Source of the DNA: a virus
Virus record (IMG/VR): IMGVR_UViG_3300037485_001485
Span: 1 to 64,000 of that record
Length of the DNA stretch: 64,000 bases
Strand: one strand, 5' to 3'
The notes under the pieces were generated by a model, which made no database searches, had not been told where the DNA came from, and saw nothing but the letters and a program-made list of their open reading frames with translations. The position numbers were made by a program, and so were the translations under genes. Below are positions 1-64,000 of this stretch, piece by piece. Position 1 is the stretch's first letter; each line of letters begins with the position of its first letter.

Positions 1-2217
1 GCAAGCGAAGCGAACACGGGGGGTCGCGTCAAGGTAATGCCGACGCTTTCCCCTGGGTTTGTCGTCCACCTTCCGAAGTGGACGGTGCCGTTTCGCTCCG
101 ACGTCGGCCGTGCAATGCGCTGGTTTCGGGGGACGCTGGTGTGGCGACCCCCGACGGCGATCTATCAACCGACGCCCGAGCAGTTGGCGGCCTTCATTCT
201 CCGGCCCGGCGGGGTGCTCGCCTACGACTACGAGACGGATGGGATCGAGCCGCTGACGTGCAATGTCCGCTGCATCGGCATCGGGGACGCCGACAACGTC
301 CACCTTGTCGGGCTCGTCGCCAAGGACGGCGTGAGCCGCTTCTACACGCCCGCCGACGAAGCGCGCATTCACACGATCCTCCGCGAGTTCTTCGTCCGGC
401 CCGACATCATCAAGGTCGGGCACAACGCCGGAAGCTACGACCGCATGGTCGTCCGCGCGCAATACGGCATTGACCCGATGCCGACGCTCGACACGATCCT
501 GCTTCACCGGCTCGTGGAGTCGGAGCTACCGCACTCCCTCGCGTTCGTCGGGTCGATGTATACGGACATCCACGCATGGAAAACCGACCGCGAAGGTCGC
601 AAACTCGCGTTCGACTCCGAAACCGATGAGGAGCTTCACCGCTACTGTGTGCTCGACGTGGCCGTCACGGCGCGGGTGCTTCCGCCGCTCTACGACGCGA
701 CGCGGGTGCGCGCTCAGGACCATCTGATCGCGTGCGACCACAAGATCCAGCGCATCTGCTGCGACATGCACACGGTCGGCATGTACGTCGATCAAGCGGC
801 GCGCACGGTGAAGGAGAAGAGCAAGCTCCGCGAGGTGTTGGACCTCCGCGCGTCGCTTCGCGAGGCTTCCGGGCTCCCCGACCTGAACCCTGGATCGACG
901 CACGCCTTGCGGCGTCTCCTGTTCGGGACGTGGGATCTCACGCCCCCGATTGACGACGATCTGCGGTTCACGGGCAGCGGCGACCCTTCGACCAACGACG
1001 ACGTCATCCGGGGATGCTTGATGATCCCCAAGCTGACCGACCAGCAGAAGGTCTTCCTGAAGACGCTGCGGAACTACCGCTCCGCACAGAAGGAGTTGGG
1101 GACGTACATCGTCAAGTTGCGGCCCCTGACCGACGCCGTGGACGGCATCGGCTGGGACGAAGACGAGGGCGAAGACGAGCGCGGCGAGCGCGAGAAGCGA
1201 GGCTACGAGAAGCGCGGCATCGTTTGGGCCGACGGTAGGATGCGCCCCGGATACAACGCGCACGTCACGGTGACGGGGCGGTTGTCCTCGTCCAAGCCGA
1301 TCAACGCCCAGAACTTCCCGAAGGGGCTGAGGTCGCTGATCACGGCGCAACCGGGCCACGTCCTCGTCGGCGCCGACGCCGACCAGTTGGAGCTACGGAT
1401 CGCGGCGTCGCGGTGGGGCTGCAAGCTCTACCTCGACGCCTTCGCCGCCGGAGCCGACCCGCACAGCATGACGGCGATGGCGGTGTTCGGGGACCGCTTC
1501 GCCGCGTCGAAGGGGTTCCCCGAGGGGAACCGCTTCCTCCGTCCCGGCGACCGGCGCATTCCGTTCCTGTTCCAGCCCACGGGCAAGTGGAGCGACGACG
1601 CCTATCGGATGCGAAACCTCGCGAAGATGGTGCAGTACGCCTCGCAATACGGCGGATCGGTCGAGACGGTTCTTCGGCTCCTTCAGTTGACCGAAGACGA
1701 CAAGGGCGAGCTGGTCTACCTGGGGCTCACGCTTCGCGAGGTCCGCGCGATGCACCAAGCGTGGCTGGAAGGCGCCCGCGAGTTCCCGATGGGCTGGGAA
1801 CAGGAGCTTGCGTCGTTCCGCGCACAGGGCTTCATCTCCGAGCCCGTGATGGGGCGGCGCCGCGACTGCCTGAACGGCGAAGACCTCAACGAGATCGTCA
1901 ACTTCCCGATCCAGGGCGCGGCGTCGTCGCTGATGAACCGCGCCATGATCCAGATCGCAGGCGAGATCCCGCTTCACAAGTGGGGGCCGGGAACCGGCCT
2001 AATCACGCAGACGCACGACGCCCTGGTGATCGAGTGCCCCCAGGACACGGCGACCTACGACGCGGAGGCGAAGAAGTGGACGGCGCCGGAGGGGTCGATC
2101 CCGTGGCGCGTACAGCAGATCATCGAAGACGCCATGCGGCAGACCGACCCGTCGCTCCCCGGTGTCACGTTCACGGCCACCGCCGACATCGGCTTCACTT
2201 GGAAGGAAGTAGGATGA
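1..2217 (+). CDS. polA: Family A DNA polymerase with 3'-5' exonuclease, probably 5'-truncated (possible N-terminal UDG-like domain)
   Basis: Exo motifs YDYETDG, GHNAGSYD, YCVLD; TGRLSS; motif A DADQLELR, motif B RNLAKMVQYASQYG, motif C THDAL. The frame is open upstream of ATG 37 to the window edge. Confidence 0.95.
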   Translation, partial: ASEANTGGRVKVMPTLSPGFVVHLPKWTVPFRSDVGRAMRWFRGTLVWRPPTAIYQPTPEQLAAFILRPGGVLAYDYETDGIEPLTCNVRCIGIGDADNVHLVGLVAKDGVSRFYTPADEARIHTILREFFVRPDIIKVGHNAGSYDRMVVRAQYGIDPMPTLDTILLHRLVESELPHSLAFVGSMYTDIHAWKTDREGRKLAFDSETDEELHRYCVLDVAVTARVLPPLYDATRVRAQDHLIACDHKIQRICCDMHTVGMYVDQAARTVKEKSKLREVLDLRASLREASGLPDLNPGSTHALRRLLFGTWDLTPPIDDDLRFTGSGDPSTNDDVIRGCLMIPKLTDQQKVFLKTLRNYRSAQKELGTYIVKLRPLTDAVDGIGWDEDEGEDERGEREKRGYEKRGIVWADGRMRPGYNAHVTVTGRLSSSKPINAQNFPKGLRSLITAQPGHVLVGADADQLELRIAASRWGCKLYLDAFAAGADPHSMTAMAVFGDRFAASKGFPEGNRFLRPGDRRIPFLFQPTGKWSDDAYRMRNLAKMVQYASQYGGSVETVLRLLQLTEDDKGELVYLGLTLREVRAMHQAWLEGAREFPMGWEQELASFRAQGFISEPVMGRRRDCLNGEDLNEIVNFPIQGAASSLMNRAMIQIAGEIPLHKWGPGTGLITQTHDALVIECPQDTATYDAEAKKWTAPEGSIPWRVQQIIEDAMRQTDPSLPGVTFTATADIGFTWKEVG

Positions 2218-2612
2218 AGCGCATCTTTCTCGCCGCCGCCAAGGGCGATTCGCCCGACAAGGTCGCCGCGTGGAAAGCGGAGATCGAGGTGCAAGCCCCC
2301 GGCGTCGCCATCGTGGACGGGCTGACCGATTGGGGAGAGAACTTCTCCCGGTGCGGTGGGTGGAGCGGCTGGGTTCAGGACGTTGCGCGAGGGCGCGACC
2401 TGAACGGCCGCCCGCGCTTCGACGCGGTTGTCTGCCCTCGGGCGAGCGTCGGCAAGGCGACGGCGCAGATCGTGGAAGCGGCTCTTCAGGAGCGAAAGCC
2501 GGTTTTGCTGGTGGACGCGGGGGGCGTGCGGCGGGTCACGGGTGTCGTGCAAACCGATTCGGATTCGTGGAAGGCGGGCTGGGAGCTGGTAACAGACGGG
2601 GCAGGGGCATAG
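2214..2612 (+). CDS. Hypothetical protein (MKRIFLAAAKG...)
   Basis: ATG at 2214 overlaps the polA stop; normal globular composition. Confidence 0.7.
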   Translation: MKRIFLAAAKGDSPDKVAAWKAEIEVQAPGVAIVDGLTDWGENFSRCGGWSGWVQDVARGRDLNGRPRFDAVVCPRASVGKATAQIVEAALQERKPVLLVDAGGVRRVTGVVQTDSDSWKAGWELVTDGAGA

Positions 2613-2620
2613 GGGTCAGG

Positions 2621-2649
2621 TTGACGGAAGGCAACAAAAGGGCTAATCA
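2621..2649 (+). promoter_or_regulatory. Sigma70-like promoter of the repeated family
   Basis: TTGACG-17nt(GAAGGCAA...GGC)-TAATCA upstream of 2668. Confidence 0.5.
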
Positions 2650-2667
2650 TGCAGAAAGGGTACTACA

Positions 2668-2916
2668 ATGGGATCAACGGACGAAACGACGGAACTGGCG
2701 TCGCCAGCACAGCAGATCGTGACGGCGCTGATGGATCGGGGCTACTCCGCGATGCAGATCGCGGATCTGCTCGACGGTCGGGTGTCGTGGCGGACGATCT
2801 ACCGTTGGGCGAAGGGGGAGGCGAAGCCGCAACGCCCGTCGGACGAGGAAGCCCTACGCGAACTGGAGGCGCTGCTGACGGCGCCGGACCTCCTCCCGCC
2901 GACCCCGGAGGGGTAG
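2668..2916 (+). CDS. Helix-turn-helix DNA-binding protein
   Basis: SAMQIADLL...VSWRTIYRWAKG HTH pattern. Confidence 0.8.
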   Translation: MGSTDETTELASPAQQIVTALMDRGYSAMQIADLLDGRVSWRTIYRWAKGEAKPQRPSDEEALRELEALLTAPDLLPPTPEG

Positions 2917-2929
2917 TTCGACGGGAGCG

Positions 2930-2958
2930 TTGACAAATGGCAACGGCGAAGCTATGAA
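2930..2958 (+). promoter_or_regulatory. Sigma70-like promoter of the repeated family
   Basis: TTGACA-17nt(AATGGCAA...GC)-TATGAA; RBS AAGGAGG before ATG 2996. Confidence 0.65.
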
Positions 2959-2995
2959 GTCCGCTCAGTCCGAACCATGCAAGGAGGCACCTGTC

Positions 2996-4756
2996 ATGTA
3001 CGTCAAGAGCATCGAAAGCAACGTGAAGAAGGGCGCGAAGACGGAGTTGGGGCGTTTGACCTTGATTGTCGGCCCGAACGGCGGGGGGAAGTCGAGCATC
3101 GTCAACGGTGTCGAACTCGCTCTGACCGGGCGCGCATCCGACGTCGTCGGACGCGCCGAGGTCGCCAAGGGGATCGACCTGTTGACGCTCGCTCCGGCGG
3201 CCGACGACGCCTTGTGGGCGAACGTGCGGCTGTCGGACGGGCGAGAGGCGTCGTGGCGCTGCGAACGCAACACGCGCACGGGCGGGGCGCGCGAGGCCAC
3301 GCACTCCCTCCCCAACGGGGTGAAGATCACCTTCCCGGTGCGCGCCGTCCGTGAGGCGCTGGCGGGGGCGCCGGCTACGGTGCGCGCGTGGCTCGTCGGG
3401 CGCATCGGCTCGACGGTGAGCGAAGAGGCGATCCGGGGGCTGATCCCCGAGGATCTGCACGCGCCCTATGCGGATCTCATCAAGCCCCTGTTTGGCTACC
3501 CGGCTCAGGTGCTCCTCGATGCCCGCGAAGCGGCGGCGAAGCAGGCGCGCAACGCCGGAACCGACGCGAAGGCGGCCAACGCCCTCGCCGAGCAGACGGG
3601 GGCGAACCTCGCCGGGGAGCCGAGCGAAGAGGACGTGGAGGCCGCGCGCCATCGGGTGCGCGAGGCGGCGGTCGCCGCGTCTGCGGGGTCGGCTCCGCGT
3701 CCGGCGCGGTTCAACCTCGCTGCGCTCCGCGCGCAGGCCGAGGTGAAGATCAAGCTCTACGCCGACTTCGACGCCGAAGCGGCGCGCCTTCAGGGCATCC
3801 TCGACACCACGCCCGCCGTCAACGCCGACGTGGTCCGCATCCGCGACGCCTTGACGCGGGTGCTGGTGTTCACGGCCCAGAAGGACGCCGCCGACTGTCT
3901 GATCTGCAATAGCGCCGTGCCCCACGGCGCCCACGCGGCGATGCTCCAGCGTGCCGAGACGCTGACCCGTGCCGCCCAAGGGGACGTGGTCGCCGTGGAG
4001 GCACAGGCGCGGCTGGGGCTCGTCCAGACGGCGCTGGCAGACGCACAGGGACGCGCCGAAGAGGCCGTGCGCGGCTTCCGCGACGCCGAAGCCGAAGATG
4101 CGCGGATCGCCGCGCTGCCGGAAGCGGCGGCGTCCCAGGGCGACGCGCTCGCGGCGCTCCGCGCCGCCGAGGAACAGGTGCGCGCATTGGAGGGTGCCCG
4201 CGCCGCGTGGTCGAACGTCCGCGCTGCGAAGGCTCGCGCCCGCGACCTCTCCGCGCGCCAGCGTGTCTATGCCGACCTGCACACGGCCATCGAAGACGCC
4301 ATCGTCGGCGTGCTGGACCGTGCGCGCTCCGGCTTCGCGAAGAAGGTGCAGTCGTACCTGCCCGCCGAGGACGCCTTCGACCTTGTGCTCGATGACAACG
4401 GAAAGGACGTGTGCAAGTTCGGCTTCACGCGCGACGGCGTCCTTCACACGGCGCTCTCCGGCGCCGAGTGGGCGCGGTTGACGCTCGCCCTTGCGGCGGC
4501 CGTTACGAGCGACGAAGAAGCAGACCTCGCCGTCCTGACCCCGGAAGATCGGGCGTTCGACCCGGAAACGCTGGCCTCGGTCATGCGCGCCCTGGGCAAC
4601 GCTCCGGGGCAAGTGCTCCTCTGCTCCCCGGTGGCCCCGGCGGGCCGCACCCCGAAGGGGTGGACGATCATCGACCTGACCGCGCCGAAGGTGCCGAAGG
4701 GCGGGAAGAAGGCCGACGAAGCCGCGACCTTCGATTCCATCGGGGAAGCCAAGTAG
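2996..4756 (+). CDS. Rad50/SbcC-like SMC-family ATPase
   Basis: Walker A GPNGGGKSS, Ala-rich coiled coils with central CLIC zinc hook, ABC signature LSGAE, degenerate Walker B VLTPED. Confidence 0.8.
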   Translation: MYVKSIESNVKKGAKTELGRLTLIVGPNGGGKSSIVNGVELALTGRASDVVGRAEVAKGIDLLTLAPAADDALWANVRLSDGREASWRCERNTRTGGAREATHSLPNGVKITFPVRAVREALAGAPATVRAWLVGRIGSTVSEEAIRGLIPEDLHAPYADLIKPLFGYPAQVLLDAREAAAKQARNAGTDAKAANALAEQTGANLAGEPSEEDVEAARHRVREAAVAASAGSAPRPARFNLAALRAQAEVKIKLYADFDAEAARLQGILDTTPAVNADVVRIRDALTRVLVFTAQKDAADCLICNSAVPHGAHAAMLQRAETLTRAAQGDVVAVEAQARLGLVQTALADAQGRAEEAVRGFRDAEAEDARIAALPEAAASQGDALAALRAAEEQVRALEGARAAWSNVRAAKARARDLSARQRVYADLHTAIEDAIVGVLDRARSGFAKKVQSYLPAEDAFDLVLDDNGKDVCKFGFTRDGVLHTALSGAEWARLTLALAAAVTSDEEADLAVLTPEDRAFDPETLASVMRALGNAPGQVLLCSPVAPAGRTPKGWTIIDLTAPKVPKGGKKADEAATFDSIGEAK

Positions 4757-4769
4757 TTATAGTTACGGC

Positions 4770-5156
4770 GTGAAACGTACTCGCGCCATCTTCCGCACCC
4801 TCGCAGGCGGCATCGCACCCCACGCTCCGGGGCTGCGGTGCCGCCTTTCGCGTGGCGACCCCGCCGACTTCCCCCACGCGCGAAACTTCGCAATGTGCGG
4901 GTTGGAAGCTCACGATGAAGCCAACGTCATCGTTGCGCCGAAGCTGGAGCGCGAGCCCGACGACGTGATCCACGCGCTGCTCCGGCACGAACTGGCCCAC
5001 GGCATCCTGCTGTTTTGCGGGCACGACGATCATTCCGAGCGCGACGCCGACGCGCTCGCCGAAGCCATCTGGGGCGACCGGCTGAACTACGACCATCGGG
5101 ACGTGCAAACCCTTGCGCCGGGCCGTCACCCGCGCCCCGAGCACCTTCACCGATGA
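4770..5156 (+). CDS. Small HExxH metallopeptidase-like protein
   Basis: LLRHELAHG...H..E..AD motif. Confidence 0.6.
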   Translation: MKRTRAIFRTLAGGIAPHAPGLRCRLSRGDPADFPHARNFAMCGLEAHDEANVIVAPKLEREPDDVIHALLRHELAHGILLFCGHDDHSERDADALAEAIWGDRLNYDHRDVQTLAPGRHPRPEHLHR

Positions 5157-5938
5157 CGCTGGACCGCCACCTCGCCGAGCGCGGGCTGCTGCCCAACACC
5201 CGGAAAACCTACGAACACCTCGCCGCGCAAGCGGGCGACGACCCCGTCGCGTGGCTGAAGGGCTTGATCGCGACCCGGCGCCCGATGGGCACGCTGGCCC
5301 CGGCGCGTGCCGCCGTGCGGCATCGCATGGAAGCCGAGGGCATGAGTGAGATCGAGGTTCGGGCGCTGCTGCCGCGCATCCGAGGCCCGAAGGGAAAGAC
5401 CCGCGAAGCCCTCTCCCCCGAAGACCTCATCGCCTACTACGAGGCCGTCGAAGCGGAGGCGAACGAGCCGATCCGCACGATCCTCCTCCTGCTGCCGCGC
5501 ACGGGGCTCCGCATCACCGAAGCCTGCCGCCTTCGCCGGGAGAACGTGGTCGAGCGCGCGGGGCGCCTCGTACTGCGCTTCCGGGGCAAGGGCGACAAGG
5601 AACGGGTCGTTCCGCTGGGCGCGGCGGGGACGGCGCTGCTGCGCGTGGTCCTCCAGGGTGCGGGCGACGGCTTCCTGTTCCCAGGGCGCGGGGGTCCGAT
5701 CACCGACGCCGCCGTGCGCCGCGTCACGCGGGTCATCCGAGAGAAATACGGGATTACTACCGACCTTTCTCCGCATATCCTCCGACATACCTACGCGACG
5801 TCGTTGCTCTCCGAGGGCGTGGACGTGCGCTCGCTTCAGGCCCTCCTGGGCCATGAGTCGGCGAGCACCACGATGCGCTATCTGCATCCGAGCACGGACG
5901 ACCTCACGCGCGCCGTGGACAAGCTGGAGGGACTGTGA
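5153..5938 (+). CDS. Tyrosine recombinase (XerC/D-like)
   Basis: TGLRITE, GKGDKER, HILRHTYAT, LLGH, TMRY catalytic residues. Confidence 0.95.
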   Translation: MTLDRHLAERGLLPNTRKTYEHLAAQAGDDPVAWLKGLIATRRPMGTLAPARAAVRHRMEAEGMSEIEVRALLPRIRGPKGKTREALSPEDLIAYYEAVEAEANEPIRTILLLLPRTGLRITEACRLRRENVVERAGRLVLRFRGKGDKERVVPLGAAGTALLRVVLQGAGDGFLFPGRGGPITDAAVRRVTRVIREKYGITTDLSPHILRHTYATSLLSEGVDVRSLQALLGHESASTTMRYLHPSTDDLTRAVDKLEGL

Positions 5939-6489
5939 CGGACGAAGAGGCGCTGCGAAAGGCGCGACTGCTGAAGACGCTGACCGAGCGGGGCGCGACC
6001 GACGGGGAGCGCGCCGCCGCGAAGAACGTGCTCGACATGCTGCTGGCGAAGTACCCCGGCATCCGGGCGCAGTTAGAGGCGCCGGCCGGGGCTGAAACGG
6101 CTTCGCCCCCGCCGTGGGGCGGCGCATGGGGCGCGCAACCGCCGCCCCCACCGGGCGCGCGGCCCGGCGGGTTCCAGCCGAGCGGAAGGGCCGAGACGGC
6201 GAAGCCGGGAGGATTCATGGGCTCCGTGTGGGACTTTCTCCAGGGCGCCGCCGCGAGTGTGCGCGAGGGTCTGACGATCCGGGATCGCATCCGCGACGTG
6301 GCGGACGTGAGCACGACGCTCAACACGCGCACCTTCACGATGCGCGTCGTCATCCCCGTCCGCGATCTGGAGGATCTGCTGAACGAAGCCGGCCCCGAGC
6401 AAGACGAGATCATCGCCACCATTCTGGCGAGCTTTGTCCGCGAGGAGTTCCTGTCGGTGCTGGCTTCGATGGACGTCGAGGAAGAGTAG
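5935..6489 (+). CDS. Hypothetical protein with DUF2786-like N-terminus
   Basis: ARLLKTL..RGATDGERAAAKNVLDMLLAKY pattern. Confidence 0.55.
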   Translation: MTDEEALRKARLLKTLTERGATDGERAAAKNVLDMLLAKYPGIRAQLEAPAGAETASPPPWGGAWGAQPPPPPGARPGGFQPSGRAETAKPGGFMGSVWDFLQGAAASVREGLTIRDRIRDVADVSTTLNTRTFTMRVVIPVRDLEDLLNEAGPEQDEIIATILASFVREEFLSVLASMDVEEE

Positions 6490-6528
6490 CTCCCTGCTCG
6501 TCGGCTCGCGTGCGTGGTACGAAAGCGC

Positions 6529-6945
6529 ATGTCTGACAACCACGTCGCAGCCCGACTGTCCGCTGTTCCCGCGCCTGTGGCGCTCGTTGCAGCGCCGGCA
6601 GCGGCGGCGCCCCCTTCCGACGAAAGCGTCGGCACGGCGGGCTGGCTGCGGGAGATGCGAGAAATGCGTCGCGAACAACAGAAAGAGCGCGAGCACCAGA
6701 CCGAAGCCTTCGTCGGCGCCCTCGACAAGCTGGGGGCGCGCATCGACGTCAACCTGACCGATCTGCGCCTGGAGATGCGGAAGTACCTCACCATGCTCGT
6801 AGCGACGTTCGTGCTGTCGTTCGCGGTGCTGGGGGGCTTGGCGGGCCTCACGGTCTACTTCAAGGGGCTGGGGATGCTGATCCAGACCGTCCCCGCTGCC
6901 GAGCCCGCCGCCGAGCCCGCTGTCGAGCCCGCGCCTACGCCATGA
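6529..6945 (+). CDS. Coiled-coil membrane protein (possible holin-like)
   Basis: Coiled coil followed by TM segment YLTMLVATFVLSFAVLGGLAGL. Confidence 0.55.
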   Translation: MSDNHVAARLSAVPAPVALVAAPAAAAPPSDESVGTAGWLREMREMRREQQKEREHQTEAFVGALDKLGARIDVNLTDLRLEMRKYLTMLVATFVLSFAVLGGLAGLTVYFKGLGMLIQTVPAAEPAAEPAVEPAPTP

Positions 6946-7153
6946 ACTGGATGACGAGGGTATTCGCGGCGTCGAAGCCTCGGTTGACCACAAGGCCCAG
7001 CGGCTCCTCAACAAGGGTGACGCGACCTGGGATCGACGCCTCGCCCGCCGGAACGTCCCCGACGGCGACGGCGTAGACCTCCTGGGTGAGCGCGAGCTTC
7101 ACCACGGTGGGGTTCGCGTTGAGTACGGCGTTGAGGTAGGCGTAGGTGTCCAT
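6935..7153 (-). CDS. Small hypothetical structural protein
   Basis: Last gene of the minus-strand operon; abuts 7155. Confidence 0.6.
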   Translation of the reverse strand: MDTYAYLNAVLNANPTVVKLALTQEVYAVAVGDVPAGEASIPGRVTLVEEPLGLVVNRGFDAANTLVIQFMA

Positions 7154-7154
7154 G

Positions 7155-8138
7155 TCAGGCTCCGAGGAGAACGCCGTTCGCGGGCGCCGTTAGGCTCGCA
7201 CTGTAGAGGTAGCCGACGACGGTGGCGCCCTCGCGGATCGTTGCGCCCGAGTAGGTTTGGCGCGTTGCGATGTAGATCCCCCGACCCTGGCCCAGGAAGA
7301 CGCCAGCCGCCGAGGCGATGCAGTAGGGGATGCGCGGCACGTCACCCGAGAGTGAGCTAAAACCAATCGTACCCGTCGAAAGCGTGAAGCTGCCGAAACG
7401 CTTGGTTTGGACGCCTGCGCCGCCGAACATGACGGCGGTGCCCGGAGCGAAAATGCCCGCGTGGACCTCGTTGGCAACGCCGTTGTTTCCCTCGCCCCAT
7501 GCGCCGAAGTTGGTGGTGCCCAGCCAGTTCGTAGCTACCGTGGTCGCGCTGCCCGTGCCGCACATGGAATAGAGTCGCCCGTCGGACTCGCAGTTCCCCG
7601 CCGCCGACGAAAGCGGGTCGAACAGCGCGCCGAACTGGACGGACGACGTCACGCCCGACGAGGCCACGCCGAACTGGATCGCGCATCCCTCCTGTGACTC
7701 CCACATGAGGACGGTATCGTAAGCGATGGTCGAGAAGGCGCGCGTACCTCGCCAGTAGTTAGAGAAGCCCGACGTGAACGGCTGGGCGTTTCCCCACGAG
7801 GTGAAGGCGCCGCTGGCTCGATTCATGCCATAAAGCAGCGTGTTCACCTGCGTCCCAGAATCGGGCGTGAGGATCGGGTAGGCGACTGCGCCGACCTGAC
7901 CCCCGACAATGTAGCGGAAGTTCAGGGCGTTCACGGGCGGGTTCCCGTACACGGCAACCGTCACGCCGCTCACCTCGCGGAGCCACGTCCACGCACTGCC
8001 GGTGCCGGGGACGCGCGCGGTCCCATCGGCGTAGGTCGTCGCGGTCCCGAGCGCATACGCGGCGTCCAGGGCGTTGCTGATCGAGGACGTGATGCTTTTC
8101 GACCCGACATAGCGCCAGTTGAGAGCGGGGAGCGCCAC
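7155..8138 (-). CDS. Putative virion spike/fibre protein, paralogue of 8139-9107
   Basis: G/S/T-rich beta composition; shares PGTGSAWTW, NALNFRYI, MWESQEGC, ESDGR with its neighbour. Confidence 0.65.
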   Translation of the reverse strand: MALPALNWRYVGSKSITSSISNALDAAYALGTATTYADGTARVPGTGSAWTWLREVSGVTVAVYGNPPVNALNFRYIVGGQVGAVAYPILTPDSGTQVNTLLYGMNRASGAFTSWGNAQPFTSGFSNYWRGTRAFSTIAYDTVLMWESQEGCAIQFGVASSGVTSSVQFGALFDPLSSAAGNCESDGRLYSMCGTGSATTVATNWLGTTNFGAWGEGNNGVANEVHAGIFAPGTAVMFGGAGVQTKRFGSFTLSTGTIGFSSLSGDVPRIPYCIASAAGVFLGQGRGIYIATRQTYSGATIREGATVVGYLYSASLTAPANGVLLGA

Positions 8139-9107
8139 CTACGCCCCCAGCAAAACGGAATCGCTCGCCGCGTTCGTGCTGGCACCGAAGACGTAGCCCA
8201 CGGGGGTCGCGCCCACCGTGTAGACCTGCCGCGAGATCGCGTCTCGGATGACGTAGATATTCCGCGTCTGACCGAGGTAGTTTCCGGCAGTCGAGAGCTG
8301 GCTGAAGGGGATCCGCACGATGTCGCCGTTGGGCGAGACGAGCGCCGCCGAGGCGCTGAAGTCCCCGAACCGCGAGGTCTGCACCCCGGCCCCGCCGACC
8401 ATGACGGTGCTCCCCGGTGCGAGCGTTCCCGCGTGCGCGCCGTTGGCCCCTACGGCGCCAGATCCGAAAAGGCCCCCTCCTGTGGCGTTGAGCCAGCCGC
8501 CCGAGGTGGGGCCCACAGACCCGGTTCCGGACATGGAGTAGATGCGCCCATCCGACTCAGCGATGAGGGTGCTCGCCGAGAGCGGATCGAACAGAGCGCC
8601 GAGGGTGACCGCCGAAATGTTCCCCGTCGTCAGGCGATTGAACTGGATCACGCACCCTTCTTGACTCTCCCACATCGTCACGCTGTCATACGGGTTCGTG
8701 TAGGCCGCCGTTGCGCGCCAGTAGCCTGAGAAGCCGCTGGTGAACGGCTGGGCATTGACCCAGGACGTGTAGGCGCCGCTGCTGCGGTTCATGCCGTAAA
8801 CGATGATGTTGCCAAGGGTCGTTGCGTCGGGAGTGAGAAACGTGTAGGCGCCCGCGACCAGGGTGCCGCCGATGATGTAGCGGAAGTTCAAGGCGTTTGT
8901 CGGCGGGTTTCCGTAGGCTGCGACGGTCACGCCGCTGATCTCGCGGTTCCATGTCCAAGCGGAACCCGTGCCGGGGACGCGAACGGAGCCGTCCGCGTAG
9001 GTCACGGCGGTCCCAAGCGTATACACCGCGTCCAACGCCGAGTTGATCGAGGATACCGTGTGGTTGAGCGCGCCAACGTACTTCCAATTGAGCGTGGGGA
9101 GAGCCAT
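8139..9107 (-). CDS. Putative virion spike/fibre protein, paralogue of 7155-8138
   Basis: Colinear similarity with 7155-8138 over the full length. Confidence 0.65.
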   Translation of the reverse strand: MALPTLNWKYVGALNHTVSSINSALDAVYTLGTAVTYADGSVRVPGTGSAWTWNREISGVTVAAYGNPPTNALNFRYIIGGTLVAGAYTFLTPDATTLGNIIVYGMNRSSGAYTSWVNAQPFTSGFSGYWRATAAYTNPYDSVTMWESQEGCVIQFNRLTTGNISAVTLGALFDPLSASTLIAESDGRIYSMSGTGSVGPTSGGWLNATGGGLFGSGAVGANGAHAGTLAPGSTVMVGGAGVQTSRFGDFSASAALVSPNGDIVRIPFSQLSTAGNYLGQTRNIYVIRDAISRQVYTVGATPVGYVFGASTNAASDSVLLGA

Positions 9108-9568
9108 TATGCGATCACTCCGGCTTCAACGACGGCGGTGGTGGCTACGGGGAGCGCGTCTGCGCCATAGTCCAGATACTCGATGAGTTCCACCCCCGCG
9201 ATGAGGCTCACCGTCGCGGCGAGCGTCACCCATACCAGAGCGCCGGCCACGCGCGAGAGCACCTGCCCGTCCTGGGTCGCTGCGACGGCTTGCGCGGCGC
9301 CGGCCCCGTCGAAGGCCGCGACGGAGGTGACGGTCCCGGTGTGACCCGAGGCCGACCAGCCCAGGGAGGTGAGCGCCGTGTGAGCGGAGACGCCCCCGGC
9401 GCCCAGCCACGTCGCCGCGCCGAGGGCGTCGGACGTGCAGAGGTAGAGGGCGTCGGGAGTCGCGGAGGTATCTACCCACGCCGACCCGACGACGAAGCCC
9501 CGGCTGGAGTCGTCGTTCACCGTAGGCGCGGCGGCGCGGACAACCTGCGGGGGGAGACGGTAGCTCAT
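9107..9568 (-). CDS. Putative fibre protein
   Basis: APTVNDDSSRGFVVGSAWVD motif and DGQVL..VAG.L.W repeat typical of phage fibres. Confidence 0.6.
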   Translation of the reverse strand: MSYRLPPQVVRAAAPTVNDDSSRGFVVGSAWVDTSATPDALYLCTSDALGAATWLGAGGVSAHTALTSLGWSASGHTGTVTSVAAFDGAGAAQAVAATQDGQVLSRVAGALVWVTLAATVSLIAGVELIEYLDYGADALPVATTAVVEAGVIA

Positions 9569-9927
9569 GTGATCCACCAGTTCGTACCGTCGCTCTGGAC
9601 GGTGATCGAGTCGAAGGTTCCGCCTGCGAGGGCGATGCCGGTGCCCGCCGCCACGCCGTCGATGGTCCCGCCTGCCGAGGTGACAGTGACCACGTTCGCG
9701 GACGTGTTGACGCGCTTCACGGTGTAGGGGCGGCCTGCCGTTACACCCGCGTCATTCGCGGCGGGGAGCTGGATGGTCTGTGCGCCGACGGGCGCTGCGA
9801 GCACCGTGGTCGTCGCCGCCGCCATGACGTAGGGGCTCGCCGAGGTCGTGACGAGGCCGTAGCTGGGGCCGCCGCCGCCGCCGCCGATGACCGTGTAGCC
9901 ACTGAAGGGGGGGCGAGCCGTGGGCAT
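9565..9927 (-). CDS. Putative fibre/spike protein
   Basis: N-terminal RPPFSGY; TIQLPAA...YTVKR...TIDG...SDGTNWWI fibre-tip pattern. Confidence 0.65.
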   Translation of the reverse strand: MPTARPPFSGYTVIGGGGGGPSYGLVTTSASPYVMAAATTTVLAAPVGAQTIQLPAANDAGVTAGRPYTVKRVNTSANVVTVTSAGGTIDGVAAGTGIALAGGTFDSITVQSDGTNWWIT

Positions 9928-10271
9928 TAGGACGGGCCGATGCTGTTGAGGTAGGTCACGATGCAGTCGCCCGCGCCGCCCGTTGCGTCGAAGATGAGCA
10001 CGCGCCCAGGGGGGTCGAAGTTGCCGCCCGCCCGGTTCGTGTTCGTGCCGATGGCGAGGGTGATCGCCCCCGATGCGGGGATCTCCGTTCCGCCGCCGAT
10101 GGCGATGGCCCCGCCCGCCGTGCCGATGGCGACGGTGAGCACGTTGGCCCCCCGGTTGTAGACGACCAGGGTGTGCGTGTTCTCGTAGGGCTGCGGATTC
10201 GCCGCGACCGATGTGCCGGGCGCCGCGACTTGCACCCGCTGCGAGTCGAGCGTGTTCGTGGAGATAGCCAT
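9927..10271 (-). CDS. Small beta-rich putative structural protein
   Basis: RBS AAGAGGA; all-beta composition; operon start. Confidence 0.6.
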   Translation of the reverse strand: MAISTNTLDSQRVQVAAPGTSVAANPQPYENTHTLVVYNRGANVLTVAIGTAGGAIAIGGGTEIPASGAITLAIGTNTNRAGGNFDPPGRVLIFDATGGAGDCIVTYLNSIGPS

Positions 10272-10362
10272 GTTCCTCTTCTACTCGCGTGGTCCGTACC
10301 GCGCAAAACGTCAAGCGGACGCCGATGGCTGTTGACCTCCCGTTCACCCCTGCGTCCCCTCG

Positions 10363-10391
10363 CGTTCCGATAAGGATACATTATCGTAAGT
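10363..10391. other. dif/att-like tyrosine recombinase site
   Basis: CGTTCCGATAA-GGATACA-TTATCGTAAGT: two 11-bp arms with inverted CGATAA/TTATCG cores in an AT-rich intergenic island. Confidence 0.55.
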
Positions 10392-10481
10392 ATCATAAAG
10401 CACGGTTCTACCTACGTTTCTCACTAAGAAGCCCAGGACGCGGGTGTGAACGCGAAGAACGCCCGGTTTACGCCGCGCGCA

Positions 10482-12236
10482 TCAACGTGCGCGTCGTCGC
10501 ACAAGGAGCGGGGAGGCGGCAGCACGGCGCGGCGGGGTGCGCTTCAGCGCGCGGTAGGCCGCCGAGCGGGCGCGTTGGGTCGTCGCCGGCTTCCCGGCGA
10601 CCATCCCGAAGTCGGCGGCGAGCCGGGCCGTGCGGAGCGTTCCAGGGACGAAGGCGCCCTTCGCCCGGATCTCGATCCGCACGGTGTTCCCCTGCCGGTC
10701 CAGCTTGCGCTGGCGATAGCCCGCCGCCCGAAGCGCACGCTGCACGTCGGGGATGGGCCACCGGGTCGCGTCGAACAGGACCGCGTGAACGATGCGCGGG
10801 TCGGGCAGCTTGGGCAACGGCAGCGCCGCCGTGGGGTTGCTCGCGACGGTGGGGACGCCGTCCTTCAGCGTCTTCATGCGCTCCCAGGCGTCCATGACGT
10901 TGGGGGCATCAACGTGTTCGATGGTGGCGGTGCCGATGTGCGCTGCGACGATTCCGCGCTTTGCATCTACAATCTCGCCGATGCGCTCGTCAATGGTGTC
11001 GTCGGCGTGGAGATACCAGATCGTCGTCGGGCGCGTCTGCCCGATGCGGCGGATGCGATCTTCCGCCTGCTCCTCAGCCGCCGGGGTGTACCACCGCTCT
11101 AAAAACAGGAGGTGGCGAGCCTTCGTCAGCGTGATGCCTTCCTTCGCGGCCATGCTCCCCAGGAACAGGGGCACCTTGCCCGCTTGGAAGGCGTCGATGG
11201 CGACCTGACGCTGTTGCCGCGAGTGTGTGCCGTCGAGCCGGACGAACGGAATGGACAGGCGGGACAGGGCTTGACCCAGGAGATCGAGCACGTCGGAGAA
11301 CATGCCGAAGATCACGACGGGCTCCCCCCGCTTGACCATGTTCGCGGCCCACGCCGCCGCACCGGGGACTTTGCCGCGCCCGAGGATGCGCCGGAGGTAG
11401 GCCACCTTCGCCAGCGGTTCCGCCGCCAAGGCGCGCGTCGCCGCGCTCTCCGCAGCCGCCGCGTCCTCCAGCACGCGAGGGAGGTAGTCGTCCAGCCACT
11501 CGCTGAACTCCTCCTTGGCCTTGTCGTACTCCATGCGAATGTCGTCGGGGATCGTCGTCTTCAGGGTGACCCGGCGCTTCGGCGGGATGTCGGGTGCCAC
11601 GTCCTCCAGCAGTCGCCGCAACATGACCGGGGGCGTCGGCCCGAACATGCTCCGCAGCGTCTCCAGTTCGTCGGCGTGGTTCACCAGCGGCGTGCCCGAG
11701 AGGAGCAGGACGTGCGGCGCCGGGGCACAGATCGCCTGCAAGGCCCGTCCCCGCTGCGTCTCCTCGCCGGCCTTCGCGTAGTGCGCCTCATCCGCGACGA
11801 TGCACCGGAAGCCCCGAGAGAGGAGGTCAGGGAGCCGCGCCGCGAGCACGTCCCAGGGACAGATCGTGATGTGCGTCCCCTTCGGGATGGCGCCGTGAAA
11901 GCCCTCGACAACGTGGACCTTCGCGCCGGGAACCCACCGCGCCGCTTCCCGCCGCCAGTTCCACGCGACCGACGACGGGCACACGACCAGCATCGGGCAG
12001 AGCTTCGCGGCGTTTTCCCGCATGGCAACGAGCACTTGCGGCGTCTTCCCGCAGCCGGGGGCATCGGCGAGGAGCACCCGCCAGCCGTTCGCCGCGAGGA
12101 AGTCCACGCCGTCGCGCTGAAACGGCCGCAGCTCCGGCGGGGGCGCTTTCGGGGCGACGCGAGCACGGAGAGCAGACGATCTGGACTTCGCGGCGTGAGC
12201 GAGACGAAGAGCTGCGGTACGGCGGTCAACGGCCAT
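10482..12236 (-). CDS. SNF2-family helicase with an extra C-terminal domain
   Basis: LRPFQ, DAPGCGKT, DEAH, LSGTP, QAEDRIRRIGQ; likely start MAVDRR at 12236. Confidence 0.9.
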   Translation of the reverse strand: MAVDRRTAALRLAHAAKSRSSALRARVAPKAPPPELRPFQRDGVDFLAANGWRVLLADAPGCGKTPQVLVAMRENAAKLCPMLVVCPSSVAWNWRREAARWVPGAKVHVVEGFHGAIPKGTHITICPWDVLAARLPDLLSRGFRCIVADEAHYAKAGEETQRGRALQAICAPAPHVLLLSGTPLVNHADELETLRSMFGPTPPVMLRRLLEDVAPDIPPKRRVTLKTTIPDDIRMEYDKAKEEFSEWLDDYLPRVLEDAAAAESAATRALAAEPLAKVAYLRRILGRGKVPGAAAWAANMVKRGEPVVIFGMFSDVLDLLGQALSRLSIPFVRLDGTHSRQQRQVAIDAFQAGKVPLFLGSMAAKEGITLTKARHLLFLERWYTPAAEEQAEDRIRRIGQTRPTTIWYLHADDTIDERIGEIVDAKRGIVAAHIGTATIEHVDAPNVMDAWERMKTLKDGVPTVASNPTAALPLPKLPDPRIVHAVLFDATRWPIPDVQRALRAAGYRQRKLDRQGNTVRIEIRAKGAFVPGTLRTARLAADFGMVAGKPATTQRARSAAYRALKRTPPRRAAASPLLVRRRAR

Positions 12237-12244
12237 GATCCAGC

Positions 12245-12670
12245 CTAACGTGCGGCGCGAAAGACCTGTTCCAGCAGTTCGCGGACGCTGGGCACGAACC
12301 GCATGTGCGGGAGATCGTCCTGGCTGATCCACGCATACCCGTCGCTCTCCCACGTCACGACGGGCTCGCCCTTCCACTTCGTCGCGACGAAGGCGTCCAG
12401 CACAAACCCTTCGGGGTCGTTCCACGTCGTGAGGTAGCGGAGGTCGGTCGGCGAAAGGCTGATCTCCTCCTCGCACTCGCGGCGAGCCGCGTCCTCTGCC
12501 GTCTCCCCCGCGTCGATCCCCCCGCCGGGGAGGTTCCAGTAGTTCGGCTTCCACGGGGCCGTGATGCCGCGCTTCAGGACGAGCGCCTGGAGGCGCGGTA
12601 CGCCCTTCACGGCGCGCTCTTGGACGAGGATGGTGGCAGCGGTGTCGCTGCCGTTGCGGCGCACTTTCAT
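12245..12670 (-). CDS. NUDIX hydrolase
   Basis: Nudix box GGGIDAGETAEDAARRECEEEISL. Confidence 0.9.
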   Translation of the reverse strand: MKVRRNGSDTAATILVQERAVKGVPRLQALVLKRGITAPWKPNYWNLPGGGIDAGETAEDAARRECEEEISLSPTDLRYLTTWNDPEGFVLDAFVATKWKGEPVVTWESDGYAWISQDDLPHMRFVPSVRELLEQVFRAAR

Positions 12671-12679
12671 GGGGATCTC

Positions 12680-15600
12680 CTAAACGGGGCGGCCGACGAG
12701 CGCGAGCACGCCGTCGCCGACGGCGCGAGCGCGGATGCTGCCGGGGTAGAAGCCCGCCGAGCCGTAGACCTCGACGCGCCAGTTCGCGCCGGCCGCCGTG
12801 ACTTGCACGCCTTCCATCCCCCGCTGCACAAGCCAGTTCCGCACGGCGCCCGGCCCCCACTTCGCGCGGGGGAAGAGGAAGGCGTGGACCTCGCGCATCG
12901 TGAGCCGCGTCGCCGGGGCGGGGTTGCGGTGGACCGCGATGCCCGCCGCCGGACCCACGGGCTTCGCCCCGGTGGGGTAGGCGGGCCGCGCCCGAATCCA
13001 CGCCCACAACTGCGGTTCCGCGAGGCGGGCGAGGTCGTGGACAAGGATCACTTCGGCTTTCAGGGGCTTTTCGTCCACCGTGACGAAGACGACGGCGCCT
13101 TCGCTCTGAAAGGTAGCGAGCGCACCCCCGCTGATCGTAGAGCCGGGAAGCAGGACGAAGCGCGGGTCGCGCGTGTTTGCCCGCAGGCAGAACGTGTGCT
13201 GGGTGCCATAGCCCCACAGGGGAGCCGACCACTCCGACGCCGTGAACTTGGAGAACGTCGGGTCGTGGTAGTCCACGCAGAACCCCTCGACGTTCGCCCA
13301 CGGCTGCGCGGCCCAATTGGGGTACGGCATCTTTCCGTTCCAGCCGTTGCCGCCCTCGATGCGCTGCTTCGTGTTCCAGCCGCGCACGGTATCCGTGTCA
13401 GAGTAGGAGCCGAGCGAGGTCAACTGGCCCGCGTAGGACGACGGGGGCGTGAGGTCGCTCGACGCCTGCCACGGCTGGCCTACGTCGGCGCGGAACCATC
13501 CGCTGCCCGACTTCTGCTTGTTCAGCCACGCCTTCATCGCCCCCCAAGGGGAGATGGCCCCGCTCCCGATGGTGCCCGCCGCCTGCATGGTTTCGATCTG
13601 CGAAAGCCCATCGGCGTTGACCCGAAGGGACTGCGACGGATCGTTCGTCTGAAGCTCCGTGAAGGAAAGGCCGCGCACGACGCTCCGCTCGCCGGGGTCG
13701 ATGTAGTTCTTCCAGAGGCCCGCCGCGCGAGCCGCGACGAGGTAGCGGAGCCACTGCGCGAGGCTCCCCGAGGTTTCGGGGCGAGGTGTGCCCCCGGAGC
13801 CGTACATGCTGCTCAGTTTGATGTCCATCTGGGAGCCGACCTGGGTTCCGGCGCTGGGCTTCGTTCCACTCCCGAGCGCCGCCTTCAGGGCTTCCGACAC
13901 CGCCTTGATGATGCCGACTTCTTCGTTTGTGCCCGGTGCAAAGGAGCCATCCGCCGGGTTGCGCTTCCGGGGGAGGCAGTCGTGAAGGGGCAAGCCCGCC
14001 GCTTCCAGCAGTTCCGCGTCCTGAAGGTCACGGAACGACGGGCGCGGGTTGCGGAGCACGTCGCGAACGACGGCGCGGTAGCGTTCCGGGTTCGACCGGA
14101 ACCCGCCGAGGATCGCCGGGTTCTTCTTCAGGAGGGGCGACATAGCCGTCGCAGGGATGGGCGGAACGATCTTGCTTCCCATGTAGGGAATGCCCGTCTG
14201 CGCGAGCATCGCCTGCAACGCCTTCGTCGTGAACAGGGCGGCGACGAGCGGGTCGATGCCGAGGGCTTCGGCGAGCATTTCGACCTGTGCCGATGCCGTC
14301 TGTGCCTTGACCTCCGCGTTGTCGATGCGCTTGCCTTCGATCCACTCCTTGTAGGTGCCGCCGTCCTCGACCTTGCCCTTGCCCAAAAAGAGCAGGTGGA
14401 CCGCCAAAAGCGTACCCTTGGAACTCATGCCCTTGGCGTCGAGCACGAGCTTCTCCGGCGTGCGCGGAGTCGAGCCGATGACACCCGTTCCGGGCTGGAT
14501 CTTCTCGTAGGATCCGCTCGCCAGCCGCACGGCGTAGACCGAGCCGCCCGAAAAGTCGGTGCGGGTCAGGGTGCCGATGGGCAGTTCCGAGTAGACCGCC
14601 AGCGTCGGCGCGACCTGCACGGCAGGCCAGCCGAGGGACTTCGGCGCCGGGAACACGATGCCCTGCTGGGCCGCCGCTTGCGGGTCGGACACGGGCTTGA
14701 AGTAGGTGTCCCAGCTTGGATAGGCGTAGTAGCGGACAACGCCGCCGACGATGTGCGAGCCGTTGGGCAGCGCCGCGATCTGCGCGTTCGTGGTCAGTTC
14801 CGCGCCCGTGACGATGGGGACGCCGCCCACCACGGTCGGGTCGGGCAGACCGGGGGGCGGCTGGACGTTTACCTTCCCGCCGCTCTCATGCGCGTAGACG
14901 AGGAAGTAGACCATCGCCTGTGCAATAGTGCTCGCCACCATGCCCGCCGCGTCCGGAACCGCGATGGTGACGATCTTTTCGCTCTGGAAGATGGAGTCGG
15001 CGAAGAAGCCGAGCGTGACGGTGTTCTTGCCCGCTTCCATGATCCGAACCGAGGCGTCGTAGTTCGGCTCCAGCATCATCGAAGCGAAGCCCGCCCCCAC
15101 GTCGGTGACCACGCCCTTCACCTTTGACGCCGCTTCCTTGATCAGCGGGGCGAGGAGGGCGAGGTTGTCCCCAACCGAGACGATCTGCTTGCTCTTCGGG
15201 CCGGCGGTGACCGGCGCCGTGACCTCCGCTGCCGCTGCCGCTGCCGCCGTCTTCGGGGCCTTCGGCGCCTTCGGCGCCTTCCCCACCGTCGAGGGGTCGG
15301 AGTAGCCTTCGCCCCACGCCGTCGCGACGCTCTGGCCCAAGGAAGTCACTTCATACGCTTTCTTGCCCGTCGCGGAAGCGCCCGCGTAGGTGAACAGGCC
15401 GAGGTCGGCGAGCTTCGACAAGTAGGCGCCGCGCTGCGGGATCGTGCCCTGGTAGTCGAACGCGCTGCTGGACCCCGAAGAAGCGGCGTACATCTGTTGC
15501 TTTGCCGCTTTCTCCGCGACGTGGCCGAACAGGGCTTTTGTCATAAGGAGCTTCACGGCGTCGCCCTTGATGTAGGCGTGGAGCGCCTGCAAGGCCGCGA

Positions 15601-16819
15601 CGACGCCGGGGCTCATCCCGCCTACGGAGGCGGCGGGCGCCGGGGCGGCGGGCGCCGCAGCCGTCGGGGTGGACGTGGCGCCGACGAGCGACGCCAGCGG
15701 GGGCACCGCGAAAACCGCGATGGGCACCTTCAAGTTGGTTTTGTACCAGTCGAAGCCCCCCGGAAGCTCCACGACGGCGGCGGCCATCTGCGCGAACTCC
15801 GCGAACTCCGACTCGACCTTCTGGTTGGACGAATAGGATCCGTATTCGGGATGCAACTCCGACCAATCGCCCACGGAGTAGTGATACCAGACGGTCTTCT
15901 CGCCGTTCGGAGAGAACACGACGAGGACGGTGCCGCTGTCCATGCCAACGGGAAGCGTCTTCCACGCCGTTTTCTTCGGCAGCACCTTGCCCCACGGCCC
16001 CGAAGAGGCGGCGGGCACCGGGACAGCGGCGGGAGGGCCTACCGGCGCGAGATTCACGACGGGGCCGATGTAGCTGGACCCCAGCGACTCGGCCTTTCCC
16101 GCGTAGAACACGGCCTTGGCCGACGCGCACATCGCCGCGAACTCTTTTTCGGTGAGGTACGTTTCCTTGTAGGCTCCGGGCTGGGTGTCGGCCGGACCTC
16201 CGACCTTGGACCAATCCCCGGATGCGTAGTGGAACCACGCGGTCAGGTCTTCGGCCGGGTCGGTCGAGTAGACGACGAGGATGGCCCCACCGCCCTTCTG
16301 CACCCGCGTCGGGAGCGCCTGGATCTGCGCTTCGGTCATCGGGGGCAACCACGCCGGGGGCGCGGGCACCGGGGAACCGGGCGCCGCAGCGGCGGCGATC
16401 ATCGACGCAAAGGCCACCGCGTCCCACCCCGAGACGCCGAGGTTCTGCACCGTGCCGCCCCCGGCGAGCGCCGCGTCCACGAAGCTCTGCATCTTTTCTT
16501 CGGTGAATGCGGCGCTGGCGTATTCACCGCTCTCCAGATTGATCTGCGACCAATCACCGAACTTGTAATGGAACCACGCGATCTTTGTCCCGTCGGACGT
16601 CGTGACGAGGAGTAGCACGCCCTTCTTGTTGGGATCCCCCGGCAGACCCGCGTCCGGCAGGCTCGTCACGTCCAGCGCAACGAGTGCGGCGGCGGGCGCC
16701 GAGGCGGCGAGCCCAACGAGGGCGAGCAGGCCCTTCGACGTGAGCAACGCCAGGAGGGCGTCCGCGACGCCGCTATCGTAGGGGTTGCGGCGAGTGGGGC
16801 GTAGCTGAGAGGCGCGCAT
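12680..16819 (-). CDS. 1379-aa multidomain protein (3x WxHY-GDWS repeats, possible ADP-ribosyltransferase-like domain)
   Basis: Long ORF with Ala/Pro linkers, internal repeats, and VVRGLS...FT..EW.A...EVILV pattern. Confidence 0.75.
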   Translation of the reverse strand: MRASQLRPTRRNPYDSGVADALLALLTSKGLLALVGLAASAPAAALVALDVTSLPDAGLPGDPNKKGVLLLVTTSDGTKIAWFHYKFGDWSQINLESGEYASAAFTEEKMQSFVDAALAGGGTVQNLGVSGWDAVAFASMIAAAAAPGSPVPAPPAWLPPMTEAQIQALPTRVQKGGGAILVVYSTDPAEDLTAWFHYASGDWSKVGGPADTQPGAYKETYLTEKEFAAMCASAKAVFYAGKAESLGSSYIGPVVNLAPVGPPAAVPVPAASSGPWGKVLPKKTAWKTLPVGMDSGTVLVVFSPNGEKTVWYHYSVGDWSELHPEYGSYSSNQKVESEFAEFAQMAAAVVELPGGFDWYKTNLKVPIAVFAVPPLASLVGATSTPTAAAPAAPAPAASVGGMSPGVVAALQALHAYIKGDAVKLLMTKALFGHVAEKAAKQQMYAASSGSSSAFDYQGTIPQRGAYLSKLADLGLFTYAGASATGKKAYEVTSLGQSVATAWGEGYSDPSTVGKAPKAPKAPKTAAAAAAAEVTAPVTAGPKSKQIVSVGDNLALLAPLIKEAASKVKGVVTDVGAGFASMMLEPNYDASVRIMEAGKNTVTLGFFADSIFQSEKIVTIAVPDAAGMVASTIAQAMVYFLVYAHESGGKVNVQPPPGLPDPTVVGGVPIVTGAELTTNAQIAALPNGSHIVGGVVRYYAYPSWDTYFKPVSDPQAAAQQGIVFPAPKSLGWPAVQVAPTLAVYSELPIGTLTRTDFSGGSVYAVRLASGSYEKIQPGTGVIGSTPRTPEKLVLDAKGMSSKGTLLAVHLLFLGKGKVEDGGTYKEWIEGKRIDNAEVKAQTASAQVEMLAEALGIDPLVAALFTTKALQAMLAQTGIPYMGSKIVPPIPATAMSPLLKKNPAILGGFRSNPERYRAVVRDVLRNPRPSFRDLQDAELLEAAGLPLHDCLPRKRNPADGSFAPGTNEEVGIIKAVSEALKAALGSGTKPSAGTQVGSQMDIKLSSMYGSGGTPRPETSGSLAQWLRYLVAARAAGLWKNYIDPGERSVVRGLSFTELQTNDPSQSLRVNADGLSQIETMQAAGTIGSGAISPWGAMKAWLNKQKSGSGWFRADVGQPWQASSDLTPPSSYAGQLTSLGSYSDTDTVRGWNTKQRIEGGNGWNGKMPYPNWAAQPWANVEGFCVDYHDPTFSKFTASEWSAPLWGYGTQHTFCLRANTRDPRFVLLPGSTISGGALATFQSEGAVVFVTVDEKPLKAEVILVHDLARLAEPQLWAWIRARPAYPTGAKPVGPAAGIAVHRNPAPATRLTMREVHAFLFPRAKWGPGAVRNWLVQRGMEGVQVTAAGANWRVEVYGSAGFYPGSIRARAVGDGVLALVGRPV

Positions 16820-16821
16820 GG

Positions 16822-19800
16822 CTATGCTCCGACGGGAAGCATGAAGGTGATTCCGCTGCCCGACTTGCCGAGGGCAGGGGGCAAAGCGGCAAAGAACGCC
16901 GAGAGGTCTGTGCTCTCACCGACCCGGATGACGATGGCGGCCCAGTTTTCCCCTTCGGTCAGGGCCACGGTCGAAATGTCGTCCCCCGAGGTGACGACCG
17001 CGCCCCCGAGACGCACAGTGCGCCAGCCCGAGGGGGTGCGCTGGTAGATCAGCATGGACGCCGCGCTGCCGGAGAGTGTGCGTTCGCCGAAGACGATGAC
17101 GCTCCCTGCGGGCAGGGCATCGAGCTGCCCGGTGGTCGTGAGCGACGTACCCGTTGCAATGGGCGCCGTCGGGGGCGCCATCGGGGGCGCCTTCGTCAGC
17201 CCGTAGTTCGCCATCGAGAGCCGGAGGAACGCGAGGATCGCGCCCGCGACCGTCGAGGCGGTGTCGGGCTTGATCTTGACGTAGGTGAACTCCGGCCCGT
17301 CCTTCAGCGTCACCTTCAGCTTGCCCCCCACCAGGGCGAACGTCGTGACGTAGGCGTGTGACGTCGTCCCTTCATGCAGGAAGAACGTCAGGGTAGGCGC
17401 TACCCCGAACTGAGCCATGCCGGCCGAGACTCCCATGAAGCCCTTCTCTTTCACGCGGCCGAGCACGGCGGCGGCGAGGGCGTGAACTTCGTCCAGCGTG
17501 ATCGTCGGGGCGACGGGCGCCGGAGCCGCAGCGGCGGGCACCGCATACTTCGCATATAGCTCAGTAACCGGCGTTTCACCGACAACATTCCCCACAAGCA
17601 GGATCTCGTAGGTGCCATAGGGAAGATCGCCCGTCTCTCCCACCCACCCGGCGGCGTTGAACCGCTGGAACTTCCCCCCGCTCAGGCCGCCGATGTAGAA
17701 GTCGGTGCCGCCCACGCTCTTCAACAGCGTATAAACGCCTTGCTTGCTGCCTTTCTTCAGGACCGACTCCGTGCCGATCTGACCGACAAAGGGAGGCGTC
17801 GGTTCCGTCGGCTGCGCGGCCGTCGGTTGCGGCGCGGCCGTCGGCGTTTCCGAGGAGAGCATCCCCGCGAGCCAGCCGGCGCGGCCCTTCAGCGTCGTCG
17901 CCAGATCCCCACGCTGGGCATAGTCGAGGGTCGCGGCGAACCCTGGGTCTGCAACGAGGCTCCCGATGCGCTTGATCATCTCCGCGCCGTTCGTCGGGGT
18001 CGCGCCATCGAAGACCTTGAAGAGCGTCGGGTTCTGCCCCGCCGAGAGGAAGTTCCCCCACGTCTGCGCCGCGTTCGTACTCCAATCAGACGCACTCTTC
18101 TTCACGCTGCCGGTCGAGCGGTAGTCGAGCGCGGCGCCTTGATCGACGCGGAGGTAGTGCTTCGGGTTCTGGTCCCCGAAATCGTCGGTGACGAGCAGGT
18201 TGTCGTACTTCGTCGCCGGTCCCTTTCCGACCACGTCGTAGTTCACCATCCACACGTCGGCGGGGAACTCGCGGCGAAGGAACTGGCGTTCGGCAGGGTC
18301 GAAGTTGCCGCTCGTCCGCTGGATGTAGCCGCCCTTCCACGGGGAGAGGAGCGCCAGCGCGTAGCCGCTGCCCTTGCTCCCGAGGAGCGAGGCGTTGACG
18401 ACGCGAACGTCGGGCGCGTTGATGCCGAGGAGCCGGTAGAGGTGCGACGCGAGGGCTTCGGTCTGCGCGTGCTCCGTGTTCTTGAAGAACTTGACGTAGA
18501 CCGTCTCCCCGGTGAGCGGGTCGGTCATCTTCCCGCCGGGGAAGCTGCCAAGCTGCGCGCCCTTCGTCGCATTCGCCAGCCGCTTCGCCACGGCCCCCGC
18601 GCCGCCGACGTGCCCCCAGATGGGATCGGGCGCGAGGGAGTAGGGAAGCGCGGATGCGGGCCACGGGTAGGGGTCTACGGACGTCACGGACTGCGCGTAG
18701 GTCGGCGTCGGGGCCGGGGCCGCGACGGGCATCGGGGCCGGCGCCGGGGCCGGCGCCGGGGCCGCGACGGGTGCCGTGGACTTCTTGCCCCCTGCGAGAA
18801 CCTGCTGGGCCGCCGTGTAGTAGGCCGAGAGCATGATCGCGTCGTCGGCTTCCGGTCCCGTGCCGCTGCCCTCGTTGACGAGGAGGACTTCCATGTCGAG
18901 CGTGTCATACACGTCGTCGGCGAAGAGCCCCGGCATGAAGTCGCCGTACTCCGTCAACTCGCGCCAGAGGCCCGAGGCGTCGCGGACGAAGAACGTCTCA
19001 CCGGGGGACGCGCCCCCCGTCACGATGGAACCGTCGGGGAGGGCGTCGATCTCCGTCATGCTCGACACGTCCGTCAGGCCCGCCGTCGAAGTCGCGAAGG
19101 TCGTCGGGGCGCTGGGCGCCGACAGCGTGGCCTTCAGCGCGGACACCGCGAGGTAGGGCTTGAAGGCGTTGGCGATGTCGGCAGCGCGCGACACGACGAA
19201 CGACGTGAGCGACCCCGAGGGAATGGGGTACTCCAGCTTCGTCTTTGGCTCGCCCCCCGCCATGATCAGAGCGATGAGGACGCCGCCCTTCGCTTCCACC
19301 ATCACGCCGTTGCCGGGGGACGCCACCACTGTCCACGGCCCGACCGATGTGCCGCTCGCCGTCGTGCTGGGGAGGAGTGCGGCGATCTTCTTCGCGATGT
19401 TTTCGACCATGCCGACGGACGAGGACGCGGCCGTGAACGTAAACGCTGAGGCGACGGGGGCCGGGGCCGGGGCCGACACGCCCATCTTCGCTACCACGGC
19501 GCTCCGGAGTGACTGCGCGCGTGCCGCGAGGTAGCCCCCGAGGGTCATGCCCACCGGGATGCCCGCCGTCATCGTGTAGCCCGCCCACCCGGCCAGCACG
19601 TCCACGAAGGGCTTGACTGCCGGGAGCACCAGGGCGTCCGCCACCGGAAGCATGAGGAACGGGCTGGCCTTCGCCTTCGCGAACACGACGGGCGTCTTGT
19701 CGTTCTTCGGCACGAAGAGCATCGAGTCGAGGTCGGGCGCCGCGTTCGTGCCGGGGAGCGGGAGCTTCAGCGAGCCCGATGCGCGGAACATGAGCGAGGC

Positions 19801-21573
19801 GCCGGGATCGACGCGGATGACGTGCGGGTCGGGCGGCACCCAGAGCATGTTGTCGTAGGTGAGGCCGACGACATCGTAGTCCGCGAGCCACACGTCGAGC
19901 GGGAACGTCGCGGCCAAGTAGAACTGCTCAGTCTCCGGCACCGCCGCGCTCCAGCCCGAGGCGCTGGACGCGACCTGCTTCAGCCCGTCGATCCACGGCG
20001 AGAGGATCGCCACCTTCCCGTCCACCATAGCGGGGCGCATGTCGGGCGCGGGGGCACCGAAGGCGCGGTAGAGGTGCGCGGCGACGACTTCGCTCGCGAC
20101 CATGTCGGGGTTCGGCGGATACTTCGCGAGGTAGAACTCCCCGGTCTTCGTGTCGCGGAGGACTGCACCCGCCAGCCCGCCCCCCGGCTTCGGCTTGGAG
20201 TAGACGAGGCGCGCGGCGATGGCGTCCACGCCACCCCCGTCGGCCCACACGGGGTTCGGCGAGTACGGCTCCAACGCCGCCCCGAAGGGCACCGCGATGG
20301 ATTCGATGGGCGACGGGGGCGGGGGGTTCGGATCCCCCTTGGCGGCGGCGGGCGCCGCCGACGGCTTCGGCGTCGAAGCCCCGGCGATGCCGGAAACCTC
20401 GACGCTCGCCCCTTCCGCTGCCAGGGCTTGCGCGAGCTTCGTCGCGACGTTCGCAACGGTGTCCTTCTTCCCGGTCCAGCCGACGAGCGACGCTTCCGAG
20501 GTGGCGGCGTCGCTCTGCGTCGCCGCCCACATGAGCGGGGGGTAGCCGTACTTGCCCTCCTTCCCCGTCCACATGAAGCCCGCGTCCTTGATGATCTCCT
20601 TCACGGCGTAGGTGTCGCCCGAGACGAACAGACCCACGCCCGGCTTGAACGCGATGGTGATCTTGCCCGCTTCGGGCTTGGGCGCCTTCGGCGCGGCGGC
20701 CATCGGCTTCGCGCTTTCGTCAGGGAGAAGGCGGAACTCGCTGTCTCCGTAGCTCATAATCAAGCGGTGAGCGGCGGGGTCGATGCCGATGTGCGGCAGG
20801 TACTCGTTCGCCAGCGCCAACGCCTGCGTCGGCTTGGTCTTCGACCCGTAGAAGTTCGTGACCGTGAAGTCGTTGGCGTCTACGAGGGCGGTTTTCGGCG
20901 CCGCCGCCGAGCCCGAGAACACACGCCCGCCCCCCATCTTCAGCACCTTGCCGAGATTCTTGTGCTTGAAGTCGTAGAAAGACTTGATCGCGAACTTGGA
21001 CGTAACGAGCGAGACGGCCATCTCGCCGCTCGTAACGGAGAACAGGATGTCCCCGACTTCGACCGCGTCGGCGTTGCCGATCAGCTCCCCATAGGTTTGC
21101 TTCCCGCCGGGCAGGGCGGGATTGACCGCGTAGGCGTCGGGCGCGTTGTGCCGCGTGAGCACCGGGGCGAGGCGCGTCGGGGGCGGCGTGAGGGGCGCGG
21201 CGCCGATGCGCCGGGGCGCCTGCGCGAGCGGCGTCCGCGCCGGGGCGGGGTTCGCCAGCGCCTTGGCCTTGCGGCCGGCGGCGAACGCCGAGCGGCCACG
21301 CGCCGCCGGAATGAACAGGTCGAAGGAGGTGGGCTGCGCGTCGGCCGGGACCGCGTGGACCTCGTAGACGGTGCCCTGAAGCGACGGCCCCGAGACGAGG
21401 GCGATGCCCGCGTCGTCCCAGAGGTAGACGCGCGTGACCCCGCTGGCGTCCCGCTGCGAGATCACGCTGGGCTGGCGGCGGTGCCCGTGCGCCCCGAGGA
21501 CGCGCGTGACGGCGTTCTTCTCGGCGAGTTCAGAGGACACGGACGCAAGGGCGGCGCGAAGGGCAGCGATCAT
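16822..21573 (-). CDS. 1583-aa protein with two PI3/4-kinase/HipA-like (LepB_N/CtkA-type) domains
   Basis: Two copies of Y.K...E..A.HLYR..G..APD...DVW...YDVVG...DN.....RVD.GA.L..R..G..K. Confidence 0.75.
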   Translation of the reverse strand: MIAALRAALASVSSELAEKNAVTRVLGAHGHRRQPSVISQRDASGVTRVYLWDDAGIALVSGPSLQGTVYEVHAVPADAQPTSFDLFIPAARGRSAFAAGRKAKALANPAPARTPLAQAPRRIGAAPLTPPPTRLAPVLTRHNAPDAYAVNPALPGGKQTYGELIGNADAVEVGDILFSVTSGEMAVSLVTSKFAIKSFYDFKHKNLGKVLKMGGGRVFSGSAAAPKTALVDANDFTVTNFYGSKTKPTQALALANEYLPHIGIDPAAHRLIMSYGDSEFRLLPDESAKPMAAAPKAPKPEAGKITIAFKPGVGLFVSGDTYAVKEIIKDAGFMWTGKEGKYGYPPLMWAATQSDAATSEASLVGWTGKKDTVANVATKLAQALAAEGASVEVSGIAGASTPKPSAAPAAAKGDPNPPPPSPIESIAVPFGAALEPYSPNPVWADGGGVDAIAARLVYSKPKPGGGLAGAVLRDTKTGEFYLAKYPPNPDMVASEVVAAHLYRAFGAPAPDMRPAMVDGKVAILSPWIDGLKQVASSASGWSAAVPETEQFYLAATFPLDVWLADYDVVGLTYDNMLWVPPDPHVIRVDPGASLMFRASGSLKLPLPGTNAAPDLDSMLFVPKNDKTPVVFAKAKASPFLMLPVADALVLPAVKPFVDVLAGWAGYTMTAGIPVGMTLGGYLAARAQSLRSAVVAKMGVSAPAPAPVASAFTFTAASSSVGMVENIAKKIAALLPSTTASGTSVGPWTVVASPGNGVMVEAKGGVLIALIMAGGEPKTKLEYPIPSGSLTSFVVSRAADIANAFKPYLAVSALKATLSAPSAPTTFATSTAGLTDVSSMTEIDALPDGSIVTGGASPGETFFVRDASGLWRELTEYGDFMPGLFADDVYDTLDMEVLLVNEGSGTGPEADDAIMLSAYYTAAQQVLAGGKKSTAPVAAPAPAPAPAPMPVAAPAPTPTYAQSVTSVDPYPWPASALPYSLAPDPIWGHVGGAGAVAKRLANATKGAQLGSFPGGKMTDPLTGETVYVKFFKNTEHAQTEALASHLYRLLGINAPDVRVVNASLLGSKGSGYALALLSPWKGGYIQRTSGNFDPAERQFLRREFPADVWMVNYDVVGKGPATKYDNLLVTDDFGDQNPKHYLRVDQGAALDYRSTGSVKKSASDWSTNAAQTWGNFLSAGQNPTLFKVFDGATPTNGAEMIKRIGSLVADPGFAATLDYAQRGDLATTLKGRAGWLAGMLSSETPTAAPQPTAAQPTEPTPPFVGQIGTESVLKKGSKQGVYTLLKSVGGTDFYIGGLSGGKFQRFNAAGWVGETGDLPYGTYEILLVGNVVGETPVTELYAKYAVPAAAAPAPVAPTITLDEVHALAAAVLGRVKEKGFMGVSAGMAQFGVAPTLTFFLHEGTTSHAYVTTFALVGGKLKVTLKDGPEFTYVKIKPDTASTVAGAILAFLRLSMANYGLTKAPPMAPPTAPIATGTSLTTTGQLDALPAGSVIVFGERTLSGSAASMLIYQRTPSGWRTVRLGGAVVTSGDDISTVALTEGENWAAIVIRVGESTDLSAFFAALPPALGKSGSGITFMLPVGA

Positions 21574-21671
21574 CGGCTACCTCCCAAAACGGGCACGGGG
21601 TTATCCCCTCCACGCTAACGAAAGCGCGGGCGAGGACAACCCCGAAAGGAGCCGTCGAGGGCTACCGCTGT

Positions 21672-21947
21672 TTAGCGGCGGCTGCGGCGGGAGCGGCGGC
21701 GGCGGTTCATCTTCATCTTGCGGCTGCGACGGCGGGGGTTCTTCTTCGCGGCGCCGAGGCCCGCGAGGCTGAGCACCTTCTTGCCCGGCTTGGTGTAGGC
21801 GAGAAGCGCGAGCGCGCCGAGGCCGAGCGCCCACACGGGTACGCCCATCACGTCTTTCTTCAGATAGTCCATGATGCCGTCGAGTTCGCCCATGTCGTCG
21901 CCCTCGTAGTCGCCGAGGTCGTAGCTTGCCCCATAGTACCCGTACAT
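21672..21947 (-). CDS. Small membrane protein with Arg-rich tail
   Basis: YG/LG/MG acidic N-terminus, TM segment, KKNPRRRSRK tail. Confidence 0.7.
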   Translation of the reverse strand: MYGYYGASYDLGDYEGDDMGELDGIMDYLKKDVMGVPVWALGLGALALLAYTKPGKKVLSLAGLGAAKKNPRRRSRKMKMNRRRRSRRSRR

Positions 21948-21974
21948 GTGTCGCTCCAGTTGAGAGGTGGGGGA

Positions 21975-22916
21975 TCACGCCCCGTGAGAGTCAATCCACT
22001 TTTTCGCCGCCACGAAGCCGTTCGGCCCGCTGAACGCGGGGCCGTGCGGCATGACGGTGTAGGTTCCAGCCGCGATGCGGATGGTCGTGCCCCCGTAGGC
22101 GACCGACCCGGCGGGGTTGACCCGCACGGACGGCTTCCACGTCGTCGGCTGAAGATGAACACGAAGCTGATCGTAGGCGCGGCGCTTGATCGCGTCGGCG
22201 CCCTTGGCGCGGCTCCCGCCCTTCCCACCGTCGGCCACGGGCACGTCGGTGACGAAGGTGCCGTCCTTCGACACGACGCGCGCAAAGCGGCGCCCCGTGC
22301 GGACGTTGTAGTACGAGTCAATCTTGACGGTCTTCTTGAAGTGCCCGAAGTCCAACGAGCCGATGTCGATGGGCGTCGGGTTCTTCCGAAGTTCGGCGGC
22401 GGTGGCGATGGCGAAGCCGCGCGAGACGGCCTCCCGTTTCGCGACGCCCTGCGAGCGCATCCGCCTCGTCACGGCTTCCGCGACGGCGTCCCGGTGCTTC
22501 GTCCCGCGCCCGATGGACGGGTTGCGCCGCCCTCCGTGGGCCGCGAAAGCCTGCATGAAGGCATCGTGCGCCTTGTCCGCGTTCTCGGTTCGCATCACGA
22601 CACCCTGAGAGTGGTCGGTCAGCGTCCAAATGGTTCCGCCGGGGTGAAAAGCCCAGTCCAGTCGGATCTGAGTGCCGTCCTTGGCGGTGCCCTGCTCGTA
22701 GCCCACCGCTCCGTTGCGGCGAGGTCCGCGCCCGATGGACGGGTTGCGGCGCGGCTTGCGGTTCGCCACCGGGGTCGCCGGGGCGAGGAGGGCTTCGATC
22801 CCCGACGCCGCGCCCTGCATCTTCGCGGCGTGCGCGACGGCCTCCGACTCCGAGGCGTAGGTGACTTCACCGACCTTGGAGCCGTTGCGGCGTAGGATGA
22901 CGCGGGTGCGCGGCAT
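21975..22916 (-). CDS. Basic modular protein with repeated RRNP/RRNG motifs
   Basis: RRNG, RRNPSIGRG x2, RKNP, RVNP separating short modules. Confidence 0.7.
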   Translation of the reverse strand: MPRTRVILRRNGSKVGEVTYASESEAVAHAAKMQGAASGIEALLAPATPVANRKPRRNPSIGRGPRRNGAVGYEQGTAKDGTQIRLDWAFHPGGTIWTLTDHSQGVVMRTENADKAHDAFMQAFAAHGGRRNPSIGRGTKHRDAVAEAVTRRMRSQGVAKREAVSRGFAIATAAELRKNPTPIDIGSLDFGHFKKTVKIDSYYNVRTGRRFARVVSKDGTFVTDVPVADGGKGGSRAKGADAIKRRAYDQLRVHLQPTTWKPSVRVNPAGSVAYGGTTIRIAAGTYTVMPHGPAFSGPNGFVAAKKWIDSHGA

Positions 22917-23707
22917 TAGCCCACCGTGTAGGTGACGCGGCAGGTGCCGGCGACCGTGCCGTTCGTGGTGCGGAGGACGAGCGTGGCGCCCGCTGCGAAC
23001 ACGGTGTTCGCGAGGACGCCTGCGCGCGTGATGCCGTTGACCGTGGCCGAGGGCGCCATCGCATCGGTGACCGAGGCGACTGTCGTGCGGACGCGCACGC
23101 CGGCACCGCCCGCGCCACCCGAGAGGATGTAGGCGTCCACGATGTTGACCACGCGGCTGTTGGTGAGCACGAACGAGGTGTCCACGTCGACGCCCGTCGC
23201 GTTCGCCGGGAACGAGTAGGTCGCCGTGACGACCGCGCCCATGCCGGTCGCGGCGAGGCTCTGCGACGCGGCGTTCTTCGCCACGTCAATCGCGTTGCTG
23301 TTCGTCGCCGCGAAGCCCGCGTTCACGCCGGTCAGGCTGATGCCGCCATTGCCGGCGAGGAGAAGCGGGGCTTGATTCGTGTTGATCGACACCTGGGCCG
23401 CGCCCGTGGTCGTGATGAACTTCAGGAGGTCGAGGAGGACGGCAGGCCCGATCTGGAGCGCGGGGTTGCTGTTCGCAGCGAGGAGCAACTGCGTGATGTA
23501 GCCGAGATTCGGCAGGAGGAGGGGGGTCCACGTCGTCCCGACGGCCGGAGCCGTGCCCGTCGTCGCGTTCAGGTAGACGAGGGCGTTGCCGTTATCGACG
23601 CGAAGGCAGATCGAGCCACGCGGCGCGGACACTACCCCGGTGGGGTCGATGTCGGAGACGTAGAAGTCCTGACCCTCAACGATGCTGGTGACGTACTGTG
23701 CGGGCAT
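22916..23707 (-). CDS. Putative structural (spike-like) protein
   Basis: DPTGVVSAPRGSICLRVD fibre-like N-terminus; A/T/G-rich beta composition. Confidence 0.6.
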   Translation of the reverse strand: MPAQYVTSIVEGQDFYVSDIDPTGVVSAPRGSICLRVDNGNALVYLNATTGTAPAVGTTWTPLLLPNLGYITQLLLAANSNPALQIGPAVLLDLLKFITTTGAAQVSINTNQAPLLLAGNGGISLTGVNAGFAATNSNAIDVAKNAASQSLAATGMGAVVTATYSFPANATGVDVDTSFVLTNSRVVNIVDAYILSGGAGGAGVRVRTTVASVTDAMAPSATVNGITRAGVLANTVFAAGATLVLRTTNGTVAGTCRVTYTVG

Positions 23708-23719
23708 GAAAGCCTCCTA

Positions 23720-24277
23720 TCAGCGGGTCGTGCGGCGGCGGGTGCGGGGCTTGGCGGGGTTGTACTTCTTCACGAAGGTCTTCTTGCGCTGGGCTTCGCC
23801 GCCCTGCTCGATGACCTGGGCCGTGAGCACGCCCTTGTCGGTCGCCTGCGCGGAGTAGACCGAGGGGTGGAAGTAGACCTTGATCTTGCCGTCGGAACGC
23901 AGAAGGGGCTCGTCCACGCCGATCTCTTCGATCTTGTAGTCGGGGCCGACGTGCATCCGGAGGACGTTCTTCGCATCCGCCGAGGCGGCGCGGATGGTCG
24001 CGTAGGGGCCGAAGATCCCGATCTGCTGCTCATCCAGCATGAGCCGGACCTTGTAGATCGTGAGCTTCTTGGGCGCGGCGCCGGTCCAATCGCCAGCGGC
24101 GAAGACCTGCTGGGCCTTCTTGGCCTTGGTCTTCTTGGGCTTCGCCTTGGCCTTTGCGATCTTGTTGGCCGCCGACTTCGCAGCCTGGGTAGCCTTCGCG
24201 GCCTTGCTCTTCTCGGCCTTCAGTTGCGCCTTCAGCTTCTCGATAGCCGTGGCTGCTGCCTTGGTGAACTTCGCCAT
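23720..24277 (-). CDS. Lys/Ala-rich basic protein (putative DNA-binding core protein)
   Basis: Histone-H1-like KA-rich N-terminus; C-terminal NPAKPRTRRRTTR. Confidence 0.65.
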   Translation of the reverse strand: MAKFTKAAATAIEKLKAQLKAEKSKAAKATQAAKSAANKIAKAKAKPKKTKAKKAQQVFAAGDWTGAAPKKLTIYKVRLMLDEQQIGIFGPYATIRAASADAKNVLRMHVGPDYKIEEIGVDEPLLRSDGKIKVYFHPSVYSAQATDKGVLTAQVIEQGGEAQRKKTFVKKYNPAKPRTRRRTTR

Positions 24278-24355
24278 AACGGACCTCTACGGTGCGGGGG
24301 TATCACACACCCTCGCGACGAAGGGCGCGTTGGCGCACGCCGATAGCCACCGAAG

Positions 24356-24733
24356 CTACTGCGCGACCATGAGGACGACTTCGATGGACGTGGCCTGCGC
24401 CGCCGGACGGACGAAGCTCACGCGGATGAACTTGGCGGGAAGCTGGACCGGAACGAGCACGGGCACGTTGAGCGGGGTCGGCACCGCCGTGGTCGCTGGG
24501 AACCACGTTTTGATCTTGTTCGTCTGGTCGGACGTGCTGAACTCGACGGTCGCCTGCGCGGGGATCGCGCCGACGGTCTGCTGAAGGTAAACCGTGACGC
24601 GCGGCATCCCCCGGTTGCCCAGCTCGCGCGAGTAGGCTTCGGCATCCGAGGCCAGGACCACGAAGTCGGTTTGATACGAAACCGCAGCGGCGACGTCAGT
24701 GTGCCCGTGGCCCTTGTTGTTGATGAACGACAT
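24356..24733 (-). CDS. Small beta-rich structural protein (minor capsid/penton candidate)
   Basis: Alternating beta-strand pattern; adjacent to the capsid candidates. Confidence 0.5.
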   Translation of the reverse strand: MSFINNKGHGHTDVAAAVSYQTDFVVLASDAEAYSRELGNRGMPRVTVYLQQTVGAIPAQATVEFSTSDQTNKIKTWFPATTAVPTPLNVPVLVPVQLPAKFIRVSFVRPAAQATSIEVVLMVAQ

Positions 24734-24746
24734 GCGGGGCTCCGGC

Positions 24747-25340
24747 TCAGTAGTAGGCCGCGCACACCGCGAAGGGCGGCGCGGACGCACGGGGGAGGAG
24801 GTAGGTGAAGGTCACGCTCACTTGATACCAGCGGATCGGGTAGCCCTCGCCCGGCGGAAGGAACGTCAGGACCGCCGACGGCACGGTGCCCGTGAACTCC
24901 GAGGTGATGTCGGTGTCGGCTGTGATCTGGCGTACCTGCAAGGGGTCGTTGACATGCCCGAACTCGCGGCTGATGACCTCCAAGTTCTGCACCCAGTTGT
25001 TCGTGGCCGGCGCGGGCAAGTCGAGCGTGAGGTTGTCGATCTGTGCCCAGAGCTTGCCGCTTGCGCCCGAGGGCAACCAGATCGGCGTGCCTCCGGTCAA
25101 GCCCGACATCGCGGCGCGAAGCTGCGGCCGAAGGTCGAACAGCGGGGACTGCCACTTCGCCGTCAGCAAGCCTTCGGTGTTGTTCGTCCATGTGAGGGAA
25201 CCCCGGCCCCCGTCCCAGAGCGCCGAGGGCGCGTTCTGCGGGTACGGAAACGGGACTGTGCCTGCGGGGTTGTGCCGCAGACCGGACGGGTCGTAGTTCT
25301 GGCCCGGAAAGGCTCCGGGGTTCTCCCACCACTGGCTCAT
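24747..25340 (-). CDS. Putative structural protein
   Basis: Start MSQWWENP; beta-rich; in the operon. Confidence 0.6.
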   Translation of the reverse strand: MSQWWENPGAFPGQNYDPSGLRHNPAGTVPFPYPQNAPSALWDGGRGSLTWTNNTEGLLTAKWQSPLFDLRPQLRAAMSGLTGGTPIWLPSGASGKLWAQIDNLTLDLPAPATNNWVQNLEVISREFGHVNDPLQVRQITADTDITSEFTGTVPSAVLTFLPPGEGYPIRWYQVSVTFTYLLPRASAPPFAVCAAYY

Positions 25341-25345
25341 GGACC

Positions 25346-25888
25346 TTAGCCCCCGGTGTAGTTGGACGGCCCGCGCATCTCCAGACAGACCAGCGTGATG
25401 TCGATCCGCAGGTTGGCGAGGAGAGGCGTGATCCCGAGGATCACGGTCGCGCCGGGGTTGATCGTGAAGCCGACGCCGCCCAACTCGCCGGGGCGCTGGG
25501 CGGAACCCACGACCGTGGAACCGAGGCGCGCGGCGACGTGGAGCTTGTCGCCCGTCGTGTATTCGACCCGGAAGAGGAACGTGTCCTGGGCCGACACGCC
25601 GACGGGGAGGGCGTTGCCCTGCCCGGTGCTGAACGACGATCCGTTGATGGCGATGAGCCGACACGGGATGTCGAACTGAACGCGGCGGATCGACTCGCCG
25701 TTGACGGCGTAGTCCGCATCCGTCGAGAGGAGCGTCCCGCCGTAAAAGCGGGTTTGATAGCCCACGTTCGGGTTGGTGCTGTAGAACGGCGCGGTCGGGT
25801 AGAACGGCGCACGAATGAAGCGTTGGGGGCCGGGACCGCCGAGATCGGCAGTCGTCGGCATCGAGATGACGGCAGAGCGGTCGGACAC
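25346..25888 (-). CDS. Putative jelly-roll capsid protein (second/minor)
   Basis: 180-aa beta-rich protein immediately downstream of the MCP candidate. Confidence 0.45.
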   Translation of the reverse strand: MSDRSAVISMPTTADLGGPGPQRFIRAPFYPTAPFYSTNPNVGYQTRFYGGTLLSTDADYAVNGESIRRVQFDIPCRLIAINGSSFSTGQGNALPVGVSAQDTFLFRVEYTTGDKLHVAARLGSTVVGSAQRPGELGGVGFTINPGATVILGITPLLANLRIDITLVCLEMRGPSNYTGG

Positions 25889-25930
25889 GGCTCACACTCC
25901 AGAAAGGAAAGGAGAAGGGGGGAAACAGAA

Positions 25931-25964
25931 CGGCCCGCCCCGCGACGAGGCGCGAAGCGGGCCG
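25931..25964 (-). terminator. Stem-loop downstream of the MCP candidate
   Basis: CGGCCCGC...GCGGGCCG inverted repeat in the intergenic gap. Confidence 0.4.
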
Positions 25965-26024
25965 CTTGTGAGGAGGGTAACGCGCGGCCCGCAAGGGCGG
26001 AACGCGAAACCCTGCCGTACCAGA

Positions 26025-26723
26025 CTACCCGATCTCGATGGCCGTCTTGTAGAAACCGAACATCGCGACCTTCAGCGCGAGGGGGTTGGTCGCGCCGACC
26101 GCCGCCGTGTTCGCGCCGTAGCGGAGCAGGATCGAAAAGGTCGAGTTCCCAGGCAAAGAAATCGGGTGCTTGCGGTACATCCAGATCGAGCCCGCGCCGT
26201 TGTTCATCGAGCCGATCTGGGTCGCGTTCTGCGTGGTGGACACGGAACCGAAGGCGCCGCCGCCCGCACCGATGAGGTGGAGGGGAGCGATGTCAACCTG
26301 GGTCTGGACGAAATCCCAGGTCAAAGTACCGTTGTTCTGCACGTTGACGAGGTCGGTGATCGTCTCGACCGTGTTGAGGGGCACGGCGAGGGTGGTCAGC
26401 ACGTTGGCGACCTGGGAGCCCGCGTAGACGAGGCAGGAGAGGCCGTAGGCGTCGAACGCCACGCCGGCCGGAATACGGCCGCCTTCCTTCAGGGACGTCT
26501 CGGCGATGGTCAGGCCGGACGAGAAGCCCTGGCCGACCTGCCCGAGGGGGGTCGTGAAGAGGCGGAAGGTGCCGTTGGCGAGGGCGGTGCCGACGTTGTG
26601 GAGCTGGGTGCTCCAGAGGGACTGCTCGCCGTACCGGAAGAGGTTCTTGGGCTGCTCGAAGGGAACCTGGGGGATCATGTCGCTGCCGGGGTTGGCGAAA
26701 GCGAAGCCGGGAACACCATACAT
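26025..26723 (-). CDS. Putative major capsid protein (single jelly-roll-like)
   Basis: RBS AGGAG, flanking hairpins, beta-rich 232 aa with LFTTPLGQ...ETSLKEGGRIP; fold is inferred. Confidence 0.5.
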   Translation of the reverse strand: MYGVPGFAFANPGSDMIPQVPFEQPKNLFRYGEQSLWSTQLHNVGTALANGTFRLFTTPLGQVGQGFSSGLTIAETSLKEGGRIPAGVAFDAYGLSCLVYAGSQVANVLTTLAVPLNTVETITDLVNVQNNGTLTWDFVQTQVDIAPLHLIGAGGGAFGSVSTTQNATQIGSMNNGAGSIWMYRKHPISLPGNSTFSILLRYGANTAAVGATNPLALKVAMFGFYKTAIEIG

Positions 26724-26792
26724 AGGAGACTCCTGAGAGAGAGAGGATCGAAGCGGAAGTGGAAGGGGGCCGGACTACCCGGCCCCGGAAGA

Positions 26793-28220
26793 TCAGTAGG
26801 CCGAGCCCGCCGACATGAAGCCGAGGTCGCCCATGCCCTCACTGGCGACCTGACCGAAGCCCTGGCCGATGGCGCCGAAGCCCTGGCCGATGCCCGCGAA
26901 GCTCTGCCCGATGGCGCCCATGCCCTGACCGATGGCGCCCATCGAGGAGCTGGTCCCCACGCGGGTGTCAACGGTCGCCATGGCGTTCTTGCGGAGTTCG
27001 GCGATCAGCGCGCAGCGGGCTTCCGGTTCCATGGCCGCAATGCGACCGAAGCGGTCGAAGCCCACGGCCTTGACGAGCCAGCCCCAACGGTGCCCGCGAC
27101 GACCCGCGTGGCGGGACATCGGGGAGGCAGCGCGGCTCGTCACCTTCGGCGGCGGGCCGAAGGTCGCGTGGTAGGCGTGCGCGCCGTGCATGGCGGCCTG
27201 CCCTTCGTAGCTGTCGAGGTCGGGGCCGCTGTAGTAGGCGTCGGCCATCTCGGCGTCGGCGTAGGCGCCGAAGCCCTGACCGATGGCGCCGAAGCCCTGA
27301 CCGATAGCGCCCATGCTCTCGCCGATGCCGCCGAGGGGCACCACGTCGTAGGCCCCGCCGTCACCGTAGTCGTCCATGTCGCCGAGGTCAGAGGACTGAC
27401 CCTTCAGCGCGCGGAACACGTCGAGGACGCCGCCCGCGATCATCGCCGCGATGCCGAGCTTGCGCTTCTGGTCGTCGGAGAGGAACGGGATCGGGAGCTT
27501 CTGGAGCGCGAAGTTGGCGGCGACGCCCGTGAGGGAGTAGCCGACCGGCGCGAGGTAGCTGCGAGCGAACGCCTGTACCGGCGCGGGAAGCATCCCGCCG
27601 ACGTAGCGGATGGCCTTCACGCCGTAGTAGTGCGTCGCGCCAGCGGCAGCGCCGAAAGCGATGTAGCCGAGTGCCTTCGCAACAGGATGGCCGAGGAAGG
27701 GCACCTTGCTGAGGAGATTCTGCACCGGGCGCAGGATGGGGAGGCTGAAGCCCCCGCCCTCGCTGGGGTTGCGCTTCACGCCGTGGCGACGGCGGTTCAA
27801 CTGGTAGCCCGCGTTCTTGCGGTGGCGACGATTGAGCATGTAGCCCGCGTTCTTGCGACGGCGGCTGCGGTTCTTCTTCGCGAAGAACGACACGGCCTTG
27901 CCATGCGCGCGGAACGACTTCATCGGGTTGAGCGAACGGCGCCGACGGCGGTTCAGCATGTAGCCGGCGTTCCGCTTCATCTTGAACCGCTTCAGGAGGC
28001 GCGCGAGCACGCCCGTCTTCCCGGCACGGCGCCGGTTGTGCCGCATCTTCATGCCCCCGGAAGACCGCCGGCTCTTGCGGCGGTTCTTGAAGAGCCCCCC
28101 GAACAGACGGAAGGCCGTGCGCCCGCGCCGTGCCTTGCGGGCGGTGCGACGACGGCGGGGATTCTTGACGAACAGTGCGCCGCTCAACGGGGCGGGATTG
28201 CTTCGCAGTACGAGGGCCAC
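26793..28220 (-). CDS. Arg-rich core/membrane protein with NP/NAG motifs and GAIGQG repeats
   Basis: Protamine-like N-terminal third, hydrophobic middle, 7-aa GAIGQGF repeats. Confidence 0.75.
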   Translation of the reverse strand: MALVLRSNPAPLSGALFVKNPRRRRTARKARRGRTAFRLFGGLFKNRRKSRRSSGGMKMRHNRRRAGKTGVLARLLKRFKMKRNAGYMLNRRRRRSLNPMKSFRAHGKAVSFFAKKNRSRRRKNAGYMLNRRHRKNAGYQLNRRRHGVKRNPSEGGGFSLPILRPVQNLLSKVPFLGHPVAKALGYIAFGAAAGATHYYGVKAIRYVGGMLPAPVQAFARSYLAPVGYSLTGVAANFALQKLPIPFLSDDQKRKLGIAAMIAGGVLDVFRALKGQSSDLGDMDDYGDGGAYDVVPLGGIGESMGAIGQGFGAIGQGFGAYADAEMADAYYSGPDLDSYEGQAAMHGAHAYHATFGPPPKVTSRAASPMSRHAGRRGHRWGWLVKAVGFDRFGRIAAMEPEARCALIAELRKNAMATVDTRVGTSSSMGAIGQGMGAIGQSFAGIGQGFGAIGQGFGQVASEGMGDLGFMSAGSAY

Positions 28221-28342
28221 GGTTCCTCCGAACGCTTTATAGGCTTACCCGGTAGCAGTAGCGGGGTGGGGGCCGAACGGGAAGCAGAAGAACCCCCGTG
28301 GAGGGCCATCGGCGTACCGTGCATCATGGTATACCCGCGCCC

Positions 28343-28540
28343 ATGCCGAACATTGACCCCTCTTCCCCTGACTACGTCCTCGTTCGCGTCAAGCTGCGGC
28401 ACCACGTCGCGTCGGCGCTAAAAGAGGCAGCGGAAGCGGAAACGAGGCGCACGGGGCGCTACGTCTACGTCTCCAACCTCGTCCGCGAGGCGCTGCGCGA
28501 CTATCTGCGCTCGCGCTCCGACGTCGTGATCAGCGGGTGA
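28343..28540 (+). CDS. Ribbon-helix-helix DNA-binding protein
   Basis: VRVKL..HV..ALKEAA...VSNLVREALRDYL; divergent from 28220. Confidence 0.65.
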   Translation: MPNIDPSSPDYVLVRVKLRHHVASALKEAAEAETRRTGRYVYVSNLVREALRDYLRSRSDVVISG

Positions 28541-29153
28541 TGCCCGGCGACGGACAGGTGTAGGTTCCGCCGGCCAGCCAGAACCGCCCGTCGCTCGACA
28601 CGCAGAGCACGGGGGGAACGCCGCCTTCTTCGCCCATTTCGTGGATGTAGCCGCTGGGGCCGTCACCCTTTTTGTGGGTGAAGTAGGTCAGGTGCCGAAG
28701 CTCGCCCAGCGGCTTCACGTTGACCCTGACGTAGCCGCTGCGCGGGTTCGCGTGGTGGCCTTCGCCCAACTCCTCCGCAGCGTGCGCGAGTCCCATCGGC
28801 TTCGCTTCCGCCATGCGGTAGAGGTCGCGCCCGCTCTCTCGCAGGGCGGGGGAGCACTGGAAGTAGATGCGCTGGTGCTTGTGGTCCGCGTCGAACCCGA
28901 CGTGCGAGTTCGGGATGTCGTCTTCGCGCACGGCGAACACGGTGTCCTTGGCGGCGCCGAAGGGACGAAGATGCAGTTCCATCAGCAGACCGATCTCGAC
29001 CAAGTGCGGAGGGAAGTCCGGATCGCAGTCGATGACGTGCGTGGGCATCTCGCCCCAATGCCACCGCTTGTAGACCTGTTCCAGCCGCTTCTGAGCGGCG
29101 GGGCCGATCCGCTGGGTCGCACGGCGGGCCGGCGTGCGGCGGGTGCGGGGCAT
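28530..29153 (-). CDS. Hypothetical protein
   Basis: Start MPRTRR; YKRWHWG and YIHEMGEEGG; translationally coupled. Confidence 0.7.
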   Translation of the reverse strand: MPRTRRTPARRATQRIGPAAQKRLEQVYKRWHWGEMPTHVIDCDPDFPPHLVEIGLLMELHLRPFGAAKDTVFAVREDDIPNSHVGFDADHKHQRIYFQCSPALRESGRDLYRMAEAKPMGLAHAAEELGEGHHANPRSGYVRVNVKPLGELRHLTYFTHKKGDGPSGYIHEMGEEGGVPPVLCVSSDGRFWLAGGTYTCPSPGITR

Positions 29154-29941
29154 CAACGGCTCCGAAGGCGACGACGGCGGCGCGGGTTGCGGGCGACGGT
29201 CCCGATGCGGGCGACGGCCTTGTCGGCGGCGCGGCGAGACGCCGCCGCAGCGGCATCGCGGACGCCGAGGATCGGGGCGAGCACCGGACCCAGGACGAAC
29301 CATGCCGCGACGCCCGCGACGCCGAGGCCGGCTACAAGCCATGCGTTGCGCTGGATCCACCAGAGCCAGTCAGGCGTACCCGGCGGCTTCTTGTTCGTGA
29401 TGACGCGCCCGACCTTCTCCAGCCCCTTGCCTACATCCGCCGCCGACGCCGCCGCCGTGTCCACGAGGATGCGGAGGCTCGACTGCTCATCGGCGCGGCC
29501 CTGTGCGCGCTCGATGGCGTCGGCGCGGCTGTTCAGCCCGAAGTTCCGATAGAGCGGCGCCATGCGCCGGTCTTTGTAGGCGTTCGCCGCGTCCAGGGCG
29601 CGCACACCCTCGTCAATGACGGAGGCGATGCCCGAGGCGCTTCCGCTGCTCGCCCACTTGTAGCGGCCCGCCGCGCGCGTGTAGAACGCACGCGCTGCCG
29701 TCGCCAACGCCGGGTAGCCGACGCGCGCACCGACCGCGAGCCAGTAGGCGACGTAGGCTTCGGCGCTCGCCGCGTCCGTGGGCGCCGTGTAGAACCAGTT
29801 CGACGTCACAAGGCCGCCGCCCACCGCCGAGGACAGCACACGGCCCGCCGTCGCCGCGCTGATCTGCTTGCGTACCTCTGCAAGCACCTTGTCCCAGGAG
29901 AGCGTGTCTACGGGTCCGTGGTAGGCCGCGAGGGCGTGCAT
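29153..29941 (-). CDS. Membrane protein with C-terminal RNPRRRRR
   Basis: TM segment AWLVAGLGVAGVAAWFVLGP. Confidence 0.7.
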   Translation of the reverse strand: MHALAAYHGPVDTLSWDKVLAEVRKQISAATAGRVLSSAVGGGLVTSNWFYTAPTDAASAEAYVAYWLAVGARVGYPALATAARAFYTRAAGRYKWASSGSASGIASVIDEGVRALDAANAYKDRRMAPLYRNFGLNSRADAIERAQGRADEQSSLRILVDTAAASAADVGKGLEKVGRVITNKKPPGTPDWLWWIQRNAWLVAGLGVAGVAAWFVLGPVLAPILGVRDAAAAASRRAADKAVARIGTVARNPRRRRRLRSR

Positions 29942-30750
29942 CAGCGGCTCCTCTGTTCCCGGCCGCCGCGTCGAAGCGCGAGCGTCACAAGCACCAGGGC
30001 GACGCCGCCGCCGACAGCCCAGCCCCACGTCGGAATGGCCGCCAGCGGCGAACCCCCGGTGAAAAGCGAAGTGCCCTGCTCGTCGGCCGTGCGATCAGCG
30101 GCAGCTTCGGCCTGCGCTTCGGCGGCGTCTTCCTGCTCCAGATCCATCGCGGGGCTGTTGATCTCGTTGACCGCTTCCGACGGGGGCACCGACGGCGCTT
30201 TGCCGACGACGCGCAACGCCTTGCGGTCTTTGGCCGTCAGCTTCTTCGGATTCTCGATCCGCGCCAGTGCGGCGAGGATGGACAACTTCCACTTCAGGGT
30301 CGCGATCCGCTTGGCCCGCGCCTTGGCGAAGATCGGGCTCTTCTGCGCGCTCAGTCGCGCAATGCGCTCTTTGTACCGCGCATAAATCTTCACGCGCGTC
30401 GCGCGCTTCAGCTTCAGCGCACGGACGATGTAGCCCGGCGCCTTCTCCGGGTTCGGCAGCTTCAGCTTCTTCGCGAGCGCGACGGCGTCCTTGCGACGCG
30501 CCTTGCCGGACTTGATCGCGACGACCAACGCCGCGATGCCCGCCGCAGTGCCGAGCACCGCGCCAGCAACCCAGCCCGCGACGGGCACCGTCGCCACGCC
30601 CGCAGCGGTGATCGCCAGCGTAGACGCGACGGCGGCACCGCCGGCAACAGACGCCGCAGCCCCGGTCTTGAAGGCGTCGATGGCGATCTGTTCACCGTCC
30701 CCGTAGTGACCCGAGGGGCGAAACGCTCTGCGATAGGGGTAGCCGTGCAT
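29941..30750 (-). CDS. Membrane protein
   Basis: FRPSGHYGD N-terminus; N- and C-terminal hydrophobic segments. Confidence 0.7.
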   Translation of the reverse strand: MHGYPYRRAFRPSGHYGDGEQIAIDAFKTGAAASVAGGAAVASTLAITAAGVATVPVAGWVAGAVLGTAAGIAALVVAIKSGKARRKDAVALAKKLKLPNPEKAPGYIVRALKLKRATRVKIYARYKERIARLSAQKSPIFAKARAKRIATLKWKLSILAALARIENPKKLTAKDRKALRVVGKAPSVPPSEAVNEINSPAMDLEQEDAAEAQAEAAADRTADEQGTSLFTGGSPLAAIPTWGWAVGGGVALVLVTLALRRGGREQRSR

Positions 30751-31199
30751 CACTTGCTCCGCGCCGTCACGACGTTCTTGTAGATCATAGAGCCGAGGAG
30801 GACGACGAACAAGCCACCCGCTGCCCAGCCGAGGTAGCGGAAGGTCTGGGTAGACTCCTCGCCCTTCTTCTTCTTCGTGATCTGCGCGCCGCTGGCCGAC
30901 AGCTTCGCGCGCATCTTCCGGATCTCGTTGTCGTAGAACACGGCGGCGATGGGAAAGCGACGCTTCATCCCCTGAAAGTTCTTGATCTTGGCCTTTAGGA
31001 TCTGCGCCCGCTCTTCCGGGTCGGAAGGCAGGACCAGTTCGCGGGCCACCGAGACATATTGCAGGTAGTCGGCCACGTCCGGAGGACTACCCCCCGCCGC
31101 CCCCGGCGCCCCGCCCGTCGCGAGTTCAGTAGCCGAGGTCAGGGCGGCGGCGGTGGGGCTCGTACCGCTGTAAACGGAGGCGTGAAAGCGGCGCATCAT
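30750..31199 (-). CDS. C-anchored membrane protein
   Basis: FHASVYSG N-terminus; KKKK followed by TM segment. Confidence 0.7.
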   Translation of the reverse strand: MMRRFHASVYSGTSPTAAALTSATELATGGAPGAAGGSPPDVADYLQYVSVARELVLPSDPEERAQILKAKIKNFQGMKRRFPIAAVFYDNEIRKMRAKLSASGAQITKKKKGEESTQTFRYLGWAAGGLFVVLLGSMIYKNVVTARSK

Positions 31200-31771
31200 T
31201 CGTCCTCTTCCTCGGCGACGTCTTCGCCTTCGCCGTAGCCCTCGTCTTCGTCGCGGCCCTCGTCTTCATCGTGGCCCTTGTAGGGGGCGAGTTCCGTCGC
31301 CGCCGGACGCACAGAGGGGGCGCGGCGCGAAGGCTTGGCCTTGACGTGGATCCGCTTCGGATTGTGCCGCGCCTTCGGCTCGGCTTTCTCGCGGGTGATC
31401 ATGTAGATGGCGAAGCCGACGATGCCGACGCCGCCCGCAATGAGGCCCCACTTCAGCAACGGACTCAGGGCCGTCGTCGGCAGCGGAGCGGGGAGCGAAG
31501 CGCCCGGCATCGTTGTCATAGCCACGGCAGCGGCGCGCTTCGCTTCCGCATCCGCCCTTGCCTTCTTTGCCTTCTTCGCCTTCTTTGCGGCGGCCCGGCT
31601 CCACTTATCGGACTTGGCATCGGCAGCGCGCTGCCATGCGTCGAGGCCCAAACTGATCGCCTGACCCCCCGCCTGGATGGCGGCAGAGGTCAGGTCGGAG
31701 GACGCGCCGGTCGCCCCCGTAGGAGGCGCCACCGCTGCCACGTCAGAGTAGGCGGAAGGCTGAAAGCGCAC
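31196..31771 (-). CDS. Membrane protein
   Basis: FQPSAYSD N-terminus; TM segment; RHNPKR; acidic tail. Confidence 0.7.
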   Translation of the reverse strand: MRFQPSAYSDVAAVAPPTGATGASSDLTSAAIQAGGQAISLGLDAWQRAADAKSDKWSRAAAKKAKKAKKARADAEAKRAAAVAMTTMPGASLPAPLPTTALSPLLKWGLIAGGVGIVGFAIYMITREKAEPKARHNPKRIHVKAKPSRRAPSVRPAATELAPYKGHDEDEGRDEDEGYGEGEDVAEEEDE

Positions 31772-31780
31772 GGGGTACTC

Positions 31781-32674
31781 CTACTTCTTGCTCGCGCCCG
31801 AACGGGAGGCGAGGAGCACGATGCCCAGCACCAGCACGGATCCGCCGATGACCCACGGCAGCGGGCCGTCCATGAAGCCCTTCTCCTCTTCGACCACAAG
31901 GGGCGCACCGGGGACCATCGAAGCCGGCGCAGCGGACGCGGCGCTCCGCTTCTTCTTCTTCTTCCGGCCGAAGGGCGTCGCCGCGACCTTCAGGGCGGTG
32001 TCGGTGACGGTGGTGAGGATGTTGGCGCTCCGCGCGTTGACGAAGTCCTTCCACGCGCCGATCTTGGTCGTGATCGCGACCCAACTCTGGTAGCCCGGAT
32101 CCGAGGCGTTCAGCCCCGTGAGGATCGTGCTCGGCGCGAGTAGGTCAGGGCGCGGCGAGACGAGGACCATGATGGCCCCGTCGCGGAACTGACGGTAACG
32201 GTAGGCCCCATCCTGCACTTCGCGGCTCGCGCCGATCCCCGGTCGGGTGTAGTCCACGCCGCCGTAGTCCTGGCCGATGCCGGCGAACGCCGAGAACTGC
32301 GGACGCGCGGCGCTCAACTGAGCGCCGTCGATGGGCTGAGGGAAGGTCGCCCAATCACTCCCCGGCATCCGGGGAAGCGCGGGCGAATAGGACGGCATGT
32401 TCACGCCCCGGATGTTCCACTCGCCCTTGTTCATGGGCATCGTGAACGTCGGGGTATGCCCGACTCTCGGGTAGTTGGGCGTCGGGTGACCGACGAGAGG
32501 CGCGGGCTGCGCGATCTGCATCCGCGTCGGCCCCACGGCCGCGACGGCGGCGGCGCTGGCCTGCGCGGGCGTCTGCTGCCCCAGGTAGGCGGGAGCGAAG
32601 TAGTCGCCGTTCGTGTAGTCGTAGGCCATCACCGTCGGGGACGCCGACAGGTACTCGGGCTGCTGGTCGTTCAT
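31781..32674 (-). CDS. C-anchored membrane protein
   Basis: RKKKKKR followed by TM segment PWVIGGSVLVLGIVLLA. Confidence 0.7.
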   Translation of the reverse strand: MNDQQPEYLSASPTVMAYDYTNGDYFAPAYLGQQTPAQASAAAVAAVGPTRMQIAQPAPLVGHPTPNYPRVGHTPTFTMPMNKGEWNIRGVNMPSYSPALPRMPGSDWATFPQPIDGAQLSAARPQFSAFAGIGQDYGGVDYTRPGIGASREVQDGAYRYRQFRDGAIMVLVSPRPDLLAPSTILTGLNASDPGYQSWVAITTKIGAWKDFVNARSANILTTVTDTALKVAATPFGRKKKKKRSAASAAPASMVPGAPLVVEEEKGFMDGPLPWVIGGSVLVLGIVLLASRSGASKK

Positions 32675-32940
32675 GCCGCCTTCTCCTTCTTGCCCACTAC
32701 CACGTTGACGGCGATGCCCGCGAGGAACCGAGCCCCCGCATGGCGCGTCTCCGCGTCGAGGACTTCGCGCCCGCTGATGGTCGGGTTCCACCCGGCCATC
32801 TCACGGACAAGCACCAAGGCTATGGCGTCGGGCGCAACGCTCGCGCCCGATGCAGCCGCGCGCTTAGCCTGCTCGCCCGCGCTGCGTAGGTACTCACCCA
32901 GCTTTGCGACGAGCGGAAGTAGAGCCGCCGTCGAGAACAT
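32671..32940 (-). CDS. Small hypothetical protein
   Basis: RBS GGAG; coupled to the next gene. Confidence 0.6.
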   Translation of the reverse strand: MFSTAALLPLVAKLGEYLRSAGEQAKRAAASGASVAPDAIALVLVREMAGWNPTISGREVLDAETRHAGARFLAGIAVNVVVGKKEKAA

Positions 32941-32949
32941 GGGAGGCTC

Positions 32950-33912
32950 CTATCGACGGCTGCGACGGGAGCGACGGTTCGCCTTCGCCTTGCGGTTGCG
33001 GCGGGGGTTCTTCTTCTTCGCCCCGCCCTTCAGCGAGCGGAGGAGCTTCGGGCCGTAGAGCACGGCGCCGAGGAGCGCGAGGCCCATGACCCACGGCTTC
33101 GCGGCATACGCCTTGACGGTGTCCACGATGCCGTCGAAGCCCTCTTCCATCTCCTCCATCTCTTCTTCGTCCGCGACGTTGCCGGGAGCGAAGGTGAAGG
33201 AGCCCGCCTGGGGACCGAGGCCCGGCAGGAGCGGCATGTTGTTGCCGATGGGGTCGAGGCCGCGCACGCGCGGATCGGGGTCGATGGAGCGCGTGAAGAT
33301 GCGGGGGTCGATGTCGCGGGTGAGGATGCGGGGGTCGAGGCTGCGCGTCGGCCCCGGAAGCTCGCCGGGCATCGGGGAGTAGGCCGGGGGCGAGAACTGC
33401 GGCAGCGAGGGCTGGGCCGGGGGCGCGGGCCGGGGGCCGGCACGGCGCACGCCACGGAAGAACCCACGGGGGACCATGCGGAGGAGGCTCGGGGGGAGGA
33501 TGCGGCGCTTGGCCTCTTCCTCAGCGGCGTCGGCATCGACACCCACTCCGGTCAACTGCTGGATCATCGCCTGGATAGCGGCGGTCTGGGCAGCGGTGAG
33601 GGCGCCGGACGCGGCGGGGGCAGCGGGTGCCTTGGTCTTGGCCTTCTTCGCCGCATCGCGCTTGGCCTTGGCCTCGTCGCGCTTGGCCTTACGGTACTTG
33701 GACTCCAGCGAGCGGAGTTCGGTGACCGCCTTCGTCACGTTCAGCTCGGCCTGCTTGCGCCCGTAGGTGAAGAGCTTCTCCTTCCAGACCTTGTTGCGGA
33801 GGCCAACGATCTTCTTCTTCAGCGACTCGATCTTGGCCTTGTAATCGTCAGACGCGGCGCCGAAGGCGCCGAAGGCACCGAAGTCGCCGTAAAAACCGTA
33901 TGCGCCGAACAT
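32950..33912 (-). CDS. Membrane protein with FG/YG N-terminus and KKNPRRNR tail
   Basis: MFGAYGFYGDFGAFGAFGA; R.(I/L)DP repeats; TM segment; Arg tail like 21672-21947. Confidence 0.7.
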   Translation of the reverse strand: MFGAYGFYGDFGAFGAFGAASDDYKAKIESLKKKIVGLRNKVWKEKLFTYGRKQAELNVTKAVTELRSLESKYRKAKRDEAKAKRDAAKKAKTKAPAAPAASGALTAAQTAAIQAMIQQLTGVGVDADAAEEEAKRRILPPSLLRMVPRGFFRGVRRAGPRPAPPAQPSLPQFSPPAYSPMPGELPGPTRSLDPRILTRDIDPRIFTRSIDPDPRVRGLDPIGNNMPLLPGLGPQAGSFTFAPGNVADEEEMEEMEEGFDGIVDTVKAYAAKPWVMGLALLGAVLYGPKLLRSLKGGAKKKNPRRNRKAKANRRSRRSRR

Positions 33913-33994
33913 CGCTACCTCTCGCTTCTGGCTAACCCTACCGGGGCGCCGGGTGCGGGGCAACGGCTACCCCCCACCCCGGAGGGCCATCGGC

Positions 33995-34363
33995 CTACGC
34001 GACGAACCCGGCGAGCAACGCGGCGGCTCCGTAGATCCACTCCAGTTGAGCCAGCGGCTCGCCCTTGTCGCAGAACTCGTAAGCCTTGCGCCAGAGCGCC
34101 ACTTCAGTCAGTTCGACGGTGTCGGCGTAGTTGGACGAGGTGCGACGGGTGCGGCCGACCTGTTGCTCCTCCATGCGGACGAGCACTTCGGTCGCTTTCT
34201 CCAACGCGAGGAGGAGCTTCGGATCTCGCACGCGAGCCGCGCGCATCCCGGCGTTCGCGATGGACTGCTGGCGCAGACGTTGGGCCTCGGAAGCGCGACG
34301 ATAGGCCCACTCCACGCTGGTCGCGTTGACCCACTCGCTTACTTCAATGCCCGCTGCGCCCAT
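33995..34363 (-). CDS. Hypothetical protein
   Basis: ORF downstream of a promoter-family copy. Confidence 0.55.
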   Translation of the reverse strand: MGAAGIEVSEWVNATSVEWAYRRASEAQRLRQQSIANAGMRAARVRDPKLLLALEKATEVLVRMEEQQVGRTRRTSSNYADTVELTEVALWRKAYEFCDKGEPLAQLEWIYGAAALLAGFVA

Positions 34364-34381
34364 GCTGCCCTCTGCGCCGTA

Positions 34382-34410
34382 CCTCTAAGGCTGGCGCTGC
34401 CAGCCGTCAA
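34382..34410 (-). promoter_or_regulatory. Promoter-family copy
   Basis: TTGACG-GCTGGCAG(17 nt)-TAGAGG on the minus strand. Confidence 0.5.
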
Positions 34411-34485
34411 AGGGAAACGCCCCGGCGCCTTGCGGCACCGGAGCGTAGCGCACAGGCTACGCGCCCGTGCGAAGTAGCGGCGGTG

Positions 34486-34851
34486 CTACTGGATGATCGA
34501 GTGTTCCAGAATGAGGGTCACGTTGAAGACCCCGGCCGCCGCCGCGTTGACGAGCTGGACGCTCGGCTTGGCGTTGGTGGCGACCCAGATCCACGCGAGG
34601 CCCGCGACGCCCGTGCCTGAAACGCCCTGGAGCGAGATCACGCCCGCGTTGGTCGTGGAGAACGCGGTCGTGACGACCGGCTCGTTCGCATAGGTCGCGT
34701 TCAGGAAGTCGAACAGCGCGCCCGAGGTGGGCGCGACGGCGAGGAGCTGCGCGTTGGAGATGGTGTCGTTCGCGGCGCCGCTGAGGGTCGCGACGGCGGT
34801 CAGCGAGCGCGTGCCCTTGAAGAGCGACGTGAACAGAGCGACGTTTGCCAT
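34486..34851 (-). CDS. Small Ala/Thr-rich structural protein
   Basis: C-terminal EHSIIQ resembles AHTIVQ of its neighbour. Confidence 0.65.
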   Translation of the reverse strand: MANVALFTSLFKGTRSLTAVATLSGAANDTISNAQLLAVAPTSGALFDFLNATYANEPVVTTAFSTTNAGVISLQGVSGTGVAGLAWIWVATNAKPSVQLVNAAAAGVFNVTLILEHSIIQ

Positions 34852-34861
34852 GACGAACCTC

Positions 34862-35269
34862 TTACTGCACGATGGTGTGAGCGTGCGTGATGTAGAGGAA
34901 GCCGGAGGAGTTGGCTTCGGCGGTGAGGGTCAGCTTGGGGTTGTTCGTCCCGCCGTCGTCAATCGCGTTGATGAAGCCGGGGTACTTCGCGGAGGTCGAG
35001 AGCGTGTAGACCAGCGTGGACTGGATGCTCGTCGCGATGGTGCCGCTCAGCGTGCCCGTGAAGCTCGCGCCGGTCTGGAGCGCGGCGGCGGCCTTCGCGT
35101 CGGTGCCGCACTGGCCGGCGAGGCTGGCGATGATCCGGCCGATGGTGGAGGTGGTCCCCACGTCGGCGGCGAGGGTCGCGTAGGCGAGGTCGCCGGGCGC
35201 GTCGCCGGTCCACGAGTAGACGATCTGGTTGTCGGTAGAGACGACCTTGGTGAAAGCAACAGCGGCCAT
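34862..35269 (-). CDS. Small Ala/Thr-rich structural protein
   Basis: Probable distant paralogue of 34486-34851. Confidence 0.65.
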   Translation of the reverse strand: MAAVAFTKVVSTDNQIVYSWTGDAPGDLAYATLAADVGTTSTIGRIIASLAGQCGTDAKAAAALQTGASFTGTLSGTIATSIQSTLVYTLSTSAKYPGFINAIDDGGTNNPKLTLTAEANSSGFLYITHAHTIVQ

Positions 35270-35355
35270 GAGGGCTCCCAGGAAAGAAAAAGGGTGTCGG
35301 GGGAAGGCTATGCGGAGCACCCGCCTTCGGCACGGAAGGAAGGCCACGCGGAGGG

Positions 35356-36159
35356 CTATCGGCGGCGACGCGCCAGGACGAGGTTGACCAGCGGCCGAGA
35401 GAGGAGGCCGGTGATGAACCCGACGATCATGCCGACGGCGATGCGCCGGGGCGTGAGGCTCTTCCGCACGTCCGACGCGATGCCGCGCACGGTGAAGGCT
35501 TCACGCTCGGCGATGGCTTCGGGGGCCTGCTCCACGCCCGCAAAGCCGTCGGGGCCTGCAAGCTCCGGCAGCGGAACGCTTCCGCCCTTGCTCGCGCTCA
35601 CCACGTCCCAGCCGAGATCGACGGTGCGAAGCGTCGGCTCGGCGAAGTGCCACTTCGTCGGCCCGAACGGCTTGTTCCCGATGGTCAGGTAGATATGTGC
35701 CCAGCGTGCCGGGGTGTAGGCGTCGCCCTCGACCCAGCGGACGACGCGATCCCCACGGCGCCCGCTGATGACGAACTTCCACGGCAGACGGATGCTCTCG
35801 CACAGGGCGGCGAGAAGCAGGGCCATGTCGTCGCAATCGCCGTAGCCCACGCGCAGGGTGTACGCCGGGTCTTGTAGGCGTTCGCCGGGCTCATTCGCGT
35901 AGTAGATGCGGTGCTGGACGAACTTCAGCAGGGCGCGGGCTTGATTGTGATAGTCGCGGGGCTTCACGCCGTTGTCGCGGAGGATGCCGATGGCGACCGT
36001 CGCGACGCGCGGATCACGACCGCCCTCCAACGCGATGCGCCGGAGGATGGCGATGCGCTTCGGGTCGCTCGTCTCCCCCCACGCGGGGAGGTGGTAGGTC
36101 TTCGCACTGTCGAGGTCTACGCGACGCGCTTTGACCCCGCCGACGTTCAGCGTTTCCAT
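35356..36159 (-). CDS. Transglutaminase-like (papain-fold Cys) protein with C-terminal hydrophobic anchor
   Basis: GDCDDMALL, WAHIY, AEPT catalytic-triad pattern. Confidence 0.8.
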   Translation of the reverse strand: METLNVGGVKARRVDLDSAKTYHLPAWGETSDPKRIAILRRIALEGGRDPRVATVAIGILRDNGVKPRDYHNQARALLKFVQHRIYYANEPGERLQDPAYTLRVGYGDCDDMALLLAALCESIRLPWKFVISGRRGDRVVRWVEGDAYTPARWAHIYLTIGNKPFGPTKWHFAEPTLRTVDLGWDVVSASKGGSVPLPELAGPDGFAGVEQAPEAIAEREAFTVRGIASDVRKSLTPRRIAVGMIVGFITGLLSRPLVNLVLARRRR

Positions 36160-36161
36160 GT

Positions 36162-36835
36162 TCAGGCTCCGATCTGCTTGCGGCGAGCCAGGAACGCGCC
36201 GCCTACGAGGAGGAGAAGGGCACCGCCCCCAACGGCCCACGCCCACGCCGGGATGCGCGGCTTCGGCTTCGGCTTCGGCTTCTTCTTCGGCTTCTTCTTC
36301 GGCTTCTTCGTAGCGGCATCCACAAGGGCCTTCGCGGCGGCGTCTTTCTCGGCGTAGATATTGATTAGTTCGCTGCCGCTTTGCACGTCATACTTCGGGG
36401 CAACGACGCCCGGCGCGGCGGCGAGAAGAGCGGCGTCCCCGGCGGCCAGGATCTCCCGCGCGCGAAGCTCGGCCGCCGCGTAGGTGCCGCGACTGTCCAC
36501 GACGGCGGCATCGAGTTCCTGCTTCCGGGCTTCGTCCGACACGTCCCGCATCGACGGCGACGACGTCCAGTTGACGTACCCGCCGGGATCGCCCGCGATG
36601 ATCTTCGTCCGCGATGGCCCGTCGAAGGCGATGAGGTAAGCGTAGAGACTGACCGCCCCGCCCTTGAAGAACACCGTGCCGTCGCTGGTGATCTTGAAGT
36701 AGCGCCCCGTGTCCGCTGCCCCGTAGAACCCGCCGTAATCGCCGGTCGCGCGGCTCGGCTGGAACGCGACACGGTGACCCAGCATCCGGCCCCCCGACAA
36801 GGTCGCCCACGAATCGACGTAGTCGGAGCGCCCGT

Positions 36836-36839
<4 letters not shown>
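36162..36839 (-). CDS. C-anchored membrane protein
   Basis: KKPKKKPK run followed by TM segment WAWAVGGGALLLLVGG. Confidence 0.65.
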
Positions 36840-37348
<509 letters not shown>

Positions 37349-37406
37349 GGGCGTCTACCTACCACGCCCGCCCCCACCATCTACTGCCCCGATGGCCCTC
37401 GGCTAA

Positions 37407-37886
37407 CTACGCGACCTTCTCCGCGTCGGTCCCTTCGGGCGCGGCTGCGCTGTCGGCTTCGGCTTCCTCGGCTTCGGCTTCCTCGGCTTCGGCGCCGTCG
37501 CCCAGCCCCAGCAACGCCTTCAACTGGTCGAGGCCCGCCGTACCCTCCTCCCCGGAGGCGATGTGCGCGATCTCGGTTTCGATGAGGTAGGGCGCGGTCG
37601 CTGCCTTCAGCGCGGCCAACTGCGCGGCGACTTGCACGCGCACGCCTACGACGGCGGCCTTGCGCTGGGCCTTCGGAAGCCCCTGGACGACCTGGGCGAT
37701 CATTGCCTCTTCGACGGCGACGATCTCCTGCCACGCGGGGTTCGCCGCACGGGTCTGAAGGGTGACGCGGGTCCAGCCCACCGGAAGGTCGGCCAGATCG
37801 TCGTCCTCCAGCGGGTGATCAGCGGGAAGGTCGGCGTCGTCGGGAAGCGCGCCCGTGAGGGCACAGAACACGTCGGTGGAAGTCAT
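37407..37886 (-). CDS. Hypothetical acidic protein
   Basis: In operon with 37890-40596. Confidence 0.65.
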   Translation of the reverse strand: MTSTDVFCALTGALPDDADLPADHPLEDDDLADLPVGWTRVTLQTRAANPAWQEIVAVEEAMIAQVVQGLPKAQRKAAVVGVRVQVAAQLAALKAATAPYLIETEIAHIASGEEGTAGLDQLKALLGLGDGAEAEEAEAEEAEADSAAAPEGTDAEKVA

Positions 37887-37889
37887 CGG

Positions 37890-38561
37890 TCAGTCCTCGG
37901 TGGGATGGATAGCGGGAAGGGTGCGGTACTTGTGGGCGTACTCCAACTGCTCCGCGATCTCGGGGGCATGGAAGGACGCGACCTGGGCGATGTTCTCGGC
38001 GACGAGCCGGGATTCCCGCACCTGTTGAGCATTGAGCGTCCACGTCGCGGCTTCGGGGTCACCCCCGTCGAGGAGGTAGATCGCCTCGCGGGTCGCGTGC
38101 GTCAGTCCGTCGCGCTGCGAGAGGTAGACGGACACGAACGGGTTGAGCGCGACGCTCAGGTTCGCGACGCGATCCGGCTGCGGAGCGTCCGCGATCCCGA
38201 AGTTCTTGCGCCACACTTCGACCAGGGCGATCCACTGGTCCTTGCCGTGAAGCGCCTTGACGCGCTTCTCTTCGGCGATGCGCGTGTCGGGCGTCTCTAC
38301 CGGCGTGACGACGCGGAACGGTGTCACGCTGGCGGTCGGCGCGGCTTCCGCGCCGCCCTCTTCCGCGTCGTCGCCGTCTTCCTCGTCATCGGCTTCCACG
38401 CCGTCAAGGTGCTCGCGCACGGCGTCGGTCACCATCTCCCGCACACGGTGGCGCGAGACTGTGCCCTTCTTGGGCTTTACGAGCTTCGCAAGGGACTTCG
38501 TGAGGGACTTCACGGTGTCGAGGAGGGCGATGAACTCGCCTTCGGTCAGTTCGTATTTCAT
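37890..38561 (-). CDS. Hypothetical protein
   Basis: ATG start; in operon. Confidence 0.65.
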   Translation of the reverse strand: MKYELTEGEFIALLDTVKSLTKSLAKLVKPKKGTVSRHRVREMVTDAVREHLDGVEADDEEDGDDAEEGGAEAAPTASVTPFRVVTPVETPDTRIAEEKRVKALHGKDQWIALVEVWRKNFGIADAPQPDRVANLSVALNPFVSVYLSQRDGLTHATREAIYLLDGGDPEAATWTLNAQQVRESRLVAENIAQVASFHAPEIAEQLEYAHKYRTLPAIHPTED

Positions 38562-38568
38562 GGGAAGC

Positions 38569-40596
<2,028 letters not shown>

Positions 40597-40691
40597 GTGT
40601 GTCCGTGGGCCTCTTGCGCCGACCTAATAAGCGCGCGTTAGACATCCAGCAATAGGGGTACGATGCGTTTGCCCCTGCTCCGGAGATCCCG

Positions 40692-41141
40692 ATGTCCTTG
40701 CTGAAGCGAACCATCCCCATCCCCACGTTCCGTCGCCCGGACGCGAAGCCCCCCACTGTACCCGTACCCGCTTTCCGCGCGCCGTTCGCGCGGCCCGAAC
40801 TTGTGGCGCCGGAGGCGCCTGTGCTGCCGCCCCCGGCACCCCCGACGCCCGCCGACCCGCTCCCCTCGCACATCGCGAAGAAGGCGGTCCCGAAGGTCCG
40901 GACGGGCGTGAAGCCGCTCCCCGACCCTCGCAAGGGGGGACGCCCCCGGCACAACGTGGGGACGACGCGCGACGTGAAGGCGACGATCAGCTTGTCGCAG
41001 GACGAGGCCGATGTCATGTCGGCGGCGGCGGCGAGGGAGGGGCTGGCCTTCAGCGCGTGGGTGCGCCGCATCATCTTCGACGTGGCGCGCGTCGTCCAGC
41101 GGCCTCACGCGGAGCGGGGCGGTCTGGAGGGCAGCGTCTAA
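40692..41141 (+). CDS. Pro-rich protein with C-terminal RHH-like domain
   Basis: KGGRP...TISLSQDEAD..SAAAAREGLAFSAWVRR. Confidence 0.65.
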   Translation: MSLLKRTIPIPTFRRPDAKPPTVPVPAFRAPFARPELVAPEAPVLPPPAPPTPADPLPSHIAKKAVPKVRTGVKPLPDPRKGGRPRHNVGTTRDVKATISLSQDEADVMSAAAAREGLAFSAWVRRIIFDVARVVQRPHAERGGLEGSV

Positions 41142-41148
41142 AACGAGA

Positions 41149-41180
41149 GCGGGGCCGGATCCGTCAGGATCCGACCCCGC
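41149..41180. terminator. Hairpin between convergent genes
   Basis: GCGGGGCCGGATCC-GTCA-GGATCCGACCCCGC. Confidence 0.5.
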
Positions 41181-41238
41181 AGGGCGCAAGGAGGCAACAG
41201 CGCACAGGCAGCATAGCCGCTATGCCGCTATGCCGCCA

Positions 41239-41352
41239 CTACAGGGCCATGAGCATCGCCACGACGGCATAGAGCATCAGCCACCCGAAGCAGAGGCCCA
41301 CAACGTGCGCGGGGCCATATTTCGGCAGATCGATGGGATTCGGGCGGGACAT
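41239..41352 (-). CDS. 37-aa membrane peptide
   Basis: MSRPNPIDLPKYGPAHVVGLCFGWLMLYAVVAMLMAL with GAGG RBS, behind a promoter-family copy. Confidence 0.5.
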   Translation of the reverse strand: MSRPNPIDLPKYGPAHVVGLCFGWLMLYAVVAMLMAL

Positions 41353-41401
41353 GGGAACCTCGGGGAAGTCGAGCCGGGGCGAGATTGCCGCCGACGCCCC
41401 T

Positions 41402-41492
41402 CCTCTATGTCCACCTCTGCCAGCCGTCAAGCCGACGGCTATGAAGATAGTTTCGTCTCGTTCCTTGCCATCCGACAACGGCGTGCTATTAG
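41402..41492. promoter_or_regulatory. Divergent promoter pair
   Basis: Minus strand: TTGACG-GCTGGCAG-17nt-TAGAGG (41402-41430). Plus strand: TTGCCA-16nt-TATTAG (41465-41492). Confidence 0.5.
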
Positions 41493-41514
41493 GATTGGGC
41501 AACGGAGAACAAAG

Positions 41515-42009
41515 ATGGCGACCAAGCAGATCGGCAGCAAGCAATGGCAAAAGACGAACAGCACGACCTCGGCGGCGTTCAGCCCCTACAAGCCCTTCAA
41601 GGAGCAGATCACGTCTGCCGTCAAGTCCGACGGTCGCGCCATGGTCACTACCTCCTGGCTCGCGCTCCGGAGCATCGTGCGCGCCACGGTGGGGGAAGAC
41701 GCCCCGAAGTGGTCGGGAATGGACGATTCGGCGCTGGAAAAGAGGATCGGCATGAAGAACCTCGCGTGGGCGCATGTCGCCGATGCGTGGGGCGCGAACC
41801 TCGGCGGCGTGGCCTTTATGATCGACGCGAGCGATCCTCACTACGTCGCCGTTCGCGCTGCCGCCCTTGCTTTCAGGGCGGCGGTCACCGGCAAAATGCC
41901 CGGCGCGCTTCACTCCACGGTCCAGGCTCCGACCCTTTGTGCGAAGGCGCACCTCACGGAGTCGATCATCAAGTCTGCGCTGGTGCTCGCGCTCAGCGGG
42001 GGGAACTAA
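41515..42009 (+). CDS. Hypothetical protein
   Basis: RBS GGAG, ATG 41515. Confidence 0.65.
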   Translation: MATKQIGSKQWQKTNSTTSAAFSPYKPFKEQITSAVKSDGRAMVTTSWLALRSIVRATVGEDAPKWSGMDDSALEKRIGMKNLAWAHVADAWGANLGGVAFMIDASDPHYVAVRAAALAFRAAVTGKMPGALHSTVQAPTLCAKAHLTESIIKSALVLALSGGN

Positions 42010-42010
42010 A

Positions 42011-42301
42011 ATGGGAACGACCTATGCCAAGCTCAACACCGGGGATTGGGGCGTCCGCGTCGAAGGGCCGAAGCCCGCCGAAGGCGCCGCGCTCACCGTC
42101 ACGAAGAAGGACGGAACGCAGAAGAAGGAAGTGATCGAGCGGGTGCTGTGGTCGGGGCAGGGGGTCTACCTCTGCGCCATCGCGCCGAAGGGGGCGCCCC
42201 CGGCGCCCCTGGCTCCGAGCGGCGGGGCACGGCGGCGCCCCTGGAGCCCGTGCGGCTATCCCGGCTGCAACCCCCGGCACTGTGACGAGTGTGACGGGTG
42301 A
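42011..42301 (+). CDS. Small protein with C-terminal Cys cluster
   Basis: CGYPGCNPRHCDEC. Confidence 0.65.
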   Translation: MGTTYAKLNTGDWGVRVEGPKPAEGAALTVTKKDGTQKKEVIERVLWSGQGVYLCAIAPKGAPPAPLAPSGGARRRPWSPCGYPGCNPRHCDECDG

Positions 42302-42636
42302 CCGGCGAGGCGTTCAGCGAGAAGATCAGCAAGGCGTGGGTCGCGGCGTTCGGGCGCCGGCCCGACGCGGTCTTCGTTTACGGCGAGGAGATCCGAGTCG
42401 AGGGGCTTGCGATCTACCCCCTCGACGGCGAGCGGTGGGGCGTCGGGATGGTCGTGTCGATCCCGCCCGAAGCCCCCGGCGAGCCCGCCGAAGACACCGT
42501 CATCCCCCAAGCGGAGCTAAACACGCGCGAGGAGGCGTTCTTCCACCTCCTGACGGTCGCGAGCGTCGCCGACGAAGCGCGGCGCCAACTGGAAGGGCGT
42601 CGCTCCCGCTGGGATGAGCTACTGCGCCCGTTTTAG
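42298..42636 (+). CDS. Hypothetical protein
   Basis: GTGA overlap with the previous gene. Confidence 0.55.
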   Translation: MTGEAFSEKISKAWVAAFGRRPDAVFVYGEEIRVEGLAIYPLDGERWGVGMVVSIPPEAPGEPAEDTVIPQAELNTREEAFFHLLTVASVADEARRQLEGRRSRWDELLRPF

Positions 42637-42658
42637 CCCGCTCCCCCGAAGTCCGATA

Positions 42659-42693
42659 GCCCCCGGTGCGGTCACCTGACCCGCCGGGGGTTT
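42659..42693 (+). terminator. Intrinsic terminator-like hairpin
   Basis: CCCCCGG...CCGGGGG followed by TTT. Confidence 0.45.
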
Positions 42694-42729
42694 CGCGTTG
42701 CGATAACGGGGACGCTGGAGATCCCGCGC

Positions 42730-42957
42730 ATGGCCGTCCGCATCCCCATCGTCGCCATCATCGCCGCCATCCCCCGAGCCGTGCGCGCCGCCAAGCTCGT
42801 CGCCGCCGACGACAAGGCCCCCGCGAGCCCCGGCGGAACCAAGGTCACGGCCGCCGAGGTAGCCGAAGCCGTGGCCGTGTTCGTTGCGGCTCTGACCGAA
42901 GAGGTACTGCCCGCCATCCTCGCGTCCAACGGCTGCACGGCGAAGGTCACGGTATGA
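42730..42957 (+). CDS. Small hypothetical protein
   Basis: RBS GGAG; coupled to 42954. Confidence 0.6.
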   Translation: MAVRIPIVAIIAAIPRAVRAAKLVAADDKAPASPGGTKVTAAEVAEAVAVFVAALTEEVLPAILASNGCTAKVTV

Positions 42958-43391
42958 ACCAGCGTCGCGCCACCCCCGACGCCCTCACCGCCATGCTCCT
43001 CCAGCTTTGGGCCGCGCTGCGCTCCGCGCACCGTGTCTATTGGACGCTGCACTGGCAGGCGCCGAACTACGGGGACCACCTCCTCTACCAGCGGCTCTAC
43101 GAGGCGCGGGTGAAAGAGATCGACCGCGTGGCCGAAGCCATCGCCGGGCTCTACGGCCGCGAAGCCCTTGGGGCCGTCGCGGGCATCGAGAAGGAAGCCC
43201 AGGTGCTCCGCGCTACGATGGCCTCTCCGGAGCCCTCTGTGCGCGCTGCGGAGTTCATCCACGAAGCGACGCGCGCCGCGAACGCCGCCATCGGCTCGCA
43301 TCCCTACGGCATCGCCGTCAACAACATCGTCGCCGGGATCGCGGATAACGCCCTGGAGACGGTCTACCTCCTCCAACAGCGCACCCGGTAG
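42954..43391 (+). CDS. Dps/ferritin-like protein
   Basis: LHWQ...YGDHLLYQRLYE...IDRVAE ferroxidase-like pattern. Confidence 0.7.
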   Translation: MNQRRATPDALTAMLLQLWAALRSAHRVYWTLHWQAPNYGDHLLYQRLYEARVKEIDRVAEAIAGLYGREALGAVAGIEKEAQVLRATMASPEPSVRAAEFIHEATRAANAAIGSHPYGIAVNNIVAGIADNALETVYLLQQRTR

Positions 43392-43394
43392 GCC

Positions 43395-44252
43395 GTGAGT
43401 CGCAGCCCCGCCGCTCGCGTCAACGCCCTGCTTCCGAAGTCGGAGCAGCGTCGGCTACTCGCCGCGATGGAGAACACACCATCGGGCTCAGCCTACGGCC
43501 CGACGTGGGACGGGGAGCGCCGTACCACGTTCCGGGGCATCTCCTTCACGCCTCCGGCCATCGTGCGGCAGCGCGCCGCCGAGGGTCTGGAGCTTGTCGC
43601 CGCCGGGCACCGGGGCGGCACCGACATCGGCTACGGTCGCGCCGTCCAGTTGGCGACGAAGGCCACCGTCTACCCGCGCGACGTGCTGCGGATGCGGGAC
43701 TACTTCAGCCGCCACGCCGTTGACCTCCGTTCCGCGTCGGCCCGCCGGGGCGACATCACCCCCGGCGTCGTCGCGTGGCTCCTCTGGGGCGGAAACGAAG
43801 GCAGGACGTGGGCGAACCGTACCGCTGCCGCGATGGCCGACGCGCACCGCCGCACGAACCCGGCCTCGACACGCCGCACCCACCCGGCGCTCTGGGCCGC
43901 CGTCGTTCGCGAGGTCACCGCTGGCGCCAAGGGCGGCAAGCCCGGCCAGTGGTCGGCCCGCAAGGCACAGATCGCCGTCACGCTCTACACGGCGGCGGGC
44001 GGCGGCTACGTCGGCCCGAAGTCCCCGTCGAACTCGCTGGCCCGCTGGACCGCCGAGCGGTGGCGCACGAAGTCCGGAGCGCCGTCGTTGGCTACCGGCG
44101 AACGCTACCTCCCCGCTGCCGCTATCGCCGCGCTCTCTGACGCGGAGTACGAAGCAACGACTCGCGCGAAGCGCGCGGGCCTCGCCCGTGGCGAACAGTT
44201 CACCCCGCAACCCCCATCCATCGCGGCGAAGACCCGCCGCTTCCGGAGATGA
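43395..44252 (+). CDS. Two-domain protein (AWLLWGG domain + DUF5872-like domain)
   Basis: KGGKPGQWSARKAQ...GGGY...W.TKSG...ERYLP; domains joined at RRTNP. Confidence 0.7.
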   Translation: MSRSPAARVNALLPKSEQRRLLAAMENTPSGSAYGPTWDGERRTTFRGISFTPPAIVRQRAAEGLELVAAGHRGGTDIGYGRAVQLATKATVYPRDVLRMRDYFSRHAVDLRSASARRGDITPGVVAWLLWGGNEGRTWANRTAAAMADAHRRTNPASTRRTHPALWAAVVREVTAGAKGGKPGQWSARKAQIAVTLYTAAGGGYVGPKSPSNSLARWTAERWRTKSGAPSLATGERYLPAAAIAALSDAEYEATTRAKRAGLARGEQFTPQPPSIAAKTRRFRR

Positions 44253-44443
44253 GCATGAACAAGAACCTCGCCGCTGAACTCGCCCTCGTCACTGCCGTCG
44301 GCTTCGGCCTCGCGAAGTTGACCGGGGCCGTCCCCTTGCTCAACGACCGCAAGATGCTCACCCGCACCCTGCTCTACACGCTGGGGTACTACGTCGCGAC
44401 CCGTCGCCCCGCAGGCGGCTACAAGCTGTTGGAATCGAAGTAG
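44249..44443 (+). CDS. Small hydrophobic protein
   Basis: ATGA overlap. Confidence 0.55.
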   Translation: MSMNKNLAAELALVTAVGFGLAKLTGAVPLLNDRKMLTRTLLYTLGYYVATRRPAGGYKLLESK

Positions 44444-44452
44444 GAGCCTCCC

Positions 44453-46261
44453 ATGCCCATCGTCCGTCGCCGCAACGGCATCGTCCGCGTCCCGAAGCTC
44501 TGGGTAGATGCCGCCACCGAGGCGTTCTTCGACCTCCAGGCAAAGGGCGGCGGCTCCCTGACGATCCCGCTCCCCCTGAAGGTGTTCCCCTACCCGAAGA
44601 TCCGCGAAGCCCTGCTGGCGATCTACCCGGCGAAGTTCGTCCCCCTGTTCTTCAAGGTCGGGACGATCAACGCGGGCGGCAGCACCGGAACGAAGGGCAG
44701 CGGGGGCTACCCCGTCGCGATCAACATCAGCGAGACGGGCGCGTCGGCGGTCAGCACGATCTACCATGAGCTGCGGCACGTCGTGCAGTACCTTGGGGAC
44801 GAGGTCGTGAAGACGAAGAGCGGCACCTTTGGCCGTCCGACCCCGGCAGCGGTGAAGTCGCTTCGCGCCCGCAAGAAGGGGATCAAGTCGGGCGCCATCA
44901 AGGCGACCCCTTTCCAGGCGTACCTCTCGGGGGCGTCGGAGTGGCAACCTTGGATCGGCTCGACGTCGGACAAGATCGTCGGGAAGATCCTCGCCGGAGG
45001 TCTGACGAAGACCGCCGACGTGAACGCCGCGATCCGCAAGGGCATCGTGAGCAGCACTTTCTACGGGGGCACCGACCCGGCGACCCGGCGCGAACTCATG
45101 CGTCAGGTCTACACCGAAGTCGTGCGCCAGTTGAAGGGCTACACCGACGTCATCCCCGCGAAGCACCCGAAGGCCGGGCCGCTTCCGAAGGCGCCGGCTC
45201 CCAGCGCCCCATCGGCGCCGAAGCCCGGCGCCTACACCGTCAACGTGAAGGTCGAGGGCGCCGGCCCGCAGATCGCCAACGAAGCGACCTACGCCGGCAA
45301 GGACAGCAAGGGCCGCGACAAGCTGGCCGTCCCGGCAGCGGACAAGGACGCCGCGCTCCTGGCCGCTGAGCAGTTCGTCATGCTCGCGAAGGCGGGCTCT
45401 ACGCTCTACGGCGGCGTGATCTACGTCGTCCGCATCGCCCACGGGGGCAAGGAAAGCGAGGTCTACGTCGCCGGGGCGAAGGGCGCGGCGGCGTCCGCAC
45501 CGCCTCCCTCTACCCCGAAGCCGAAGGCGGCTCCAAAGCAGGACAGTGGCGTCTACTATGCGGACTTGGGCCTATCGGAGAACGAAGCGAAGACGCTGAA
45601 GAAGTACCGGATGCCCTACGGGTACTCGGAGTTCAGCGTGATCTTCGCGAACGGGAAGTTCTACGTCCAGATCACCCCTGACTTGCTCCTCGGGTTATCG
45701 GGCGCGAAGGCTAAGCAGGCCGTAGGAGCCCTGGGTAGCGTCGGCTGGCACCTTGTGTCGGGCGGGGACAAAGTTGCCGCGAAAACGATGCCGGAACTCC
45801 CGATGTTCTCCCTCGCGAAGCCGAAAGCCGCAGCCGCCCCGAAGGCCCCGAAGGCCCCGAAGGCCCCGAAGGCTTCCGGGGATGCCGCCTCAGTCCTCGC
45901 GAAGTGGGCGTACAAGGGTGGCAAGAAGGCGGTCTACTGGAGCAACGGGCAGCAGACGGTCATGCTTCGCCCGATGCCCCGCGTCAAGGACACGGACGAG
46001 CCCGACGACTCTGGGCATCCGATCTACTACCCGCATCCCGACCTGTTCGTGCTTCACTACGCGGGCTGGACAATCGTGAAGCCCCCGTCCGTCTTCACGA
46101 CGTCCCCGTTGGCCGCGTCGTCGGTGTTTGTAGACAAGGATGTATGGAAGGCCGCGAAAGCGCAGGCAAAGGCGCACGAAGCCGCGAAGAAGAAGGCAAA
46201 GGCCGCGACGAAGAGCAACCCGCGCCGTCCCCGCCGCGCCCCCCGACGCCGCACGCGCTGA
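44453..46261 (+). CDS. Basic multidomain protein with HExxH zincin motif
   Basis: IYHELRHVVQ; PKA repeats; N-terminal RRRNG and C-terminal KSNPRRPRR. Confidence 0.75.
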   Translation: MPIVRRRNGIVRVPKLWVDAATEAFFDLQAKGGGSLTIPLPLKVFPYPKIREALLAIYPAKFVPLFFKVGTINAGGSTGTKGSGGYPVAINISETGASAVSTIYHELRHVVQYLGDEVVKTKSGTFGRPTPAAVKSLRARKKGIKSGAIKATPFQAYLSGASEWQPWIGSTSDKIVGKILAGGLTKTADVNAAIRKGIVSSTFYGGTDPATRRELMRQVYTEVVRQLKGYTDVIPAKHPKAGPLPKAPAPSAPSAPKPGAYTVNVKVEGAGPQIANEATYAGKDSKGRDKLAVPAADKDAALLAAEQFVMLAKAGSTLYGGVIYVVRIAHGGKESEVYVAGAKGAAASAPPPSTPKPKAAPKQDSGVYYADLGLSENEAKTLKKYRMPYGYSEFSVIFANGKFYVQITPDLLLGLSGAKAKQAVGALGSVGWHLVSGGDKVAAKTMPELPMFSLAKPKAAAAPKAPKAPKAPKASGDAASVLAKWAYKGGKKAVYWSNGQQTVMLRPMPRVKDTDEPDDSGHPIYYPHPDLFVLHYAGWTIVKPPSVFTTSPLAASSVFVDKDVWKAAKAQAKAHEAAKKKAKAATKSNPRRPRRAPRRRTR

Positions 46262-46268
46262 AAGCAGA

Positions 46269-46301
46269 AAGCCCCCGCCGCCTATCGGCGGCTGGGGGCT
46301 T
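46269..46301. terminator. Bidirectional terminator hairpin
   Basis: AAGCCCCC-GCCGCC-TATC-GGCGGC-T-GGGGGCTT between convergent genes. Confidence 0.6.
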
Positions 46302-46319
46302 GGTTGACCCGGAGAGGGG

Positions 46320-46796
46320 CTAACGAGGGCGGTGACGGGGACGATGGCGCCGGGGCTTGCGCGTCGCCGGCAGCGCGGGGAACAGGTCCAGCGGCTCCCC
46401 ATAGGGCGGCCCGAAGACGTAGTCGGGCGGCGGCCCGTCGTTGCGCCGCCAGCCCCCGAACCGCTGGGGCGGGGAGATCCGAAGCATCGCCCCCCACACG
46501 CTCATGCAAGCGTCATGGTAGTCGCGGCCGTGCTGGCGCGTCGTTTGGTCCTTGAAGTTCCCGAAGTCGATGCTCGCCGTGTAGTCGGCCATGAAGGCGC
46601 CGAAGTCGGTGGCATTGACATAGGCACGGAAAGGGTAGTCCGTCCCGCCCCCGGAGAGGGTCGGCCCCAACGTCGGGCAGCGTGCGCGGACGTTGTCGAG
46701 GGAGAGGGCGTCGCGAGCGCGAACGCACAGGACACCGGGCTCGTCCCCCGGCTTGTGGACGACGGAAACGAAACCGAAGGGAAAGAAAAGCCACAT
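46320..46796 (-). CDS. Phage hypothetical protein
   Basis: MWLF...GFVSVV...VRAR...DYPFR...IDFGNFK pattern. Confidence 0.7.
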   Translation of the reverse strand: MWLFFPFGFVSVVHKPGDEPGVLCVRARDALSLDNVRARCPTLGPTLSGGGTDYPFRAYVNATDFGAFMADYTASIDFGNFKDQTTRQHGRDYHDACMSVWGAMLRISPPQRFGGWRRNDGPPPDYVFGPPYGEPLDLFPALPATRKPRRHRPRHRPR

Positions 46797-46797
46797 G

Positions 46798-47343
46798 CTA
46801 AGCCTCGTAGTTCGTGGGGACGGGGTTGGGTCCGTGGAGCGGACAATCCGCGTTGTCGCACTCTTCTTCTTCTTCCTTCGCGTGCTGAGCTTCGGCGTCG
46901 GCCTCCTGAAGCTCATAGAAGACGTTCCCGACGTCGATCTGAAGCGCGCGAGGCACGTCCGTCGGCGCGTCATCGAGGATGAGGCCGACGCGAAACAGGT
47001 CACGCGCGACCAGCAGCGCCTCTCGCAAACCCACATCGTCCTCTTCCTTGTTGCGTGAGACGCCGTCCACGCCGTGCATCACGGCACGGATGAGCAGTTC
47101 CCTCTGCGCGACGACGGTGTCGAAGAGCATGGCGACAAGCTCTTCGTGCGCGGACAGGTCGCCCCCGCGCCGCTTGGCCCGATCCACGATCTGAAGCGCC
47201 ATTTGCATCCCGGCGAGCGTGGGAAGCTGAAGCATCGCAAGGTGCGGCTCGTCTTCCATTCCCGGCGTGTCATCTACCAGAATCCGGGCATCGCAGCCCT
47301 CGCAGTCGTCTACGTCGCAGAAGAAGGTCGGGTGAGTGGTCAT
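46798..47343 (-). CDS. Hypothetical protein with Cys clusters
   Basis: CDVDDCEGC and CDNADCPLH. Confidence 0.6.
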   Translation of the reverse strand: MTTHPTFFCDVDDCEGCDARILVDDTPGMEDEPHLAMLQLPTLAGMQMALQIVDRAKRRGGDLSAHEELVAMLFDTVVAQRELLIRAVMHGVDGVSRNKEEDDVGLREALLVARDLFRVGLILDDAPTDVPRALQIDVGNVFYELQEADAEAQHAKEEEEECDNADCPLHGPNPVPTNYEA

Positions 47344-47805
47344 TGAGGCTCCGAGGTTGCCCATTCCTTATAGCCCCGCCCTTGCCATGCGTCAAGCGTG
47401 CAGGAGGTAGCCCGCAGCCGCCACAAGGTCGTCGGGGCCGTGAAGCGTCGATGCCCCGTCGCGGCGTACCAACAGCAGCAACCGAGTCCGCGCCAGCCGC
47501 TCCAGCATCTTCTTCGCGCCCTCCGATGCGGCGTCTCCGGCCTGGATCTCCCGCAGCACCATCGGCACAGAGGCCACGGGCGCCGGGATGTCGGGGATGA
47601 TCCCGGTGAGGTCGGGCCGTTCGGCGTCGGGGAACGTCCCCGGCGCGTCAAGCCAGCCGCAGCGATAGGCGCGGCAAGGGTGCGGACGCTCGGCGTAGAT
47701 GGCGCAGCCCCCGCTGGCGTGCGCGCACGCCGTGAACGCGGGCTTCGCGAGGGCGTCGATGCTGAACGCCGTGCAGCACGCCGTGCAGTCTCCGCAGCCC
47801 CTCAT
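47340..47805 (-). CDS. YkgJ-like Cys-cluster protein
   Basis: CGDCTACC...C.H...GCAIYAERP..CRAYRC. Confidence 0.75.
47367..47395 (-). promoter_or_regulatory. Promoter-family copy
   Basis: TTGACG-CATGGCAAGGGCGGGGC-TATAAG. Confidence 0.65.
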
Positions 47806-49592
47806 GCGTTGAGCTTCGCGAGGATCGAGTCGAACACGGCGTCGGGATCGTCCAGCCCGGCGAGGGCTTCGCTCGCCCCGTCCAAGCTCCCCCCGTCGGC
47901 GACCCGCTCGACACGGGCGATCTTGTCGAGGAGGATCGACGCGACGTGCTCGTCCACCGTGCCCTCCGCGATGCAGTAGTAGATGCAGACGGGGCGGTCC
48001 TGCCCAAGCCGGGTGAAGCGGCCCTCCCATTGGGTCAGTTGGCCCGGCGTGTACGGCAGCATCACGAAGAAGGCGGCGTCGGTGCATTGGAGCCCGTCGA
48101 TGGCCGTGCCCCACGCCTCACCCGTCCCGACGAGCACACACCCGCCGTCATGCGCGATGTAGGCCCGCTTGATGTCGTCGCGCTCGTTCTGGCTATGCCC
48201 GCCGTGCCCACACCAGACGGTCGCCTTCCGACACGCGCCCCGGATGCTCGCGGCGAGGTCGTCGGAGTCCCGACGGCGCCCGGTGAACACGACGATCTTA
48301 TGCCCGCTCTCGACATGGTCGGCGATGCGCCCCAGCACCGCTTTGCGCTTCTTCGACGCCGCCTCCGCGAGCTTCAGTTCCAGCAAGGCCGCCGGCCCGT
48401 TGCCCGCCGCTGCCTTCTGTTCGCGGCTGAACCCAGGGGCCGCGTCGCACTGTTCGGCGCCGCTGATATACATGCTCTCCCGACGCTTCGCGGGGAGTTG
48501 GGCGTGGGTCGTCGCGTGATCGACCCGGTGTAGCAGGTAGCCCAGCCGTGCCACAAGTTCGTCGGGGTTGCTAATCCCTGACGTGTCGAGCCCGCCGTAG
48601 GTGCCCGGCCGCGCGTCACAATAGCGACGCGCCCAAACGCTGAAGCTGCCCCAAGCCCCCGGCTCTAACAAGTCGAGTTGGCCCCAAAGGTCGCGGATAC
48701 GGTCGGACACCGGGGTCGCCGTCGTCGCCAGCCGCCGCGTCGCCGCCTTCGACAACGTCGCCACCGCCGTCACGGTGTTGTCCCTGGGCATGATGCCGAC
48801 GATCCCGCCGTCCTGCGAGGGCTTGACGAAGCCGCCTCGCGCCTTGACGCTGGCGATGGCTGCGGCGTCGTCCTCCGCAAGCGGCAGAACCTCCCAGCGT
48901 TTGCCGCTCTTTCCCTTGTGGCTCTCGTCCAGAACGAGCGAGGTTACACCCGTCGCGAGCAGCGCGTTGACATGGTCGGCTACGCTCTCCCAGCCGACGA
49001 CGATCCACGGGGGTTGACCCTCCTGCCGGCACCACGCGACGTAGTCGGCGAGGCCCTGCCAGCGGTCACGCTTCCGCACTTCGGCGGCGGGCTTCAGGGC
49101 GTAAGCCTCGTAGCGGGTGAAGCGTGACACCTCGCGCGCGAACTGCGCCCGCGTCGTTGCCCGCGTCACGATGACGGTGGCCCCGTGGGGACGGCTCGCC
49201 GCCCACAGGATCGCCGACACCGTTTTGCCGCTGCCCGTCGGATGATGGAGCATGGCCCCCGCCCGGTTGACAGTAAAAGCCAACGCCTCTCGTTGGTACG
49301 TTGTCAGAAACCCGTCGAGGACAAACGGCTTCGCCACGCCGTCGAGCGAGGCGCGCACCTCCTCCCAGGACGCATCGCCTTGCGGGGGCTGAAGCCATGC
49401 CACGTCGCCCGCCGTCACGCCGACGCCGCGCAGCAGCCCGTCGAGGATCGGGACGGCGTGCCACGACGCCGTGACGCGAGGCCCCTTCACCCGCACGCCG
49501 GGGATGGCTTCCATCGCTTCCGCCAGCCCGTTCGGCATCGGGGGCATCGTCGCCGTAAGGTGCGGATAAGAAGGCGGGGCAAAGCGGCTCAT
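47802..49592 (-). CDS. SNF2-family helicase
   Basis: YQRE, HPTGSGKT, LDESH, TATP, QWEGRFTRLGQ. Confidence 0.9.
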   Translation of the reverse strand: MSRFAPPSYPHLTATMPPMPNGLAEAMEAIPGVRVKGPRVTASWHAVPILDGLLRGVGVTAGDVAWLQPPQGDASWEEVRASLDGVAKPFVLDGFLTTYQREALAFTVNRAGAMLHHPTGSGKTVSAILWAASRPHGATVIVTRATTRAQFAREVSRFTRYEAYALKPAAEVRKRDRWQGLADYVAWCRQEGQPPWIVVGWESVADHVNALLATGVTSLVLDESHKGKSGKRWEVLPLAEDDAAAIASVKARGGFVKPSQDGGIVGIMPRDNTVTAVATLSKAATRRLATTATPVSDRIRDLWGQLDLLEPGAWGSFSVWARRYCDARPGTYGGLDTSGISNPDELVARLGYLLHRVDHATTHAQLPAKRRESMYISGAEQCDAAPGFSREQKAAAGNGPAALLELKLAEAASKKRKAVLGRIADHVESGHKIVVFTGRRRDSDDLAASIRGACRKATVWCGHGGHSQNERDDIKRAYIAHDGGCVLVGTGEAWGTAIDGLQCTDAAFFVMLPYTPGQLTQWEGRFTRLGQDRPVCIYYCIAEGTVDEHVASILLDKIARVERVADGGSLDGASEALAGLDDPDAVFDSILAKLNA

Positions 49593-49610
49593 AGCTGTTC
49601 TCCGTTGTTC

Positions 49611-49639
49611 CGCATAGCCCCGCCCTTGCCAGCCGTCAA
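49611..49639 (-). promoter_or_regulatory. Promoter-family copy
   Basis: TTGACG-GCTGGCAAGGGCGGGGC-TATGCG. Confidence 0.65.
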
Positions 49640-50046
49640 GGCTTCGGGGCTCCAGGGGTCAGGTGGGCGTCGAGGACGAGGGCGGCGGCGCGACGGCGCT
49701 CCACCGCGAGGATGCGATCCAGGGCCACGGCGCGGTCGTCCGTCCACTCGATGCACGGATCCACGATGGGGCAGTCGGGCACCGGCCGCCCCTGCTGCCA
49801 CGACGCCGTAGCGCACCCGTCGGTGAGCGTCCAGTAGTGCTCCGTCCAACGCTGCCCGAAGCCCACAGCGCGCGTCGGGTCGAGGTGGTAGGGGCTCCCC
49901 TCGGGGAGCCGGGCGTTGACCAGCCAAACAAGCGAGCGCAGCGGGCACGTCTCGGTCGGGTCCACGTCCATCCACTCCTCGCAGCAATACGCGCAGACAT
50001 CGGGCTCTCCGGCGGGCTCGCGGACGTGGGGCAGCAGGGCGCTCAT
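49636..50046 (-). CDS. Hypothetical early protein
   Basis: ATGA-coupled chain of small genes. Confidence 0.55.
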   Translation of the reverse strand: MSALLPHVREPAGEPDVCAYCCEEWMDVDPTETCPLRSLVWLVNARLPEGSPYHLDPTRAVGFGQRWTEHYWTLTDGCATASWQQGRPVPDCPIVDPCIEWTDDRAVALDRILAVERRRAAALVLDAHLTPGAPKP

Positions 50047-50420
50047 GGCGCACTCTCCAGCGCGGCGACGAGGGCCTCGGCCTCGGTGCGGCAACATGCG
50101 AGTGCTTTCTTGTGGAGCCACCCCGCGTAGACCACCGCCCACACCGTCGCGCCTCGCGGCACAACGGTGATCTTCGGATCCCCCCACGCCTCCCGCACCA
50201 ACGCGAGCAGACACCCCCGCGTTGCGGCGTCGGTGAGGTCGGGGATGACAGGCCACGCCGCATAGTCCCAGGTGTCGCCACCGTCGAGGACGCGACCCTC
50301 GCGCAAGAGGTAGTCGCGCATACCGGGCGGGGTAGCGCGCAGGCGCATCATCCCCGGAAGCCAACACCAGCCCTTGCAGGCGACGAGGCGACGGGAGAGG
50401 GCAATCTGTTCGTCGGTCAT
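50043..50420 (-). CDS. Phage hypothetical protein
   Basis: W.WLPGM...PDLTDAATRGCLLALVREAW...TEAEALVAALE. Confidence 0.65.
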   Translation of the reverse strand: MTDEQIALSRRLVACKGWCWLPGMMRLRATPPGMRDYLLREGRVLDGGDTWDYAAWPVIPDLTDAATRGCLLALVREAWGDPKITVVPRGATVWAVVYAGWLHKKALACCRTEAEALVAALESAP

Positions 50421-50743
50421 TTCGTCTCCTGGGCGGGCGACCACGGCGCGAGGTGCGGACACGCGGGGTCAGCCATGAGGTAGCGGTAGCCAGCGGCATC
50501 GAGGGAGAGCGGCACGACCACTACCCCCGACAGGAACGACCCGCGTTCGTTCGCGCACACCACAGACCGCCCTACGTCGTCGGCCCACACCTGACCGGCG
50601 CGGTAGCCGGGGTGCGGGAGCGGGTACGCCGCGTCATGGGCGGCTGCTTTCGCCAGGGTCATGTCCGTGTGCCACGGGCGTTCGGGCAGACGGTCAGGAG
50701 CGCACGGGAAGGCACGCCGGACGGCTTCGGGTAAGGGCTTCAT
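50417..50743 (-). CDS. Hypothetical early protein
   Basis: ATGA overlap with GAGGAG RBS. Confidence 0.55.
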   Translation of the reverse strand: MKPLPEAVRRAFPCAPDRLPERPWHTDMTLAKAAAHDAAYPLPHPGYRAGQVWADDVGRSVVCANERGSFLSGVVVVPLSLDAAGYRYLMADPACPHLAPWSPAQETK

Positions 50744-51228
50744 TTCTCCTCCTCGCGGCGGTGCTCACCGCGCTCGATTGCAAGTGCCAGGGCGGTGTAG
50801 CCACCTCGCTTGATGTGCCATCCGGCGATGATCGCTGCGTTCCGCTTCCGCTCCTCCCGCCGCGCCTCGTCCAGCAGGGCGGCGAGGGCGGCCCCGATCG
50901 CGCTCCGGATGTCCGCGCGATACTCCCCACCGTCGGCAATGGGACGCCCGATCGCCTCCTCGACGCAGGGGATGATACGCGCGCGCTCCTCCCGAAGCCC
51001 GGCCCGTCGCCCGTGTTCGCGCTCCCGCTCGGCCGTGGCGGCTCGGGTGAGGGCAGCGGCCCGCTCGGCGGCGCGCTCGGCGGCGCGCTCCAACCGCAGC
51101 CGCTCGACCTCTGCGCGGATCTCGGCCAGCGCAGAGAAGGCGTCGTCGCGTGCGGTATTGCTCATCCGGTCGTCGCCGTAAATGCCGTCGTTGATGCGGC
51201 TCTCGATGTCGTCAAGGTCGATAGTCAT
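50740..51228 (-). CDS. Hypothetical early protein ending AIERGEHRREEEK
   Basis: Coupled gene with the shared C-terminal module. Confidence 0.6.
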   Translation of the reverse strand: MTIDLDDIESRINDGIYGDDRMSNTARDDAFSALAEIRAEVERLRLERAAERAAERAAALTRAATAEREREHGRRAGLREERARIIPCVEEAIGRPIADGGEYRADIRSAIGAALAALLDEARREERKRNAAIIAGWHIKRGGYTALALAIERGEHRREEEK

Positions 51229-51509
51229 TTCTCCTCCGCGCGGCGGTGCCCGCCGCGCTCGATTGCAAGTGCCAGGATGGGGTACTCCTCGTCGCGCAAC
51301 CACGTCACCACGGCGGCGCGCTCGCGCTCTGCCTCCGGGTGCAGGGGCATCGGCGTGTCGCCCGTGGTCGTGCCGTCCTCGCAGTCGGGGCAGTTGTGCC
51401 GGTAGCTCGTCGCAAAGCTGAACGCACCCCCTCCATCGTGGTGGATCTTGAGGTTGCCTCCCGTGACGCAGCAGCGCCCCGTGCAGGTCGGGCAGGGTTC
51501 GTCGGTCAT
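51225..51509 (-). CDS. Small Zn-finger-like protein ending AIERGGHRRAEEK
   Basis: CPTC and CPDC. Confidence 0.6.
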   Translation of the reverse strand: MTDEPCPTCTGRCCVTGGNLKIHHDGGGAFSFATSYRHNCPDCEDGTTTGDTPMPLHPEAERERAAVVTWLRDEEYPILALAIERGGHRRAEEK

Positions 51510-51964
51510 TTCGACTCCTCGCGGCGGTGCTCGCCGTTCTCGATGATGTAAATGGCGTAGTCGATGTCGTCAGATGCGTGGGCAGTTTCAGACGTGGCGA
51601 GTGTTTCCCGCAGGAACGCCACCACGACGGCCCGTTCGCGCTTCGCGTCCTCGGCGTTCTCGTTCTCCGCTTTCGCGGCTTCCTCGGCCCACGTCCGCAT
51701 GGTCGCGGCCTCGGTGCGAGCGGCTTCCACCTCCGCGATCAACGCGGCGATGTCGCCGGGGGCGGCGGTGATAAAGTCGGCGTCGGCGTTGGCCTGCGTC
51801 CACCCACGGGCGCTACCCTGCTCCGTCGCGTGACACCGCAGCGGGCCGTGCGCCGACCACGCCTTCGGCCCGAACTCGCCGGCTCCGGGGGCGATTGCGC
51901 CCTTCGTCGGCCACTTTCCCACGACGCGGGCCAGCCGGGCTTTGATCGCGTTGAGGTCGATCAT
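51506..51964 (-). CDS. Ead/Ea22-like early protein ending IENGEHRREESK
   Basis: NADADFITAAPGDIAALIAEVE motif. Confidence 0.6.
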   Translation of the reverse strand: MIDLNAIKARLARVVGKWPTKGAIAPGAGEFGPKAWSAHGPLRCHATEQGSARGWTQANADADFITAAPGDIAALIAEVEAARTEAATMRTWAEEAAKAENENAEDAKRERAVVVAFLRETLATSETAHASDDIDYAIYIIENGEHRREESK

Positions 51965-52218
51965 TCCGTCTCCTCGTTGTAGGGCACGGGCAGACAGACG
52001 ATGACTTGGCCGGCTCCGGTGTGCCAGCACTCCACGTCGGGACGCGGGGCCTCGCAGGGCGTCCAAGACACCGGGGCAAGCGCGGAGCGTGCCGGGGCGG
52101 CCTCGGTGGCGCCAGCCTGTACCAAGATCGCGCCGATGCCGGCGCAGGCGGCGGCGCTCGCGACGGCGAGGAGGGTGGCGAGGATGACTCCGAAGATATG
52201 ATCGTTTGAACTGCTCAT
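51961..52218 (-). CDS. Small membrane/secreted protein
   Basis: N-terminal hydrophobic segment. Confidence 0.5.
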   Translation of the reverse strand: MSSSNDHIFGVILATLLAVASAAACAGIGAILVQAGATEAAPARSALAPVSWTPCEAPRPDVECWHTGAGQVIVCLPVPYNEETE

Positions 52219-52697
52219 TCCTTCTCCTCGCGGCGGTGCTCGCCGCGTTCGATGGCGGACGCGAAATCGTCGAGTCGTGCCCCACGCACGAACGCCACCA
52301 CGGCGGCGCGCTCGGCGGCGACCTCGGCCCGCGCCTCATCACGCTCCCGCTCGGCACGCTCGATGTCGCTGTGGTCGTTGTAGTCGGCCCGAAGCTGGCT
52401 CACGTCGTCCACCGCGCGCCGCCACAGGTGGACCCACCCGCTCTCCAGGGTGTTGCCGTCGGTGTCGGTGCCGGTGAGAATAGCGCACTCGGCCAGCATC
52501 CGGCGGGCGTCGTCGCGCGCGGCTCGCTCGGCGGCGACCTCGGAGCGCAGGGCGCACACGGCCGCCCAAGCGGCGCGGTGGGCCTCGGACCCGCCTTCGC
52601 GCGCCTCGGCGGGCATCTCGCCCCGGCAGACGGCGGCGATGTCGGAGAGGAGATCGTCGGCGGCGTGAGCGCGGTGGCGCCACTCGTCATGGATCAT
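52215..52697 (-). CDS. Hypothetical early protein ending AIERGEHRREEKE
   Basis: Behind the promoter at 52732-52760. Confidence 0.6.
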   Translation of the reverse strand: MIHDEWRHRAHAADDLLSDIAAVCRGEMPAEAREGGSEAHRAAWAAVCALRSEVAAERAARDDARRMLAECAILTGTDTDGNTLESGWVHLWRRAVDDVSQLRADYNDHSDIERAERERDEARAEVAAERAAVVAFVRGARLDDFASAIERGEHRREEKE

Positions 52698-52731
52698 TTC
52701 GGGCTCCGGGGTGACGGACGTTGCGCGAAAG

Positions 52732-52760
52732 AGCATAGCGCGAGCCTTGCCAGCCGGCAA
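52732..52760 (-). promoter_or_regulatory. Promoter-family copy
   Basis: TTGCCG-GCTGGCAAGG(17 nt)-TATGCT. Confidence 0.55.
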
Positions 52761-52843
52761 CGTGCGGAGTGTTCTCATATAGCGATTATTGCCACTCGGC
52801 AAAAGCGGCGGGGTCGGTTACCCGTCCCGGCGAGGCAACACAC

Positions 52844-54019
52844 ATGATCAGTGAGAAGGAAGCGGCCTGGGCCATCCCGCCGCAGGGTTGGGTACGCGAC
52901 TACATCGAGCACGCCGTGCTCCAGACGACGAGCCCGCTGGGCTACCATCTCGCGACGGCGCTCGCCGTCCTCGCGACGACGTGCCCCACCGACTACGGGA
53001 TGCGCTACGCGGGGACGATGCGCCCCAACTTCTACGCCCTGCTCGTCGGGCGTTCGGGCGAAGACCAGAAGAGCACGGCGCTGGGCATCGGGCGCGACAT
53101 CCTCTTCGCGGCGGCGCCGACGCTCATCGGCGAACATCCGGGGAGCTGGGAAGGGCTCGTTGACTCGCTCTCGCGTCAGCCGTCCCAGGTGCTCGTCTAC
53201 TCCGAGTTCGGCAAGTTCCTTTCGCAGGCGCAGAAGGGGTACTTTGAGCCGCTGAAGGCGTTGATGACCGACCTCTGGGACGCGACGCCGCAGCAGCGGG
53301 CGAAGGCGAACGGTCAGTCGATCCGCGTGGACAACCCCCGCCTCTCGATCATGGCGGCGTGCTCGCTGCCCTATCTGGAGCGTCACACCGAAGCCCACGA
53401 TTGGAGCGGCGGCTTCATGGGGCGGTGGGCCGTCATCTACGCTCGGCGCGAGCGCACCGACCCCGACCCCGTCGGCGATCCGTCGCGCATCCCGGAACTG
53501 GCCGCCGGCCTCGTCGCTCGCGCGACGATTCCCCAGGCGGCGGTTTGCTTGGGCCTCGACGCGCAGGCCAAGGCGATGTGGGATGAGTGGTACTACGAAG
53601 TCGAGCGTCGGCCCTTCCCCGACATGATCTCCGGCGCGAAGACCCGCGCCCCGACCATCGCGCGCAAGGTCGCCATGCTCTACGCCTGGGACTTCGGGGC
53701 GGCGACGGGCGGCGCTCCGTTTCACGTCGGCCTCGACGTGCTGGAGCCGGCGCTGCGCTTCGCGGAACTTCACCTTCGGAGCATCGCGGGCCTCGCCGAC
53801 AAGCTCGCCGAGCATCCGGAAGCCGTGACCCGCCGCACGGTGCTGGAGTCGATCCCCGACACCGGGGCGACGCTGGGCCAAGTGCTGCGTACCACGAAGA
53901 TGAAGCGTCGCGGCGTCTCTGAGATCCTCGACGCTCTGGTCCTCGACGGGTCGATCACCCGCGCCTCGCTCGCGGGCGGCGACGCCTTCTTTGAGCGGAT
54001 GGTCGCCAAGGCCCTGTAG
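52844..54019 (+). CDS. DUF3987/YfjI-like P-loop protein (replicative helicase-like)
   Basis: PNFYALLVGRSGEDQKST, SWEGL, SEF, DLWD, GFMGR; C-terminal wHTH-like region. Confidence 0.75.
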   Translation: MISEKEAAWAIPPQGWVRDYIEHAVLQTTSPLGYHLATALAVLATTCPTDYGMRYAGTMRPNFYALLVGRSGEDQKSTALGIGRDILFAAAPTLIGEHPGSWEGLVDSLSRQPSQVLVYSEFGKFLSQAQKGYFEPLKALMTDLWDATPQQRAKANGQSIRVDNPRLSIMAACSLPYLERHTEAHDWSGGFMGRWAVIYARRERTDPDPVGDPSRIPELAAGLVARATIPQAAVCLGLDAQAKAMWDEWYYEVERRPFPDMISGAKTRAPTIARKVAMLYAWDFGAATGGAPFHVGLDVLEPALRFAELHLRSIAGLADKLAEHPEAVTRRTVLESIPDTGATLGQVLRTTKMKRRGVSEILDALVLDGSITRASLAGGDAFFERMVAKAL

Positions 54020-54040
54020 ACGGCCGCCAGCGGCAACGCA

Positions 54041-54074
54041 AAAGGGGCATCGGGTTTCGGCCCGGTGCCCCTTT
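54041..54074. terminator. Bidirectional terminator
   Basis: AAAGGGGCATCGGG-TTTCGG-CCCGGTGCCCCTTT. Confidence 0.65.
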
Positions 54075-54093
54075 CGCTTTGTGTGGCGACCCT

Positions 54094-54708
54094 CTACGCG
54101 GCGGTGCGACGGTGCTCGCGGAGGAGACGCTGCATCGTGGTCGGAGCCATCGGCACGGCCTCACCCGGCGCACGGGGGAGCAGGGGCGCCGACGCCGACG
54201 GTGCATCGTCCCCGTAGGCCCAACGGGTGACCACGTCGAGCGGTGCGCGGGGAAGCAGCGCGTAGTCGGCCGTCACACCCGCCGGGGCGGCGAAGAAGGC
54301 GCGATCCGGGAAGGCGCGTTCCTTGGCTTCGGAGTGAACGCGCATCCCCCACGTCATCCCGGCGAGGTCACGGGGTTTCAGATGGCCGGCGATCACCAGC
54401 AACGCGATAGCCGCCACCACGTCCTCCGGCACGTCCACCGCAAGCTCCGACACGATGAGGTCCGGCACCTCCTCTCCCACGCTCGCCGACCACGCGACGT
54501 AGCAGCGCCACGCGGTTCGATGCGGTGAGCGATGGTGCGCCGGCAGGGTGGCTACCCATCCCGCCAGCCCTTCGCTCGTCAGCGGCGCGTGCGCGAGCAT
54601 CCGCCGCACCTGGGTCAGGTAGGTAGAGACGGACGCCGAGGTCAGCCCCCGTTGCGCGACGAGCCACGCGGCGAAGGTCTTCCAGGGTTCGGATCGAGTG
54701 CGGGCCAT
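54094..54708 (-). CDS. Protein with integrase/XerD N-terminal SAM-like domain
   Basis: FAAWLVAQRGLTSASVSTYLTQVRRML; no HxxR/Y catalytic motifs. Confidence 0.55.
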   Translation of the reverse strand: MARTRSEPWKTFAAWLVAQRGLTSASVSTYLTQVRRMLAHAPLTSEGLAGWVATLPAHHRSPHRTAWRCYVAWSASVGEEVPDLIVSELAVDVPEDVVAAIALLVIAGHLKPRDLAGMTWGMRVHSEAKERAFPDRAFFAAPAGVTADYALLPRAPLDVVTRWAYGDDAPSASAPLLPRAPGEAVPMAPTTMQRLLREHRRTAA

Positions 54709-54733
54709 GATGCTCCTGACAGGTGGGAGCTAT

Positions 54734-54762
54734 GGCATAGCCCGCCTGGACACGGGCGGCAA
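54734..54762 (-). promoter_or_regulatory. Promoter-family copy
   Basis: TTGCCG-17nt-TATGCC upstream of 54708. Confidence 0.45.
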
Positions 54763-54797
54763 GCGTTGACGGTGCTCTCCCCGGTGCTGAAGGCGTG

Positions 54798-54877
54798 GAA
54801 ACGAAACTCCGGAGTTTGGGGAGCGCCGAAACGAAACTCCGGAGTTGGAGGGGGTCCGAAACGAAACTCCGGAGTTT
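54798..54877. repeat. Three 30-bp-period direct repeats with palindromic core (iteron-like)
   Basis: GAAACGAAACTCCGGAGTT at 54798, 54828, 54858; core AAACTCCGGAGTTT is a palindrome. Confidence 0.9.
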
Positions 54878-54879
54878 GG

Positions 54880-55300
54880 TGAGCCATACCTAATAGGGAT
54901 AGGGGCATAGCTATCACTTTTTATCTCTCTCTCTATACTCACTTTCCTAATAGGGCATAGCGGCTATGACTTTGGCATCCTGAGTAGGGGTTCTCGGGGC
55001 TTCTCCAGGGGTGTAGAAGCACAGTAAAAAAACACGAGCTATGCCCTATCGCTATTAGGAATAGGGCCTCTTTCCTAATAGCGATAGGGGGCTATGCCCC
55101 AGAAAGTGCCTATGTTGGATAGGCGTATGCCCGCTATGTGTTTGAGCCGATAGGGGGCTATCGGGCTATGAAGTGAGCCGAAACAGTCAGGCATAGGGGG
55201 CTATCGGGCTATGACGCATCGCCGTTCTTTCCACAAAGCGCCCTATGACCATGAACCGCCGTCGGGCATAGGGGGCTATCGAACTATCGGCATAGTGGAC
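54880..55300. other. AT-richer non-coding region with iterated motifs; putative replication origin
   Basis: Many GGGCATAG/GGGGCTAT(C/G) copies; 18-bp inverted repeat 55044-55061/55072-55089. Confidence 0.55.
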
Positions 55301-55302
55301 CC

Positions 55303-55330
55303 TTGACGCGCGGCAGGGACGAGCTATTAG
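55303..55330 (+). promoter_or_regulatory. Promoter-family copy
   Basis: TTGACG-16nt-TATTAG; RBS AAGGAG before ATG 55355. Confidence 0.6.
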
Positions 55331-55354
55331 AGGTGGGCAAGCAAGGAGCACCCG

Positions 55355-56746
55355 ATGCCGACCCCCCTCGACCCGACCCCCCCGACCTCCAACGGAGCCC
55401 CCATGACCCCCCCGAGTCACCTCGTCTACATCCCCCTCGACGGCAAGGCCGTCATCCTCCCGTTCCACGATGCCATGCTCGCCTATGCGGAGGCCGGCTT
55501 CACGGGTCGGATCGTCAAGCCCGACGCCCCGCCCGTCGCCCCCGTTGTCCAGACCGATGCCGGGGCCGTCGCCGCTCAGACCCGCAACGTCCGGCACATC
55601 GCCGCGCTCGATTCGCTCGGCTTCGCGTTCCCTGAGCCCTTCTTCGCCGTCGGCACCCCGCTGGTCGCGAGCGGGAAGAGCAAGTTCCGCGCGCTCGCGA
55701 CCGACCACGCGAGCAAGCCGCCCATCGAAGAGGCGGCGCGCGAGGCTGCGGCGGTCATCGCCGCCGAAAAGCGGGCCAACTTCACCGTCGCGCTCCGCGA
55801 TCTGCGGATCACCCCCGAGGGTCAGATCACGCGCGGCAAGGGCGCGATCCCGCTGGAGCCGCTGGCCTGGGAAGCGTTGGTCGGCATGGCGGCGCCCGTG
55901 CTTCCGTCGGCGAAGGCGCTCCTCCGCGTCCTCGATCCCGACCTCCGCGCCGACCTCTGGAACCGGCAGGCGGCGAAGCTGCCCGACACCGTCCGCACCC
56001 AGGTCGGCGTCCGGAGCGTCGGCGGATCGTGGCAGGCGTTCCGCGCCGTGTCCGGCACCTACCCGACGACGGCACAGGCGGATCGTGTCCTGCTGGGAGT
56101 CGCCGAAGCCCTCGCCGGGGAGGGGATGCGCGGGTCCGTCGTCTACGACCCCGCCAGCACCCGCGTCCGCTGGGAAGCGGCGTGGATGGCGCCCCAGGAG
56201 ATCGACCCCCGCGTCGGTGACATCCTCCGCGTCGGCGTCGCCGGCTCGACGGCCGATGCCGCCAACGGCGGGTTCCGGGTGAGCATGGCCGCGACGCGCA
56301 TCCTCTGCGTCAATCTCACCATCGCGGACGCCTACCTCGCGGCCTACCGTCGCGCCCACCGTGGCAACCTCGACGGCGTTGTCGGGGAGATCGCCGCGAC
56401 GATCAAGGCGGTGCCCGAAGCGTTCGCGGCGTTCGCCGCCGATTGGAAGATCACCCGCGCGACGGCCGTGTCGAAGGTCGCCCTGTTCGGCACGACCTAC
56501 AAGGACGTCCCCTCCGCGCTCGCCGCCTTGGTCGAGAAGGGCGAGATCGACGCGGGTGTCGGCCGCGACGCGACCGTCGAAGCCCTGCTGAACGCCTACA
56601 AGGCCGAAGAGGGCGACACGCTGGCCGACCTCCTGAACGCCGTCACCCGCGCCGCGCACGAAGCCGAGTGGTCCGAGTTTAGCCGCGCCGCACTGGAGCA
56701 CCGGGCCGGCGAGTTGATGCCGGTGTTCGCCCGCGCCGCCGCGTAG
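55355..56746 (+). CDS. DUF932-like protein
   Basis: GGFRVSMAATRILCVNL...AHRG and TLADLLNAVTRAAH motifs. Confidence 0.7.
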   Translation: MPTPLDPTPPTSNGAPMTPPSHLVYIPLDGKAVILPFHDAMLAYAEAGFTGRIVKPDAPPVAPVVQTDAGAVAAQTRNVRHIAALDSLGFAFPEPFFAVGTPLVASGKSKFRALATDHASKPPIEEAAREAAAVIAAEKRANFTVALRDLRITPEGQITRGKGAIPLEPLAWEALVGMAAPVLPSAKALLRVLDPDLRADLWNRQAAKLPDTVRTQVGVRSVGGSWQAFRAVSGTYPTTAQADRVLLGVAEALAGEGMRGSVVYDPASTRVRWEAAWMAPQEIDPRVGDILRVGVAGSTADAANGGFRVSMAATRILCVNLTIADAYLAAYRRAHRGNLDGVVGEIAATIKAVPEAFAAFAADWKITRATAVSKVALFGTTYKDVPSALAALVEKGEIDAGVGRDATVEALLNAYKAEEGDTLADLLNAVTRAAHEAEWSEFSRAALEHRAGELMPVFARAAA

Positions 56747-56777
56747 GTTAGGCGGGTCGGGACAGGCTGGCCGTCAG

Positions 56778-56819
56778 AGGGCCACCGGGGCATCGTCCCC
56801 GGTGGCCTTCGCTCTTTTT
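56778..56819 (+). terminator. Intrinsic terminator
   Basis: GGCCACCGGGG-CATCGT-CCCCGGTGGCC then CTCTTTTT. Confidence 0.65.
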
Positions 56820-56849
56820 CCCGTTAGGGTTCCGGGGACTGGAGCCCTC

Positions 56850-57404
56850 ATGCCCACCGCTCGCCGCCGCAACCCCGCAAAGCGCCTCACCCCCGCCGGT
56901 TTCCGGACCTACTTCGCCTACGACCCCGAAGAAGGCCCGAAAAGCGCAGCGCGTACTGCGGCTGAGCGCGCCGTGAGTCACTGGTGGGCTGCGCGGGATG
57001 CCTCGGCCCTCGGGCGAGGAGAATACCTGTTTCGGGGCATCGACGCCGAGAACGCCATCCTGGCCGGCGGGTCGGCGCCGTGGGTCAAGCAGATGGGGAA
57101 TATCCTGAGCGACATTCGCGAGGCCCGAAAGGGCGTTGTCCGCGAGGCTCACGATGAACTTTCGTGGACCGTGGGGAAGGTAGAAAAGCTGTTCGCGCAG
57201 CCGAAGCAGGTGTTTGAGTCCGCGAAGAGCGAGATTGGGAGCGTCTTGGACAACTACCTTGCGTTGGCTCCGTTCGGGGCCAAGGAGAGCGATCCGACCG
57301 TGGCGCGCTCCGCGCAGCTACTCACGATGCTTGAAGCCGCCCTCGCTTCGGCTGCGAAGTCGAACCCCCGTCGCCGTCGCGCCCTCGCTCGCCGTCGTCG
57401 CTAA
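56850..57404 (+). CDS. Hypothetical protein with NP motifs at both ends
   Basis: MPTARRRNP...KSNPRRRR; RBS GGAG. Confidence 0.7.
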   Translation: MPTARRRNPAKRLTPAGFRTYFAYDPEEGPKSAARTAAERAVSHWWAARDASALGRGEYLFRGIDAENAILAGGSAPWVKQMGNILSDIREARKGVVREAHDELSWTVGKVEKLFAQPKQVFESAKSEIGSVLDNYLALAPFGAKESDPTVARSAQLLTMLEAALASAAKSNPRRRRALARRRR

Positions 57405-57426
57405 CCGCTCACCCATCGGAGCCCTC

Positions 57427-57984
57427 ATGCCCCCGAAGAAGTTTTGGTACGTCGGCGCGATGCCCGCCGCGAACGGTCGCGTCCACCCCGACGTCTTTCA
57501 GTCGGTCCAGCACCTCGCCGAAGGGAAGCCCTACGGGGGCTACGTCGCGGTCTTCGGGCCGTACTCCTCCAAGGCCGAAGCCAACGTCGCCGCCGCCGCT
57601 TCGGCCGCGAAGTCGAACCCCCGCCGCCGCCGCAACCCCATTGATCTGGGCGGGATCAACTTGGATAGCGATACCTACGTTGACGACTTCTCGGGAGAGG
57701 AAGTCGAGACGGTGGACGCGCTTTTTGACCGCATTCAGGACGCCCTCCGGGCTGTTCGCGGCTTGAAGATCGTTTCGGGCAGCGGCTCCCTCTCCGACGC
57801 ATACAATGAGGTGGATGTCACTTTCGAGGTACGCTATTCGGGTGCGCTTGCCTTCGACGCTCTGGAAGCCGCCATCGTTGCCGCGTTGGCCTTGCCGAAG
57901 GGGGACACGGTTGCTGTCGAGGAAGATCCGCTGGGCGACGGGTTCGTAGTCACTCTCCGTCTGAGCAAGCGCACCTACCGCTAA
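57427..57984 (+). CDS. Two-module protein joined by KSNPRRRRNP
   Basis: Same GGAGCCCTCATGCCC start context as 56850. Confidence 0.7.
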   Translation: MPPKKFWYVGAMPAANGRVHPDVFQSVQHLAEGKPYGGYVAVFGPYSSKAEANVAAAASAAKSNPRRRRNPIDLGGINLDSDTYVDDFSGEEVETVDALFDRIQDALRAVRGLKIVSGSGSLSDAYNEVDVTFEVRYSGALAFDALEAAIVAALALPKGDTVAVEEDPLGDGFVVTLRLSKRTYR

Positions 57985-58673
57985 CGGCGGCGACGGCGTC
58001 GAGGGTTCGCCTTCGGCGTGACGACGGCCAGCGTCCTCTTCCCGCCGCCGAGCGCGAACAGGAGGACGGCGCCGACGCCCACCGTGGCGAGGGCGGCGAT
58101 CCACCAGTTCCGCCGGAGCGTCGCAGCCCCGCGCTTCGCCGCTCGCTTGCCCGCCGACACGGCGCGACCTCCGACGGCGACGACTTCGCCCGCCGCCGCG
58201 CGAGCGATGTCGGCGAGTTCGACGGTGAGCAACGGTTCGGGGTCAACGGGCGACGACCCCTTCGCGTAGGGCTTCCCTTTCCAGATTTCAAGGTGAAGGT
58301 GCGGTCCCGTCGTGCGACCAGCGCCGGGGATGCCGACGCCGCCACCCGAAACGCCGACCTTCCCGCCGACGGGGAGCACCGTGCCGGGGGTCACGTCGAT
58401 CCGCGAGAGGTGCAGGTAGCGCGACCAGTAGCCGGTGCCGTGATCGACCTCGACGTAGTGCCCGGCGACCGGATGGTCGCGGACGACGGTGCCTACCTGC
58501 CCGGCGGCGATGAGCGTGACCGGCGTACCCACTTCCGTCGGCATGTCGAGGCCGCCGTGGTTCTGCGCCTTGCCGGTCACGGGGTTCGTTCTCGGCCCGA
58601 ACCGCGACGAGAGGTAGCGGGCGCGGAGCGCGCCGTGGATCATCGTCATCGGGGGCAGGGGCCAAGCGAACAT
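57981..58673 (-). CDS. M23 peptidoglycan endopeptidase with C-terminal TM
   Basis: HGGLD, YLHLS, TTGPHLHLE; TM segment; KANPRRRRR. Confidence 0.9.
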   Translation of the reverse strand: MFAWPLPPMTMIHGALRARYLSSRFGPRTNPVTGKAQNHGGLDMPTEVGTPVTLIAAGQVGTVVRDHPVAGHYVEVDHGTGYWSRYLHLSRIDVTPGTVLPVGGKVGVSGGGVGIPGAGRTTGPHLHLEIWKGKPYAKGSSPVDPEPLLTVELADIARAAAGEVVAVGGRAVSAGKRAAKRGAATLRRNWWIAALATVGVGAVLLFALGGGKRTLAVVTPKANPRRRRRR

Positions 58674-59425
58674 TAGCGACTCCGTCGGGGATTCGACTTC
58701 GGGGGAGAGTAGACGACGAACCCTGCCGAGGGGAAGGTCTGCGCGAGGCGTGCCCACACGGCGAGCGCGTCGTTGCTGGTGATCGGGGTGCCGGTGCCGT
58801 AGAACTCCGGGGCCAGCGCAAACCCATCCTTCGCGATCCGGTCAATCATGGCGTAGTAGAGGGCCGATCCCAGCCCCTTGCCCTTCATCTTCGGAAGGAC
58901 GGCGGCGTTGCCGATGACCATCGCCCCCTTCAACGAAGGGTAGTACGCCATCATCGCCTCTAAGTTGGCCGCGCCCGTAGCATCGCGCATCCGGTAGCCC
59001 CCGTCTACCCAGCCCCCCGCGCCGACGCGACCGAGCAGCGCGGACTTCTCCCCAACGTGCCCCGGCTTGTAGGCTGCGGCATCGTAGGAGACAAAGTAGC
59101 GAGGCACGACTGCGGTTTTGCTTCCGGGGACGGGCTCCCACATCCGCGACTGATTCCGATTGACGACAATCTCCGTGTCCACCTTCGGGGTGACGCGCAA
59201 AAGCGTCGGGTGAGGGTGGACCTTCGGCCCCACGTCAAGGTCGTCCAGTTCGTCCACGATGGCCGTAGCGATAGCCTGTGCGACGGGGCCAAAGCCCTCC
59301 CTTTTCGACCCCTGCAACGCCGCGTTCAGCGTCAGGACGCTGGACTGCGAACCCTTCGCGCGCACGACGGCACGCGCGGCCTGCGTGACGGCCGAGATCA
59401 CTTCGTTGCGGGTCATGGTGGCCAT
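58673..59425 (-). CDS. GNAT-like acetyltransferase
   Basis: AVLPKMKGKGLGSALY acetyl-CoA motif, SNDALAVWARL; ends KSNPRRSR. Confidence 0.65.
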   Translation of the reverse strand: MATMTRNEVISAVTQAARAVVRAKGSQSSVLTLNAALQGSKREGFGPVAQAIATAIVDELDDLDVGPKVHPHPTLLRVTPKVDTEIVVNRNQSRMWEPVPGSKTAVVPRYFVSYDAAAYKPGHVGEKSALLGRVGAGGWVDGGYRMRDATGAANLEAMMAYYPSLKGAMVIGNAAVLPKMKGKGLGSALYYAMIDRIAKDGFALAPEFYGTGTPITSNDALAVWARLAQTFPSAGFVVYSPPKSNPRRSR

Positions 59426-60072
59426 CAGCGACTCCGACGAGAGCGACGGTAGCGGGGATTCGACTTCGGGGGAGCGGGGAGCGTCGGGACGCGCTTCGTC
59501 GCGAGCAACGGAAGCAGGACGACGCCGAGGGCGACGGCGACGACGCCGCCGACGATCAGCCACCAGTTCTTCGACTTCTGCTTCACGACGGGGCGCTTCG
59601 TCTTCGGCGCTTCCGGCGGCGCCGGGGTCAGAGACGAGATCGACGGGCCGCCGGGGAGGGTAGAGATGGGGTTGACGACGACGCGCCCGCGCTCGTACAT
59701 CGCCAGCACTCGGACGATCAGATCGCCCGTGCCCCACGACGACGCAAGGATCGTAGCCGCGACTTCACGCGGAGGCGTGTCGGCCTGGAGGAGCGCCACG
59801 ATGGGCGCGTAGCGCGACATCGTCAGCGTTTGCACCGTCGCGTCCACGCCGTCCTGCGGGGTCAGGTAGTTCTGGACCCCAGCGGTGTTCTTCCCGTAAA
59901 GGGTACTGCCCGGCTTCTTCCACGTCGTGTTGAACGGGTTGTAGGTCGCCTTCCCGCCCTCCGTCTGCCGCCATGCGTAGATGAGGGCGAGCGTGTTCCC
60001 GGTGACGGGCGCCCGAACGCCGCGAAGCACGGCTTCGTAGAACGGGGTGTCGGGCAAGCGGGGCAGTTCCAC
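59425..60072 (-). CDS. Lysozyme-like muramidase with C-terminal TM
   Basis: W.QTEGG..YNPFNTT...VQNY....G..AT..TL...RY; TM segment; KSNPRYRRSRR. Confidence 0.6.
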   Translation of the reverse strand: MELPRLPDTPFYEAVLRGVRAPVTGNTLALIYAWRQTEGGKATYNPFNTTWKKPGSTLYGKNTAGVQNYLTPQDGVDATVQTLTMSRYAPIVALLQADTPPREVAATILASSWGTGDLIVRVLAMYERGRVVVNPISTLPGGPSISSLTPAPPEAPKTKRPVVKQKSKNWWLIVGGVVAVALGVVLLPLLATKRVPTLPAPPKSNPRYRRSRRSR

Positions 60073-60079
60073 GGGATCC

Positions 60080-60298
60080 TCAGAGGGCGAAGTGAACGGG
60101 GCGGCGCGAGCGGCGGGTCGTCTGCGGAGAGACAGCGGACGCCTGTGCGAGCGCCGCCACGATGGCGTTCGCGCCGAGGAGGGCAGCGATCAGCGTCGTG
60201 CCCGCAAGGGCGATCTTCCAAGCCGGGGGTCGGCTTACGTCGTCGGGTGCGCCGAAGCGCCCGTGCGTCGGCATCGGATAATCGAGGTTGCGCGGCAT
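60080..60298 (-). CDS. Small membrane protein
   Basis: Single hydrophobic segment; in operon. Confidence 0.5.
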   Translation of the reverse strand: MPRNLDYPMPTHGRFGAPDDVSRPPAWKIALAGTTLIAALLGANAIVAALAQASAVSPQTTRRSRRPVHFAL

Positions 60299-60307
60299 CG
60301 TAGATCC

Positions 60308-61633
60308 TTAGTAGAGGTCAAGCTGGACGGCGATGTCGGCGGCGCCGGCTGCACTCCGGTCGGCACGAAGCGCGATGTACTCGCCCGCGTTGATTGTCAC
60401 GGCGGAGGTGAGGTTGATCCCCGTCGTCGCGAGGTCGCTCACGGTGATCGTCATGGGGGTGGCTACGCCCGACCCCCCTAAGCCCGTCGCAGATCGGTAG
60501 ACTGTGAACACGACGTTGCGCCCAGCGCCGGGAGCCACGCGCATGTTGACCGACATGCCTTGGATCAAAACAATACGGTCAAACCGGAAGAAAACCTCCG
60601 TGCTGTCACCCCCTGTCGCCAACACTCCCGGCCACAAGTAGCGAGGGGCTGCTTGCAAGGTCGCGTTGATAGCGTAGGCAAGGATGGCGGGTGTCGTTGT
60701 CAAAGCAAACGGGGTGCCCCCCGTCGTCCGGTGAATGAGGTCGGTGCCGGGGCCAATGGAGATACCGTAGGTGTCTCGTGCTACGGGGAGCGTCTGTAGA
60801 ACGTCGCTGCCCGTGTACCCGCCCGCCGTCGAGGGGCCGCTGATTGAGCAGGAACGGAAGGCCGCCTGTGCCAGATTGTCGTTCGTCTCCGCGCTGACGT
60901 AGCTACCCGTGGAGAGCGGGTCGGTCGGGGCCGCGACGTAGAAGTTGGTGTCCCGGAGGCTCAGCGTGTTCGCGCCGTTGACGAGGATCGCCCGTTTGTT
61001 TCCGCCCCCGTTGCTGGAGACGTTGACCGTGCAGCCCCGCGTGAAGTTGAGCGCGAAGTCGGTGGGGTTGAGCGCGGACGCGCCGGGGGAGAGGATGCCG
61101 TAGACGTTGGTAGTCGAGCCCGTCGCGACGCCCGCGTTGTTGACATTGAGCACCATCGTCCGCAGCTTCGCGGTGTCGCTTGTCGCCACCGGAAGCGTCA
61201 CGCCGACGAGGTTCGTCGTCGCGTTCGTGCTCGACAACGTGAGCGTGAGGTCTTCCAGCCGCGTGTTGTCGTTCATCGTGAGCAACGTGGCCGTCCCACC
61301 GGGGACGCTCGCCGCCCAGGTGATCCGTGTCGTCTGCGTGTTCAGGCCGCGCATCGCGCACGTCGCGGGGATCGTGATCCCGGCGGTCAGGTTGTACGTC
61401 CCCGGCAAGATCCAGCACGTCACCCCGCCCGCCGGGAGGACGAGCCCCGCCATGTAGGTCATCGCCGCGTTGACCGTCGCGAACGGCAGACCGTTGACAG
61501 CCCCGGTCGAGTCGTTGCCGTTGATCTGATCGACCACGATGGTGTTGCCCATGCGCGGCGAGGCCGCCGTGCCCGGAGGGAGCACACCCGACGTGTCGAA
61601 GGAGTAGCCGCTGAACGGGGGCCGGGTGCTCAT
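60308..61633 (-). CDS. Beta-helix spike / receptor-binding protein
   Basis: VDQINGNDSTG...PFATVNAA...ILPGTY pectin-lyase-like start; N-terminal RPPFSGY. Confidence 0.65.
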   Translation of the reverse strand: MSTRPPFSGYSFDTSGVLPPGTAASPRMGNTIVVDQINGNDSTGAVNGLPFATVNAAMTYMAGLVLPAGGVTCWILPGTYNLTAGITIPATCAMRGLNTQTTRITWAASVPGGTATLLTMNDNTRLEDLTLTLSSTNATTNLVGVTLPVATSDTAKLRTMVLNVNNAGVATGSTTNVYGILSPGASALNPTDFALNFTRGCTVNVSSNGGGNKRAILVNGANTLSLRDTNFYVAAPTDPLSTGSYVSAETNDNLAQAAFRSCSISGPSTAGGYTGSDVLQTLPVARDTYGISIGPGTDLIHRTTGGTPFALTTTPAILAYAINATLQAAPRYLWPGVLATGGDSTEVFFRFDRIVLIQGMSVNMRVAPGAGRNVVFTVYRSATGLGGSGVATPMTITVSDLATTGINLTSAVTINAGEYIALRADRSAAGAADIAVQLDLY

Positions 61634-61639
61634 GGGCTC

Positions 61640-62326
61640 CTACGCGAAGCGGTGGCGGGGGTTCGACTTCGCGGCATGTTTCAGCTTCAGCCAGAGCCCA
61701 TAGCCGGCGTCGAGGACGGCAAGGTCACGCTCGCGGCCTCGCTTGTTCGTGCTCAGGCTCAGCAGTTCCTTCGCCTCGTCGTAGGTGACGAAGGCGATCT
61801 GCGCCGTCTCGTTGTCGAGTACGCCCGTGTTCTCGATGACGCGCATGAGGAAGTAGCGGTTGAGCGCCGACGTAGACTTCCACTCGCCGGGGATGCGCTC
61901 TACGATCTCCGCGCGAACGCCCGTCTCCTCTTCGACTTCGCGCAGCGCGCCTTGCTCCAACGTCTCGCCTTTGTCCACGCCGCCCTTCGGGAGCGACCAG
62001 ACGTAGCCGTCGAAGTGGTTGAGGGGTTCGCGGACAAGGATCAACCCGTCGTCGTTGATGACGACGCCGCCAGCGGCGATGCGCGGCGGCGGGGCGACGT
62101 AGGGCAGCTTTCCGGGGGGCGGGCTGAACGAGGACGCCGAGGGCTTCGCCCCTTCGGGGCGATAGCGCACGCCGCCGATCTCGACGCGCTGAACGACGAC
62201 GTCGGCGTCTTCGCTCAGACGGATCTTGATCGTGCGGGCGTCGGACTGCGCCGCCTGCTGCGACGAGTACGGCCCCATCTCGCCGTGAGACTTCCCGTTC
62301 TTCCGGATGACGATCTTGTAGGCCAC
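61640..62326 (-). CDS. NUDIX hydrolase with N-terminal RKNG module
   Basis: KGGVDKGETLEQGALREVEEETGV; GTG start after GGAG; ends KSNPRHRFA. Confidence 0.9.
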   Translation of the reverse strand: MAYKIVIRKNGKSHGEMGPYSSQQAAQSDARTIKIRLSEDADVVVQRVEIGGVRYRPEGAKPSASSFSPPPGKLPYVAPPPRIAAGGVVINDDGLILVREPLNHFDGYVWSLPKGGVDKGETLEQGALREVEEETGVRAEIVERIPGEWKSTSALNRYFLMRVIENTGVLDNETAQIAFVTYDEAKELLSLSTNKRGRERDLAVLDAGYGLWLKLKHAAKSNPRHRFA

Positions 62327-62334
62327 GCCGTCTC

Positions 62335-63840
62335 CTACTTGTCGAAGTTCTTGATGAACCACGGCACGAAGACGCCGGGAGGCACGGTGCGGATGTCGAG
62401 GCTGTAGGACACCGTGTGCCCGTCGCCCGCATCGTGACGCTGGCCCTTGCCGACGGTCGTGTAGTAGACGGCCTGGGGCTTGAACCACGCGCGAGTCCGA
62501 CCGTCGGGCGAGGTCGCGTGAAGTACGAGCAACGTGGGGCTGCTCAGCTTCCAGCCGGCGGCGCCGAACTCATTGAAGATCCGCTTCCGCGCCACGGCGA
62601 ACGTCTCGGTCTTCGCCGCGCCGTTGCGGCGGTTGCGCGTGAACGAGCGCCCATAGAGCCGCTTCACGTCGTCTTCGTACTGCATCACGTCCTTCGCCGG
62701 GGTCGTGGCAATCGCACGGCCGCCTTCGGTTTCGCGGAGGCCGTCCACCACGGCCTGCGCGCCTTTGAGCGTCGGGGCGTTGAAGGCAACGGAGAGGCCC
62801 GATTCGTGGAGCACCGTCCACCGCCCCCCTGCCTTCGGGACGAGCGGGCCGCCCTCATCGAAGGACTTGAACGTGTATTCTTGGACGAGGTAGTAGCCTC
62901 GGTAGGCGTACCCTGGCTGCTCGCGAAACCCGTCGTGCATCTTTCGCTTGACGATGACGCGCTTCGGGGTCGTGGAGTAGAAGGCGATCTGGCCGAACTG
63001 CACGGTGTCGTCCATGCCGACGAGCTTGGCCTTGCCGTTGCGCCGGGGGTTCGCCTTCGCGAGAATGTCAGCGAGGGCGCCGTGACGAGGGCCGCGTCCC
63101 TTCCCGTGGCGAATGTTCGCCGATTGGAAAATCATCCCGCGAGTCACCGGGGACGGCAGACCGGGGGCAGCGCGAATGACGAGCGCACGGCGGCGCACGC
63201 CGTTGTCGCTCATCGTCACTACCGTCCCTTCCGCAAGGCCCGAAGTGGAGAGAAGCCACGTCGAGTGCGTCGCACGCTCCTCAAGGTAGGGCTTCCACGC
63301 ATGGGCCGCCGTCATGCTGCCGGCGTTGCGCCGGGGGTTCGCCTTCGCCTTCGTGAGCACGCCTTCGGAGTCGGCGGTCCAGCCGTAGCCGCCCTCTTCC
63401 TCCGACCATCCGGGGAGGTAGTAGTCCCAGCCATTCTGACCGTACTTCCGCTTGCGGCTGAACGCCGTGCCCTTGGGGAAACGCTGCCCCTCGATGGTGA
63501 TGTCGTGCGTAGCGACGATCTGCTTCGACCCGTTCCGCACGAGGCCGGAGCGGTGGACGAGCGAGCGGGACGCCGCGATGTTCGCCGCCGTCGTGCCGTT
63601 GCGGCGGGGGTTGCGCTGGCTATGCCCCTCGCGCTCCCAGACCGGCGGTTCCTTGGGCTTGCTCTTCGGGTTCGCCTTCACGCCGTCGCAGCCGCAGCCG
63701 GTGCCGTTGCACCGGGCCACCGACACGTCGGCCCCGGCGTCCCGCATCTTCGCGACCATGCCGGCAGCGACGGCTTCCGACGTGTAGTGCGACTCGCCGT
63801 GCGTTGCGCCGTTCTTGCGTACTGTGACCTTGAAGCCCAT
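62335..63840 (-). CDS. Polyprotein-like chain of small modules separated by KANPRRNG-type motifs
   Basis: KANPK, RNPRRNG, RNG, KANPRRNAG, KANPRRNG, RNRRNG. Confidence 0.75.
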   Translation of the reverse strand: MGFKVTVRKNGATHGESHYTSEAVAAGMVAKMRDAGADVSVARCNGTGCGCDGVKANPKSKPKEPPVWEREGHSQRNPRRNGTTAANIAASRSLVHRSGLVRNGSKQIVATHDITIEGQRFPKGTAFSRKRKYGQNGWDYYLPGWSEEEGGYGWTADSEGVLTKAKANPRRNAGSMTAAHAWKPYLEERATHSTWLLSTSGLAEGTVVTMSDNGVRRRALVIRAAPGLPSPVTRGMIFQSANIRHGKGRGPRHGALADILAKANPRRNGKAKLVGMDDTVQFGQIAFYSTTPKRVIVKRKMHDGFREQPGYAYRGYYLVQEYTFKSFDEGGPLVPKAGGRWTVLHESGLSVAFNAPTLKGAQAVVDGLRETEGGRAIATTPAKDVMQYEDDVKRLYGRSFTRNRRNGAAKTETFAVARKRIFNEFGAAGWKLSSPTLLVLHATSPDGRTRAWFKPQAVYYTTVGKGQRHDAGDGHTVSYSLDIRTVPPGVFVPWFIKNFDK

Positions 63841-63923
63841 GACGTGCCCTCGCGCGGGAGAGCGTAGCGGGCCGGAGGGCCATCGGGGAGAGAGGGGACA
63901 TTGCGCGAAGGCCATCGAATCCC

Positions 63924-63951
63924 TTGACGGCTGGCAATAGGGGGCTATGAT
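63924..63951 (+). promoter_or_regulatory. Promoter-family copy
   Basis: TTGACG-GCTGGCAATAGGGGGC-TATGAT; AAGGAG and ATG 63974 of a gene running off the window. Confidence 0.7.
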
Positions 63952-64000
63952 GTAGGGGCACCAAGGAGATCCGATGCTGACCGACGCAATCCGCCCCCTG

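Follow-up and report, generated by a model that had tools for sequence, protein, structure and literature searches.

The window analysed here is a stretch of 64,000 nucleotides from the genome of an uncultured bacterial virus (72,988 bp; 67-70% GC; Arg 7% and Pro 6.5% of residues). Some of its proteins share a short basic tag bordered by Asn, which is placed at extreme termini or between modules (Table 1). Seventeen of the 95 proteins of the genome are clear carriers and three more (29941, 31196 and 43395) are weak. The ~17 carriers are unrelated and include two NUDIX enzymes, an M23 peptidase, a weak GNAT match, and membrane-anchored and modular proteins. Most of them are single-domain proteins with shared end-tags.

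Table 1. Positions of the tags and associated features in the window.
Feature	Gene or protein	Positions	Strand	Remarks
N-type MKVRRNG	NUDIX enzyme (gene 12245-12670)	12650..12670	-	
Internal KKNP and KRNP seams	1379-aa protein (gene 12680-16819)	13955..14128	-	
N-type MRASQLRPTRRNP, then hydrophobic stretch	1379-aa protein (gene 12680-16819)	16781..16819	-	Reads ...PTRRNP at 16819
C-type KKNPRRRSRKMKMNRRRRSRRSRR after membrane helix	91-aa protein (gene 21672-21947)	21675..21746	-	C-terminus KKNPRRRSR...
N-terminal ...RRNG; RRNP, RRNG, RRNP, RKNP seams	Modular protein (gene 21975-22916)	22377..22916	-	N-terminus ...ILRRNG at 22916; RRNPSIGRG present twice
Looser C-terminal variant KKYNPAKPRTRRRTTR	Gene 23720-24277	23723..23770	-	C-terminus reads KKYNPAKPRTRRR
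Head of conserved core protein	475-aa protein (gene 26793-28220)	27765..28220	-	Order: VALVLRSNP (N-terminus, 28220), APLSGALFV, KNPRRRR, 133-aa basic region
C-type ARNPRRRRRLRSR after membrane helix	Gene 29153-29941	29156..29194	-	C-terminus ARNPRRRRR...; tag retained in relatives G001 and L010
C-type KKNPRRNRKAKANRRSRRSRR	Gene 32950-33912	32953..33015	-	C-terminus KKNPRRNR...; G001 ortholog ends KSNPRRRRSRRNRRNRR
Untagged transglutaminase-like Cys-His enzyme, C-terminal anchor		35356..36159	-	Pfam PF01841, E 3.7e-8
N-type MARRNS	675-aa protein (gene 38569-40596)	40579..40596	-	
N-type MPIVRRRNG	602-aa protein (HELRH by eye)	44453..44479	+	
C-type KSNPRRPRRAPRRRTR	602-aa protein also tagged at N-terminus 44453	46211..46258	+	C-terminus (46261) KSNPRRPRR...
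N-type MPTARRRNP	184-aa protein	56850..56876	+	
C-type KSNPRRRRALARRRR	184-aa protein also tagged at N-terminus 56850	57357..57401	+	C-terminus (57404) KSNPRRRR...
Internal joint NPRRRRNP between two parts	185-aa protein (gene 57427-57984)	57616..57639	+	In full KSNPRRRRNP; G001 ortholog RRRNP, same place
Portable membrane helix and tag ...KANPRRRRRR	M23 peptidase (gene 57981-58673)	57984..58121	-	Pfam M23, E 2.8e-17
C-type KSNPRRSR	Weak GNAT-like protein (gene 58673-59425)	58676..58699	-	PK[PS]NPRRR retained in 2/2 homologs
C-type KSNPRYRRSRRSR after membrane helix	Gene 59425-60072	59428..59466	-	C-terminus KSNPRYRR...; L117 and L123 orthologs end PPK[SA]NPRRRR(R)
C-type KSNPRHRFA	Second NUDIX enzyme (gene 61640-62326)	61643..61669	-	C-terminus in relatives: L117 KANPRRHTFA, L123 KRNRRRHSFA
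Joints NPRRNG, NPRRNA, NPRRNG, RRNG	Beads-on-a-string protein (gene 62335-63840)	62620..63840	-	Two joints identical across 25 nt (63324-63348 and 63036-63060)

All instances listed in the original prediction were present at their gene ends or junctions, with differences in quality. The N-termini at 12670, 16819, 22916, 28220, 44453 and 56850 and the C-termini at 21672, 29153, 32950, 46261, 57404, 57981, 58673, 59425 and 61640 were confirmed; the C-terminus at 23720 is a looser variant. The junctions in 57427 and 12680 (KRNP) and the repeats in 21975, 26793 and 62335 were also confirmed; RRTNP in 43395 is weak. The N-terminal tags rest on our choice of start codons, and for the first NUDIX enzyme this start is supported by gene calls that databases made independently. 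The N-terminal R(R/K)NG of 21975, 61640 and 62335 all lie in one shared small domain and are therefore not independent. The GNAT match was marginal (22.3 bits vs a cut-off of 22.1), and the labels 'zincin' (only HELRH by eye) and 'lysozyme-like' found no Pfam support.

The tag was initially written as (K/R)xN(P/G)-RRR. This peptide is indeed shared, but the true unit is a run of basic residues delimited by Asn. The run starts with NP and ends with N[PG] (in the core protein, the end may also be N[AST]), and Asn always stands exactly where the basic stretch gives way to the remaining protein. The arms consist purely of Arg/Lys. Among 22 distinct C-terminal tags they extend 3-24 residues past NP (median 10); NP is invariant, the residue at -1 is small, and that at -2 is K/R in 14 tags. 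N-type and C-type tags mirror each other and do not form one and the same peptide. Counts by residue x gave N 14, S 0, T 2 and D 2 for xP[RK][RK], and N 20, S 0, T 3 and D 3 for [RK][RK]x[PG]. Hence, Asn is strictly required at the tag border, Ser is excluded, and Thr and Asp are nearly absent. Judged from the sequences, the tag is a portable Asn-fenced basic run, common to unrelated proteins, that acts at the protein level. Our full-text literature search found no published description of it, in agreement with the original statement that the motif is undescribed.

At about 68% GC, such a pattern might arise from translation products rich in Arg and Pro or from a DNA repeat that happens to be translated, and the composition of this genome invites the suspicion. 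Within-protein shuffles (2000 rounds, 78 called proteins of the window) gave 11 observed vs 0.02 shuffled for K[SAK]NPR, 12 vs 0.13 for NPRR and 12 vs 0.37 for RRN[PG]; in none of the 2000 rounds was the observed count of any of the three equalled. Over the whole genome, [RK][RK]N within the first 16 residues was found in 8 of 95 proteins (0.35 shuffled) and NP plus basic residues within the last 26 residues in 9 of 95 (0.12 shuffled), again matched by 0 of 2000 shuffles. The coding frame holds 14 NP[RK][RK] and the other five frames 0, 1, 0, 0 and 0, whereas basic dipeptides were 2 to 5 times commoner in four of the five non-coding frames than in the coding frame and about equal in the fifth (443 vs 387). 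Codon usage varies across the tags (Arg CGC/CGT/CGA/AGA, Ser TCG/AGC), and relatives at 32-39% GC have tags spelled with Lys. Because shuffles, frames, codons and low-GC relatives all oppose it, the artefact is refuted, and the tags exceed the GC-driven background.

The tags were predicted to be genome-wide. In contrast, the 17 carriers all fall within three gene blocks, i.e. 17 of 48 genes in the blocks vs 0 of 47 elsewhere (Fisher p = 2.7e-6, a value that depends on blocks drawn post hoc, with the carriers already known). Tags occur only in the blocks of particle and effector genes. They are missing from the replication genes, PolA, the SMC-like ATPase, the integrase, both SNF2 helicases, DUF3987 and DUF932, which bears out the predicted absence from PolA, the ATPase, the integrase, DUF3987 and DUF932. 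Upstream of genes in the carrier blocks, CCGATRGCCCTCC recurs in four exact copies, three as CCGATGGCCCTCC and one as CCGATAGCCCTCC. There are two wall hydrolases, an M23 peptidase with helix and tag and an untagged M15 endolysin-like protein.

As the original prediction suggested checking, related viral contigs were surveyed. The tag is conserved in relatives spanning 32 to 71% GC, down to ~50% protein identity. Some relatives' loci have few or no tags (e.g. L023, L048, L060, L086), although our gene caller undercounts on short loci and overlooked tags known from L007, L117 and L123. For the NUDIX enzyme of 12245-12670, M-x(1-6)-RRN[GS] was found in 8 of 8 close orthologs vs 0 of 14 distant NUDIX homologs; on these counts, addition of the tag is limited to the viral NUDIX copies. 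Residues 170-224 of the M23 peptidase (anchor and tag) share 62% identity with the end of another, different L117 protein. Modules that have been swapped in L117 and L123 are still connected through the same linkers. The beads-on-a-string protein keeps its first and last modules in relatives while the middle ones are swapped, and the joint type is kept.

This exchange of modules, together with the 25-nt identical joints and the repeated RRNPSIGRG, could mean that the motif is structural punctuation only. NP and NG would be turn or cap signals isolating flexible basic linkers from folded domains, and the linkers would have spread because modules recombine there, without a role in sorting or maturation. 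The three N-terminal R(R/K)NG in one folded small domain fit this, since NG looks like a hairpin turn there. Turn or cap roles are, however, usually common to Ser, Thr and Asp, which are nearly absent at the Asn position. The conservation over 32 to 71% GC and to ~50% identity with differing codons, the restriction to viral NUDIX copies and the confinement to particle and effector blocks also argue against punctuation alone, and we consider it doubtful.

The 475-aa protein uses the same Asn-fence idiom. It is protamine-like and the most basic protein of the genome; its 133-aa basic region holds 52 R+K, 12 N and no D or E, with KRNP at the end. Both fencing Asn of its N-terminus were found in 36 of 36 distinct orthologs, and it adjoins jelly-roll-like proteins in 74 loci. 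Of 957 basic runs in 56 distinct orthologous domains, 36% are followed by Asn, whereas Asn makes up 9% of the non-basic composition. The conserved module also includes the transglutaminase-like Cys-His enzyme, in which GDCDD, HIY and AE[PV]T are invariant (11 sequences).

These features raise the possibility of Asn-directed maturation, in which the invariant Asn would be scissile sites, with a cut behind each of them in the arms and in the linkers between modules. The cut would come either from Asn cyclisation at Asn-Pro (self-cleavage) or from a viral protease, e.g. the HExxH protein or the Cys-His enzyme, our candidate processor in the case of cleavage or cross-linking. Cutting could release cargo and split the core protein into protamine-like peptides, and is compatible with a tethering role of the arms. 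It would account for the irreplaceable Asn exactly at the basic-run border (Ser never, Thr and Asp few) and for internal joints that part swappable modules in a polyprotein-like manner. Self-cleavage at Asn|Pro has precedents in FlhB/YscU (Asn|Pro-Thr-His) and reovirus mu-1, as described in PMC3207474, and processing by own peptidase domains is among the predictions for phage polyvalent proteins in PMC5512222. However, gene fission at tag sites was not found among orthologs in G001-G004, L117 and L123, and some orthologs have lost Pro or Asn but kept the arm (RRNS, FRTNRRRRRR, RKHG). One L117 piece between joints spans only about 27 residues, short for a released product. Moreover, known Asn lyases require a folded context; FlhB/YscU and mu-1 resemble the tags in having Asn beside Pro at a functional break point, in viruses one of particle maturation (PMC3207474), but as single sites in a folded domain, whereas the virus has many sites in basic, probably flexible segments and no occurrence of NPTH. 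Maturation at Asn is unlikely in our view.

Adenovirus core maturation, the analogy drawn in the original prediction, is a related case. The viral protease trims basic DNA-bound precursors in the particle and yields short basic peptide products. Its consensus (M/I/L)XGX-G is not Asn-based as in the virus tags, and the protease belongs to another clan.

Neither a terminase or FtsK-type packaging ATPase nor a scaffold, prohead protease or portal was detected in the genome, and its only two Walker A sites are within replication or recombination proteins. The best structural matches of two conserved beta-rich proteins are capsid proteins of membrane-containing viruses (first protein: HHIV-2 Z 8.1, SPV1 Z 7.8; 232-aa protein: SPV1 Z 6.7). 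These results suggest a probably tailless, membrane-containing particle, with capsid matches of Z ~8 or less being borderline. SPV1 is described as having a nucleoprotein core beneath a lipid layer (PMC8459092). The lack of a detected packaging ATPase, the capsid matches and the SPV1 core together fit loading by co-condensation with DNA.

Alternatively, a putative particle receptor (a capsid, scaffold or vertex protein) might read the tag as a specific address peptide rather than by charge alone, by analogy with encapsulin cargo peptides or the T4 capsid-targeting sequence. The T4 sequence is a short terminal peptide, the sole feature common to diverse internal proteins, and portable to foreign proteins (PMC3012670). 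The virus tags resemble it in being short and portable among diverse proteins. Yet the T4 sequence is N-terminal and acts via the scaffolding core of a tailed phage, whereas the virus tags are polybasic, Asn-fenced and found at either end or internally in a genome without a recognizable scaffold, prohead protease, portal or terminase. The T4 head protease removes the targeting sequence at L/I-x-E. Specificity beyond charge (the preference at -2, the small residue at -1, the invariant NP), the strict requirement for Asn and portability among unrelated proteins speak for an address. The highly variable arm after NP (3 to 24 residues), the mirrored N-type and C-type tags and the punctuation of a long protamine-like region, needless for a docking peptide, speak against it, and we regard it as improbable.

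Arg-rich arms of small icosahedral capsids and of protamine/adenovirus-type cores offer another comparison. Such arms are terminal and probably disordered, neutralise and hold packaged nucleic acid, and in some known capsid or core proteins contain Asn commonly. They sit on the capsid or core proteins themselves, whereas in the virus no fewer than 17 unrelated proteins, enzymes among them, carry the arm as a portable module whose Asn fence is obligatory. Sperm histone SPK(K/R) repeats in DNA-compacting tails (PMC9903204) likewise combine a turn-former, Pro and two basic residues, as does NP[RK][RK], but they start with Ser or Thr whereas the virus motif starts with Asn and excludes Ser (N 14, S 0, T 2).

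We tentatively favour, at somewhat less than an even chance, the reading that the arm is a tether to the DNA core or membrane that loads proteins into the particle. Four of the ten C-terminal tags adjoin a preceding membrane helix (by our hydropathy threshold) and resemble cytoplasm- or DNA-facing basic tails; a fifth (32950) is preceded by a shorter hydrophobic stretch seen by eye. The tether reading also draws on the composition and position of the arms, the idiom of the 475-aa protein, the confinement to the carrier blocks with their upstream copies of CCGATRGCCCTCC, the difference between the tagged M23 and untagged M15 hydrolases, the portability and the suggested particle type. Against it, pure electrostatics does not explain the obligatory Asn, some relatives' loci have few or no tags, and if the internal membrane formed as in PRD1, basic cytoplasmic tails would face the capsid rather than the DNA. 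The original interpretation is partly supported, with cleavage at Asn and cargo loading as candidate functions.

A last alternative is that the arms have no role in particle assembly and would, after entry, direct injected enzymes towards the nucleoid, RNA or inner membrane of the host. Polybasic arms have affinity for nucleic acids and acidic lipids, and the carriers include typical injected-effector enzymes. PMC5512222 mentions NUDIX and GNAT contexts for proteins packaged in virions; there, polyvalent proteins of phages and conjugative elements are chains of unrelated effector modules for which packaging, injection and possibly processing are predicted. That paper covers domain content in portal-terminase phages, and its searched text contains 'linker' and 'Asn' 0 times; the virus differs in its mostly single-domain carriers with shared end-tags and in having no detectable portal or terminase. 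Many carriers are small, membrane-anchored and structural-looking, and the DNA-condensing core protein shares the same idiom, which makes a purely host-directed signal very unlikely.

Under the tether reading, an arm of 2 to about 20 Arg/Lys would carry NP on the side joining a C-terminal arm to its protein and would close with N(P/G), sometimes A/S/T, at the passage from an N-terminal or internal arm to the following folded part. It would bind packaged DNA electrostatically, or the nucleoprotein core of the neighbouring 475-aa protamine-like protein, or alternatively the acidic face of the internal membrane, and thereby recruit and hold diverse proteins within the particle. On this reading, the arms would bind DNA or membrane, and the carriers would be present in virions and be delivered to the host. 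The loaded set would comprise small membrane-anchored proteins and the membrane-anchored M23 wall-cutting enzyme, while the soluble enzymes (two NUDIX, one GNAT-like and the HExxH protein) would enter the host with the DNA.

Because the high GC content of the window (67-70% along its whole length) fills all six reading frames with open reading frames (382 of at least 60 aa), genes were called with a codon-usage model and dynamic programming, which yielded 78 genes for the window and 95 for the entire genome. Every instance of the peptide tag listed in the original prediction was found at the gene end assigned to it. Its wording of the motif, (K/R)xN(P/G)-RRR, was right in proposing a shared basic, Asn-containing peptide, but a sharper rule emerged. 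An unbiased look at the flanks of runs of at least two Arg/Lys residues gave NP as the commonest dipeptide before such runs (14 times), and NP (11, tied with SR) and NG (9, tied with AK) as the commonest after them. Hence, the unit is a basic run fenced by Asn. At C-termini, the domain is followed by [K/R]-[S/A/K]-N-P, Arg(n) and the end of the protein, with 3-24 residues after NP in 22 distinct tags. N-terminal arms read Met-x(1-10)-R-R-N-[P/G/S] before the domain, and internal joints N-P-R-R-(R-R)-N-[G/P/A].

The Asn is obligatory. Among the 35 occurrences of xP[RK][RK], the first residue was N in 14, T in two, D in two and S in none, and in [RK][RK]x[PG] the x was N 20 times, T three times, D three times and never S, although in the proteome each of Ser, Thr and Asp outnumbers Asn at least twofold. 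The tag thereby differs from the SPKK/SPRK motif, in which Ser or Thr precedes Pro-basic-basic (excerpt of PMC9903204). The Asn always stands exactly at the border of the basic run, a point in favour of Asn-directed cutting of arms and joints.

We compared the tag counts with 2000 rounds of within-protein shuffling. In the 78 proteins of the window, K[SAK]NPR occurred 11 times against 0.02 expected, NPRR 12 times against 0.13 and RRN[PG] 12 times against 0.37. Across all 95 proteins of the genome, [RK][RK]N was present within the first 16 residues of eight proteins (0.35 in shuffles), and NP with basic residues within the last 26 residues of nine (0.12 in shuffles). None of the 2000 shuffles attained any of these counts. 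When each protein was rotated by half its length, the terminal counts dropped to 1 and 0, so that the terminal signal belongs to the true termini. Furthermore, NP[RK][RK] occurred 14 times in the coding frame and 0, 1, 0, 0 and 0 times in the other five frames of the same DNA, although basic dipeptides were 2-5 times more numerous in four of these five. Tag instances vary in their Arg codons (CGC, CGT, CGA, AGA) and Ser codons (TCG or AGC), and relatives of 32-39% GC spell the tag with Lys. Shuffles, frame control, codon variation and low-GC relatives together rule out an artefact of GC content or composition and a translated DNA repeat; the enrichment over the GC-driven Arg/Pro background, on which the original prediction depended, holds in both the shuffles and the frame control.

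In total, 17 of the 95 proteins were counted as clear carriers.

Coordinates of tag carriers and associated features (carriers are named by their lower coordinate in the window)
Feature	Position	Strand	Basis
Clear tag carriers	12245, 12680, 21672, 21975, 23720, 26793, 29153, 32950, 38569, 44453, 56850, 57427, 57981, 58673, 59425, 61640, 62335		
Weak tag carriers	29941, 31196, 43395		
CCGATRGCCCTCC copy	28300-28312	-	exact match
CCGATRGCCCTCC copy	33981-33993	-	exact match
CCGATRGCCCTCC copy	35350-35362	-	exact match
CCGATRGCCCTCC copy	63874-63886	-	exact match
Transglutaminase-like protein (PF01841), C-terminal membrane anchor	35356-36159	-	Pfam
Peptidase_M15, endolysin-like; no membrane helix, no tag	genome 65586-66098, outside window (L109:2586-3098)	-	E 1.2e-11

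Of the carrier classes named in the original prediction, NUDIX and M23 were matched by Pfam and GNAT marginally so, while 'zincin' and 'lysozyme-like' found no confirmation. Three carriers (21975, 61640 and 62335) have their N-terminal R(R/K)NG within one small common domain with nine invariant columns, and these instances are therefore to be counted once. The domain, which we took to be like YegP/DUF1508, obtained no Pfam support for that likeness. Judged by a hydropathy cut-off, a membrane helix precedes four of the ten C-terminal tags (21672, 29153, 57981, 59425); a shorter hydrophobic stretch was seen by eye before the tag of 32950, and the remaining five are on proteins without a membrane helix. 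Of the two wall hydrolases, the M23 peptidase (57981) bears helix and tag, whereas the M15 endolysin-like protein bears neither.

All carriers lie within three blocks (12245-40596, 40692-46261 and 56850-63840), which contain 17 carriers among 48 genes compared with none among the 47 genes elsewhere (Fisher p = 2.7e-6, for blocks drawn post hoc, after the carriers were known). A partly independent marker of these blocks is CCGATRGCCCTCC, i.e. CCGAT(G/A)GCCCTCC, present in exactly four copies (three CCGATGGCCCTCC, one CCGATAGCCCTCC), which lie 34-81 nt upstream of four minus-strand late genes (26793, 32950, 34862 and 62335). Allowing up to two mismatches raises the number of matches to 15, where 7.1 would be expected. 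The element is a candidate for a late promoter or operator.

Some further protein ends were noted on the minus strand. Aromatic-Gly heads were seen on a 91-aa protein (MYGYYG, 21947), a 320-aa protein (MFGAYGFYGDFGAFGAFG, 33912) and the 232-aa protein (MYGVPGF, 26723), and the first two also end in an Asn-Pro arginine tag. At the N-terminus of a 1379-aa protein (16781-16819 onward), PTRRNP is followed by a hydrophobic stretch ending in ASAPAAA, which resembles a signal peptide or N-terminal anchor; no other N-type tag is built in this way.

The window covers the first 64 kb of the 72,988-bp virus record, which carries 127-bp direct terminal repeats. Pfam recognised a set of replication and recombination genes: PolA with exonuclease, an SMC/AAA_23-like ATPase, a tyrosine integrase, two SNF2 helicases, DUF3987, DUF932 (a weak match) and, within the final 9 kb of the genome, AAA_24, a PD-(D/E)XK nuclease and a UDG-like protein. 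The enzymes that it recognised within or beside the particle block are two NUDIX proteins, the M23 peptidase, the marginal GNAT match and the transglutaminase-like core. Beyond these, the minus-strand block 12245-40596 has almost nothing in Pfam or PHROGs. Protein Data Bank sequence searches with the 675-aa, 602-aa and transglutaminase-like proteins and an ESM Atlas look-up of the 675-aa protein gave no usable match, and megablast of 24 kb against the phage collection gave none. Four neighbouring small genes at 50740-52760 (minus strand; 162, 94, 152 and 181 aa) have a common tail, (A/I)IE(R/N)G(E/G)HRR(E/A)E, and form a paralogous early-gene family. At 7155-9107 (minus strand), two adjacent paralogs of about 325 aa have heads of the form MALP(A/T)LNW(R/K)YVG. 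A (T/A)RPPFSGY head is common to a 120-aa and a 441-aa protein (9565-9927 and 60308-61633, minus strand), the latter with a weak PHROG match to 'tail protein' (E 6e-4). All four of these proteins may be spikes or fibres that share a docking head.

A survey of related contigs, as proposed in the original prediction, showed that the tags are kept on orthologs in relatives of 32-71% GC. More than 569 metagenomic homologs were found for the 232-aa protein (26025-26723), and the 120 that were listed have identities of 54-99%. An alignment comprising 28 of the homologs was used to fetch neighbourhoods from three collections, giving four loci in viral contigs, the best 80 of 170 confirmed stretches in metagenome contigs and four loci in the genome collection. 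A seven-gene core (window 24356-29156; 125, 197, 180, 232, 475, 65 and 208 aa) recurs in 22-87 related loci. The 475-aa core protein adjoins the 232-aa protein and is conserved in 74 of the fetched loci. The head of this protein provides the clearest example of the tag. From these relatives, we recovered 36 distinct N-termini of the 475-aa protein (32 to 71% GC) by a pattern without an Asn requirement. All 36 have N[PG] (NP in 22, NG in 14) before a hydrophobic nonamer (consensus APLSGALFV) and x-N-P after it, followed in most by basic residues; N8, N20 and P21 are invariant in the alignment of these proteins. The basic region behind this head comprises 133 residues in the window copy, among them 52 R+K and 12 N but none that is acidic. 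The fencing rule applies to this region throughout the family: across 56 distinct orthologous domains with 957 basic runs, Asn comes next after 36% of the runs, whereas it makes up only 9% of the non-basic residues.

Other carriers gave a similar picture. In four longer related viral contigs (G001-G004), proteins carry the same tags at their N- and C-termini; orthologs mostly keep the tags, with drift such as RRNS, FRTNRRRRRR and one RKHG. The NUDIX enzyme 12245 starts with M-x(1-6)-RRN[GS] in 8/8 close orthologs (58-96% identity) compared with 0/14 full-length distant homologs, one fragment being excluded. Both homologs of the GNAT-like protein end in PK[PS]NPRRR(R). In a crude census, at least one tag instance was present in 23 of 28 loci of at least 10 kb; this is a lower bound, because the gene caller misses known tags on short loci (L007, L117, L123). 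Some subclades may nevertheless be truly poor in tags.

We also scanned the DNA of the whole viral-contig collection for K-x-N-P-R-R-R-R, using CGN arginine codons only. At least 119 stretches matched, of which 80 loci were listed; in ten of these, an open stretch of at least 60 codons preceded the match and a stop followed within 25 codons. Most matches were out-of-frame noise. By eye, real C-terminal tags on long ORFs were seen at only four of the 80 listed loci (L117, L119, L123 and L158), all belonging to this virus group: L119 and L158 lie within G001 and G004, and L117 and L123 are syntenic with genome positions 59425-68950. In L117 and L123, the orthologs of the 501-aa beads-on-a-string protein keep the first (about 60 aa) and last (about 100 aa) modules, whereas the middle modules differ in number and kind, and every joint reads NPRR, NPRRN, RRNG, RRNS or RRNP. 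Moreover, the M23 protein shares its last 55 residues (a helix plus KANPRRRRRR), at 62% identity, with the end of an L117 protein whose remainder shows neither similarity to M23 nor a Pfam match. A GFSGG motif was noted by eye in this L117 protein. The shared helix and tag on different proteins, and the joints kept around swapped modules, imply that the arm, with or without its helix, moves between proteins. That the tag is mere structural punctuation between domains and at their ends is a weaker explanation.

At the DNA level, two joints in 62335-63840 are identical over 25 nt (63036-63060 and 63324-63348, minus strand), and a 313-aa protein contains RRNPSIGRG twice in near-identical DNA (22518-22544 and 22740-22766). 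These repeats suggest recombination or duplication at inter-module joints. The 46-aa helix-plus-tag module, searched against 1.84 billion representative proteins, yielded no true relative at that depth. Its sole match (E 1.6e-5) was a WD40-repeat protein, matched via hydrophobic repeats; since it contains neither NP[RK][RK] nor [RK][RK]N[PG], it was rejected as a true relative.

What kind of particle would carry such proteins was approached through gene content and structure models. Profile searches of the whole 73-kb genome with two families, Terminase_6N and FtsK_SpoIIIE, gave no match, and no terminase, portal, tail, head or FtsK-type ATPase gene was detectable in the genome. Walker A sites were confined to two, those of the SMC-like and AAA_24 proteins, and many proteins of the structural block have a single membrane helix. 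The AlphaFold model of the 180-aa protein (pLDDT 77.5) is jelly-roll-like and matched the HHIV-2 small capsid protein (6h82_b; Z 8.1, rmsd 3.3 A, 113 aligned residues) and the SPV1 capsid protein (6oj0_T; Z 7.8). The 232-aa model (pLDDT 63.6), also jelly-roll-like, matched 6oj0_T with Z 6.7, its top-ranked match being a tailed-phage cement protein (Z 7.0). With such borderline Z scores and Foldseek E-values of 0.0016 or worse for both models, a tailless, membrane-containing, jelly-roll particle is suggested only. SPV1 has a nucleoprotein core beneath a lipid layer (excerpt of PMC8459092), and by analogy a virus with a conserved protamine-like protein and without a packaging motor could assemble in an SPV1-like manner. 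The virus looks like a member of an undescribed group of large tailless phages.

The tag was compared with known targeting and cleavage signals. The T4 capsid-targeting sequence is an N-terminal peptide of about ten residues on internal proteins, removed at L/I-x-E by the prohead protease. In contrast, the tags described here are polybasic, Asn-fenced and N-terminal, C-terminal or internal, and no common leader of the L/I-x-E type was seen among the listed protein termini. In Tat signals, a hydrophobic h-region with an AxA-type site begins within a few residues of RR, whereas polar sequence follows four of the five N-type tags inspected. Sortase and exosortase C-terminal signals place their motif ahead of a membrane helix, which a short basic tail follows; the tags have the helix first, then a 10-25-residue spacer, KxNP and the basic tail, and half of them lack a helix. 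That a specific protein receptor reads the tag, as for the T4 capsid-targeting sequence (excerpt of PMC3012670), is a weaker alternative.

Polyvalent proteins, the packaged multi-module effectors of phages (excerpt of PMC5512222, the main text of which lacks the words 'linker' and 'Asn'), carry two or more unrelated effector domains per polypeptide in a virion-gene context. The proteins at 62335-63840 and 21975-22916 are modular, with modules swapped in relatives, and none of their modules has a Pfam match. A host-directed role of the arms after entry is likewise a weaker explanation. The original prediction knew of no description of the motif, and we found none in full-text searches of the literature.

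Only the sequence features of a generic arginine-rich nucleic-acid-binding arm were all present: Arg/Lys-dominated termini, no acidic residues and variable length. The arms may bind the packaged genome inside the particle. Since the T4, FlhB, SPKK, Tat and sortase comparisons each failed on a defining sequence feature, we class the tag, judged by its sequence, as a variant of the known terminal polybasic tethers and targeting peptides; the virus group that carries it is undescribed.

The reading that we favour, at somewhat short of an even chance, is that the arm is a tether to DNA, a nucleoprotein core or an acidic membrane face, recruiting proteins into the particle. By binding one of these partners, the arm would carry into the particle not only membrane proteins but also the wall-cutting M23 enzyme and soluble enzymes of effector type. 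Tethering explains the charge, variable length and terminal position of the arms and the idiom that they have in common with the core protein, as well as their frequent position behind a membrane helix, their confinement to late blocks and their portability. It leaves the strict need for Asn unexplained, and Asn-directed cutting therefore stays a serious rival. Self-cleavage at Asn-Pro has precedents in FlhB/YscU and reovirus mu-1 (excerpt of PMC3207474). However, the family N6 asparagine peptide lyases (FlhB/YscU) described in the same excerpt cleave Asn|Pro-Thr-His within a conserved four-strand sheet domain, and NPTH occurs 0 times in the 95 proteins; moreover, no cut has been observed and gene fission at tag joints was not found in the relatives at hand. 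In favour of cutting, the conserved module includes a membrane-anchored enzyme of transglutaminase fold in which Cys, His and acidic positions do not vary: GDCDD, HIY and AE[PV]T are invariant in 11 sequences from nine contigs of 32-71% GC. This Cys-His enzyme of the particle module is probably active. On balance, we consider cutting unlikely as the main function of the tag, but it may well act on top of tethering.

A combination of the two seems less likely still: an Asn-keyed code for a whole virion, by which about 17 unrelated proteins, some of them enzymes, would be loaded through their arms onto the DNA core of a large phage without a tail but with a membrane, Asn being the handle for removing or fixing the arm. 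Removal could proceed by Asn-Pro self-cleavage; alternatively, the transglutaminase-fold Cys-His enzyme might remove or fix the arm by acting on the Asn side chain, through cutting, deamidation or cross-linking to Lys. Such a code would be a bacterial-virus counterpart of adenovirus core maturation, differing in its chemistry and its portable tag.

If the arm is a loading tag, it would provide a sequence-readable rule predicting particle-borne proteins in a widespread uncultured group of large phages, and a ready-made peptide with which such particles could be packed with foreign proteins. Should the Asn instead be where cutting or cross-linking takes place, this would represent a new maturation chemistry for bacterial viruses, in which the conserved transglutaminase-like enzyme would find its function. 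In both cases, the tag marks the NUDIX, GNAT-like, M23 and HExxH proteins as probable virion-borne effectors, and it helps to define the particle of a virus group without detectable head, portal, tail or terminase genes.
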